Below are positions 1-64,000 of a stretch of DNA of 64,000 nt, in pieces. This DNA comes from Euglena gracilis (lineage: Eukaryota): assembly GCA_039621445.1 (NCBI GenBank), contig CP154954.1:29335411-29399410 (forward strand), written 5' to 3'. The notes under the pieces were generated by a model. The model saw only the letters and a list, made by a program, of their open reading frames with translations, had not been told where the DNA came from and searched no databases. Made by a program: the position numbers and the translations under genes. Within the stretch, counting starts at the first letter, position 1, and the number at the start of each line of letters is the position of its first letter.

Positions 1-700
1 TCCACAGAATTCCACATCTTTCACGAAAAATTTGCATTTCTTGATGTCTGCCACGTGCTGCTGTTTTTTTCAGTGCCTCCATCACCCTTCTGATGTCCTT
101 GTCGTGTTGTTTGAGGGTTTTGTCTTCAGTTCCCTGCCACATGGTTCCTACGATGATGTCGTCCACGTAGGGGTTTGCAATATCATGTACCTCCTCCAGG
201 CTGTACTCGATCACCCTCTGGAAGATCGGTACACCGTTTTTCATTCCCATGACCACCACTCTCCACTGTTTTGTTCCCTTAGGTGTGCAGGTGTATGGTC
301 TGGACTCCGTTCTCAGTGGCACCTGGTGGAAGGCGTCTTTTAGGTCCAGTACACTGTACATGGCCCGTTGTCCTTGTTGAACTAGGATGTCTTCTTTCCT
401 AGGGAGTGGATGGGCGTCTGTGATTGTTGCCTCGTTCAGTGCTCTGAAATCCACCACCCCTCTCCATTTTTCACCTTTTTTGGCCACCACAAATGTGGGG
501 CTGGACCAGTCACTACTTCCGTCTTCCACTTTCAGGTCCCTAACCCATTCGTCCACCATGTCGATGAGTGCTTGTCGGCGTTGTCCTGTCATGTGGATGG
601 GTCTTTGCTTTTTCGCAACTGTTCCAGGTTTCAGTTCGATTTTCCCATAACCCAGTGGTCCGCGTTCTGGGGGGTCTGGGAAGATTTTGTCTCGCAAAAC
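1..700 (-). pseudogene. Gypsy reverse transcriptase, partial, runs off the window start
   Basis: Hand translation: YVDD at 158-169, LDLKDAFHQVPL at ~315-350, GVVDFRALN at ~435-465. Confidence 0.92.
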
Positions 701-1079
701 CACTCCTTCATAATCCTGCTGCAGTTTTTTCACCAGTTCAGCCACCTTTTCGCCTTGTGTTTCCTGTCCTTCTGGCACCACCACAACACGGTGGACCCTG
801 TCAGATTTCTTTTCCGATTTCTGAAATTGTTTTGCCAGTGTTTCGGGCGTTTTTTCGTCTTCGAACAGTTTTTCCTCCTCCTGGTCCGCTTCAGCAGGAA
901 CCTGCAAATTCATTGCTCGAACCTCTGAAATGTTTTTCTGAAGTTGGTGTACTTTCCGTTCCCTGTGTTTTTGTTCCTTCAGCTGGTGCCAACTGGACAA
1001 CAGCCGCAGTGATTCACCTATGAGGGCCAATGATTGTAGGTGTGGGAAAACCCCCAGTTGGTGTTGTTCCATCCACATC

Positions 1080-1400
1080 CACGGATACCCGAGGATGGCA
1101 TCCACTTGGATGGCGGCGTCATGGAATGTTCCAATGGTGGACCATTCCTTGTTCTGTCCGTGTTGTGCACCCGTGATGAAAACTGCAGTTCCAGTGCGAC
1201 TTCGTGTAGTCCTTCTTCCATCCTTGTTCCGTCCGCTGTGATCAGGGCCAAGGGTTTTTGTGAACGTCTGAGATTTTGTTGTGGAATCAGGTTCCTTTTC
1301 ACCAGGTTTGCATGTGCTCCCGTGTCAATCAGGGCCTGTAGGAACATTTTTTTACCGTCCGGCAACACAGCACGGACTTCAATGAGGAGTTGTTTTGCTT
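1080..1400 (-). pseudogene. Retropepsin-like aspartic protease
   Basis: ORF 1018..2061 contains LQALIDTGAHANLV. The C-terminal part is frameshifted. Confidence 0.85.
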
Positions 1401-1639
1401 TCTTTCTGCTGATGACCTGCCCCAGCAGGAGTTTGGACACCGGTTCACACAGTCGTTTTGGAAGCCGAATGTTTTGGTCTGGATCTGTTTTGTCAGTTGA
1501 ATCTGGGTTTGGCTGTTGACCTGCCAGTTTTGGGCTGGGCTGTGAGAGCATGTTTTGTCGTGCCGTCTGGGCAGGGCTGGGCTGCTGCAGCGGTTGTTGC
1601 TGTGCGGCCTGGGCTTGGCTGGTTTGCCGTAGCCGTTCG

Positions 1640-2240
1640 TGGAACCCCGCCAGGTCCTGAATCAGTTGTTCTGGGATCCTGAATTTTTTGAAGGCTGGAA
1701 TGTTGTGTTTGTTGCTGAGTTTTACCAGGTGACCACCACTGTTTGGGTCCAGGTTCTTGCACGTTTTCCCGTCACACCGTTTTGCTGGTACCTGCAGGAT
1801 GTCAGGGCTGCCCCAGATTCGTGTGGGTTTTTTGTAACCCCAGTCTGTGTATTGACAGTAATCCACGTCAATGTACGGGTACGGTTTCATGTAATCTTGT
1901 TTTCCCAGGTATCCATACCTTGGGTTTTCCAACCACCATTTCTGCGGCTGCAGAAAATCCACAATTTCCAGGGCTTTCTTTGCAAGACTGTTTCCCTTTT
2001 CCAGGTTTCTGGGTCTTGTAGTCAGGGCAATGCTGAATTCTGTGTGCAGGGAACTCCACACACCACCGTGTGGAATTCACCAGGTTTGAAATGTTTTCTG
2101 AAGTCCGAGTCCAATACGTCCACCTGGTAATCCTCTTCCCACCTGTCGTCTAAATACACCGTCACCACCTGGAAACCCTTTTTTCATACACCTTGCTGAC
2201 CGATTTTGTTCCACAGAACAGGTCCAGCATTTTTGGTTTT
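1640..2240 (-). pseudogene. DNA cytosine-5 methyltransferase domain (frameshifted)
   Basis: Motif I KMLDLFCGTKS (~2200-2235). Motif IV VVCGVPCT/EFS (~2030-2067), with the catalytic Pro-Cys followed by a 2-nt CA slip. Motif VI WWLENP. Later DYCQY and KKPTRIW. Confidence 0.85.
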
Positions 2241-2429
2241 GGTTTTTCTGCTGTGGCCCGTTCTGGTGTCGCTGTGGCTGCCTCCTGCAGTTTTCTGATG
2301 CGTTTCTATGGTTTTTCTGTCCCCAAGTCGGTTTTTTGTTCACCACTGTCCACCTCGTTCTCCGCTGGCGGGTACTCGTGGGCTGTGCCGAACCTCACCT
2401 TGGATGTCGGGTGTAGGGGGTGAAATGTT

Positions 2430-2880
2430 TGTGGAAACCTGGAAGGTACTTGCAGCGTGTTTTGTCTCCGCATACCAAAAACACTTCCACAGGCCACGGT
2501 GTATTCCTGCAGTTCTTGTCACCCTGTCCGAACAGTTTTGTTCCCGCTGGGATGAACATTGACATCACTGCCCGCTTTTTGATTTCCCTGTACCATCGTC
2601 TGTGAACCCATCTCGGTACCATGAGGAGTGCATAGGCCTCGTCTGTTTGTATTTTCCTCACCACCTGTGAAATTTTGCTGAATGGTGGGTTCATCCACAG
2701 CAGTTTTGCGTGCCAGTCTTTTTCAAAGGCGTCAGTTCCATCTGGGCTGCCCGATCCCCACCATTGCGGGAATCTTTTGTTCTTTTCCGTTGCAAAGGCA
2801 TCCAACTGGGGCTGGACCCCGAAGTGTGAGAGAATTCCTGTCATTTTTTCTTCCTTCACGTGGTAGTTTTCAGACACCCA
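2430..2880 (-). CDS. Amino (N6-adenine, Dam/DIRS-MT-like) DNA methyltransferase domain
   Basis: ORF 2395..2877: LDAFATEKNKRF ... WMNPPFSKI ... LLMVPRW..RRWY. Collinear with the DIRS MT domain at 13780-14100. Confidence 0.87.
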
Positions 2881-3016
2881 CTGTGAAGCTGCTCTGCCGA
2901 ACCGGCGGCTGACCTGTTCCCTTTTCGGTTCTGGGCTGTGGAGTCGTTTTTTTGTCAGGATGTTTTTCTTTTGGGGTTTTTTCTTACCTTCATCACCCAG
3001 TGTGTGCGGGGATGAC

Positions 3017-4328
3017 GTTTATTTGTCGGAAACCGGTTTCCGAGGTGTTTAATTGTCGAAGAGCAAAAAAACGTGTAGATTACGGTCGAATGACATCGCG
3101 AATTAAGAAGTACTAAATTCTTAATTTATATCTCTCTTTCTGTGTGTATATTTTTTCTCGCACACCACATGCCTGGAAAGGGGGCGGGTGCCCCTCAAAG
3201 ATTTGAATGGCAAGAACACCAACGTTACCCTCATCATCAACAGCAGTTCTACTTCTACTTCCTTCATGGTCAACGGCCGCTTTTGGGGTTTGGTGACCCC
3301 TTATTCGTCGTTCCAGAACACCCTCCACAACTACAGCTGGCTGATAGCTTTATTTCGACGTCAATTCTGCGTTGTAACATAGCGAACACTGTAGACGTTA
3401 CAATTGCCATGGCCCCAGGGCTTAAGACTTTTGTCATTGAATCTGCAAAATGTACCCCAGGGCTCAGCAAAACTAAAGTCAAAATGGTTCAAAATGCCCC
3501 AGGGCTGACACTGACACATGAAAAGTTTTCGAGTTCCAGCACAAATCCCAGAAAAACATTCTGCAGACGCAGTCTGCACAAAAGTCTCAGACAACTGGGC
3601 CCTGGATCAGCACCTAGGACAACTTTTTGGGCAGCAAATTTTGGAACCAGAAATTCTTTCTCAGCATGTGGCCCCAGGGCCCCAGGCCTTGGCCATGATG
3701 CACCCAGATTTTGCCCAGGAGCTCAACAAATTTCAAAACTGATGCAAAAGCCTTCAGAAGATGGGCCACCAGTTTTGTGTCAGATGGTGGCTAGTTTTGT
3801 GTCACAGATGGTGGCCTGTTTTGTTCCACAGATGGTGGCCAATTTTGTGCCACAGAAATGTCCAGTTTTGGGCAGTTTTGGGCAGACGTGCTGGCCATTT
3901 TTTGGCCACAGGTGGTTCCAATTTTTGGCCACAGGTGGTTCCCAATTTTGGGCGACAGGTTGCAGCAAGTATTTGTCTTTTGCCTGGCACATTCTCGGAA
4001 AGACTTTCTGCAAAAATGTCAACCTTTTTTTCCCCCCCTTAAACTGTCCCGTTCAACTGTCGCAACAGTATGGGGTCTGAGCTCCGCGTCGCAGCGAGCA
4101 GTCAACAGGGTGTTGCTTGGCAGTTGTTTTGGGGGAAGGAAATTACTTTCGCATAAGAAGATCGTTTCCTTTTCTCATCCGGGCTGGCAAAAAAGAAGGT
4201 GCTATAGCGCAACCGCATTGCTGGTTTTCAGCAGTCGCTGTCGGTTCGTTGTCGGGAATGTCGGCTCGGCGGTTTTCATTTTGTCGGATTGCTAAAAAAC
4301 GCTGTTGAAAAACGACTTGTTTAAAAAC
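3017..4328. mobile_element. Unclassified 1.3-kb non-autonomous insertion with GAC target duplication
   Basis: GAC at 3014-3016 and 4329-4331. Ends are GTTT...AAAC. Removing it restores the gag-to-MTase frame (...IRVDGSSPHTLG...QWVSENYH). Internal ~20-22 bp tandem repeats at 3760-3960. Confidence 0.8.
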
Positions 4329-7300
4329 GACCCGTCTACCCTGATGACCGCTGCGGCTCTGGACCTGGTTCCCTTGTTTTGTTTTGTTGTTTCGGTTGTG
4401 TCTGCAGAGAGTCGCCCCTCTCGCCCCCTACCCTCAGGCCGCAGCCCCTTCACTTCCGTTCCATGTTTTGAACTGGCTGCCAGCGATTGCTGGAAGATGC
4501 TTCTGTCTTTGGCTGTCCCTGTGGCTGGTTGGCTGGCTCCTGTGAGTTGTGGCTGTGGTTCAGTTTTCGTTGATGCAGGCTGTGGCTGTGGCTGCCCTTT
4601 GCCTTTTCCTTTCCCGCTCCCCTTCCCAGAATCGTATCCTTTCCCAGAGTTGTATCCCTTTCCTGAATCGTAGCCTTTGCCGTAATTCTGATTCCAGTTT
4701 TGGGTTGAACCCCAGTTTTGACATTTCCCCTTTCCTTTGCCTTTGCCCCAGTCGTTTTGTCCCCAGTCTGACCAGTTGGTGTACCGTCCCTGGCAAGGCT
4801 GTTCTGAAACTGCCATGGGCACCTGCTGGCGTGGAGAAGGGGGTCTGGGGTTTTCGGGTGTTGGGGTTCGAGGTCCAGGGGAGTTGGGTCGGGATCTGGA
4901 AGGGGGTGTCCGACTTCTGGATTTTGTTTTCTCCTCCTCCTTGACTTCCCTGCGGTCCATCCACCGTGATCTGTTTTCTCGTGGTTGGTTCTGCCAGCCG
5001 TTGTACCCCCTACCAAGGGAGTCTGACTGTTGTTGGCACCGGAGTTCAGTTTCCACACGTTGGAACAATTCTTCCAGTGTCAGTTTGGCCTGTACCTGTG
5101 TGAAATGTGGCTTGTGTCCAGTCAGCAACGTTGAACCGTTTTTCATCAGTAGCAGTTCAGCAGCTCTGCTGCTGTGCAGTTTGATCCTGAAGTTTTGTCC
5201 GTCCCGTTCCACCGGAAATTTTTCACCTGTGCCCACAGTTGCTGCCACCAGGTCACGAACGTCTTCCGTTGTTGCATCTGGGACGTTTGTAATGTTCGGA
5301 ACCCCTTTCAGTTTCAGTGTCGGTCTGTCCTAACTTCTGCGGTCCTGTTCCATGATGCAGCTTCTGCGTTGCGTTTCAGGCATTTTTTCAGCCGCCAGGT
5401 TGTAAGCGTCTTCCTCTGATGGATTTTCCAGCCTGCTGTATAGGAGCTTGAAATGGGCCTCAAACTCCCTCCACGCTTCCAGTGTCAGTTTTCCTTCCGT
5501 TTTTTGGTCTCAGGCTTTTCATTTCGTCTTTGATGGCTGATTGCGTGTCTCCACCGTATTTCTGGCACATCCAGTTCCAAAATTCCTGGTATTTTATTTT
5601 CTCACCGCGTTCCTGTCTGCGTTGTAGTTCCAGTTTGCTGGCACTGTCCAGGCTGCCCTCCAGCAGTGACAGTTTCAGGTCATCGGTCAGGGACCCCTGA
5701 CCGGCTGACACACGTTGCAGGTACATTAGAAATTTCACGGCAAAATCTGCGAAATTTCCCTGCAGTGTTGGTCTTACCAGGTCTTTTGTCATTGCCGCGC
5801 CCACTGGACCCAGCAGCAGCCCGAAGGATGCTGTCGGGGCCGTTGCCACGGGTGCCACCACTGTTTCCTCTCCTATGTGGTGGATGGCAGTTTGGGTAGA
5901 CCCCATCTGGGGTCCCACCCACGTTGTTGTGGCTGTGTTCTGGGTTTCAGTTTCGTCCGCCCACATGAACAAGCCCCGTGTCCGGGACTGTGGGTTTTGT
6001 TGTGTCGTCACTGGCTGTGAAATCTGTTGAGTCGGCTTGGTTGGCTGTGGTGCTGGGCTTGTCGGGTTTGTCGTAAGTGCTGGGCTGGTCGGGACTGCAG
6101 TCGGCCGTTGTTCTGTTTGTCGAGTCAGTTGGGCAATTAACGGTGTCAAGGCAGTTTTTAGTTCTTGCCGGATGAGCTGCCTCACCAGGGAAGCCGGGTT
6201 AACGGTCCCCAATGCTGCAGCTCCTCCTTCCATTTTTGGGTGTGGTGTTTCGTCCCCCCAGTGCTGGCTGCTCTGGCTGAACATACCTGTCAGGGGTTGT
6301 GGGGTCCCCGTCCCCGTTTGACAGGCCTGGGGTTCTGCGGGCGTTCTCAGGGCTGGCCGTGGCTGGGCCAGGGGTTGTGGGGTCCCCATCCCCGTTGGCC
6401 AGGCCTGGGGTTCTAGGGTCCCAATCCCGTGTTGTCCTGTGGGATGGCCCCTCGGGGCTGCAGGGGCTTGGTTCCGGGGTTGTGGGGTCCCCGATCCCCG
6501 TTGGCCCGCGGCCCTGTCTGCCCCCTGGGGGGGTTGTACTGTTCGTTGGGCCGTAGTGGCTGCCCCTGGCTGTCCAGCCTGGGTCCTCGAGGGAGGCCCA
6601 CTGGCCAGGGGGTTGGCCCCTGTCTCTGGCCCGAAGGCCCCTGTGCAGTGGGTGTTTTGCCTTTCCAGTTTTTCAGTCAGGTTTTCAGTCGTTTTTGTCA
6701 CAGTACTGATTTTTCTGTCCAGGGTCACCAGCTGTTCTGTCCGCTGTTTCTGCTGTGTTTGCAGTTCCGTGGTCAGAGAATGTAAATGCTGCCAAATGCC
6801 GTTGTCATGTGTTTCCCGTTCTGCATTTTTGTTGTCAGACCAGCCAGTCTTGCTTCCAGTTGACCGACCCTGGTTGTCATTGAGCCAATGGCAGATGTCA
6901 TTTCCAGCCATTTAGCATGTTCAGATATGACATGTGTTCCCGTTTTAATGGTCCCTTTTTGCTGTTCACCCAGCAGTTTTTGAGCCGTTTGGGCTGTTTC
7001 GTCCACCCTCTGACCCAGGTTGCCGACCTCCAGGTTCAGACGTTCAGTGCGTTGTTTGTGTTTTTCTTCGTTGGAGGTCAGAGTTTCCACCTGTCGTTTC
7101 AGTCTGCCGATTTCCCTCAGCTGTAATCTGCTGCTGCTGATCTGGGATTTTCTGCAGTTCGACCAGTTTTTTGTGCAGGTAATCACAGTTTTGAATTGTT
7201 GTTGTCGTTTTTGTTTCCTGCTGCTGAACCCGTCCTGCCAGATTTTCGATTTCACTGCCCATGTCCTTCAGAATTTTTTCCACCACACTGCTGATTTCGC

Positions 7301-8681
7301 CTCCGAGGTTTTCAACTTTTCTGGACACTGTTGCCACAGCTTCGTCCACTTTGCTGTTCACCGTTTGGACTCCGCCTGTGATTCCTGCGACCCGTTCTTC
7401 TACCACAGCCAATCTCTGTTGCAGTTCTGCAGTTGTTTTTTCGTTTTCTCGCTGTCGGTGTAGTTAACCATCCAGATGTTCACCCTGGTTCTGTGCGTTT
7501 CCACCTGCCATCTGCAGAAAACTGTGAAATTCCCTGAGTTTTTCACCCAGTGAGCCAGACATTTCCCTGATTTCTGTGATCTGCTGTGACATTCCGTTAA
7601 AATGTTCCTGGTACAGCCTGTTCTGGTTCACTGTCACCAGTTCCATGTTTGCTTGCGTTGTGGCCAGGACTGTCGTCAGTTCTTCGTGTCTGCCGTTTAT
7701 TTCTGTCATGAGTGCTTCACCCTGTCTGTTCACTGTGGCGTGCAGTTCGCTGACCCACTCCGTCGTTGTTTGTTGCAGCTGCTGCAGAGTTTCTGCCGTT
7801 TGTTGGTTCGTCTGTTCAGTTTTGCATCTGAATTGTTGCAATTACTGGGTCAGCTGTCCCGTTTCGTACGCAAAGTTCGACCACCAGTCCCAGTCAGTGT
7901 TCTGGTTCTGTGGTTCCGGCTGTGGAATCTCGTACGAACTGTACGAGGGTTCCTGGTACGAAGTTTCAGTTTCACCCTGGAGGCGGTCTGGTTGTTCCGG
8001 GCTCTGTCGTACCGCCACCAGTGCAAAACTCTGGGTTCCTGGTTGCTGTGCTGTTGCCCTTTGCCAGCTTTGGTTGTTCTGAGTGTCCGTTTCTGGAAAT
8101 TGGTACCAGTTTTGTGGTGCAAACACCTGTTCGTCGGAGTACGGTTCGTTGTTTTCGTCCAGTTCTGTGTAATCTGGTGCTGGACCGGTCTGTTTGGTGT
8201 CGTCCTGGTCCATGTGCACCATGGCAATGACACGTGGGCTGTCATTACAGGTCCGTGGCATTGTAATGTCTGTGTTCCGGTTCAGTCCACCTGTTGATGT
8301 CCAGTGACTGGTACATGGTAAAGCCATCTGCCGGCTCCACCACCCTCGCGATGGCGGTTAAGGCAGCTGGCATTTCCAGTGTTTGGTTCAGGGCTGGGAA
8401 GCCATCCGCCTGCTCCACCACCCTAACGATGGCGGTTAAGGCAGTTGGCACATCCAGTGTTTGGTTCGGGGCTGGGCAGCCATCCGCCGGCTCCACCATC
8501 CTAGCGATGGCAGTTGAGGCAGCAGGCATGTCAGCGTCAGTTTTTGCGGTTTCTTGTCGTTTTTCAGCTTGTTGTTCGTAGCCGCATGTTGGAGGGGAAT
8601 CAAAAATGGGCAGTCTACCTCTGCAACCATGTTGTAACCGTGGTGCCTGTCCCTGAGTTTCCATTCCCTCGGGGCCGGCAC
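4329..8681 (-). pseudogene. Large gag-like ORF of the Gypsy element, split by frameshifts and stops
   Basis: Consecutive minus-strand ORFs (8245-8664, 7842-8327, 7464-7841, 7044-7412, 5460-6911, 4292-5248) with coiled-coil, capsid-like (LKLSLLEGSLD...YQEFWNWMCQKYG) and GKG-rich segments. Confidence 0.7.
8324..8530. repeat. 78-bp coding tandem repeat, ~2.6 copies
   Basis: Units start near 8324, 8402 and 8480 and encode PTALTAIVRVVEQADGFPALNQTLE-like peptides. Confidence 0.85.
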
Positions 8682-8969
8682 CCCTTTGCGTAGGATCTTT
8701 TACCCTGCCCAGGGTGTTTTCAATTCCCCTCGCGGCTTTGTTTTAAAAAATGCATTTTCTTTTGTTTTTGCGGGTTTTTTTGGGGGTGAAAACAGGTGGG
8801 TTGGTTGGCTCACACCTTTCCTTTGATAAAAAATCCACAAGCAATCAGCAAATCCACCAGCACAATACAAGCAAACCACAAAGTGAGAGTACCAAAGTCC
8901 AAACCAAGGGTAAGAGAACGATAGGTTCCAGATAATTCACCAGATAATTCTTGAACCACAAAATGACAG

Positions 8970-9118
8970 TGTGACAGAGAGACGGAGCCCTGCACAGGGA
9001 CAGATGGAGTCAGTAATTTATAATTCCTAATAAGATTTTCCTAATCCTAACTGCAGAGTCATCAGGTTGGGTAGTGTTAAGTTATGTTGTTTTGGGCACT
9101 CAGCACCCCTAACTCACA
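8970..9118 (-). repeat. Candidate short 5' LTR of the Gypsy element
   Basis: Bounded by TGTGA...TCACA. The outer end coincides with the break in the host DIRS RT frame (LRAFTDT|). The second LTR is not in the window and no clear PBS was found, so the inner boundary is uncertain. Confidence 0.5.
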
Positions 9119-10880
9119 GGTGTCTGTAAAAGCCCTTAAAAAGGGCAGGGCCATTAGGTTGCATCTTATTTGGCCCAAAATGGCAGCCAACTGCTTTTTT
9201 GACACGCAATCTTTTTTCACAATTTTTCCCAGCTCCTTTTTTATGGTTTTGACTTTCTGAGGGGGCACCTGTAGCTTTCCTTCCTGAAAGTGTCAGTTGA
9301 AAACCCAGATGGGTTACCACTTGGGTGGGCTGGAGGGTGGACTTTTTCACATTGATTTTGAACCCAGAATCCAGCAAATCTTTGACAACTGTTTTCAGGT
9401 GATTTTGTAAAATGTTTGGGGTGGGAGCCACCAGCAAAATGTCGTCCAGGTAAATAAACACCTGGATGCCCCTTTTTCTCCACAGTTTTTTGAATGTTTT
9501 CATCACTGACATGAAAATTCAGGGCATTACGTTTAGTACAAAGCAGCCTGTTTGAACCTCCAAGGTCTGCCGCCCACTTGATGCCTCAAAAATGGCCTTA
9601 GGCCTGGACTTAACGGAATATGAAAATATGCATCCTTCAGGTCTATTTTTGCTGCCCAGTGGCCTTTTTCCAAAACTGGAAAATGTTTTGGATATGATCC
9701 AACTTGAACGGTTTTACTTAAAACTGCTGATTTTTTTCTCTGCAGTCGCTGGTCATTCTCCATTTGGTTGTTCCCTCTTCTGGTTGTGAAATTGAAAAAC
9801 CATGGGATCAAATGATGGATTTCTGCATCCCAAACTCGTTTCACTGTACCCAGTTTTTTTGTAATCCAGCAGAATTTTTTCTGCTTGGTTCAGGTCCAGG
9901 TTGGCCCTGGGGTTTTGTGTGGGGGGACAATTTTGGGGGATTAACCCAGGGGGGTTGAATTCCATTTTTCATCAATTGACATGTTTCTTGGGGGGCATTT
10001 TTTGTCCACCATTTTAGACTTTTCTGAAGTGTCTGGTACAGGGGGGTGTCTCCCCATTTTTCCTCCATGGAATGTATTTTCCCAACTAGATGATTTTCTG
10101 GGTGCTGGGTTGGGTGTGTTGGACATTGCACCACTGGTGCCTCTGGGGATTGAGCATTCTCTGAAGATGGCTGGGGGGGTGTGCATGCTCTGCTCACAGG
10201 CTCTCTGATCCTCCACTTTGTTCATTGGTGTTGTCGATTGACATACCATAGGGCCCCTTTTTGGGTCTCCCCCTTGTTTTGGTTTGCCCCTGCCATGGGC
10301 ATTGCCAAAGAATGTTGAGGGGGGGGTTACCCCCTTGTCCTCCACTGCCCCTTTTTGCGGGCATCCTCCTGGGGCTGATACCGTACATTGAAACCCCCTG
10401 ATGGGGGACAGCCTGTTAGCTTCTGGGGGTTTTCCCCTTCTGACAATTGATGGCCCCAGTGGCCTTGAAACTGTTGATGTAGTTGATGATAAATCTGGCC
10501 CCACTGGCCCTCTTGATGTTGGCTCCACTCTTGAAATTTTGATAGTCCCCATTGACTTCTTTTGGATGTTGGGCGCCGATGTTGGGGGGCCACTGGGGAC
10601 CCATCCCGTACCCCTGATGGGGTTTGAGATGAAGAAATGATTGGGGGGATGTTGTTGACCTGTCCTGGCCCTGCCACTGGCATCTGTTTGTGGAATTGGC
10701 CACCCTGGCCTTGGTATTGTTGGCTACCCTGGCCTTTGTTCCATCGGCCGCCATGGCCATTGCTGTTTTGGCCGCCATGGCCCAGCTTGCTGTTGTGGCC
10801 GCCATGGCCCAGCTTGTACAAGGTATTGGTGTAACTGGCAGAATGTTGGCCCCAATGGCCCTGGCTCCAATGGCCGTGGT
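9119..10880 (-). mobile_element. Outer (older) DIRS-type retrotransposon: gag C-terminus and frameshifted RT
   Basis: Fragments KIDLKDAYFHIPL, FIYLDDILLVAP and IKKELGKIV...LPFLRAFTD are collinear with the RT of the inner element. Confidence 0.88.
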
Positions 10881-11174
10881 GTCGGACTCCCACGACAGAG
10901 GAAGGGGGAGGAAGGGACCAAGAGGGCGAAGCACAAGAAGATGGTGAGGTGAGGTCCTGCTTTCCTTGCCGGCTGTTCTGTTCTGGTGTGTTTGTGCGCG
11001 CGCGGGGGGTGCTTCTTACTGCTTTTTGTTGCCGGAGTTGGCTGATTCCTATTTCTGCCCTTCGAACTCAAGGAGAAAGAGTTTTACTACTACGAGTTCA
11101 AGTGGAATTGTTTTTCGAGGAGTTCTGCCTTCCCGAGAACCAATACTCTTACCAACTGGTGGACCGAACTTTCT

Positions 11175-12089
11175 GTGGAACTTCAACTTCCTGACGGAAG
11201 AATTCAACTGGAACTGGAAGAAATTCAAGAAAAAAGAACAAGAAACACAACAGATATCGACAACTGGATTTCCATGAAGAATGAATTTCAAAGAAACTCT
11301 GAATGTCAAGAAGAACTGCAAAGAACTTTCAAGAAGTCAGCTGAAGCTGGGGAAGGTGGAGTCACAGCAGCAGCTGCAGAAGCTGGAGGGGCGGCAGCAA
11401 CTAGCCAGTCCGTGGCCATCGCAAACCCCCCACCCCCCAAGGCTTCTGAGATTTTCAAATCCCCCTCTCAACATGAGAATGGCCATGGACCATGGACAAC
11501 TGTGGTCAGGAAGAGAAGACAGAAGGGGAATACCATCACAGGTCCAACAGACTCCCCCCCCTTTTCTATGTCCACCCCCTTCCAGGGGACAAGACAAAGG
11601 CTATGGCAGCCTTTCAACAAATCGAAAGGATTCAAATTATCATGGCTATGGCAGCCATCAACAAAAAGGACCTGGGGTCCAAATTCAAGGCTATGGAAGC
11701 CATTATTCAAGAGGGCAGTGGGCCCAGGGGACAGGCTATGGCAGCCAGTACCCCAACCTGGAAAGAGCCCATTGGGGAAAGGTGTGTCCAACTTTCCCCC
11801 CAGCAATTTCAGACACAAACCCCCCAGGAGCGGCAAGCCAATGCCAAGAACAGGCCATGGTGGCCTTTATGGGAAATCAAGAGGGACAGAGAAGAGACAG
11901 TCCCAGAGAAAAGGCCAATGGAGGCCAAGCAAGCCTGAGAGCCAAGGGAGGCCAGAAGGCAAATGGTCGCCAAGCAGGCCTGAGTGCCAGGGGAGGCCAG
12001 AAGGCAAATGGTGGCCAAGGCAATCACCACATCAGCCCTTGGGGGGGAGGCCCAAGATTGGCTCAGACAGGCCCCCCCCCAGAAGATAA
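11175..12089 (+). CDS. gag-like ORF of the inner DIRS element (start uncertain)
   Basis: First ORF, overlapping pol. Motif GHGPWTTVVRK is shared with the outer element's gag (GHGPWQTVVRR). Confidence 0.6.
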   Translation: MELQLPDGRIQLELEEIQEKRTRNTTDIDNWISMKNEFQRNSECQEELQRTFKKSAEAGEGGVTAAAAEAGGAAATSQSVAIANPPPPKASEIFKSPSQHENGHGPWTTVVRKRRQKGNTITGPTDSPPFSMSTPFQGTRQRLWQPFNKSKGFKLSWLWQPSTKRTWGPNSRLWKPLFKRAVGPGDRLWQPVPQPGKSPLGKGVSNFPPSNFRHKPPRSGKPMPRTGHGGLYGKSRGTEKRQSQRKGQWRPSKPESQGRPEGKWSPSRPECQGRPEGKWWPRQSPHQPLGGRPKIGSDRPPPRR

Positions 12090-14205
12090 TCAGCCCAGCC
12101 CTGTATATACCCCCTCATTTCAGGCACAGACCTTCCCCCATCATTCACAAACAGGGGAAAAGCCTGTCTTTGGAAAGCCCTATGGCAGGGCCAGCTACAG
12201 CCCCAGTGATTGGGCAACCAGGGCAAGGGGAAGGACCCCAGTGATGGGGCCTGTGGAGTCCCCAGACACATTACACCCAGGGGTACCCCCTTACAAAGCC
12301 CTGCAGGCCAGCATCCCCCATTGGGTCAAGGCAGGAGCCAGCAGAGAGGTATTAAACCTGATAAGGGAGGGAGTTATGGCGGATCTTCCCCTCCCCCCTC
12401 AAATGTCCTTAAAAGTTCCCTTCAAAACTCCCCAGGAAGTAATGACTGCCCAAAAAATTCTGAGAGAATACGAATGTGCAGGGGCAACCAGGCAAATCCC
12501 CCCAGAGGAGGCAAAACATTTTGTCCCTTACTTCATAATTTCCAAAAAAGAAGGGGAAAAGACCAAGGAAAGACTGATTTCAGATTGTCGACAGTTAAAT
12601 CACTATTTCACCCCCCAGAAGTTCAGACTGGAACACATGGGAAACATTTTCCCATACCTAAGAAAAGGATGGTTCTGTGGAAAAATAGATCTGAAAGATG
12701 CTTATTTTCACCTAAAACTGCACAGCAGCCTGGAAAAACATGTCTGCATGCAAGTGGGGGGGGAAACTTGGCAGTTTCAAGCTGCATGTTTTGGTATAAG
12801 CAGCCTGCCACAAAAATTTATGACTCTCATGAGAGTCTGGGAAAGGAAGTGGAGAAAGGAGGGAAAGGTAGTTTTCATCTACCTAGACGACATTTTGCTG
12901 TTAGCCCCCAGCAAAAAGACTGCAGCCCAACATTTGGCAGAAATAAAGCAGGACCTTTTATTGGCAGGTTTCAGATTAAACCTCCCCAAATCCTGTCTGG
13001 AACCCACACAGGAAATAAAACATTTGGGCCAGTGGGTCAATTTGAAAAAGGGCCAGCTGGAAATCCCACAGGAAAAACTAAAATCCTTAAGAAAGGAGCT
13101 GGGAAAAGTGCTCACAGCACAAAAAATGAGCTGCAGAAAACTCAGCTCTATTGTGGGGCAGGTCAGAAGCTATTTAGTCTCCATGCCATTTCTCAGAATT
13201 CTGACAGATCAACTTTGCAAAATGGTGGATTTGCACACAAAGTGGGGTTGGGACCACACCCTAACCATTCCCCAGGGGGTCAAAGATCAAATTGTGGAGT
13301 TAAAAGCGTTTTTGCAGCCAGGTGTGGGCAGAGCCTTTCAATCCCAGGCCTCTCAGGATCTGTTTTCAGACAGCAGCACCTGGCAGTGGGGGGGGCTGGA
13401 CAAAAACTCAGGCCAAAAAGTGCAGGATTTCTGGAGGGACCTGCATGTCCTTCACATCAACCAAAAAGAATTGATGTCAGCAGTGGAGACAGTAAAAAGT
13501 CTGGCAAAACCAAAACAAACCATAATGCTTCATGTGGACAGCCAAGTGGCTGTAAGTTATCTAACAAAATGGGGAGGCAAAAAGCCCTACCTAAATTCCA
13601 TTTTAAAACCCCTGCTGTATCATTGCCAAGAAAAGCAAATCAATTTGCAGGTGGTTTGGGTTCCCACAAAAGAACAATTGGCAGACTCCCTGACCAGGGA
13701 GCAAAAGGACCCAGGGGATTATACCCTAAACCTACATATCTTTCACCAAATCCTGAAATTTTTCAGACAGGACATCACCCCAGAGGTGGACATGTTTTGC
13801 ACACCCAGCAACAAAAAATTCCCCAAGTTTGTTTGTCGATACCCCCACCAAGGGGCTTTGCTGGTGGATGCCTTGAAGGCAGATTTGGGGGGCCTCCCCC
13901 CAGTTTATGCAAACCCCCCCCTGGAGCATCATTCCCCAATGGGTTCAGAGATTAATGTTAAACCCAGACCTGACTTGTCTGTTGATCGTACCCCACTGGG
14001 CTTCAACATCATGGTGGCGCCAATTAATGGCAATCAGAAAGCCAGGCAGCAAAGTTTTGTTGGTACCCCCCCAATGGGGTCTATTCACCAACTGCTGGGG
14101 GGAGGAGATGCCCCCCCCCCAAGGTGGAAATTGGCCTGCTTGATTGTGTCAGGCAAATATTACAATCCCAGGAAGTTTCGATGTCCAGTATCGACACTTA
14201 CATAA
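11281..14205 (+). CDS. DIRS pol: reverse transcriptase - RNase H - N6-adenine methyltransferase
   Basis: RLISDCRQLN, KIDLKDAYFH, FIYLDDILL; RNaseH FSDSS..HINQKEL..HVDSQ..LADSLTR; MT EVDMFC..NKKFPKF..YANPP(W). Two compensating frameshifts fall in poly-C runs (~13915, ~14115). The true start is probably downstream of 11281. Confidence 0.93.
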   Translation: MNFKETLNVKKNCKELSRSQLKLGKVESQQQLQKLEGRQQLASPWPSQTPHPPRLLRFSNPPLNMRMAMDHGQLWSGREDRRGIPSQVQQTPPPFLCPPPSRGQDKGYGSLSTNRKDSNYHGYGSHQQKGPGVQIQGYGSHYSRGQWAQGTGYGSQYPNLERAHWGKVCPTFPPAISDTNPPGAASQCQEQAMVAFMGNQEGQRRDSPREKANGGQASLRAKGGQKANGRQAGLSARGGQKANGGQGNHHISPWGGGPRLAQTGPPPEDNQPSPVYTPSFQAQTFPHHSQTGEKPVFGKPYGRASYSPSDWATRARGRTPVMGPVESPDTLHPGVPPYKALQASIPHWVKAGASREVLNLIREGVMADLPLPPQMSLKVPFKTPQEVMTAQKILREYECAGATRQIPPEEAKHFVPYFIISKKEGEKTKERLISDCRQLNHYFTPQKFRLEHMGNIFPYLRKGWFCGKIDLKDAYFHLKLHSSLEKHVCMQVGGETWQFQAACFGISSLPQKFMTLMRVWERKWRKEGKVVFIYLDDILLLAPSKKTAAQHLAEIKQDLLLAGFRLNLPKSCLEPTQEIKHLGQWVNLKKGQLEIPQEKLKSLRKELGKVLTAQKMSCRKLSSIVGQVRSYLVSMPFLRILTDQLCKMVDLHTKWGWDHTLTIPQGVKDQIVELKAFLQPGVGRAFQSQASQDLFSDSSTWQWGGLDKNSGQKVQDFWRDLHVLHINQKELMSAVETVKSLAKPKQTIMLHVDSQVAVSYLTKWGGKKPYLNSILKPLLYHCQEKQINLQVVWVPTKEQLADSLTREQKDPGDYTLNLHIFHQILKFFRQDITPEVDMFCTPSNKKFPKFVCRYPHQGALLVDALKADLGGLPPVYANPPLEHHSPMGSEINVKPRPDLSVDRTPLGFNIMVAPINGNQKARQQSFVGTPPMGSIHQLLGGGDAPPPRWKLACLIVSGKYYNPRKFRCPVSTLT

Positions 14206-15070
14206 AAAATCTGGGAAATGTCAAGAGATATGATTCAGCCTTCAGGACATTGGTGGGCCAATTGTTGCACAAAGGGGTGCCCCTGCAGGACTGCACAGTC
14301 CACAAGATGGCCGAGGCCATCCTTGATTTGGCTGTTCACAGCCTCAACACTGCACGAAATGCATATGCAGCAGTTTTATTACTCCCAGGGTTTGGGTCAT
14401 TGAGGTTTTCCCCTCTTTTGTCTCCATTGAAAAGGAAATGGAATTCCAATGTCTGCAAGTATGCCCATTTCTGGGACCCCACTGATTTTCTAAACAACAT
14501 CATCAGACAATCAAGACCCCTCTCAGAACTCTCTGTGAAAGAGCTCAGAAACAGACTCATCATTTGTTGGAGGCTTTTGGCCCTCCACAGGGGGGTTGAT
14601 TTAGCCAGGACACAGCGAAAAATCAGTTTCGTGGGAGAAAAAATTTTCATTTTATTGCAAAGAAAAGGGTGGCAATTCCCAAGATGGGAGGAAGTTTTGA
14701 ATTTGCCACACACCCCCCTCATCAGAGCCTGGCATTTATTGAAAGAGTATGTGGAAAGGACAGCCCACATGGTTGGGCACAAGAATAATTTGTTATGGTC
14801 TTTGGATGGTAAACGACCTTTGACATCAGAAAGAGTGAATTCCCTTACCAAAGAAATTCTGCAAGAGGGGGGGGTGGACACCACCCACTGGAAACCCCAC
14901 AGCACCAGAGGGGCTGGGGTTTTATGGTGGAAAAATGCTGGGTTGCAAGTGGAAGAAGTCCAGCAGCTGGGTCAGTGGAAAAATTTTGGGGCCTTCCAAG
15001 CTCATTATTTGAGGCTGGGTGTCGTTTCAAAAATTCAAACAATTATGGCCCAAAAAGGGGTGCACAGTAC
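14181..15070 (+). CDS. Tyrosine recombinase
   Basis: Catalytic pattern in LHRGVDLAR, KPHSTRGAG, QLGQW and AHYLR. The frame stays open through the terminal repeats, so the true stop is unclear. Confidence 0.92.
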
Positions 15071-15170
15071 CTCACCATCTCGCAGTGCGGAGCCCGAATG
15101 GTCTCGGACTCCCACGACAGAGGAAGGGGGAGGAAGGGACCAAGAGGGCGAAGCACAAGAAGATGGTGAG
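15069..15170 (+). repeat. Internal copy of the right-end/left-end junction (split direct repeat B1-A2)
   Basis: 15069-15103 is identical to 15483-15517, and 15104-15170 is identical to 10882-10948. Confidence 0.95.
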
Positions 15171-15517
15171 CCCAACCCCCCCACCCAAAAATCCAGCAGA
15201 AAAAGAACAACATCCCAACCAGAAAAGGGACCCCCAACCAAGCAGCCCCAACCACCCACCCAGAAACACAGAAAGAGACCACCATCCCCATCACGGGGGG
15301 GGCCCCCCACCAAGCGACCATGGGAGAGGGGGGGGGGCGGGGCCACGGCGGTTCAGCTTCGCCAAGGTGTCGGAGGAGGCCTCAGCATCGCCAACTCCGG
15401 CAACAAAGGCGCAGTAAGAAGCACCCCCCGCGCACGCACAAACACACCAGAACAGAACAGCCGGCAAGGAAAGCAGGACCTCACCTCACCATCTCGCAGT
15501 GCGGAGCCCGAATGGTC

Positions 15518-16210
15518 GCCTGCTGGTGGTTGCTTCTGCCCCTGTCGGGGTCTTCTGACCACTGTCTGCCAGGGTCCGTGGCCATCACTTTGGAGGGTTT
15601 GGGTTCTGGAAATTTCTGCGGGGGAAATTTCACTTGGGAAGGGGCTGCCACGGTTCGCCACAGTCGACCCGCGCCGTCAGGTTGTCCAGCTGCTGCTGCT
15701 TCTGCTTTCTGTTGAAGTTTTCCAGCGCTTTGTATCTTTGAAGTTGCATCTCTCATTGAATTCCGTCGAAAAAATCAACAACTTTTGATTTGAAGTTCTG
15801 CACGAGCGTGACTTTACGGATGATTTGACTGGATTGATCGTCGTCGTCTTCTCTCAATTGGTGAGGTATTTGAAGTTCCTTTCTTCTGGGTGTCGAAGGG
15901 CAAATTAGGAGTCAGCCAACTCCGCCGAAAAAAGGCACTAAGCGGGACCTCCTAACCCAGCGCTCCAAACAGCCACAGCGCACCGCCGGCGAGCAAGGCA
16001 TGGCCTCACAAGGGCAAGGTGCGGAGCCCGAGGTGCCGAAAATTTGACTTCGACAGCCTACGGGATGCGGTGCCAGGAGGGCGAGAGGAGAGAGACCCAC
16101 CCCAAGGGCAAGCAGCCACGTCGCCATCGTCAGCCAACTCCGGCGAGGCGGCAGTGTTGTGTGATTGTTCGCTACGCTGGGTTAGGAGTCCCGGTTTGGT
16201 GCCAAAATCT
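15518..16210 (-). mobile_element. 5' part (terminal repeat region and gag N-terminus) of the outer DIRS element
   Basis: Reverse complement of 15890-15940 resembles 11010-11065 of the inner element. The gag frame rejoins 10880 as PAGD-HGHWSQ. The outer boundary is approximate. Confidence 0.8.
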
Positions 16211-19200
16211 TCCGCGGCACACGAGGTCACAAAATTTCCAGTGCCGCGGCGCGGGTAAAAAATTCTGCGGCGCACCGGTTGAAAGTATGGTGTTTAGACC
16301 TTTCGCCCCAGATCATTCAGCAACTATCCAGCCCAGCGTTCAAAGTTTGTTGGAAAAGGTGGCAGAATTTGCCGCCAAAAATGCAACAACAGTTTCTTGA
16401 ATAAAAAAAGGCTACAATATTTTTTAGCCTTTTCTGAAGTCCATTGGCACAAAAGCCTTTCTTAAATACCCAAAGCCGCAAATAATAGCCTTTGTGGGCC
16501 CGAAAATATTGGCCCACAAACAAAAGAATACCGCTTTTTTAATGCACGTCGAAAAAAAACCAATTTTTGCTCAACTCAGCCACTTCCGCACAAAAATTGT
16601 TCATTTAACTGGGTGTAGGTGCCTCTCAAGGCTGTCACGCAAATCACACAACGATTCAAAGATCGCAATAATGACCTGTGCCGCAAAAAGCAACTTGACG
16701 TTTAGTTTGGTTTTTTTTCCCGTTTGTGGCAGCCATAAGGACAGGGAAGGTAAGAAAGAGGAAATCGTTGGCAGCACTCAATGACACAATGGGCGATTAT
16801 CCAAGCCGACCAGCAAGGCAGAAATGCGGCTGGTTGGGCAGCTCTTGGACCGTGCAACTTTTCCCGAAGACCTGGGGGAAAGGTTTAAGGGTCAAAATTC
16901 ATAAAACCGCATGGCGGAGGGGTTGGGGGTTAAAAGGTTGGGAGGGGGGTTGGAGGGTTGAATGAGGGGGGCTTGGCCCCTTCCATGCCAGAAGTTAGCT
17001 GTCGGCCTCCCCCCTGAAGTTAGCTGTCGGCCTCAATTGTGATTTTGGACTCTAGTTCTGGGCCTTTTGGATTTGCAGAGGGCAATCCGTATCCGTATCC
17101 CACGGCAATCCATCCCACGTGGTCCAACGAGCACTCAGGTGATAAAAATTGCGGTGGTGTTCACTGGACAAAGGGGTTTCGAACAGACAAAATTCCATTT
17201 ACAATGGCCAAAATTCCGGTCGAATAGGGGGTGTTCGTTGGACCAGGGAATTTGGGCAACGGGGGGGGGGGTTGGCCCAAAGTTGGCTTTAATGCTGGGG
17301 GGAAAGGTTCTTTTTATCAGGGTTTTCTGGATCACAACTGACAATTTCCAAAGGAGCGGCACTGCCCACCAGGATCAAACGAAGCAACAAAAGATGACTT
17401 TCTGAAACATCCATTTCTTGAATGCTATTAAGCCAATTTTTAGGTCCAAACAACCACATGGCATATAGTGGAGCCCCGTACTTAAATGTGAGGTGCTGTT
17501 GGGGGTATGTGTGGGGGGTATTGGGGGTTGGTGCCGGTGTCTTGCACACAGTTTTTGAAACCGTGTATCAGAGGCTCTGGGTTCACGCCCGGACCGGTGT
17601 CTAGGAACGCACGGTCACGTATTCCTATCCTTGGCAGGTTTTTTCTTAATGTACGCCGGCCAGGTTACTCACCACCGTCTGCACCAGTGCACTGCCCCAA
17701 CCCCCCACACCAGCAGAATTTTTGGCTGGTCTCGAGGCTGTAATGTGGGGGTGGGGGTGGGGGTGGGGGCATGGTGGGTGTCTGGAAACATTGGGTGTTG
17801 CATGCGGCTGGTTGGGGTCTTGTTATTTTGGTTCTGGGGGGTCGGGGGGGGGGGCGGACGAGGCCAAATGTGGGGATACTGTGGGGGCTCCACTTTACGC
17901 CATCACCTCCTGCTCTTGTATAAGTGAGCTGACAAACCAGCTGCCGAGAAGGGGTCCTTGGTCGTTGGTTAGCAGATTGGCCGCAAAGACGGAAATCCCC
18001 TGGTTTCTGATTTCTTGATCTCGGAGATCAGGAGTTGTTTTTCTTCGATGAATTTATTTTTCTTCAGCTTATTGTTGCGAAGCAGCATTCATGCAATGGC
18101 GGGGGGATTTTATTTTGAAACCTGGATCCGGCTGCCGGCCATTCCGCTCAAGGGTGGAGATGCCTCCCTTCCCCAAACGTATCTCCAAAGCCAAAGCCTT
18201 GGGTGGGTGGGTAAGTGGGTGTGTAAATGCCCTTAAATTACAACTTTTGATCAAACCAGGGCACGAGAGGAACTTTCGATGACCATTTGAAAAAATGGTC
18301 CAATGTCTGCCCTGTGATTGCTTGCGAACCTATGTGCTGGGGATCACTTTCATTTGAACCAATATCAGCCGTTCTATTTCCACTTCCATCCCCCCAGGGG
18401 GGGGGGTCTGTCGGAGCCAAAATGCTCTCACTCACTAAGAAACACTCAAGCTCAAAACCCTTTTCATTCCTTTTGTGCTTTGGGGTGGAAGGTAATGCCC
18501 ACCCACTAAACCACCACATGCGCACATACACACCACCCTTTCGACGTGTTGTGCTCACATCCTGGCCACAGCCCAAGTGAGTTCCGTGAACTGCCAAGGG
18601 AATTGAGGAGCCAAAAGGGGGAGGGGTGAGAAGTCGATGTAAACTGCTGCGGGTAACATATAAATGAATGAGGTGGTCCCGTGGGGCCGGTCGATTTGGC
18701 TCAAAGGCAGGAGCCCTGGTTTGACCTTCATCCGGTATTTAATGGAGTCACAAGTCAATGCCGCAGGTCAACTTTAGGGATCCTTTGCTCGTGAGGAGGG
18801 GGTCAAGAGCATTGGGAACCCCGATCGAGGCTCGGATGCAACGGGGTCCAGTCCAAATCAATTTTTCAAAGGGGGAATGCCAATGCATTCCCCCTTTGAC
18901 AAGACATGAGACATTGACCATGGATTGCAAATTATCACAGGGGATGTAAATTTGGGGCAGATCTGCTGCACCTGAGGAACAGGTCAGGAATGTGGTTTTG
19001 TGTCGACGACTAACCCCGATGCACCCCCCCCCCCCCAGCCTGGGATGCAAGCCATCCCCTGGCCGCCAGTGCAAGCCAAGGTGTGGGTCAGGCCTGGATC
19101 AGGTTTCTCCAACCTGACTACCCCGGGGGTGACAACGGTGAACTGAAACGGGATGCGACCGGTGAAGGTCACCCCCATACCATTCACTTGTTCATGCTGT

Positions 19201-20026
19201 GTCAGAGGCCCAGGACGCGAGACAGAAAAAAATCTGGAGTTGGTTTCTTTTCCAGATTGGAAACTCAGAGGGATAATGCCCTCTGTCTGAAGGGCTGATT
19301 CCCACTTTTAGCCGGACAAACACTTTGGAGCGCCCCCCATTGCGTGCACTTTAAAAATTTCTCGGAGAAGCAGGGGGGCACCCAAACAAGCATCCAGGCC
19401 TGAAACTGACGACTCTTTGTACAACATGGGGAACCACCAGAGAGCAGAGGTTTGGGAGGAGGGGCGTAAAAGCGGGGTACCCTGCAGTCCCAGGAGGGAT
19501 GCAAAAAGGGTGGAATGGAGGCAGCCAGTGCTGGCCAGGGGGGGAGCAAAGGCATTCACTTAGGGGGGTGGCTTAAATTATACCCTAATGATCCATCCGA
19601 GAAACAGAAGGGTGATTGAGGATGAGTTGAAATATGAATGCCTTTTTTGTGGTGTTTTATCATAATTGATGATCTCTGGTCTTTCCTATTTTTCTTGTTT
19701 GCTAGAAAATGTTTTTTAAACACAATTACATCTCCGGTGTACTGCACACATTAATTATTTATGAAAGCATTTTTTTTTGATTACTGAAGCAATTTTTTTG
19801 GCTGTGCAGAGGTGCATTATCATCAAAACCACACTTGCTGAAAATGAAGAGGAAAATATGATGCCATTCAGGATGTAAGCTGCAAGAGGGTCTTTGAAAT
19901 TCCTCCAAAATATGAAGGCTCAAAACTTGGCTGGAGTTAATCATACAAATTTCATTGAAGATCCCAACCAAATAAACACACACACCAGGGTTTCCCACTG
20001 ATTCGTACTTGGGGACTCCTTTGCCC

Positions 20027-20946
20027 ATTCGTACTTATTCGTACTTATTCGTACTTATTCGTACCTATTCGTACTTATTCGTACTTCAAAAAAGGGCCAT
20101 GTATGGCAATGGGTGACCATTTGGTATGCTTCCTTGGGCACATCTTCAACGTTCTGAAACCGGGAAAAGCAAGGAAAACAGGTCATTCAATTGAGAAACT
20201 ATCTAAGTGACGAACTCATGCTGGCGAAATTTGTGAAGAAAAAAAAACGCGCTGTGAAAAAAAATACAAAACATTACAGGAAAAACACATTCCTTCTTTG
20301 CGACTGATGTTGTCCAGCATGCCATGCACGAACAAATACTCAAGATGAAACGAGCGGATTGTTCAATGGTGTGCAAAGCGTTCTTCGCAGTCACCATTGC
20401 AAAACATGCCAACGGCTGCTTGCCGAAGGTTAGATGACATGCGTTGGCGGTTTTTGACATCAATCAGTCCTGCCAAACTGAAAGACCGTTCAGACCAGGG
20501 CAATTCAATTTTGTGAGCCACACTTTCTTCCCGCTCAAGGATTTCCTTATGCTCGCAATGTGTGTGGTATACACTCTGTCCACTGACCGGTGCAAACCAC
20601 TCCCCTCTTTCACACTGCCATGTACAGATGTGTACTTTCGGATGAGTCCCCTGATGGATGGATGGTCTAACTTGTTGATGGGCAAACCTAAAAATCATTT
20701 TCGGAGGGAAAAGAGGACATGAGGCGTCCTGCAGCGTAAGATATGCATCACATACAGAGAAGTGTGAGGGGCCCTTCAACTCAGTGCACTGGTGTAGAAA
20801 ATTGTACCTTTTTCTACTTGGCAATTCGTACTTATTCGTAACTGGGGAATTTTTCATTCGTACTTATTCGTACTTATTCGTACTTATTCGTATTTTGGCA
20901 CATCTCGGCAATTCGTACTTATTCGTACTTATTCGTACTTATTCGT
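20027..20946. repeat. Two blocks of (TTCGTACTTA)n decamer: 20027-20086 and 20826-20946
   Basis: Directly visible tandem decamers. Confidence 0.85.
20440..20700 (-). pseudogene. Decayed hAT-like (CGGBP1-related) transposase fragment
   Basis: PINKLDHPSIRGLIRKYTSVHGSV...IRKSLSGKKVW resembles the IPLxKxDHPxxRxFL segment of CGGBP1/hAT proteins. Matched from memory only; stop codons are present. Confidence 0.45.
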
Positions 20947-21038
20947 GTACGAATCAGTGGGAAACCCTGCACACACACACAAACACACACCCCCCCACCC
21001 CTCCCCCCACACATCCACCCCCCACCCCCCCACCCACG

Positions 21039-21077
<39 letters not shown>

Positions 21078-22179
21078 GCTTTTAATTTTCTGGTTATCTG
21101 TGCCAAATGTCACCAGCAAAAATTCTTGAACATTCCATCTCTTGTTTGAACGTTTTCCTGGCTCGTCCATTGCGGAGGCGAGCCTCCTTCACTTCCAGTG
21201 CTTCTCGGAAGCTGCCCTCTCCTACCAGGGTGGCCACATGGGGTCTCATCCCGCTCAGTGCCTGCCACGCCACACAGACACACCGAACACAGCAGCTGGG
21301 GCCGCAGCACATCGCTCCGACCAGGCTTCGTTGTAGCGACCCGGGGGTCTGCCCACAATTTTCCGGGGGGGGGGGGGGTTGGATGTGACTGAGAAAGTTG
21401 AAGAGGAAATAGTTATTGTCAGCCCTCAGGTGGGTGGGGCGTTGCACCCTGCTTAAATGCTTTTCATGTGCCACAGCAAAACGGGGTATGTCTGGGATTT
21501 CTCCCATAAATTTACCCAGCGAACCCTGGGAGAGGGGGTAGGTATCCACTTTTTTTCGAAACCCACCACAATTCCATACGCACTCGGCCTGTCCATGTTC
21601 ATCTCCATCCATCTATTTGCTCAATCTCCAGCTGGGTTCGGCAACACATCCCCTGGGGATGAGGGGCCCCAAAACCACCACACTCTTAAAAAACTCAAAA
21701 TCCGATGGGGGGGTCAAGCAAACGAGTCAAATAATTGCTTTCAAAAAAACAAAAATGGATGCAAGAAGCCATGGAATGTCGGTTTATGCAAATTAATCAA
21801 ACAGGTGTGCACCCCCACCTTCCCTTCGGGGCCAGACATTTTTTTTCTTTTCAAGAGAAAGAAGCCTGATTCCGACCAGCAAGTGGACCACTCGTGAGTC
21901 AAGCCGGCCCACACAGCACGGTGGAACGACCCACCGAGGCTACAGCTCCGCACGGGGGAGGGGCAAAGTCGGCCGTCACCCCCACACCCTACACACGCCG
22001 CACACCCTGCCCAACAGGGCAGAAAAGGTGGATGGACGCTCACAGGGCGAGAAATGGCGCGAACCCGGGACCCCCCCCCACCCTGCCACCTCCTGCCCCT
22101 CAGACCCCACACCAAACTTTGTGTAGTGATGTGCCTGATTGCCAGGAGGCAGCAGAAGCATACGGTTGCTGGCGGCCTT

Positions 22180-23380
22180 GTAGCCCGGCCCGGCCCAGCC
22201 CAGCAGCTCGGCCCGGCCCGGCCCGGCCCGGCCCAGTGGCTCAGCCCGGCCCGGCGGCCTGGCAGCCCGTCCAGTGGCCGGCACGGCCGGCGGTCTGGCA
22301 GCCCGACTGGGTTGGGTGCCTGTCGGTCTGGGGTTCAGTCGCGGCGGAATCAAAATAACGCTAGATAGCCCGCTCTAAGGGATTGGCAATTATTTTGGGG
22401 ATACTTTGATAATTTTGATTTTTGGAACCCTGAAACAGGGCCAAGCGTGCAGCTGTCCTGGGAAGCCTATACAAATTGGTGCAAGGTCCCTGGGGCTTGA
22501 TTTCAGTTCCCAGTGATTTCCTTTGGTTCCGCAACATTTTATTTTGAAATGTTCGGTCTTTGACCCAAAATGGCATGTATTTGGGGCCAGACACGCAGTT
22601 GGCGGCCTGTCCGGGGTGATAGAGACCCAAGGGCTTTATTTTAAGTCCCCATTGATTTCCTTTGATTGGCCATCATTTTGGAGTATTTTGAAAATTCGAT
22701 TTTCTTGACCTCAAAATGGCCCCAAAAGGGCTCAATCAAACAGGCCAAATGTACAGTATTTGGCTCGCAATGGTCATTTTATGGCAATAAATCAGGCTAT
22801 CCGTGGAGTTACGGGGAAAACAAAGTATGGTTGGAAAGGCCGTTCCAAGGGCTTCATTTTTGGTCAGACATTTCCTTTGACTTCGCTTCATTTTCGAGAT
22901 ATTTTTAAAAAATTCGATTTTTTTACCAAAAAAAAAACAGCCAGAAACTCCCAAAATGGCCGTTTTGGGCAACAAAACCGAGCTGAAACACGGGCAAGGC
23001 GTGCCGGCGTGCAAAACCGGCGAATGGGGGGTGTTAAGAGTATCCAGGGGTACATTTGGTCTGGCAGACACTTTCAGAAATAATGACCGTTTTCTCGAGA
23101 TATTATTGGAAAGTCAGTTTTAAAATCAATTTTCGGTCAAAAGTTTTTGATCGAAAAATTTCACCTGGAGAAATAGCACAGTCAAAACGGGGGGGGGGGG
23201 GTTGGCTAATCCACCCAGTTTGGGCCCCTTGTCGGCTAAAGAACTGGGGCCTGGAAGGGAGTTGGGGCTCAAACGGAGGTGATCCAGAAAGTTGGGATCC
23301 AATTCCTTGTAGCTGAAAAAAAAAATTGGGAACGGGGCCAGGGTCATGGTGATTATAATCCGCGGTTTTCATCGCAGGGG
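22180..23380. repeat. Dispersed repeat: GC-rich GCCCG array followed by ~200-bp modules, related to 58380-61135
   Basis: 22780-23370 aligns by eye with 58830-59390. Confidence 0.7.
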
Positions 23381-24807
23381 CATGGTGGTCAGCTTCACTC
23401 GGAATAGAGAAGAGCTTAGCAACCCCACCCTAAACCCCCAGCGTCCCACCGGAAATGGCATCCCCATCCCACAGCCACCCCCTCCCAACCTAACCCCCTC
23501 CCACCCTCACCCGAGTTCGTGCCACACTGTGCACACAGCGGCGATGAGGGTGGCTGGCAACGCTCTTCACGCGCCACACGGGAGCGCGGACACGGCGGAC
23601 AGTGGTTGGGGCGGTGGGGGCCGCTGACAGGAATGGCGGGGGGGGGGGGGGATGGGGTCCGGTCCTGCCAGCGGAGAGGGGGGGGCAACAGCAATCCTCC
23701 TTGATGCACCCACAATACCTCGAAGTCACCCAGCAACACACACTGACCGTCTCCCCCCCCTCCACAGGGCTGTTACAGGAAGGCGTGGTGGGGGAGGGGT
23801 GGTCAGACCTACCAGGGTGGGGGTTGGGGGTCACCACCTATGCGTCTACAGTCCTGCCTCTTCGTGCCAACACCCCCGCTTGCTGTCGCCCCCCCCCCCC
23901 CAGTCCCCCCTTGGTCAGCCCCCCTGGACAAACGAAATCTGACCTTCAACCATCGTTACAGCCGGAGAGGACATGGGCACCGACCGATGACATCATTCAT
24001 GGATTCACTTTTCAATTACCTTCAGACCTCATTTCCAGGCATTATTGTTTGAGGCGCCTTAGAAAAACCTTAAAACCACTTTAAACAAACCTCAAAAAAA
24101 TCAGTCTGGCAAAATTTATCTCCACCTGAGCAAAATCAAAATCTCGGCAAATGGCCCAAAAAACAAAATAGCCAGCTCTGCAGGGAAAAATGATGTGTGG
24201 CATCGCTGGAACGTTATCTTTCCGCCCAAATTCAACAAATGGGTGCTTCAACTCTTTTTTGATTGCACCCCATTCTCTGACAGAACGCCCTTGGACCACC
24301 CTTGAAAAATAGAACCTTAAAAATCCTAAAAACCTTAACAAACCTTAAAACGTGTCAAAAAAACTTAAAAAGTTTAAGAATGTGTGCTTAAAAATAATGG
24401 TTGCTTATCATCATTTCCTGACCATTCCACACTCTTGAAACAACCAGATCCCTCTTTGCTTGTCCTCTTTCTTTGCACTTTAATAATCGTTTTTTTTTGT
24501 TGAAAAATGCCTCGTAAAAAGCTTTCCCTCGTAAAGAGAGTCATCATTACAAGATACCCGAAGAGAAGGGATGAACATAAATGGTTATGTTTCGTGCCCA
24601 GAGGAGGGGCCCCCAGGCCATGATTGGAGGTAAGGCCGGGGGGGGGGGGGCAACATCTGAGATTGTCCACTTCACCCTTAACAAATGACTATGGACTTAG
24701 CTCACACATTTGGGCAACTGAAATTAAAAAAAATAATGGCATTTTGGCGTTTTGTTTTTTTTTGGCATTTTGGAGTTGGTTTAAGGACAGATTTACTGGG
24801 ATGCAGT

Positions 24808-25065
24808 CAGGGTTTTTTTTAAGACCGGGGGGGGTCCCCCCCACCCACCCACCCCCTGGCCCCCCCCGGGGGGGAGGGGGGTCCGGGGACCCACAAAAAA
24901 TGGCCGAAAATCGCGAAAAGTGCTAAAAATAGAATTTTTTTCGGCGCCTGCGGCGCCGAAAATTATATCCCACCCCCCTCCGGGGGGACCCCCCCCCGGG
25001 GGGGGCTCGGCCGGACCCACCCACCCTACCTCCCCCCCGGGGGTCCAAACTTAAAAAAATCCCTG
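24808..25065. mobile_element. MITE, CAG...CTG termini, perfect 8-bp TSD GATGCAGT
   Basis: TSD at 24800-24807 and 25066-25073. TIR CAGGGTTTTTTTTAAG / CTTAAAAAAATCCCTG. Confidence 0.9.
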
Positions 25066-25121
25066 GATGCAGTATGTGTCCCAAAACTCGTGTATGCGTC
25101 TAAAAAATTGTCAGTCTGTGA

Positions 25122-25455
25122 CAGGCTTTTGCTTAAGGACACGGGGGGAGGGTACTGGCTAGCCAATCGGCAAGACACTGGAAAAAATGGACTAGCTAGA
25201 CCCCCCTCCCCCCCCGGGGGGGGTGTCCCAAGGTCCCCCCAACTGGAAAAAAAATTTCCTCCGGCGCTGTGCGCCGAGGTGGAAATGAGTTTTTTTGAAG
25301 TTTTTGGCTGATTTTGTTCCAAAAAATCCCAATTTTTTTTCCACTACTTAGCCTTGCTAGCAGCCCCCCCCCCCCCGGGCCCACTAGCCAAATTTGGACA
25401 AGCTGCAGTCCAGCCCCCCCCCCTGGGGTACTGCAATCCCTTAAGCAGAAGCCTG
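25122..25455. mobile_element. MITE, CAG...CTG termini, 8-bp TSD (7/8 match)
   Basis: TIR CAGGCTTTTGCTTAAGG / CCTTAAGCAGAAGCCTG. Flanks GTCTGTGA / GTCTGTGT. Confidence 0.88.
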
Positions 25456-26285
25456 GTCTGTGTCCCAAAAACCACCCATACAAATAGAATTAACAACAAA
25501 AGACCATTCGAAACTTCAATCTGTACCCCCTGTTTTCACAAACTTTTGGTTCGGAGTTTTGGAAGTCATCCGACATCAACGTAAATTTGCAAATACGGTG
25601 GTGTACGCCACGGTGGTGTACGCCACGGTTATTACCGGGTCCCATTTACACCACTCCTAGGGCCAGGGAGTTAAGCCATTCTCGGTCGTTTAAAAATGCC
25701 TCTGTTCAACCCCCTTTTGCAGAGTGAGTTTCGGGTGCTCACCGTGCCCTTCATTCAGTTGTTTCGCAGGCCGGCGTCGTACACTCTTGATTTCCACTAA
25801 AAATTTGAAGATGCCATCAGTCAACGGAAAGACCAGGGCCACCGGTTTGTTTTCACACATCGGAACAAGTGCTCTCTTGTGCAGCATGTAATGGTATGTG
25901 TATGAGGTGTTCGCGAAGGTGTGTGAAAACTCTGTTTCTATGGGGAATTCCTTAAAATACCCCTGGGGGGGAGGTCCAGCTGGCCAGCTGGAAAAAGAAG
26001 ATGCTGGCTGGACCCCGGGTGGGGGTCCAAAGGGGCTGCCAGGCTGTAGCTGACTGCCACCTGAAAATAGCCAAAAAAAGCCCAAATCCAGCTTGGTTGG
26101 ACTTTTTTTGGCCAAGATTTTGTGAAGCTGCCCAAAAGCAAGTAAAGCCAGACCCCACCTTACCCCCCCCGGGGGGGGGGTCCAGCCAGCCAGCACTTTT
26201 CCAGCCAGCAGTTCCCAGCTGGGCTGTGCGCAGCCCAGCGAAGCCAAAAGTATCGAAAATGGCCAAAAATGGCCATTTTTTTGGA

Positions 26286-26480
26286 CCCCACCTGAACAAA
26301 CTCATCAGACCCTTTCTCAAGTGGTGTATGGAAATGGGCATCACCCTCCAAGTTCACTGGGCCCCCTCCCAAAGCATGAAAAGCGATGCCATCAGCAGAT
26401 GGCACTTCGACCCAGGGGATTACAGTTTAAACCCTTTCAGTTTCAAAAAAGTCTTTCAGGGTTTTTCAGAGGAGGGAAAT
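26286..26480 (+). pseudogene. Relic of a third DIRS element (RNaseH-MT junction)
   Basis: PHLNKLIRPFLKWC...LQVHWAPS...DAISR...DPGDYSLN is collinear with PYLNSILKPLL...LQVVWVPT...DSLTR...DPGDYTLN of the inner DIRS. Confidence 0.8.
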
Positions 26481-27964
26481 TTGTGACTGCGTGATCTTTT
26501 GCTTTTCAGAAATTGATGCATGACCGGTGTCATCTAGCATGTTCCCCTGAGAGGCATTTTAAACCTTGTTACACATCTTTCCTCCAGCCGTCAGACAGGA
26601 GCAAGATTTCGATGTCTTACAGCCTGACAAGAAACCAGGGAATATCTAAACTTCCCCCATGTCGGTCGTCAGCACTGAAACTGGTGCCCTCACCTCTCGG
26701 TCGCTCTGTCACTCCGAAAATGCCTGCAACTCTCCCCTCCTGCCGACCTCAATTTATCAAACCGGTACACCATGGATTTTCTTCCCTGATGCCAATCTCC
26801 TATTCCAAATGGTTGTGCAGGTGAAAACAAAAAAGGATTTTTTTGAAATTCCTTTGGTTGGATATTTGTCAGTTAGGAAAACAGGAATGGGGGACTGTTT
26901 TCACAAGGCTTTGAGGACGCTCCGAGGGCTCCAGCAGGGAATCCCACAAATTCGCGCTGACGACCCTGATTATCTGTGATTTTTCGTGCTGCCAAAAAAA
27001 GCGTCTGGTTTTTCACGTTTCCTGAATACACATTTTATATAAAAAAAATACAGTTTTGCAGTATTTTGTGGAATTTTGCAGGAATTTGTTCAAAAATTGC
27101 TGAATTTTGCAAAAAACCTCATTCTCTGAAGGATGGTCTCGGTCCCTGGGTCAAGCTCAAAGAGGGCTACAGAACAAAACAAAAAAGATACCTATATTCC
27201 AAAGTTGACTCAAAATGCCCGAAATGGCCAATAGTGGCCCAATAATGGTAGAAAATGATTGACAACTGGCCAAAATTTACAAATTTGGATGGAAAGGGCA
27301 CAAAATTGCGACAATAAGCCAAAAAAAAGAGTGCCAACAATGCCAAAAAAAATATTGATGATGCCCCATTCAGCATGCCATCTTGCCGAACACCAACCAC
27401 CTGTTCTCCAATCCCATAAAATTTTCATCAGGAAGAAACAGGTGAGAGGATGACTCTGATAATGATGATGGTGCTGGTTCGTGATTATTCGTGATTATTT
27501 GTGGCACGAATTTGTGGGAATCTCTGGCTCCAGTGTCAGACAAAAAAAAAAGAGCTGAGTTTGTCAATAAGGCCCTTTTTGAGTTCTTCACATGTTTTAA
27601 GTGACACTCGAGTTGCAAACCATCATTTCTGCACATTGCCAAAAATGTGCCACCAGGTGAAAAGACCCAAACAGGGGTTTTTTCGACGAGGATTGAAATG
27701 CAGAAAATCTCAATTCGTTTGAGCAATTGTGCAAAAAAAAGGTAAAAAACTTAAGTGCGAAATAGACCACCTAAAAACCTTGGGGCATAAAATTTTTCGA
27801 ATGAAAAGAGGAGGGGACATAAAAAGTACATGTTTTATAGAAAAACAACGATATATATATATAATATATATGCATATATATATATATATGTCTGCGTAAT
27901 ACAGACAGACAACTTGCGTGTACATATACGCGTGTGTGCGTACATGCATACACACACAGACAGT

Positions 27965-27968
27965 ACAT

Positions 27969-28043
<75 letters not shown>

Positions 28044-28064
28044 TACAGACAGACATACATACAT

Positions 28065-28095
<31 letters not shown>

Positions 28096-28465
28096 TACAG
28101 ACAGACATACAGACATACAGACATACATACATACATACATACATACATACATACATACATACATACATACATACATACATACATACATACATACATACAT
28201 ACATACACACATACATACATACACACATACATACATACGTACATACATACATACATACATACATACATACGTACATACATACATACATACGTACATACAT
28301 ACATACATACATACATACATACATACATACATACATACATACATACATACATACATACATACATACATACATACATACATACATACATACATACATACAT
28401 ACATACATACATACATACATACATACATACATACATACATACATACACACAACACACACACACAC
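27965..28465. repeat. Compound microsatellite, (GACA)n grading into (TACA)n
   Basis: Directly visible. Confidence 0.97.
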
Positions 28466-30508
28466 ATGTGTGTGTGTATAAAGGAACCCATACTGGAACG
28501 AGGAACAAAGTATGGCGCACTAGTACCTCCAACAAACGATGGCCAACGATGGTCCTTACAAAATCAAAAAAAAAATCACATCCCAGCACGTTCTATGAAA
28601 AATCCGCAGAGAAAATGGACAAAAAATGGCCATTTTTTGGGCAAGTGGGCCGAGTTCCGGGGAAAAAAGTGATTTCTGACATCCTTAGGACCATCGACCA
28701 TCCCCCAAAACGTCAAAAAATGGGTTGTTTCGACTTTTTTTTTTGATGCCCAGGTCGGCCGTTGGCCGCCCCTAAAGGAAATCTTTAACAAAAAAAGAAT
28801 CTGGTTCCTGAAAGACCGGCCCTGTGCCCAAACGTCTAAATGGACGGGAGCAAATAAATTGCGACCACAACTGGCAAGCAGCAATTTGCCAAGATGTCCA
28901 GCCCACTCACAACGGCGCCATGCGTTCCATATTCAATGTATATCAAAAAGAGGAGAGATGCTCAAGGCTGTATGGGAAGGCCTTGTGAGGGGTCGACCCC
29001 CCCCCGCACCAAGGAGGTGGGTGGAGTCGACACCCCACCCACCACAGCACCTGCGGAAAGAAAACTCCTTCGGTTCCGAAGGCGCCGAAACTTTTGACTT
29101 AAAAATTGGAAATACGGGAAGGCCTGGTGGGAGAGGTCAGACCCCCCACCCACCAGGATGGGGGTGGGGGGGGGGGTCTGACCTCCGCACCCACCACCCA
29201 TAGGGTTGCAGGGATTCCCGTACAGTCCTGCATATGCTGTTGCCATGCTGTTGCATATGTTCAATGGGAACAGCAAGCAAGCAATGCAATTGGTGGCTGC
29301 ATATAAGCAGCAATCAACCTCCTGTAAGTTCAGGATTCTGCTCAAAAGAAACTCTGAAACGTCCTCCATTCTGGCGGGCTGGACTCCCAGATTATCTGTC
29401 TACGGCCGTAAATATGTGTGGGGGGGGGGGTAATTTGACGTTGTCTCCCCCCAAATTCGACAGGCCAGCCAAATCTCGGGGTTGGGAAAAAAATAACTGG
29501 TCTGTCACACCCTGCATTCGGCACTAAACAGCCTTAAGTCAGTGTTTTATACCCCCCCCCTTCCAGGTGTTGGCAGACAGCCGAAACCAGGTGGGGGAAG
29601 AAAGCCAAAAATCTTCGAAATACCCGTGTATACTCCAAAAAGGCACAGCCAACTTTAATCGAGGGAAAATAAAAATACTCCTCGATCAGCCCCCCCCCCC
29701 AAGCACGGTTCTTCAAAACCATGCTCAGGTTGGGGACCGTGGTTCGCAGAACAATCTGATCCCCCTCCATTCTGGCTCGAACAGCTGGCTGGACCTGGCT
29801 GGTTCCCGAAACCTAGCAAAGGAACTCAATCCCAGCTGGCTCAGAATCTTTTTTTTTGCCAAAACAAGTTAAGCTGATTAGATGTGCTGCACAAAAAGCA
29901 GCACTTTCCCGACAAATTTGACCCCTTCCACCTTCCCTAAAAATTGGTTTTGCAGCTGGGAGCTGCTGGCTGAAAAGGGGACTGGCTGGCTGGATGCCCC
30001 ATCCCCTTCAGGCTGAATTTGGCTTGGGGGGTCTCAGAGTGCTTTGCCACGCAGGCACTAACGCCCCCCTCCAAATAACTTTGCCTCTTGGAAAATTGGT
30101 GGGCCGTTTTTTTGGCCCCTGCCCACTGGGCAGCTAATTGGCAGTTCCCAAAACCATTTATGGAACGATTGGCCACTTTTCCTAAAGCAATTGTTGTCAA
30201 ATGCTGTTTTCATTAATAATTGTAACATGATTTGATGCTTCATCCGGTGAAGCATTTTGGAATGATTTTTGTGATTAACGCCTCCTGATTTTCCAAAAAG
30301 ACCATTTTTTCATGGTATTCCTTGTGAAGGGGGCAAAATAATTTGGACGGATCTTTTCGCCCCCCCCCCCCCCCCCCGCAAAATTACTTGAACATACGAA
30401 ATTTGAGGGGATTGTGCCAATGGTCGTTTTGGCACCGTTCACCGGCCAGCTGTGGAAGCAGCAGCCAAGTCTCTTTCCAGGCCAAGGGCGAGCTGGCTGG
30501 ACCCCCAC

Positions 30509-30768
30509 CATAGATTCACCTATGATCCTGGGGAGGGGGGCACTGCTTCCCGCATGCAAGCCCACCCACCCACTTTTTCTCTCGAAAACCCCACCCATCC
30601 ACCCACCCAAAACCCACCCAAAATCGGCCGAAACCCTTTGAAATTCTGGTGGGCCAAAGACCAAACCATGGCGCACCCCATCACAAGGGGGTGGGGTCCA
30701 GTGGCCCCAGCCACCCACTCTCAAAAACCCTGGGGGGTAGGGTCACAAAGGTGTTGAGCGAATCTATG
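30509..30768. mobile_element. MITE with CAT...ATG termini, 8-bp TSD (7/8 match)
   Basis: TIR CATAGATTC / GAATCTATG. Flanks ACCCCCAC / ACCCCAAC. Confidence 0.65.
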
Positions 30769-33700
30769 ACCCCAACCCTGGATTTAAGGAATAATCCAGG
30801 GTAGGAAACGCGATTGAAGCACTTCTCATTTTTGGGGGCGCCACAATACTTCCAAAAGTAATTCACCGCCAAACCCATGTCTGCGGCAGCTTCCCCGGCC
30901 CCCTCTGGTCAAGCCGGAAGGACCAGCATCCTGGGGATGGCACCGGTTTGGCAAACCGTCACCCAGCAGTGGGTTACACGCAGGCAAGCGCAGCAGGCCC
31001 ACCACAAGCCTTTGGGTCAAGCGGCCCCAGGGCACCTTTGGCTCTGTGACCATTTGGACGGGGGTTGGGGACGCCGTGTGGGGTGAGGCTGGGAAGTTGG
31101 CAGGGGACTGACACGAGAAGCCAGAGGTTGGCAGGACAGGAAGGGGTCAGACCTCCTCGTAGGCAGCACATCTCGCACTTAAGGGTTTTTTCTTTGTCGA
31201 TGTGCGCAATAGCGCAAATAGATATTTTTTGCAAAACCCCGAATCCGCTGATTGCCTCCACCGAAATTATTTCTTGGTATGTACGAGAATTAGAAGGAAG
31301 TTTCTAATTCACGGAAGGTTCGAATACACGATCCTAACTGAAATCGCGACTGGAGCGTTCCACCAAATGTGTGTTGTCTGTTCTCCCACAAGTTGTGTTT
31401 TTGCGCCCTCACCAGCGGTACGGGGGTATAGCCTGGAGTGTACGAAAGCTGCCCCTGGTGGTTGCGCCGGCCAGAATCGACGGGTGCGGATTTTATGTTT
31501 TTGACCCTGCATGACCCGTTGAAAGTGACGGATTTGGATGCCTGTCCAAATGGTGTGAAGAACTGTATGCCGTCCAATTTATTTTGGAGGGTCTGAAAAA
31601 CGTTAAAAATTGTCACTTTTAAGAAAAATGGAGACATTTGGGGAGTGTGGGAGGACCCTTATTATTTTGAGTTGTACAAAGGGTTGGGCAAACATATCAC
31701 TATGAATTAGAACCTGGTTCTAATTGGAATGTGGAAATTGGAACGATGATTTGTGTTGATGTGCGCAATTGCGCACATCCACACAAATCATCGTTCCAAT
31801 TAGAGGGTGGGATGAGTGGCAGGGTTACCCCCCCCTTGTCGTTGGCACGCCAATGTTCCAGGAGAGTGCCGTTGACACGGGGGGGGGGGGGTGTCAACGA
31901 CACGCCGTGTCAACGACAAGGGGGGGGGGAGGTACGTGATTTTGGGTGATGTGAAATAATCACGTAAAATTTAAATGTCGATGTGCGCAAATGCGCACAT
32001 CGATATTTGAATTTGTAAGTAACGACTGACCTGATAAATGTGTATGTGACTGTCGTTTGTGGTGTAGGGAAAATGGAATAACAACGCTCATACGTATTGC
32101 ATTTAAAGAACCCTGTTTTGGGTTGTGTTTAAACTTTGAAAAACAGGCAACTGCTGTGAGAGTGTGAACAGGCGATGAGGCTGCTTTTGGGGCAAGGGGT
32201 GAGAAAACCGATGGGAACACATAGCAGACGTAATACGACGGAGCAATTGTGTGTCGATGAACTCAAATGCGCAAACAGTCCAACGCATGCGTGCAATCAA
32301 CTGAAGTTGAATACTCCTCGGCAATCCCCTCCCTTCGGGTCACTCTATTTTCTACAACATTTTTTGGTCAGTGTGCGCATTTGCACAAATGGTGCAATCG
32401 CTTTCCTTTACGACCAATTCCCCTCACTCAAAAAAATCATTCAGAAGATAGATCCCAATCCTGAACCAGCGGTACGTGCTGCGCGGCGCGGCAGGCGGTA
32501 CGGCAGAAACCCTGACCATACAATTTTTTACCGACCCCCGGGGGGGGGGAGGGGGGTCACGCCACTTTTTGAAAAACCAGCCAGTCACTTTTTTTCGGGA
32601 AACCAGTCAGTCACTACCCCCCGGGGGGGGGGGGGGTCGGCCACTCTGGAATCCAAGAGAAATTTGACCAAAAACATGCAAAAAAGGCCAAAAAAATTTC
32701 CGGCGCCGACAAATATGGGAAATATAGTTGAGGGAGGGGACTTGAATTATTGGGAGTGTAAAACAAGGGATAAATGTTGTGAACCATTTGCACAAATGCG
32801 CACACCGACCCATAGAACAGTATTTTTTTGGAGAAAAAAGCACCACCATTGTGAAACAGTGCACAAATCGTAAACACTCCAAAAAAGAACCAATTTGGTG
32901 AACATTTGAAGACCAAAAAAATGACAACTTAAGACGAACCCAGCAGGGGGTTCTCTCCTCTCTCCCTCACGGCGTGGCTGCGCTGCGGCCGGCGTGGTCA
33001 GGGTCAGACAATTTTTTAAGCACTGGCCGACCCTCCCCCCCCCGGGGGGGTGGGTGACTGGTTTTTTCGGAGTGACTGACTGGTTTTTGGTCCCGACCTC
33101 CTCCCCCCCCCCTGGGGCGGGTTCGGCAAAAAATCACTAAAGCCTTTTTGGTTGGTGTCGGTGTGCGCCTGTGCGCAAAGCGCACAACTTCCTTTCCTTT
33201 TTGTCACATATAAATTATTTGGACGGATCCCCTCCCCGTCCTCGCCGCGCACCGCCACCCACCTCGCCACCCTGCAGCAGCCGCTACATCCTGTACCTCC
33301 CTGACCCGCAGGGGGTGTGGCAGGTGTGGCAGGCAGGTCACTGGTGTTGGTGGGTTGGTTGTCGTTGGGTTTAGGGTTAAGGTTTCTCACCCGTGTTCCC
33401 GCCCCAAATGCCAACAAACACACAGACACACCCCCACTGACAACGACCCCCGCGCCGCGCCTTGGAAGGAAGATAGACACCTTAATAATCCTTAAAATTC
33501 TCAGAATGCCTTAAAAAAACCCAAAAACTTTCAAAACCCCCTAAAAAAAACTTAAAAGTTCTTGAAAGTTTTCGCGTAAAATGATGAATGGTCACAGTTG
33601 GGCTGGTCCTGCTGGGTGACTATCCTTTTTCTCCTGGTGATACACATTCTATGGCCCAGGACTAAACGGGTATCCCGACAACTCCCCCTCCCCATGAACC

Positions 33701-36293
33701 CAACGTCGACCTCCCTGCACATAATTCGTCGTCCATCTATGGTCTGTCACCCACTGCAACGTGAGAAATTGCGAATGCAGTGAAAGTGGAGGGATGGGAG
33801 AACCTGTACCAAGAGAAAGTACCCCCCCCCCCGGGCGCTTGGCCTGGGCCACGATTGAAGGTAAGGCCAGGGGGCCAACCTTAGGGGGGCCAAGTTTGCA
33901 TGTAAGGAGAAGGGGGTCCAAGCGCCCGGGGGAGGCATGCAGGTTTCTGGGGGGCAGGGGTGCAGGGCAGGGGAGTTCTGGGGATGGAGAGCCAGCGGCC
34001 TACGAATGGCAACGGCCCCAATCTCCACAGCAGGGCTCCTGTGGAAAAGAAGCCCACCAAACGCGGTGCCAGGTGGGGGACAGCAGGGCGGGTAGGTCGG
34101 AAGGTACCAGGTATGCCGATGGGGAGACGGGAGGTAAGGCCGAGGGAGATAAATGGCAGGGCCACAGAGCGGGCCGCCTCACCCCTCAGTGTTGGGGGGC
34201 GGTTGCCTGGCTGAACAGGGAGAGGCCAAACTATGGCATCACGGCAAAATTAAAGCGGACGTTGAGCATGCACACACAAATAATGCACCTCACACGAAAG
34301 AAAGAAGTCTTCGCAGATGGCCGGTCGGGTTGGAAGAAGATCTGTGGCACAGAAATACCACTTGAGGTAATGCCTCTCGTCAGGGAGGTGAGGGCTGTTT
34401 GGCCGGCCACTGCAGCATGGGTCGCCGGCGGTAAACTGTGGTTGGCATCGGACAGAGGTAGAGGTGCGGTAGGGGCGAAGCTGAGATGGGGCCCACAACC
34501 AGGTGCAGGGGGTCGCTGAACGAGCCTCCCCCCAGAGGTCAGCTCAGTGGCCTAAAAAATTGGGCTGCTGTCTCCCCCCGGTTGGTACTGGGCCCGACCT
34601 CACATTAGACGTCAGGAACCAAAAAAAGCAAAAAGAACCCAAACCCCCACACAATTTTTTCGACCCAACAGTTTGGCTGGGTAGCCCATCCTGGGCCCAT
34701 TTGCCCACCCATTGTCGCACCTCGGAAAGCGAAACAGCCTGTCACCACCCTGCCAAGTGGACAGGAGTTAAGATTTTGTCGATAGGGGAGGGTGGCCCAA
34801 GGTTGGAAGACGGCTGCTAACTGGCTTGGCTTTCCCTGTGGGGGGATGGTGACACGGGAATGGTGTCCCGTCCGACATGAGCGACGCCGGGGCCAGGAGA
34901 GCCGTGGCCGGGCGGCACGTGTGACAGCGCCGCTCAGCCGGCGCCGCGCAGGCAGCGCAGGGGGGAGGTTGGGATGCCATTTGGGTCTCAAACGGATCGG
35001 GCAGAGCCCACAGTGCGGAGGGGCTGGGCCCGAGGTCAGGGGATTCCTCAGGACATCCCTCTAGGGGCAGGGCGGGGGGTGGTGGCACCCCTGGGCCCCC
35101 CGTGGGATAATATGGGGGAGTGTTTAAGAACCCGGGGGGGTTGCTGGGCAAGGGCGAGAAATTTGGGCTGGCCAACCCCCCCCCCCCTTAGTTGCACTGA
35201 GGCTTCTTGTCTGTTTATGGCCGGCGCTGACTTCGCTTCTGGCCCAGTTTGCTGCGTGGTGAGTGGCCAGGGACCCCTTACACCAGTCCTCTTTTGTTGC
35301 TCCCCCTGGCCGGGTGAGTAACTCTGGTGTAATTCCAGCGCTGTAGGGACATACACTCACCTTGTGTGGTTGGTGTGGTTCCCGTGGGTGGGTCTACACC
35401 CTTGCGCCCCAGTGCTGCTCTTGCCTCCTGCCCTCTTCCCACTTTTCTGTGTGGGGGCTGCATGGCGCAGGCTCAACGCCATGACTTGAAAAATTCCAAT
35501 GTGGCCTCACGGTCCCGCGGCTTAGGTAAACCCGGGTCACCAAGTCTCGGCCTTAGGGCGGAGTAGTTCCTTACATACTGGTACCTGTGCTCCATGCCCT
35601 GTCCGGGGTTGGTTTGGGCGGTCCACTGCCTCGCGGGTGGGTCCCTCTCTGCTGGCTTCCCCTTTGGGGTTGGGTTGCTGGGGGGTGCGCTCCTACTAGG
35701 CCGGCGCTCCTATTAGACCGGCCAGCCCCCCCCCTCCCGGGAGGGGGTTGAACCTGAGCCGGGCTGGGCTCTGGGCTGAAATCAGACAACTGCCCCAAAA
35801 ATGGCCCGCAAAAACGCAGCGTTGGAAAAAAAATAAGCTTCTCAACCCCAAAAAAACACGCCCAAAAGCACCCAAAACACCATTTTGGCCATTTTGAACA
35901 CCTGTTTAAATAATTTCGGCACGTTCCGCCACAAATTTTCCGGCTTGGAGCCAGTAAAAAAAGGGGCTGGCTAGCTGGACTTGCAGCAACCCACCCGCGG
36001 GGGGGGGGGGTGCCGCATCAGGGCTGGACCAAAATGGGGTTGGCTGCAGCAGCCCCCTGGGGGGGGGGGAAGGGGAATGCAAAACCTAAAATAGAGCTAT
36101 GGTGGGCATATGTGTGGCTGGGGGATCCACCGCAAACCATTGGAGTGGAGGTTGGGGGGGGGTCGCGTCCAGCTGGCCAGCTGTGGACAGGGTATAAAAT
36201 GAAATAGTGGGAGGGGAGGGGGGGCACAAAGGAAATTATTTGAGCTTCGGGGCTGCAAAAAGTGCCCAGATTTGTGGTCATACTTGTAGTTAG

Positions 36294-36845
36294 TGCGCCG
36301 CGGCGCTCATGCCGCGGCGCAAAAAAAAATTTTCTGCGGTGGTCGCGGCGCACAGAAAGATTTTTGCCGCGGCTGTCGCGGCACAAGCAAAATTTATTGC
36401 CGCGGTGGTCGCGGCGCAAGGGGAATTTTTTTCCGCGGTGGTTGCGGCACAAAAAATTTTCTGCCCGGAGCTCAAGAACGTATTGGCAGCAACACAAGAC
36501 CCAACATTTTTGGTGGAAAATTAGATTGAAGATGGTGAACGCTGATCTGTGAAAACAAACAAGAACACTTGCACAAAAGTGACCCTGCCGCCAAATACCT
36601 TTCTCGGCCATGGTCGAGAAAGTATCAAAAAGGCCAGGCGAGGGATGGGGTCGAAAGGAAGTATATGTGGGACACAATTTAAAAGACAATTGCCACAGTG
36701 GTCGCGGCACAAACTTCAAAAGTTTCCGCGGCGGTCGCGGCGCACACATAAACCAGTGCCGCGGCATTCGCAGCGCACAGAAAATTTTTTGCCGCGGCGC
36801 TGCCGGTTACAAAAAAATTTTCCGCGGTGGTCGCGGCGCACGGAA
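36294..36845. repeat. Degenerate ~33-bp minisatellite (CCGCGGTGGTCGCGGCGCA plus A/T spacer)
   Basis: About ten copies in two blocks. Related units at 16210-16275. Confidence 0.8.
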
Positions 36846-38333
36846 ACAATTTTTCCGGTCGCACTAACTGCAAGTATGTTTGTGGTTTACGGCACCAAAT
36901 CAACAAAAACAGATGACAAAAACATAAGTTTTCCAGCGCAAAGCACCGGGAAGATTTTTTTTGGTTCAGGGAGCCCCTGAACCATCGAAAAAAGGTGCTG
37001 CCTAGCTGGACCCCCAGGGGATGGGGTGCGGCTTGAAAAAATCCCCTGCCGCAGACCCCCCCCCCAAGCCTGGGGGAGGGGTGGTCCGGACCCCCCCTCC
37101 CTTACAAGACCAATGCTCACTTAATACCCTGGCTGCGGCCGAGAACCAAAAAACACAGGGGGGGGTGCCAGCACTTGCAGCCAAAGATCCGGCACATCGC
37201 CTTCATTTTCGGGCCGTGTTGCCCTGCTGGGCCCAACTTTGTTTCAGTCATCATTTGTGCAGTTGGACTTGGGGGGTTTAGTACGCTTGGAGCCAAGAAA
37301 GCCCCGGGGCAGGGTATGGAGTATGATGTGAGGTATGGGTGGGCTGGGCGGCTGCACAGGCGCAGTGAAATGGCTGCGGCACTCCCTCGGCCTTGGGAAG
37401 AAAGTGAGCACAGTAAACCGCCCCAGCCCCCAAGTGTGTGTGTGTGTGCGCGCGCGTGCGCGCGTGGCAACACACCCTCCCCCAGGCAGGTTAAAGGTTA
37501 CAGGTTAAAGGCACCAAGCAAAATAACGTAAACAACCCAAAAACAAAGATCACCAAGGCCACAAATAAGCGGTGGAAGCCAACATTAGAGGAGCCAAACT
37601 CGAGGAGGGGAAATGCCCCAATCGGAAAACCGCCTGGGGTGCAAACAATTGTTCACACTATTGTTCGTACCCATGCCTCTCTGGGAGATAGAGCATCTTT
37701 CTTAGGGGAAAATTTCAAAAAAAGGAAAAAAGAGAATATATATGGCAGCAAGATTTTATTTGGTCCTCCCCCGGGGGGGGGGGCAAATACAATCTCCTGG
37801 GGGGGTCAATTTTTTGCGTCATAGATGGAGTAGGGTTAGGGTTACAATTTAGGCCTAACCTTAGGCCTAACTTATAGATCAGTGCCAGGTGCACGAGTTA
37901 GGCCTAAATTTTGGCCGAACGACTAACTGTAACCCTACTCCATCAATAACGCAAAAAAAAATTGACCCGCCAGGAGATTTTAGTTGCCCCCCCCCCTCGG
38001 GTAGGGGGCCAAATAAAATCTTGCTGGTCCCAACTATGTGGCCCCCCACAAATAAATAAGGCAGCCATTGGTTACACGCCCCACCCCGGGGGGGTCGTAT
38101 AACCAATCCAGGGGGGGGGGATCAAAAATTTTTTGTGTTACTGGTGGAATAGGGTAAGGGTTAGGGTTAGGAGTTCGGCCTAACTTTAGGCCTAACTTGT
38201 ACACCTAACTCCAATCTGTAAGTTAAGCCCAAAATTTTTGGTAATAATAACCCAAATAATCTTGGAAATAATTACCCAAAAAGACTGGTAATATGACCCC
38301 CACCACGAGGGGCATATAAGCAATAGCTGCCAT

Positions 38334-39000
38334 ATGTATGTATGTATGAATGTATGTATGTATGTATGTATGTATGTATGTATGTATGTATGTATGTATG
38401 TATGTATGTATGTATGTATGTATGTATGTATGTATGTATGTATGTATGTATGTATGTATGTATGTATGTATGTATGTATGTATGTATGTATGTATGTATG
38501 TATGTATGTATGTATGCATGTATGCATGTATGCATGTATGCATGTATGCATGTATGTATGTATGTGTGTATGTGTGTATGTATGTATGTATGTATGTATG
38601 TATGTATGTATGTATGTATGTATGTATGTATGTATGTATGTATGTATGTATGTATGTATGTATGTATGTATGTATGTATGTATGTATGTATGTATGTATG
38701 TATGTATGTATGTATGTATGTATGTATGTATGTATGTATGTATGTATGTATGTATGTATGTATGTATGTATGTATGTATGTATGTATGTATGTATGTATG
38801 TATGTATGTATGTATGTATGCATGCATGCATGCATGCATGTATGTATGTATGTATGTATGTATGTATGTATGTATGTATGTATGTATGTATGTATGTATG
38901 TATGTATGTATGTATGTATGTATGTATGTATGTATGTATGTATGTATGTATGTATGTATGCATGCATGCATGTATGTATATGTACGTATGTATGTGTGTA
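38334..39000. repeat. (TATG)n microsatellite
   Basis: Directly visible. Confidence 0.98.
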
Positions 39001-39199
39001 TACGCATTAGAATCTTTCAAGAAACTTTCCAAAACAACATCAAAGAGAATGTGTATCTGCTCTTTGTGGAGAATGGGGTGGAACTCACGCCTCCTGCAAA
39101 ATATAGCCATAAATTATAATTGTGGTGTACTCCTGGCACCTGGCCTGAGTCAATTTTAAATGAAAATCAGGGGGGGGAATAATTGATATCGGAGGCCTT

Positions 39200-39665
39200 C
39201 GGAAAAATTGCGGAAAAATTGCGGAAAAATTGCGGAAATTGCGAAAAATTGCGGAAAAATTGATATCGGGTATACACATTTCTGCTTGGGGGGACTTAGA
39301 AAATTTTCAATTGTGAGGTTCAGAACACCGCAACACCCACGTCGATGCAGGCGAGCACAAATCAAAACGCTTGATGATCTTTGCACAGGTGGGACGCACC
39401 CAATCCTGTGACCGGTGGTGCACCTGTGAGAAAAATTGGTAAACTGGGGGGGGGACAACAAAACACAATATCAGACCTGTTGATCCATTTGAAGAATGGC
39501 TTGAACTCATTGCATCTTCCATCTTCGGATGGTGGAGAAAAAATTCTTCAAAAAAATGGTGAAAAATTGCGGAAAGATTGCGGAAATTGCGGAAAAATTG
39601 CGGAAAATTGCGGAAAATTGCGGAAATTGCGGAAAATTGCGGAAATTACGGAAAAATTGCGGATA
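39200..39665. repeat. Two blocks of (TGCGGAAAAAT)-like tandem repeats
   Basis: 39200-39260 and 39560-39665. Confidence 0.8.
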
Positions 39666-40526
39666 TCAATTTCCCCCCCCTGTGAAAATCCATAGGGTTG
39701 AATATCAGGGGGGGACACAAATGCACACTGCAGATATCAGCAAGCCATATAAAAAAATAAGCAGCCCAAAAGGTTGGAGGGGGAAGATAGACAATCAGGG
39801 CAAGAGTCGAACGATTGGGGAACTTGGAAGGGTCCGGGGGGGGGGGGCTCAGACGCTTGGGGGAACATGCCTGCCGAGGGGGGGAAGAACATACCATTTG
39901 GTTTGGTAATACGCACACGCACAGCCACCCACCCACAGACCCAGTTGAGGAGACCGGCACGACTTGGAAGACCCAGGGAGGGAGGCGGGGGTTGGGCGTA
40001 GCCGGCAGCCTTCCCTGCGGCCACCTCCAGCGCGCCGACGATTAGTTTGGCTGTTTTGGATTGGGTTCTCGGGGGCCGGCCAGGGCGCGGCTCGTGTTGA
40101 GGGGACTGGCCACGCCGCGCTGTGCGGCGGCCCAGGCGGCAGAGGACCCGCAGGGCAACCGGGATACCCCTTGCCAGTGCAATACGCCCCCTGCAGGGTT
40201 TCAAAGTGGGCACACGGGCAGGAAAAAAAAGCCCCGAACGATTTAAAAAAAACACCGTAAAAAATCGCAAAGAATCTGCAAAGAGGATGAATCGTCCTGC
40301 AGCGTGAACAAAAACTTGCTGCAGGGAACTTGCAGAAAAATTACCATTCTGCTTTCCCCCCCCAAAAAAATCTGAATGACAGATGAAATACTGTAAATAA
40401 AAAATGAAAAAAATGCACAATCCAGAATTTAATGGGTTTTGTTGTTTTTTTCCGAAAAGCACTGCAAAGAAAAATTGCACAAAAACCACACAGCCACAAT
40501 CACTTTATGCGGCTTTCGGGCTGGAC

Positions 40527-40933
40527 CAGGGTTTGATATAAGGACAGGTGGGGGGGGGTGGTCCGGACCCCCCCCCTGCAGGCCAGGAGGGGGGGTGGGA
40601 GGGACACCCCCCCACCTAAACAGTGGCGTGGTCCGGGTGACCGAAAATTTTTGACACCCCAAAACGACCAAAAGTGCCATTTTGGGCACTTTTTTGGCAA
40701 AAATTTGCCAAAAATGCCAAAAAAATTCGGCTCAAAGCGCCGGAGGAAAAAATTGACCCTTTTTGCGGGGGGTCCTGGGTCCCCCCCCCCCCCAGGGTCC
40801 GTCCGGACCCCCCTGGCAGGTGGGGGGGGGGGGTCCGGACCGACCCCGGGGGCCGGGGGGTCCTGCAGGCCAGGAGGGGGGGGGGACACCCCCCCCACCT
40901 AAACCATGTACGCCCTCCTTATATCAAACCCTG
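40527..40933. mobile_element. MITE, perfect 17-bp TIR, perfect 8-bp TSD GGCTGGAC
   Basis: CAGGGTTTGATATAAGG / CCTTATATCAAACCCTG. TSD at 40519-40526 and 40934-40941. Confidence 0.93.
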
Positions 40934-43900
40934 GGCTGGACCTGACGCCCGGGCTTTCGGGCTTTCCCAGACTCCCGTCCCCACTGATGCCAGAGGTTCC
41001 CTGCGGCGGGCAACAGAACACGTCAACTATTCACAGAAGCAGGGGAGGACTGGGCCGACCCGCAGTACCCCAGCAGTGGCGGCGGCAAACTGGGGGACGG
41101 GACTGGGGAGCGTGTGCAGCTGGCCCAGGGCCCGGGGCCCGGAAAAACGCCACAGGATGAATGAATGACGCCTTTCCCAAAACTCAGGAGTGGCAAAAAA
41201 AATACTGGGAGGTTTGGGTCCGTCAGGCATGCGCGGCAGCAAGCCGGGAGGGTTTGGTGCACACGGCTGGGAATATTGGAGTACCCTGGAACGCCTGCCT
41301 TCAAACGTGCTAAACCCGCCCCCCCCCCCAACAACCTGGCGGGACCGTTGCTCCTGGCAAGGCGGAGGGGGGGGAGGGGCAAAAAAGAAGGTTCCAGTAA
41401 CTTGGCACCCCCTTTTACGTCAAAATTCCTTAACGACGCTGAGAAAATGGCTCAAATAAACTGGCAGGGGACAGGGCCAAAAGTTGGTTCCAATAAACCT
41501 GGCACCCCACCAGGCTATTTGGGGGGTTAACCCAACGGGCCAATGCAAATTTTCTGTGTTGATTCCTTCTCGCGTGATATTCCTTTGGCCTGACAGCGTT
41601 GACAGAAAGACTGGAAAAATGAAGTGAGATGTGACATGAGAATACCAATGAGGGATATCTCAAAATTCTTCCGCTTGTTAAGCGGATTCGTGATGCCGGC
41701 ATTCGCAAGCCAAACACCAGGAGCACTTTTCTCAATTCCCGTTGCCGCTGGCCAGACCGACTGCGGCCTGAATGCCTTCTTGTGGCCAGCCGCATCCATT
41801 GACACATGCTCGACTTCGAGGCATGGGCTTCATCCTCATGTGCCATGCCCCCTGCCATTTGCGGTGGCCATGCAGACTGAGACGCAGGGCTCGGGACAAA
41901 GGGGGGGGGGGGACACCACTGGCTCTCACTTCCCAGGCCGGCCCAGTGGGGGCAAGGCAGTCCCAGCCAGCATCCCTGTGGCATATGGGGCCCGGGTGGT
42001 TTGGGTGGGCAGTGGACCGAACCACTGCTGGCGAGGCGCGGTGTAACAGAAAAGCTAAACCTCCCCAAATGATCCCCTGGGGTATTATTTTTTTGCCTGT
42101 CCCGGCCCGAGGGGGAGTATTATTTGGGGGGGGGGGATAACACCCCAAAAATTTCGAAATTTTTCGAAGTCCCATGGAACCCCAAAATAGCTCCTAAAAT
42201 CTCCCTTTGGGGTCATTTTTTGTACTTTCTCATTAAATTTAGCATCTTTGGAGGCTAGATGATCCAGAAAAATCGATTTTTTTTCGTAATTTGTTGTCAG
42301 AGATTGTGATTTTGCCTACATTTTCAGGTCAAAATCCGGGTCGGCGGCCCGAAATTGGGGGGGGGGGGTATTAACTCGGTCCCCGAAGTCGGACCCCGAG
42401 GGGGGGGGGGGTGTTTTGGGGGGGGGGCATTATTTGGGGGGAGGGTTTACCAAAAAAAAAAGCAAAGAGAGGGAGGGACACCCTCAGCAGTGGCGGCGGG
42501 GGATATAGTAGAGAGGGGGTCGTGGTGCCTGAATGGCACATCGTATTACTGTGGCGGTGTGGCGGGGGCCTGAAGCGGTGCCGGAGGCAATTTTGTGGCC
42601 ATGATTTTTCGGAAGCCCTGTGTTACCCACTCCTTTTGAGCCACCGGTGACAATAATCGTCGACGATGGCAAACGTCTTTTGCAGGTTGGCAACAATAAA
42701 CCAAAGGCAAATGAGCAACCACATGCTTTTTTATATCCTTCAACACCCGCATTGACAGCCAACATTCATTGTTTTTGAACACCCCAAAACACTGCAACTG
42801 TACGGGTCATCTGAAACTGTTGTGTTGTAATGTTTCATTATTTTACTCTATTGCTGTTCTCTGGCTTCTTCTCGTGGTCCCCTGTGAATATGTTCTGACC
42901 CAGTTTTGCAGAAGGCTGTGAGCATCCTTTACAGGTCCCCATAACAAACACTACGCTCCTCTCGTTGCAAAAGGGCCTCATCTTGTTCCTTCTCTTCTTG
43001 GTCTTTCTCCAGACGTGGGGAGGTGGACCTCTGACCCTGGGTCTTCTTAGGACCCCGGGGGGGGGGGGGTCCTGCGGGCCGGCTCGAAAAGGTGCTGGCT
43101 GGAAAAGGGTGCTGGCTGGGGTCCAAGGGGAGGGGGTCCGGCCGGCTGGGAGCTAAACCTGGCAGGTCCCCCAAAAATGTCCAAAGAAGCCCAAATCCAG
43201 CTGGGTTGGCATTTTCAGCCAAAACGAGGAGGTGAAGACCCAAAAACCACCATTTGCCATTTTTGACAAAAATGCCATTTGAGGCCATTTTTGACCCCCT
43301 TCTTGCACTAAAAACTTTTTCGGTCCAGCACGGCTTTGCCGGGATACCCCGAACTTTACTGGGGGGTTTCGGCCTGGCTAGGAGCTGCTGGAAAAAAAAA
43401 GGTGCTGGCTGGCTGGACCCCCCACAGGGGTAGGGTCCGTTCTGGCGTAAGAAAACCCCTGATCTCAACACCAACACCAGAGCAGACAGAGCCAAGGTGG
43501 AGGGCAGCCTTGCCTGGAACAGGAAGCCGCCCCAGGACCACCAACTCTATGTCCAGAAGTATCTTGTCCTATGGGTTGTGAACCTAATTTCAGCGTCACA
43601 GGTTTCCACCACTTGTTTTTGCAGTGCAGCATGACTGAGAGTCCCATCTTTTCAGACATTTCTTGAAACTCAGGAAATTTCTGTTCAAAAAGGTAACAGA
43701 TAAACCATCAAAATTGGAGCTGAGTAAAAATTTGGGCACCCCCAAAAACGTGATTTCAAAAAGATCATTGCCCTTGTTTTCTCACCCAGGATTTGAAGCA
43801 TGAAAAAAATCGAATGTAAGAGAATGGAATCGAGGAGTCAAAAAATGGATCGCAATGCAGAAACGGAGACATACTGACACCCCTTTTTGGTGTTTTACAA

Positions 43901-44469
43901 CCCACTGGACAAGCCCCATCACACCGGCAGATGGAGGGCATGGTTCCCAAAGCAGGGCATCCTGTCGTTTTCCCAAACGTCACCATGGGTTCACAGCCTC
44001 CCGCCCAGACTTCATCTTATTGGAACGGCCCCTCCCTCCCAATAGATTCAGAATCACTAATTTCTGGACACCTGGTGCTCAAACCCGACTTCATCATTGT
44101 CCCCCACGTCCTCCCACAATATCCACGCGTTCATGTACATTTGCAATCTGAATGGCCACTGCACACATGCACAATGGTCACCCATTGCGCGCAATGCATG
44201 ACCGTTGAGCTTGTGCACAATGGGTCACGGATGCCGCTGGGCTTATAAGAGCCCCTCCGGTGTTACAATATGGCCTTAATTTTTTGGGAAATTTATGTCT
44301 CCGAGCGTTGAAGCCCGTGGTTTTGAAACTTTTTTAAAAAAAAATAATTCAAAATTCCCTGGGTCTCAACACCATCAGAGGCCAAACCATCAGAGGGTGG
44401 CCAAAAGAACAAAAGAGTCAAAAGGATGGGTTGCACAGCTGTTCCCACCCATCAGAAGCCGATTTGTTT

Positions 44470-44665
44470 CAAAACGGCTTTTCGGAAAAATGGCTAAAAA
44501 GCCGTTTTGCCTTTGGCAAAACGGCAAAAAAGCCGTTTCGCCTTTGGCAAAACGGCAAAATAGCCGTTTCGCCTTTGGCAAAACGGCAAAAAAGCCGTTT
44601 TGCCATCAGAGAAACGGCGAAAAAGCCGTTTCGCCATTGGCAAAACGGCGAAAAAGCCGTTTTGC
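44470..44665. repeat. ~31-bp tandem repeat built of hairpins (AAACGGC-AAAAAA-GCCGTTT)
   Basis: Directly visible, about six units. Confidence 0.85.
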
Positions 44666-45699
44666 CAGCCAAATGTCAGAAAAGTGGCAAAAAAGCCAAA
44701 AAGCCAAAATGAAACGCATACGGGTGGGAACAGCCGGGTTTTCAAAAAAGCCAAAGATTGCACGCATTGCGCAATGGAATGAGGACACAAGCCAGTGCCT
44801 GGGGCTCCAATGCAGACAAAAGAAGGACTGAAATGGGATCACCCACAGACACGGTGTGCAGAAGAACCCATTTGCAAATGGCCACTTTCGCTGTCGTGCT
44901 GACCCTCATTTTTTGTGTGATGGCAATGTCCTCGCATTGTCCTGAACGTCATGCGCTATTGTCACTGTCCCATTGTATGTATTTTGACCCTTGACAGATC
45001 CCATTTGTTGCTCTTCTTTACAATCCTCCCTTTGTATCTCATTCCTTAAATTCAAAATCAGTGATCAGCATCCAATTATTTCAGTACTTTTTGAACTGGG
45101 AATTGTTTCTCCTTGGTTGGTTGCATTACTTTTAGTTGTCTGAAAAAGTGAGGCTTCGCACAAGTACACACACGCACACACCCACGCACGCACGCATGCA
45201 CGCACGCATGGATGCACGCACGCATGCACGGACGCACGCACACACACACGCGCGCGCGCGCGCGATAAAATAGGACGTCCCCCGGAAGCGTCCGCTGCAC
45301 CGCATCAACCGGAAATAAAGCAACAGAAGGGCAGGCGCTCAATCTGCTCAGGCAATGGCTCGCCGTTGCTTCCGCTTGTTCTTCCAAACCCTGAGGAGGG
45401 GAGGGGTGGCACAAGCCGAAAACCAGCAACCAGCTGCAAATTCATGTGCAAAGAAAATACATTTTGGCCAACATCAAAAAAAAGAACGCATTTGTTTACT
45501 CCTTTCATGAATATTACCGTCTTAACTGGAAATGTTTTATGAATGTTGCAGAAATGTGCAAGCACAGCAAAATTTCAAATGTGACTAACAAGCACCCACC
45601 CGCATAATCTTGTAGCATAATCCTGTGGGACCCTCACTGCTCATCAGCCCTTGGACTTTTGCGAGTGTGCGGTGCCAGCCACCCACACACCTGTTGCCC

Positions 45700-48600
45700 C
45701 CCGGGCCCTCCAGGGACAGGTCCAGCGCGCTGGCGAAGTGCTCCACGGTCAGGCCCTCGTCTTGGGGGCAGGCTTCCTTTCCCGAAGGGGCCGAGGGGGA
45801 AGAGGGTTGGCAGGACGGCCACGTCAGGGACGAGGTGTGGCCCCGTATCCACCAGACGTTTCATAGGATGCGGAGGGGGCTGGCACCTGCTCACCCACCC
45901 ACCTGACCCACCTGTGGGGGGGGGGGGGGCTCAGTGGCATAGCATAGCATACCTAGCATAGCATGGCATAGCACAGCACAGCATAGCATAGCATAGTACA
46001 GCATAGCATGGCATTGCATGGCATAGCATAGCACAGCATAGTATGGCATTGCATGGCATAGCATAACACAGCATGGCACTGCATGGTATAGCATAGCATA
46101 GCATAGCATAGCATAGCATAGCATAGCATAGCATAGCATAGCATAGCATAGCTAGCATAGCATGGCATGGCATTGCATGGCATAGCACAGCACAGCATAG
46201 CATGCTGTGGCATAGCACAGCATAGCACAGCACACCATAGCATAGCATAACATGGCATAGGGTAAACCCCCATCCCAGACAGGGCAGAACGGGAAGGCCT
46301 GGTGGGGGGGGGTCGACCCCCACCCACCACAGCATTTTCACCAATTTCGACCAACGGGGATGTTGGCCGGGGTAAATTTTTTTTGAAAAACGGACCCAAA
46401 ATACATGATTTTTTGATGGTAAACCACATCTTTTTCACCAAAAAATCTCAAAATTTTCAGGTTAAAAATTGGTACTTTTTAGGAGGGGGGTAAAAAAAAA
46501 ACGAAGCTCAAAAAAATGGACAAAAATTTGGCACAATCCAATTTTACTGATATTTTTTCTCTTGGAATTTTTTTTTGATTTTCAATGGCTTTTTTTTGCA
46601 TCAAAAACCGCTCAAAATAAAAATTTCGAGAAAATGTTGATGTTTTGGAAGGTGTGAAAAAATGGGGTTTTGGGGGGGTTTAGGGGGGACCTCGACCCCC
46701 CCCCCATCACACCATGCAGGGGGTGGGGGGGTCCCCCCCCACCCACCACCCTGGCCGCAAGGTCGTTTCCCGTTCTGCCCTGATCCCAGGTCACCCACTT
46801 GGCCAACCCCCAGATACCCCTGAGGGGGGGGGGGGGCAACCCACCCAGGGCCCACTGTTAAAAAAAAGACCCATAGTATCCACTCTGACTCTGACTCGTA
46901 ACCTAGAATCAGGAGAGGGGTTGGAAGGTGATGAATGCTTGAAAGGAAACGTGCGAAAAGTGAGAAAATGTGCAAAATCCACAAAAGCTGGGGGAGGAGC
47001 ACCAAACCCCTGCAAACACAAATCCCCAAAGTTGCGGGCAGTGAAACTCTTCTAAAAACACAGGGAGCTGGAAAGCTGTGGGGACTGTTCAGAATAGGAC
47101 AGAAAATACGGCGCAACATTGTATATGTTTGAACTCAAAAAAAATGCAATCCCTAAAATCCCCAAAAATGTGCGAAAACCCTCCTAGAAAGATATTGCCG
47201 AGGGGCGAAAAATGCTCGGGGCATCACCCTCCAATGCCATCTTATGGCCAGCCGCATCCTGTTGACACGTACTCGACTTCGAGGCATCGGCTCGCGCCAA
47301 AAATGCCTCGCGCCGGAAAAAAGGAACGCTGCACGGGCGACCCCCGCCGGCGGACAGCTGAGGGACTCGTGTTCGAAGACGTCGTCCTGGCGCAGCATCC
47401 CTGGGAGGGGGTTGGGGGTGGGCGGAGGCCGCCGGTCACGAAGACCGTCACTAAGACAGGGTTTGGCTTGGGGGCCCAGGGTCGAGCCTTTGCAATGATT
47501 GACCGACCCCCCCCCCCTGGGAATTGAGGAATTGAGGGGTTTGGGGAAAGCCCAGGCAGTCCCGCTGAAGGCAAAAAAAAAGCCAGGCAGCCGCCCCCTC
47601 TCCCGGGGGGGGGGGTCAGAAAAGCGATTGTTTCTCTCAATTCTGAGCTTCTTTGGCTGAACTCTGACACTCACATTTGTGTTCTAATTAAAGACCAGGG
47701 AGTGGGGGGTCCCACCCACTCTGGGGGGGGGGGTTGGGAGAGGGATTTTTTGCTTTCTTTTTCAAGAAAAGACACCTAGGGATAGGTTTTGTAAACAAAT
47801 TGAAATACTTGATTGACTCCCCTAATCACCATCAAATGCATATATAAAAATCAGACCCATTTTTTTAAATGGGGGGAACGAGGACAGAAGGAGAGTTTTC
47901 ACAAGATTTCTTGGGTGCAAACTCCTCTTTGTTTCATAGTGAAAATTACACCTGTTTGCTTGTAGTGCTTTTTTTATTCTCATCGTGTTTTTTAACCACA
48001 TAATTTTGCTTGTTTTGTTTGAAAAAATAACGGGTTTTTTGTATGCGTCTTACTTTATTTCTTTAAAGCTTCATGACGTATTTGGGGATAAGAATTACCA
48101 TAAAAATTTCAGAACAAGAATGGGCATGTATAATTGATTTCAAAGAATTGATCCAGCCGTGCTTTGAAATCTTTGGTATTCTCTATATGCAAAATGCTGG
48201 AACAGTGCACGAAACTACATTTTTTGAAACTGCCTCAACAAAATCAGGGGTTTTTCAACAAAATTGTGCCAGCATCTTCACCCTCAGCAAGCTCCCGAAC
48301 CGAAAACTTCTTAAATCCTTGTCTGTTTCGAGGAAGGAGGAGCCTCCCCCTCCCCCACGTTGTTGGGGTCCTCAGGGCTTCCCAGATATCCCTGCCCCTG
48401 TGGGTTAGTTGAGACTCAGCCATCCAATCATTTGAACTTTAAAAAAATCAAACTTCTTGTCCAGCAAAAAAATTCAATTCTAAATGCAATATAAAAATAA
48501 TAAATACAATATCAAAAATCTGCCTGTGCTGTTTAAAATGCTTTCATTTAATTTTCCTGTTCTTTTATGCATTTTTAATCCTTAAAAAAAAGCGGAAAAC

Positions 48601-51600
48601 TTATAATTGGCATGGGGAAACGCTTGATCGTCCCATTGCTGCACACAGTGGTATGCAGTGCCCGACAATATGCACCTATCGAATCTCAGACACAAACTTC
48701 ACTGCGCAAAAAAAAGACCCTGTAAAAAATATTCTCTCCTATTTGAATCAGGACAAATTGTGCATTGCCTAATGTGCATTTCTCACACCCCAGAGTGCAT
48801 TTCGCCCGCCACACCTTGCACGCTGTCCCAGAAGGACTGCGGAATGCCGTCGCTGCTGTTACCGATGGAAGAGAGGCTCTTGGTCGGGGACGTGGCGTAA
48901 AATGCTCCATCTGTCCCATCTGGATATTGCAACCCCTTGGCCCTGAGAGAGAGGGGAGGGAGGAGACATGGAAAGTGGTCTGTTTTGGAGACATGCTGCA
49001 CCTTTGGACCCCAGCAACGCCGCCGAAACAGAAGAGTTGGAGGGGAGCTCGCAACCCCTTCCAGTTTTGGAATTTTTCATGTCTGGGGATTGTTTTGGGG
49101 ATCAAGAGACCTGGTTTCACAGCTGGTTTCCAGGGATTGAATGGCAAAACTTGACCAGAGCATCAGATGACCACATGGGGTCCCTGCTGTCTTTTGCTTT
49201 TTCAGCCGGGTGCGAGATGGCGAGGAGGGAGGCTTTGCCTTGTGGATTGCTTCGGCCCCTTTCCAAACAAGTATGATTCTCCTGGGCATCTACCCAGGCG
49301 TCATGCAATTGTTCGATGTGCTGGCTTGCTGTGGGGGGGGGTGCCCTGCGGCTTTGATGTACCAGGCAAGATGTAACATCATACAACAATGCTATATTGA
49401 GGCCTGCCACAGCAAGCACAAGGAACCCGCACAAAACTGTAATTCTACTTTGTGCATTTTTGATTCAGAAAAAACACACATAAAATGGTTAATGTTTGGC
49501 ATTCGTGGCTGGCCCTTTGGTTCGAGAAACTTTGGGCACGAGAAAATTTTACAGAGCATTGAAAATGATTTTTCCATCAAAGGCATCTGCCAGCAGAATG
49601 CTGAAAATCGGCAGATAAATTGTTATAGAACTTTGAAAAAATTGGAACCCGCCAAATCCCCCCCCCCCGTCAAAGATCGTGCAAACCCCCAATAAATGTG
49701 CAGCGCCATAATTGTGCGCGGTACCATCCATGGTAAGCCATACCATTGCTTGCTGACCCCCGGGGGAGGGGGGTCGCTTTCCACTTTCAAAAAAACCAGT
49801 CAGTCACTTTTCAAAATCAGTCACCCACTTCCTACCCTTCCCTGGGGGATCGGTCACTCTGGCCACTGGGTCAAAAATGCCCAAAAATCAAAGAATCTTG
49901 GTCAAAAAATCAAAAAAAAAACCCAGTGCATTCGTCGCAGGGTGGCTACTTTCGGCCATTTTGGCGACCCCACCCCCTTGGGGAGGGTCTGCAGTCAAAA
50001 ACCAGTCAGTCACCCCCCCCCCCCCCAGGGGGTGCGGTCGGATACACCTTATACAATGGTTTGATCCAAACGAATGTGCAACCGCCAAACCGCCGAAATG
50101 AGGTCCCTAACGGGTGACCCCTAAAATGGCCAAAAAAAAGTCTTTAAAAAACTCCTCTCATCTTTTTGACCACTCACCAAACCATACCTTCCTACAACCA
50201 ACCGCTCCCCCCCCCCCACCCACCCATCACAGACCCTCCTCCAAAGACAACGCCGCCCCCAAAAAAATTATTCCCAGGCTGACTTTTTTACACAGTTGCC
50301 AGCACTTTGCGCTGCCAGGGTCTTAAAATTGTTATTTTAAGACCAAAAAGAGGATGTGTTAAAATTGGGATTTTATTTTTTACATTTTTGCTAATTCTGG
50401 ATAAAAGAATGAATGAAAATTTGAACAAAACATGAACAAACCAACAAATCATAATTTTGCACATACTATGACAAAGAAAGGAAATTGCAATGATGCAACA
50501 AAGCAAAGCAACATTCAACAATGCAAAGCAAAGCACATTAAAAATTGTGGGGGGAAATACAGCAGCAAATCGCAAAAAAAACCATCGCAGTCGCCTGTCC
50601 CTCATAGCCTCTCCCTCATGCAAAAAAAATGACTAAGAAGAGCGTGTGGCACATTTTTCCAGAGCAGCATACCCCTGAGGGGCGAACGGAGGCAGGGTGG
50701 CCTTCGCATCGTTGCAGAGGTTCATCAAGCAGCGCCGCCGCATTGTGTGTGTCAACCCATCCCAAATAGCCTGGCACGGTGCCAAAATGTGGGGACCTTT
50801 TTCTTTTCACCTTCCCCCCTGCCAAGTTAAACCCCCCCCCAAATATAAGAAACCCGTTTCTTTTATTTGGGTGTCAGTCGATCGGCCCAAAGGGTTTCTT
50901 ATATTTGGGGGTTTCTTATATTTGGGTGTCGAAGGCAGGCCCCAAGGGTTTCTTATAAATGGAACTTTTTCCTCCTTTGGTTCCTTCAAGTAATTAATTA
51001 CATATGACCACGGCGTGTAGGATTTTCTTCATGTCTAATGGCTTTTGAGGCCCTGGAGCGTGTTTATGCTGAATCAGATCATTCCATCAGTCCAGAAGAA
51101 AGTGGTGGAGTGTAATTTCGGAATCTGGGAGTGATGTCGGTGAAAGAAAGATTCGCAAGAGACGAGGGGCTTCTTATATATGGATTAGCGTCCAACAGCC
51201 TAGGGGTTTCTTATATTCGGGGGTTTCTTATATTTGGGTGTCGGCTGAAAATCGGCCAAAGGGTTTCTTATAGCGAGGGTTTTCTTATATTTGGGGGTTT
51301 CTTATAGCGAGGGGTTTCTTATATTTGGGGGGGGGGGTTATTGGGCCACGAGCTTCCTTGCCTTCAAAAAAGGGGATGTGCCCGGTTACTGGAACAATCT
51401 TTTGTTTCCTGCTCTCTGCCACGGTGGTGCTTAGGCAAAGGGGGGGGGGGTATTTCAGGCACTGGGGATGTTATGGTGTTATTGGGGGGGGGGGGGTTGG
51501 CTTGTCTGCACCTGTGCAGTGCGGACAGGCATGATGGGAAACAAAAATGATGGGCAACCTTCTCAGCCATTCGCGGCCTATTGAACCCATCTTAGGTGAG

Positions 51601-51776
51601 TTGCGCCACATATGGTCGACCTTCTTCGACTTCGACACACAGCCCAGCGGGAGGGAGAACTGCTCCATCGGGCACATCGCGTCAAGCGGCTTCTTGGCGG
51701 GCTCCGCATGGCTGGTGTGGGCCATGACGTCCCCCGCCCCGGGCCACTCCACACCCATGTGCTTTAGGTCCGCATC
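45700..51776 (-). CDS. Probable downstream exons of the RRM gene: ~51560-51776, 50673-~50743, ~49200-49345, 48789-48942, ~47265-47400, ~45700-45860
   Basis: GC-rich open islands with phase-compatible GT/AG junctions (SAE|DADLKH, APQG|APPPT, MHSG|GCCART). The other junctions are unresolved and no domain was recognised. Confidence 0.55.
45935..46260. repeat. (GCATA)n pentamer microsatellite
   Basis: Directly visible. Confidence 0.95.
46280..46782. mobile_element. MITE, 16-bp TIR, 8-bp TSD (7/8 match)
   Basis: CAGGGCAGAACGGGAA / TTCCCGTTCTGCCCTG. Flanks ATCCCAGA / ATCCCAGG. Confidence 0.9.
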
Positions 51777-52199
51777 CTGCACAGGGACAGGGATTGCGTT
51801 GGCACCCCGCCAGAAGTTATTTACGGACATGGGGGGGGGCAGGGTATCAAGTGAGCGGGGAGGAGGGGGATCTGGACCTCCCTCGTGTTTTGCACTCTTT
51901 TTTTTTTTTTTTGAAAAATCAGTCAAAACATACACCAAAAATTTCATCTTCCCCGGTGGAAGCGCCAGAAATTTTGGGGGGGGGTTCCTGCGGGGGTCCA
52001 GGACCGGCCTGCCCTTCGCGCCAGGCCAAAACCATCCTACCTCCCCCCCCCCTTGTCCAACGACCACTAATGTTCGTCTCCGACCGGGGGGGGGGGCGGT
52101 CGCTAAAATGGCCAATGTTCGTCTCCGACCAGGGGGGGGGGTCGTTAGACAAGGGGGGGGGACCCCAAATCGGAGGAAAATTTACCATAGATAGGGGTA

Positions 52200-52562
52200 T
52201 ATGGCCATTTTTTGGGCTGTTTTTGGCCATTTATGCTATTTCTTGACTACGGTTGGCCACTTTTGGCCATTTTTGGACATTTTTGGGGCACTTTTGGGAA
52301 TTTTTAGGCATTTTTGACCGCTTTTCGCCATGTTTGGTCGCTTTTGGCCACTTTTGGCAACTGTTGGCCAGACTTTGGCCCCCTTTGCCCATTTTTGGCC
52401 ACTTTAGGCTGTTTTTGGCTACTTTTGGCCATTTTTGCCTTATTTTTGCTATTTTTGGCAACTTTTTGGGCACCTTTGGCCATCCCTTGGCCAAAGGTGC
52501 AACATTTTAGGCCATTTTGGGCTATTTTTGACTGTTTTTAGCCAACTTTTAGCAATTTTGGC
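52200..52562. repeat. Degenerate (TTTTGGCCA[C/T])n decamer array
   Basis: Directly visible. Confidence 0.8.
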
Positions 52563-52940
52563 CGAACCAACATCGTAAACAAAAAGATCGTCTCTGACCG
52601 GGGGGGTGGTCGTTAGACAAGCCCGGTCGTTGGACAAGGGGGGGGGGGGAGGTACCAAACTCCACACCCCCAGTTGAAGGATGTGCCGCCATGCCACCGC
52701 CAACTACCCGCCACTACTTCCTTCCCAACAAGGAACCAGTCCACCAATCAGTCCAGCAGGTGCGGGGAAAGCAGCTCAAAAGCCCTGAGCAGATCCGCCC
52801 TTAGGCCTCCCAACGCATGGGCTTCTGCATTTTGGGGCGGCATTGCCAGGGAGCAGCGGCTTCCGCCACATTCGCGTTCAAAAACAAATTCATGAATCTT
52901 GTTTTTGAACACTTCGAAGGCGCGGGGGGGATGGGCCTAC

Positions 52941-56949
<4,009 letters not shown>

Positions 56950-58096
56950 GCGGGCGGTGACGCGTGCGGGTCCACCCACGCGTCACCGTCGCACGTTGCG
57001 CGTCACACGTTGAGGTGGGCTTGGCGAGCGGGTGGTCGGCAGCCTCCGCCCCCCCCCGGATGGCCTGCCAACCTCCTGCTGCTGCCATAAATAAACAAAC
57101 GGGGAAAAAAGCTCCTGTGGGTTCTGCCCGCTCTTCCCCTGTGTCTGTGCTCTTTTTGGACCAGAATCCATTCCATAATGTGGGCCCGCCGCCAGACCAT
57201 TATGTCACCGGCAATGCAGCCTCGTGGAAAGGTTCCCGATCCTTTCCCCTCCGACTCCGACTGGGTGTCGTGTTCCCTCCCCCAAAGGGGTGAGCCTGTG
57301 CAAGCACAGAGGGGGCAAGACCAACCCACAAAGCATCCCATCCGTCTCCCTGCCCCCGGCCAGCCTTCTGTGCGGTGCAATTGGAGGGAGATGAGGCGAA
57401 GGGTGTTCGCCGGCCTCCGGCCAGCGGGAGGCTCCAGGGGGTGGCGTGGCCGGGAAACAGGTGGGGGCCCCGGATAACCCCCCCAGTGCAGATGTTTTGA
57501 TGCTCTTGACCAGCAAAATTAAATAAATGTTTCTGGGAGAAAAAGCTGTCTGCCATCTTCCTCAGCTTTAATTCTAATGTTATTCTTTCAGCTTGGAGAT
57601 TCCCACTGGACATAAAGTGCCACAAAGCAAATATTTCCCGAAATTAGAAAATTCCAAAAAAGAAAGTTCCAAGAAAGTAGAAAAAATCTGCGAAAACAAA
57701 AGGTCCGAGAGATATCTCATGAAGTTGCACACACAAAAAAGCCTTCAGCCCAAAAACTTTGGAAAGGGTGGCCATGGACATGGGAGGGACGGCAGTCCCT
57801 GAGCGTCGTTCTGTCCTGCTCAGGCTGTGCCAGCACAGGAGCGAAGCCAGTCCAGAGCCCGACATCAAGAACCTTCTGGGAGTCTCACTGCAAGACATGC
57901 ACTGCAAATGACTCAACTTTGGCGGAAACAGGCGGTAAACTTGCTCCGTGGTTTCGTTGTTATCATACTCTTTCCATCTGTACAAATTCACAGCCGAAAC
58001 AACAGCAGCAGCAGCAGCAGCAGCAGCAACATCAACAACAACAATTCAAGATACTGAAAATTTGATTTCCTGATCCCACAACCAGGTTATGAATAG

Positions 58097-61000
58097 TGCT
58101 GAGCTCTATACCTTGCACGGTTTTCCACTGTAAAACTGAAAACATGGCTCGGACGCAGAGGCGGAGTTATGGGACTTTTTTCCGACTTTTTTGACCCGTT
58201 TTTGACCCCAACTCCATGGGTTTCGGGCCAAAAACGGGGGGCAGGGGGGGGGGGGGCGAATAACGCTCATTTTCGGCTCAAAAACAGTTTTTCCGGGTCC
58301 CGGAGGCCAAATAACATCCTTTCAGGCAAGATTTTTTTCGATTTTTTTCGACTTTTTGACCCAAAAAAAAATGTCCGAAAATGGTCAGAACAGGCCAAAA
58401 CTGTACAAAATGGCCCAGATTGGCTGAAAAATGGACATAACTCGGGCTAGGCGGGGAGTTGCGGGGGAATAAAAATACCGTTAGATGGGGCATTTTAAGG
58501 GCTTCAATTTAGGTCTCCGGACATTTCCTTTGATTCCCCACAATTTTTGAGTAATTTGAGAAAAATCGATTTTTTGACCCTAAACAGGGCTAAAAACGGC
58601 ACGCACGACTGCCGCGCTGTTTTGGGACGTAAATTGGCCATATTTCGGGCTAGGCAGGGAGTTGCGGGGAAATCAAAATACGGTTAGATAGGGCATTTTA
58701 AGGGCTTCAATTTAGGTCTTCACACATTTGCTTTGATTTTGCTTCATTTCCGAGATATTTTAAATACATCGACTTTTTGACCCCGAAAACAGCCCAAAAT
58801 GGTCCCTGAAATGGGCCAAAATTGGCCGGAAAATGGCCGTAACTCGGGCTACACGAAGAGTTGGGGGAAAAGTAAACCATGGATGGATAGGGCATTCCAA
58901 GAGCTTCATTTTACTCTCTGGACTTTTCCTTTGATTTTGCTTCATTGTCGAGATATTTTGGAAACCCCGATTTTTTTGGCCAAAAAAAACGGCCAAAAAA
59001 ACACCCCAAAATGGCCGTTTTGGGCAGCAAAGGCGCGCCGGAAGACGGGCCAGGCGTGTCGGCGGCCAAAACGGCGAACGGGGGGTGATAGAGGGCCTCC
59101 GGGGGTACATTTCGTCAGACCGACATTTCCGGAAATAATGTACGTTTTCTCGAGATATTTTCGAAAAATCGATTTTTTGACCGATTTTTGGACCCCGGTG
59201 AAATGGCAGAGTCGAAAGGGGGGGGCAGGTTAATCCTATCCAGTTTGGACCCCTTCGCGGCTGAATAACTCGGGCCTGGCGGGGAGTTGGGGGTCAAACG
59301 GAGGTGATTCGGAAACTAGAAATCCAGTCGCTCGCAATTGAAAAAAAAAATCCGGGAACTGGGCCGGGGTCATGGTGATAATCCGCGGTTGTCACGGTCT
59401 ACCCAGAGGGGGGGCAGGGGGGTCAAACCCCCCCTTTTCCCCGGTGGTAAGCTTTGCTCTTACCCATAAAGGGATCGCTGAGCTCTTATCTCTTTAGAGT
59501 AAGAGCGAAGCTTACCACCCCGGCCGGAGACCCCCTGACCCCCCCCCCCCGCCCCCCCGCCCCTGCCCCCGCCCCCTCCCGCCCCCCCCCCTCCTCTCCG
59601 CCCCCCCCGGCCCCCCCCCTGAGTAGGTCCAGCCACCCGAGGATTATCGATGTGACCTGATTTCCGGACCCGAAAGGTTAATAGCCTATAGGTTAGGAGA
59701 GGGTCCCTAGTTTGTCCAGAGCCCTTAGGTTGCCCGCAACTCCGCGCCAGGCCGGAGATATGGCCGGAGCAAAAAAGTTGTCTACCGTTTTTTTTTCAAA
59801 GAAAGTTTGTTGGACCGGCAACAGGGGGTCATTTTTGGGGTCAAAAAACCGAAAAATTCAAAATATCTCGAAAACGCCGGGGAGTTGAGAAAAAGTAAAG
59901 AGTACCTCATTCCACAACTTTGGGACGCCCGATCCACCGGTATGCGCGGTTTGGGCCAACTCCCCGCCTGGGCCGAGATACGGCCGTTTTGAGGGTTCGC
60001 CACGGGGGGACTCTGCCATTTGGAGCCCAAAACGGGCCCAAAAACCACTTTTTGCAAAATATCTCCAAAATGGTGGGGAGTTGAAAAAAATGTCCGGAGA
60101 CCTAAATTGAAGCCCTTGGAACGCCCTATCTACTAGTATTTTGATTTCCCCGCAACTCTCCGCCTAGCCGCAGATACGGCCGTTTTCAGGTCCAAATGGC
60201 CGTTTTGTACACTTTTCCCTCTGTCCAACTTAGCCGTTTTCGGGCCAAAAATTCGAAAAAAATCGAAAAAATTTTTTTTGCCCAAAACCATGTTTTTAGG
60301 CTTCCTGGACCCGGAAAAAGTGTTTTCGAGCCGAAAATTGGCGTTTTTCGACCCGCCAGCCCCTCATGGCCCTCATGGTCATGATGCGCATCATGCCCAA
60401 TGATGGCCATCATGCCCAATGATGGCCATCATGACCCGGATGGCCATCATGACCAATGATGGCCATTATGACCAATGATGGCCATCATGACCAATGATGG
60501 CCATCATGACCCCGGATGGCCGCCATGACCAATGATGGCCATCATGACCAATGATGGCCATCATGACCCCGGATGGCCATCATTACCAATGACGGCCATC
60601 ATGACCAATGATGGCCATCATGACCAATGATGGCCATCATGACCCCAGATGGCCATCATGACCAATGATGGCCATCTTGACCCCGGATGGCCATCATGAC
60701 CAACGATGACCATCATGACCAATGACGGCCATCATGACCAACGATGGCCATCATGACCCCGGATGTCCATCATGACCAATGATGGCCATCATGACCCCGG
60801 ATGGCCATCGTGACCAATGATGGCCATCATGACCCCGGATGGCCATCATGACCAATGATGGCCATCATGACCCCGGATGGCCATCATGACCAATGATGGC
60901 CATCATGACCCCGGGTCGCGCCGCCGAGCCGCCCGGGCCGCGGGCCGCCGGGCCGGGCTGCCGGGCCGGGCCGGGCCGCCGGGCCGCCGGGCCGGGCCGG

Positions 61001-61190
61001 GCCGGCCGGGCCGCCGGGCTGGGCCGGGCCGCCGGGCCGCCGGGCCGGGCCGGGCCGGGCCGGGCCGGGCCGGGCCGCCGGGCCGGGCCGGGCCGCCGGG
61101 CCGCCGGGCCGCCGGCCGGGCGCCGGGCCGGACTGGGATGGTCTCCCAAAGAGCTCAGCTCTACGTCACACCCTGGTAAGAGCTCAGCGA
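58097..61190. repeat. Composite repeat: tandem ~200-bp modules, inverted copies of the same modules, palindromic minisatellite and GCCGG array
   Basis: Modules at ~58430, 58635 and 58833, inverted at ~59700-60340. GCTGAGCTCT / AGAGCTCAGC motifs at ~58100, 59477, 61148 and 61179. Confidence 0.65.
60395..60912. repeat. 19/21-bp minisatellite GATGGCCATCATGACC(AAT/CCG)
   Basis: Directly visible. Confidence 0.93.
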
Positions 61191-62469
61191 CACCCCCCTA
61201 TGTCCAATAATCCAACAATAATGCTCCGAATGGGGGTGTGACGTTGGGCATAGGATCATGACAAAAAGGTATCCTCCAACTGGGGTTCAGTCGTCAGACA
61301 AGGCGTCTAAAAAAAAAGTCCACGGACTGGGGAGGACCTCGTCAGAAGGTCTTTTTTTGTGTTTTGGCGCTCTGCACTGGAGAATTTTTGCATTTTTGAC
61401 TTTTTTTGTCCAAAAATACCCAAATGGTTTTTGGCTGATTTTGGGCAACAAAATTTTCGGCCTGGCGCTTTGCTCCAGACCAAAAATCTGTCCAAACCTC
61501 TGAAAATGTGTCCTCCGACCTGGGAGGGGGTTTTTCGTTAGACAAGGGGGGGGGATTGTTGGACAAGGGGGGTGGTGATGGCTCAACCAAAATGGAAGAA
61601 TCAGTCTCGAAGAAAACATCCGCGATATACAATCAATTTATGAACATAGTATCCAGGTATTGAAGGGGTAAACCTCAAAAAAAAATGCCACGGTTTTTGT
61701 TGCCTTACTGGCAGAATGGGGCAAAAAATTACAGCTGAGTAGTGGGATACCATGCCCATGGCCCAGAGTGCCGTTGCTGTTGCTACAAAATGCTGCCGGT
61801 ATGACCGAAAAATGCACCGCGATGCGCCAGCCTCCTCAAAATTGCACGAATCACCCGGACGCTGCTGGACTGGGCAGGCGGATGGGTCACGCCGGCTGGC
61901 TGAGGCGGGGGAGGGGCGTGGACCACCGGGTGGGGGGCCGGTGGGCCCGCCCGCAAGGCAGGGGGCAGCGGACCGTGCGCCGGGTGGGCCGGGGCGGGGG
62001 CTGGGCCGGCCACCCCGGGGTAGTGGTGGGGCGGGGCGGGGCCCCCGGGGTGGGCCGCAGTGATGTGGGGTGGCAGGGGGGAGGCCATGGGGGGCGAGGG
62101 GGGGCGGCACGCCTGCGGAGGCGGTGGCGATCTGATGCCGATGGTTTGGTGGCTTTGGTCCCCAGTGCCCCGGGGTCAGTTGGATTTAATTTACTGTGGC
62201 TGAAGAGGGGTTGGGGAGGGGGGTCAGGGCACCCCCAAAAAAGCCACAGACAAAGGCACCCCCAAATAGACACAGGGGCTTCCTGTGGCGTGCCATGCTT
62301 TGGCAATCATGCAAAAATGGCGTTCTCTGTCTATCTACGCCACTTGGTTGTGCCATAAGAATGCCATGAGAATTGACAAGAAAAATCATTTTGAGCTGTG
62401 AAACCCTTCCATGCCCGCGGGGGGAAAGGAAGACATTTTTCAGTGACCAGCACAGGGGGCGGTTCCTCT

Positions 62470-63530
62470 CCCCCGGAGACGAGGCGTGCCCCCCGGCGCA
62501 ATAGAGCGTTGGGCCTGGTAGGGGTGGGGGAGGGGGGCGGAGGGGTACTGGCCGGCAGGGTCCTGGCGGTACCCCATCGCCGGGGTCATGGGCGACATGG
62601 CGTTTTGTGGGGCCATCGGGGCCGGGCCCCGCTGCGGCGGGGTCAGCAGGGTATTAAGCTAAGTGGGGAGGAGGTGGCCTGGACCCCCGTGACAGGGCGG
62701 GGGGGGGTGGGGCACGTCGGACCCCCCTGTGCAAAAAAACTTTCTGTTGCAAAGTGCCAGAAAACCGCGTTTTTGCGCTTTTTTTTTGAAAAACAGGTCA
62801 AAACATACACCAAATTTTTCATCATTTCCGGCGTGAAGCACTGGAAAAAAAAATTGGGTTCCCGGGGGGGTCCTGGACCCCCTTTGCTCCGAAGGGAGGG
62901 GAAGGAGGGGGTTGGTGTGGACCCCCCCTCCCCTGGGGGGCCTCCTCCCCCCTCCGCAAAACCACCTCTCACTTAATACCCTGGGGGTCAGCCTTCCTCC
63001 TTTCGGGCCCAAAGTGTTGGGAGGGCTTGCCACCCCAAAAATCTGAGTTTGGTCCACACGGAGGCGAGCGGCGAGGAGCGGTCCAACTGAACTCATCCCA
63101 CGTGTCTGCGCCACGCAAGCAAATTAGAACTGCATGGAGCTGGGGAGTGGAATCCTGCAAACCATCCAACACCTTTTCGGGGTTGGCGGGAGAGGGTGGC
63201 TTCGCATCAATCCGGCAAAAGATGGAGGGTGGGACATCAGAGGGCTACTTATTCATGCCTTGCTGTACAGGCTTCATGGCACACCCGAAGGACAACGAAG
63301 TTGCGTCCCGACAGACCCACACGCTCCCCCATGCCCCCTCCGGGCCATCCGCTTCCCAGGGGGGCCCGAGGCGGGGTCAAGTGGAATGTCCCCGCGTGGC
63401 CTTCCACGTTGACGGCGGTGGAGGTCCCCGCGCTGCCCAGCCCGCCGCCCTGCCACCCCGCAGGCATGGGGGGCTGCTGTTGGTACGGCCCGCCCAGGCT
63501 GCCCGCAGGCACCCGCGTTCCGGTCTGATA
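62470..63530 (-). CDS. Probable upstream Pro/Gln-rich exons of the RRM gene (~62470-62640, ~63370-63530, possibly ~62990-63115)
   Basis: Open GC-rich frames PAPMAPQNAMSPMTPAMGYRQDPAGQYP and GGPYQQQPPMPAGW. Linkage to the RRM exons is not proven. Confidence 0.5.
62647..62983. mobile_element. MITE, perfect 12-bp TIR CAGGGTATTAAG, perfect 8-bp TSD GGGGTCAG; candidate introner
   Basis: TSD at 62639-62646 and 62984-62991. Family fragments also at ~51840-52020 and ~37119-37131. Confidence 0.92.
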
Positions 63531-64000
63531 TGACTCGCGACTCGCAACTGCAATTGTGACTCCAAGGCACGACTCACGACTCGCGCCTTGCGCTTCACAA
63601 TCACAACTCCAGAGTTGCGACTGACGGCTCATGACTCACAACTTGCAAAACGCGGCCCTCCCCCAGGGAGGATATGTAGTGAACTGGACCCCAAAATATG
63701 CGCTAAAATATGCTAATTATGCAAAATATGCGCAATACAGATATACGCAAACACACGGAAAAATATGAGATTTTTTCGAAACCAGGAAGCTTTGGGTTAT
63801 GTTCTATTAAGTACTTTCAGGACATTTCGGTCATTTTTGGGGGCCATTTGAGTGCATGATCAGCTACAATTGGCTGTTGTCGGACCATTTTCGACCAGTA
63901 CGAGCCATTTTGGGCCATTTTGTGGCCGAAAGTGACCCAAAATGAAAGCAAAACCACCCAAAATTGTCGGAAGAAATTCAGAACGGCAACAATAATATGC

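Follow-up and report, generated by a model that had tools for sequence, protein, structure and literature searches.

The window, a stretch of 64,000 nt of Euglena gracilis nuclear DNA, carries an expressed gene for a two-RRM protein and at least eight non-autonomous elements with terminal inverted repeats (TIRs), which are MITEs of several families with CA..TG ends. Retroelements are also present, as recognised in a Pfam scan of long ORFs. The gene was mapped by RNA joints and protein mapping and extends past both mapped ends; its product is ~100% identical to the 585-aa product of an E. gracilis transcript. The stop codon lies near position 45351, the 3'UTR is rich in introns, and exons account for ~8% of the gene span. 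GC3 was tried as a screen for coding potential and proved uninformative.

Twenty introns of this gene, comprising 6 GT-AG and 14 nonconventional ones, were mapped on the basis of 11 joints seen in RNA but missing from the DNA run, two loose-end matches and seven protein-constrained junctions. The RNA joints at GT-AG introns read CT..AC on the plus strand, the gene lying on the minus strand. The mapped part of the gene and the nonconventional introns described in full are listed below.

37376-63500, minus strand: expressed two-RRM protein gene, mapped part
45764-47334, minus strand: nonconventional intron, N3(GTG)-CAG..CTG-N5(CCCCC); flanks match at 5/8
53119-53260, minus strand: 142-nt nonconventional intron, N3(GGC)-CAGGGCTG..CAGCCCTG-N5(GGGGC); RNA joint
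54869-55495, minus strand: nonconventional intron, N3(GCC)-CGG..CCG-N5(GCCAT); protein-mapped boundaries
57430-57804, minus strand: nonconventional intron, N3(GCT)-CAGGG..CCCTG-N5(GAGCC); protein-mapped boundaries
57843-61875, minus strand: nonconventional intron, N3(GCC)-CAGTCCAG..CTGGACTG-N5(GCTTC); protein-mapped boundaries; contains a 19-nt tandem array
62617-63371, minus strand: nonconventional intron, N3(CCT)-CGG..CCG-N6(GCCCCG); made slidable by a CCCCG repeat; protein-mapped boundaries

Terminal-inverted-repeat elements of the window

The eight MITEs are non-coding, range in size from 258 to 600 bp and have TIRs of 11-24 nt at an identity of at least 80%, with ends that are mostly CAGG(G/C)..(G/C)CCTG. 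All of them are flanked by 8-bp target-site duplications (TSDs), whose copies match at 8/8 positions in five elements and at 7/8 in three. No strand is assigned to the elements.

24808-25065, unstranded: MITE of 258 bp; CAGGG..CCCTG; TSD GATGCAGT, 8/8
25122-25455, unstranded: MITE of 334 bp; CAGGC..GCCTG; TSD GTCTGTGA/GTCTGTGT, 7/8
30509-30768, unstranded: MITE of 260 bp; CATAG..CTATG, outside CDG/CH'G; TSD ACCCCCAC/ACCCCAAC, 7/8
36279-36878, unstranded: MITE of 600 bp; CATAC..GTATG; TSD TTTGTGGT, 8/8; 33-nt repeats inside
40527-40933, unstranded: MITE of 407 bp; TIR CAGGGTTTGATATAAGGA; TSD GGCTGGAC, 8/8; inside nonconventional intron 40133-41006
46280-46782, unstranded: MITE of 503 bp; TIR CAGGGCAGAACGGGAA; TSD ATCCCAGA/ATCCCAGG, 7/8; inside nonconventional intron 45764-47334
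55721-56061, unstranded: MITE of 341 bp; CATAC..GCCTG; TSD CTTCCGAT, 8/8; inside GT-AG intron 55608-56756
62647-62983, unstranded: MITE of 337 bp; TIR CAGGGTATTAAG; TSD GGGGTCAG, 8/8; inside nonconventional intron 62617-63371

The initial annotation listed "at least seven" such elements, and all seven that it named proved to be real, with every start confirmed, CA..TG ends and 8-bp TSDs at 8/8 or 7/8; the element at 36279-36878 is an eighth, absent from that list. The elements had further been described as unrelated. Their internal sequences do differ, since a BLAST search of seven of the eight (all but 55721) against the window returned self-matches and a few short ones, but the description was too strong, as the MITEs at 24808, 25122, 40527 and 55721 share the TIR consensus CAGG(G/C)..TT....TAAG.

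The anatomy of the MITEs is far above chance. A strict scan for CA..TG pairs with ends outside tandem arrays asked for five exact terminal bases, TIRs matching at 10/12 positions or better and TSD copies matching at 7/8 or 8/8; it found 7 pairs in the real sequence versus a total of 21 in 100 dinucleotide shuffles (maximum 2 per shuffle). The MITE at 55721 fails the rule of five exact terminal bases and was detected separately.

The families of the MITEs at 40527 and 46280 are very high-copy. The DNA word depth was 302,564 for the former, and 67,339 and 31,739 for the latter, versus 38-56 in unique bins, so that both of the two elements compared with reads stand at 10^3-10^4 times the depth of unique sequence. 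In addition, RNA reads with unlike flanks stop precisely at 40527, and loose read ends fall precisely at 46280 in two RNA runs. When metagenomes were scanned for the 18-nt TIR of the MITE at 40527, 9 loci emerged. Only the TIR matched in each (18-22 nt), a partner TIR was absent and several loci look bacterial; all were rejected as chance matches.

Geometry of the nonconventional introns and of the MITEs

The code of euglenid nonconventional splicing, 5'-N3CDG..CH'GN5-6|R, is described by Nomura et al. 2025 (PMC12501133); the -3/+5(6) rule, which the initial annotation had taken as established, is published, and it was genetically tested by knock-in (PMC12501133). Among the 14 nonconventional introns of the two-RRM gene, six follow N3-CDG..CH'G-N5-6, five of them as N3-C(A/G)G..C(T/C)G-N5 and one as N3-CGG..CCG-N6. 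Two others have the N3/N5-6 spacing with a non-CDG stem (CAC..GTG and CTC..GAG), and the remaining 6/14 deviate from the -3/+5-6 geometry. The earlier statement that introns of this window start 3 nt before the stem and end 5 nt after it therefore applies to a subset only. RNA duplex folding was dropped as a way of defining the stems, because it paired spacer bases as well and made the spacer sums unstable; the published signature was tested instead. The pentamers CAGGG and CAGGC are common to intron stem ends and MITE ends.

The arithmetic proposed for the MITEs is correct: when the cuts fall 3 nt upstream of CAG and 5 nt downstream of CTG, the element is lost along with one TSD length (3+5=8), in either orientation. 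The ends CAG..CTG are present in 5/8 MITEs, which conform to the cis signature N3-CDG..CH'G-N5-6, and the required purine after N5 is found in 8 of the 10 element-orientations of these five. In the orientation of the two-RRM gene itself, the full intron signature is carried by the MITEs at 40527 and 46280. The three CAT-type MITEs (30509, 36279 and 55721) fail the CDG/CH'G rule.

Four MITEs lie within the mapped gene, and all are nested in bigger introns, three nonconventional and one GT-AG. Their absence from exons (0/4) would be expected anyway, given the small exonic share of the gene. No joint excising the MITE at 40527 or at 46280 was found among the 15 joints listed, beside which there are 478 further ones; since both elements lie inside bigger introns, mature mRNA cannot tell whether they are spliced. 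Among the 20 introns mapped in the window there is none that coincides with a MITE or is itself a copy of a MITE family, so that, for the window, the claim that the MITE families act as introners is not supported.

Another prediction was that the 8 nt on the two sides of an intron should resemble each other. In the six N3/N5 introns, a small sample, the 8-nt flanks were identical at 22/48 positions versus a null of 18.4 +/- 2.3; 20 of 265 derangements reach 22/48, and 21 matches are obtained when the register is shifted by -2 or by +3, so that the excess is not significant.

The best single case in the window is the 142-nt intron at 53119-53260, which looks like an old MITE-type insertion. It consists of a 134-bp TIR element (53124-53257) with an 8-bp perfect TIR and 8-nt flanks GGGGAGGC/GGGGCAGC (6/8), and the RNA is cut around this element at -3/+5, the joint 53118->53261 being present in RNA only. 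A second joint, 53115->53258, is also present in DNA run X14 and corresponds to an intron-less form that is exactly 142 bp shorter, without the element and the 8 nt downstream of it in transcript orientation, GGGGAGGC being left once. In that run the intron-less contig has a depth of 40 and the filled contig a depth of 29. The intron-less form is a single contig with a shorter side of 26 nt, recorded as 'between: not known', and could be a paralogue; it could reflect either intron gain or intron loss at 53119-53260. When taken at -3/+5, both the 142-nt intron and the MITE at 40527 are closed by terminal stems in a fold. The overall fold of the 142-nt intron is unremarkable (whole-intron z-score 0.50), and the terminal stem alone counts as evidence.

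Origin of the nonconventional introns

How euglenid nonconventional introns arose and how they are removed are questions that date back to the 1990s. That these introns stem from MITEs has already been proposed repeatedly (PMC3935182, PMC11282704, PMC12501133); the initial annotation had mentioned the proposal of a transposon origin. Direct repeats are reported at the junctions of 84.4% of E. agilis introns (PMC12501133), and a newly gained gapC intron of the same species is described with eight-nucleotide direct repeats (PMC4770533). In the literature searched, there was no paper linking a hAT-like 8-bp TSD to the 3+5 spacing, and no demonstration of actual euglenid MITE families or naming of their superfamily. 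The window supplies concrete objects, namely CAGGG..CCCTG elements of high copy number that carry 8-bp TSDs and lie next to introns sharing this geometry, and thereby makes the old idea of a transposon origin directly testable.

The explanation that best covers the whole, and which we hold to be somewhat probable, is that nonconventional introns largely descend from insertions of CAG..CTG MITEs, the 3+5 spacing matching the 8-bp stagger of a transposase. Together with its TSD, a CAG..CTG MITE already holds every cis signal of the published code, and the MITE families of the window may themselves be spliced on landing in exons. Cutting an exonic insertion at -3/+5 would remove the element and exactly one copy of the TSD, so that the mRNA would be unchanged in either orientation. 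Such a descent would explain the spacers of 3 and 5, the 'slidable' majority of Euglena introns and the tolerance of the genome to mass insertion into exons.

More tentatively, the second splicing system of Euglena may be an RNA-level excision of hAT-like transposons, with its cuts tuned to the 8-bp stagger. Scarless removal of any CAG..CTG MITE would then have led to a flood of MITEs into coding exons and would account for nonconventional introns making up ~70% of the total; the direct repeats reported to make most Euglena introns 'slidable' would be decayed TSDs. The initial annotation had made a similar claim, that this system excises hAT-type MITEs scarlessly, which is partly supported, by the arithmetic, the published code, the CAG..CTG ends (5/8), the copy number and the 142-nt intron. 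Against it stand the lack of a MITE-excising joint among those listed and the CAT-type MITEs.

Coincidence or convergence appears rather unlikely, although several observations agree with it. In that case ordinary MITEs would gather in introns as harmless insertions, nonconventional introns would arise otherwise (by double-strand-break repair or by change of older introns), and CAG..CTG with a stem would be common to both merely because splicing needs a terminal hairpin. The nesting of all four MITEs of the mapped gene in bigger introns fits such a course, as do the lack of an intron in the window that is a MITE family copy, the non-significant flank identity of six introns and the 6/14 nonconventional introns off -3/+5-6, and the authors of PMC4770533 ascribe their 8-nt repeats to double-strand-break repair. 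However, three independent numbers concur, namely the 8-bp TSD, the 3+5 spacing and the 8-nt repeats of the newly gained gapC intron (PMC4770533), this last comparison being one of repeat length. The end pentamers (CAGGG/CAGGC) are moreover identical, and the 142-nt intron differs from the intron-less DNA form by the element plus 8 nt.

Under the preferred descent from CAG..CTG MITEs, the elements would be hAT-like, their hallmarks being the 8-bp TSDs and CA..TG ends; membership in hAT is a putative assignment from TSD length and end sequence alone. The end motif of hAT elements is YARNG, and superfamilies other than hAT with 8-bp or near-8-bp duplications include P, Merlin, Mutator-like and Zisupton. 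It is improbable that the link to introns is genuine and the MITEs belong to another superfamily of this kind. Such an assignment would accord with the Pfam scan, which covered 23 long ORFs of the window (shorter ones number 441 at 65 aa and above in 16-64 kb) and showed no transposase in them and only retroelement domains, and also with the ends, as YARNG fits the CAGGG ends of four MITEs, while CAGGC, CATAG and CATAC do not fully fit it. However, CAGGG ends with 8-bp TSDs and TIRs of 11-24 nt are classic for hAT, the end being of the Ac/Ds type.

The reverse direction, in which nonconventional introns return from their circular RNA form to DNA and the 'MITEs' are mobile introns instead of DNA transposons, is very improbable: excised nonconventional introns are indeed described as circular RNAs (PMC11282704, PMC12501133) and retroelements occur in the window, but the fixed 8-bp TSD and long perfect TIRs of 8/8 elements indicate a staggered transposase cut, and the elements end at CAG/CTG rather than at the -3/+5 RNA ends expected of a copied circle.

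Comparison with known systems

With Ac/Ds-like hAT MITEs the elements of the window share the 8-bp TSD, short TIRs starting with CAGGG, small non-coding bodies and a high copy number. They differ in that neither an autonomous partner nor a transposase turned up in the 23 long ORFs of the window, and in their CATAG, CATAC and CAGGC ends, which deviate from YARNG. Ds is reported to act as an intron in maize (Giroux 1994, as cited in PMC3935182).

The introners of Micromonas, Aureococcus and Amoebophrya, as described in PMC11282704 and PMC7789003, are likewise TIR elements that leave the RNA together with one copy of the TSD, a hairpin joining the exon ends. Those of Amoebophrya have inverted repeats of 8-20 nt and direct repeats of 3-5 nt (PMC11282704, PMC7789003). 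Introners depend on the spliceosome, or on a variant spliceosome, for their removal, and their TSDs measure 3-5 nt, whereas the putative removal of the Euglena MITEs is nonconventional, at -3/+5, with an 8-bp TSD; the repeat families of introners are themselves introns at many loci, in contrast to 0/20 introns in the Euglena window.

From the euglenid nonconventional introns (PMC12501133; Milanowski et al. 2014/2016, PMC3935182, PMC4770533) the MITEs of the window differ in being multi-copy DNA elements with intact TSDs, those in the mapped gene being nested inside other introns, and 3/8 of them, with ends of the CAT..ATG type, lie outside the code. These introns, as described there, have a terminal stem with CAG..CTG or CGG..CCG at its base; 5/8 MITEs share such ends, and a MITE of the window together with its TSD reproduces the N3 and N5 spacers.

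Elements with 8-bp target duplications

All seven MITEs that the initial annotation listed with 8-bp repeats were confirmed by sequence reading and by scanning for paired TIRs bordered by direct repeats, which yielded an additional, eighth element (36279-36878). The elements, named here by their start positions, all begin with CA and end with TG (8/8), carry TIRs of 11-24 nt and, in the TIR-pair scan of the window, are all flanked by 8-bp direct repeats. The TSD is perfect in five (24808, 36279, 40527, 55721 and 62647) and matches at 7/8 positions in three (25122, 30509 and 46280). A fixed criterion (CA..TG, the terminal five bases exact, TIRs matching at 10/12 positions or more, TSD of at least 7/8, ends outside tandem arrays) recovered 7 pairs in the window versus 21 in total over 100 dinucleotide shuffles, with a maximum of 2 per shuffle. 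A looser scan that ignored the end letters gave 0-3 chance pairs per shuffle; four weak non-CA pairs, a number in line with this level, were set aside. Judged from the sequence, the eight elements are genuine and hAT-like in anatomy, while their assignment to the hAT superfamily is unproven; no transposase was found by Pfam among the 23 long ORFs scanned in the window.

The initial description of these MITEs as unrelated holds for their bodies, which are mutually dissimilar and each single-copy within the window (BLAST with 7/8 elements as queries, 55721 left out), but not for their ends: the TIRs of four elements share CAGG(G/C)..TT....TAAG, which indicates sister families. The base following the right TSD is C in 5/8 MITEs and that preceding the left TSD is G in 3/8; a palindromic target preference, G-N8-C, may exist in this very small sample of eight elements.

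The families of 40527 and 46280 are very high-copy. Across 40490-40989 (MITE 40527) DNA word depth reaches 302,564, and it is 67,339 and 31,739 in the two bins spanning 46280-46782, versus 38-56 in unique bins. RNA reads terminate precisely at 40527 and 46280, with mutually unlike flanks (agreement 0.41-0.66). Since summed word depth is not copy number, the statement is kept to 'very high-copy' and to these two families.

Other elements and repeats in the window
2-2076 (-), LTR-type reverse transcriptase and aspartic protease (Pfam), extending past the window start
11278-15788 (+), DIRS-like retroelement: reverse transcriptase, then tyrosine-recombinase (phage-integrase-like) ORF (Pfam)
39170-39690, further inverted-repeat element, distinct in kind from the MITEs, GGGGGGGGAATAATTGATATC .. 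GATATCAATTTCCCCCCCC, within 3'UTR intron 37376-39983; DNA word depth ~230,000-255,000 in the bins at this site
27941-28467, 38333-39001, 45937-46260, 53993-54184 and 60366-60910, long microsatellites/tandem arrays of (TACA)n, (TATG)n, (GCATA)n, (TTG)n and 19-nt ATGGCCATCATGACCAATG x ~29; intronic in the gene described below, except 27941-28467, left of its mapped part

The host gene and its nonconventional introns

Sequencing reads were placed on 38990-53980 only. Run X14 is DNA-like, with a depth of ~38-56 in unique bins, introns included, and run X17 is RNA-like: two bins that hold intron sequence alone have depths of 0 and 0.13. X17 and the raw RNA reads of X21 share eleven joints, i.e. junctions skipping window sequence; X24 has most of them and X14 none. 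A minus-strand gene follows from four of these joints, which read CT..AC on the plus strand. The consensus strings of two loose ends give 54751 and 37375 as the positions of the next exons. The spliced reading frame encodes an RRM protein, one exon of which matches a 585-aa Euglena gracilis transcript protein with 100% identity over the aligned part; mapping this protein back onto the window provided seven further junctions. Read joints, loose ends and protein mapping together define 20 introns (minus strand, between 37376 and 63371), 6 GT-AG and 14 nonconventional. Because the stop codon lies near 45351, five nonconventional introns fall in the 3'UTR.

The 2747-nt 3'UTR intron 42563-45309 starts with GT, ends with CG and has its stem at distances of 6 and 12 nt from the two ends, making it a candidate 'intermediate' intron. 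An X17 RNA contig continues 493 letters left of the exon end 37375 and, if the exon is unbroken, would start at ~36883, 5 nt beyond MITE 36279-36878; the transcript may terminate at this element or be cleaved next to it.

Nonconventional introns with N3/N5-6 spacers around C(A/G)G..C(T/C)G
53119-53260 (-), N3/N5, RNA-defined
45764-47334 (-), N3/N5, RNA-defined
57843-61875 (-), N3/N5, protein-constrained mapping
57430-57804 (-), N3/N5, protein-constrained mapping
54869-55495 (-), N3/N5, protein-constrained mapping
62617-63371 (-), N3-CGG..CCG-N6

PMC12501133 gives the code 5'-N3CDG..CH'GN5-6|R, covering 61.2% of E. agilis nonconventional introns, with a donor spacer of exactly 3 and an acceptor spacer of 5, 6 being tolerated. 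The geometry mapped in the window agrees with this code: N3-C(A/G)G..C(T/C)G-N5 occurs in 5/14 and N3-CGG..CCG-N6 in one, two more keep such spacers but have CAC..GTG or CTC..GAG, and 6/14 lie outside the N3/N5-6 geometry. Thus the initial statement that introns here start 3 nt before the stem and end 5 nt after it applies to 6 to 8 of the 14 and fails for the remainder.

The splicing code and the 142-nt intron

The proposed arithmetic, 3+5=8, is sound. With a TSD t1-t8 on both sides of a CAG..CTG element, cuts after t5 left and right (-3/+5) remove the element plus 8 nt and rebuild t1-t8, in both orientations because of the TIR. CAG..CTG is present in 5/8 elements, and a purine follows N5 in 8/10 orientations of these five. 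In the gene's transcribed orientation 40527 and 46280 carry the whole signature, and 40527 taken with -3/+5 boundaries folds with a terminal stem leaving 2 nt and 4 nt unpaired, the same as the 142-nt intron 53119-53260; among the 8 elements, 30509, 36279 and 55721 depart from the CDG/CH'G rule. The geometric match of the elements to the nonconventional code is exact and is backed by the independent published numbers.

The strongest individual case is intron 53119-53260, itself an element of 134 bp whose 8-bp TIR, CAGGGCTG/CAGCCCTG, is perfect and whose 8-nt flanks, GGGGAGGC versus GGGGCAGC, match at 6/8 positions; one mismatch is an intronic base, the other a synonymous third position (GAG/GAA, both Glu). 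RNA is cut at -3/+5: one X17 contig, 13 reads of X21 and 4 of X24 carry the joint 53118->53261, which X14 lacks. Another joint, 53115->53258, drops exactly the element and the 8 nt 3' of it in transcript orientation, leaving GGGGAGGC once. The DNA run X14 has this joint in a single contig (depth 40.2), next to a filled one (record 8, depth 29.3), and 7 X21 reads show it in RNA; its shorter side is just 26 nt in every run and it is annotated 'between: not known'. An empty target site would have this appearance. Such an intron-less copy does not discriminate intron gain from loss. At the loose end 53296 a second RNA population (9 reads, agreement 0.95) leaves the window sequence for another upstream exon, and a few residues of the public protein are unlike those of the window; together these indicate an expressed paralogue or divergent allele of the RRM gene. 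For the joint 53115->53258 the loose end at 53296 is a caveat, as it points to a paralogue.

MITEs as proposed introners and the published literature

Each of the four MITEs within the mapped gene sits inside a larger intron:
40527 in intron 40133-41006
46280 in intron 45764-47334
55721 in GT-AG intron 55608-56756
62647 in intron 62617-63371

Exons make up ~8% of the mapped span, so none of four MITEs in exons is the chance expectation, and the result is silent rather than negative. No MITE-excising joint was found among the 15 joints listed of 493 (reads on 38990-53980), and BLAST with 7/8 elements revealed no intron in the window that copies a MITE family. Compared in register, the 8 nt on the two sides of the stem agree at 22/48 positions in six N3/N5 introns, against 18.4 +/- 2.3 when flanks were re-paired between introns (20/265 derangements reach 22) and 21 at register shifts of -2 and +3; this excess is not significant and, with a sample of this size, speaks neither for nor against the expected flank similarity. 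Separately, nonconventional intron 42011-42500 contains a 211-bp repeat (42099-42309) that lacks a TIR and has the 8-bp sequence TTTTGCCT, a perfect direct repeat, on both sides, indicating that 8-bp duplications here extend beyond CA..TG elements; from DNA contigs that come loose at 42099 and 42313, the 211-bp repeat recurs elsewhere.

That these MITE families may act as introners is a well-founded inference, supported by one MITE-like intron for which an intron-less DNA form exists. In the proposed picture, introner-like MITEs would be removed by a splicing system other than the spliceosome, with cut sites that match the TSD.

A transposon origin had, as initially noted, already been proposed. 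A MITE origin of nonconventional introns appears in PMC3935182, according to which euglenid transposable elements had then not been identified, and is repeated in PMC4770533, in PMC11282704, where TIRs at +4..6/-8..-6 and 'TSD-like' repeats are noted, and in the discussion of PMC12501133; PMC11170887 and, for diplonemids, PMC12621601 repeat it as well. In the openly available full-text literature (subscription journals and closed supplements excluded), searching gave no paper that documents euglenid MITE families, mentions hAT by name or sets 3+5 equal to an 8-bp TSD. Junction direct repeats are reported at 84.4% of introns in PMC12501133, where these 'slidable' introns are left aside and not interpreted as TSDs. 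In PMC4770533, direct repeats of eight nucleotides are reported for a gapC intron that a single E. agilis strain carries, and they are attributed to double-strand-break repair.
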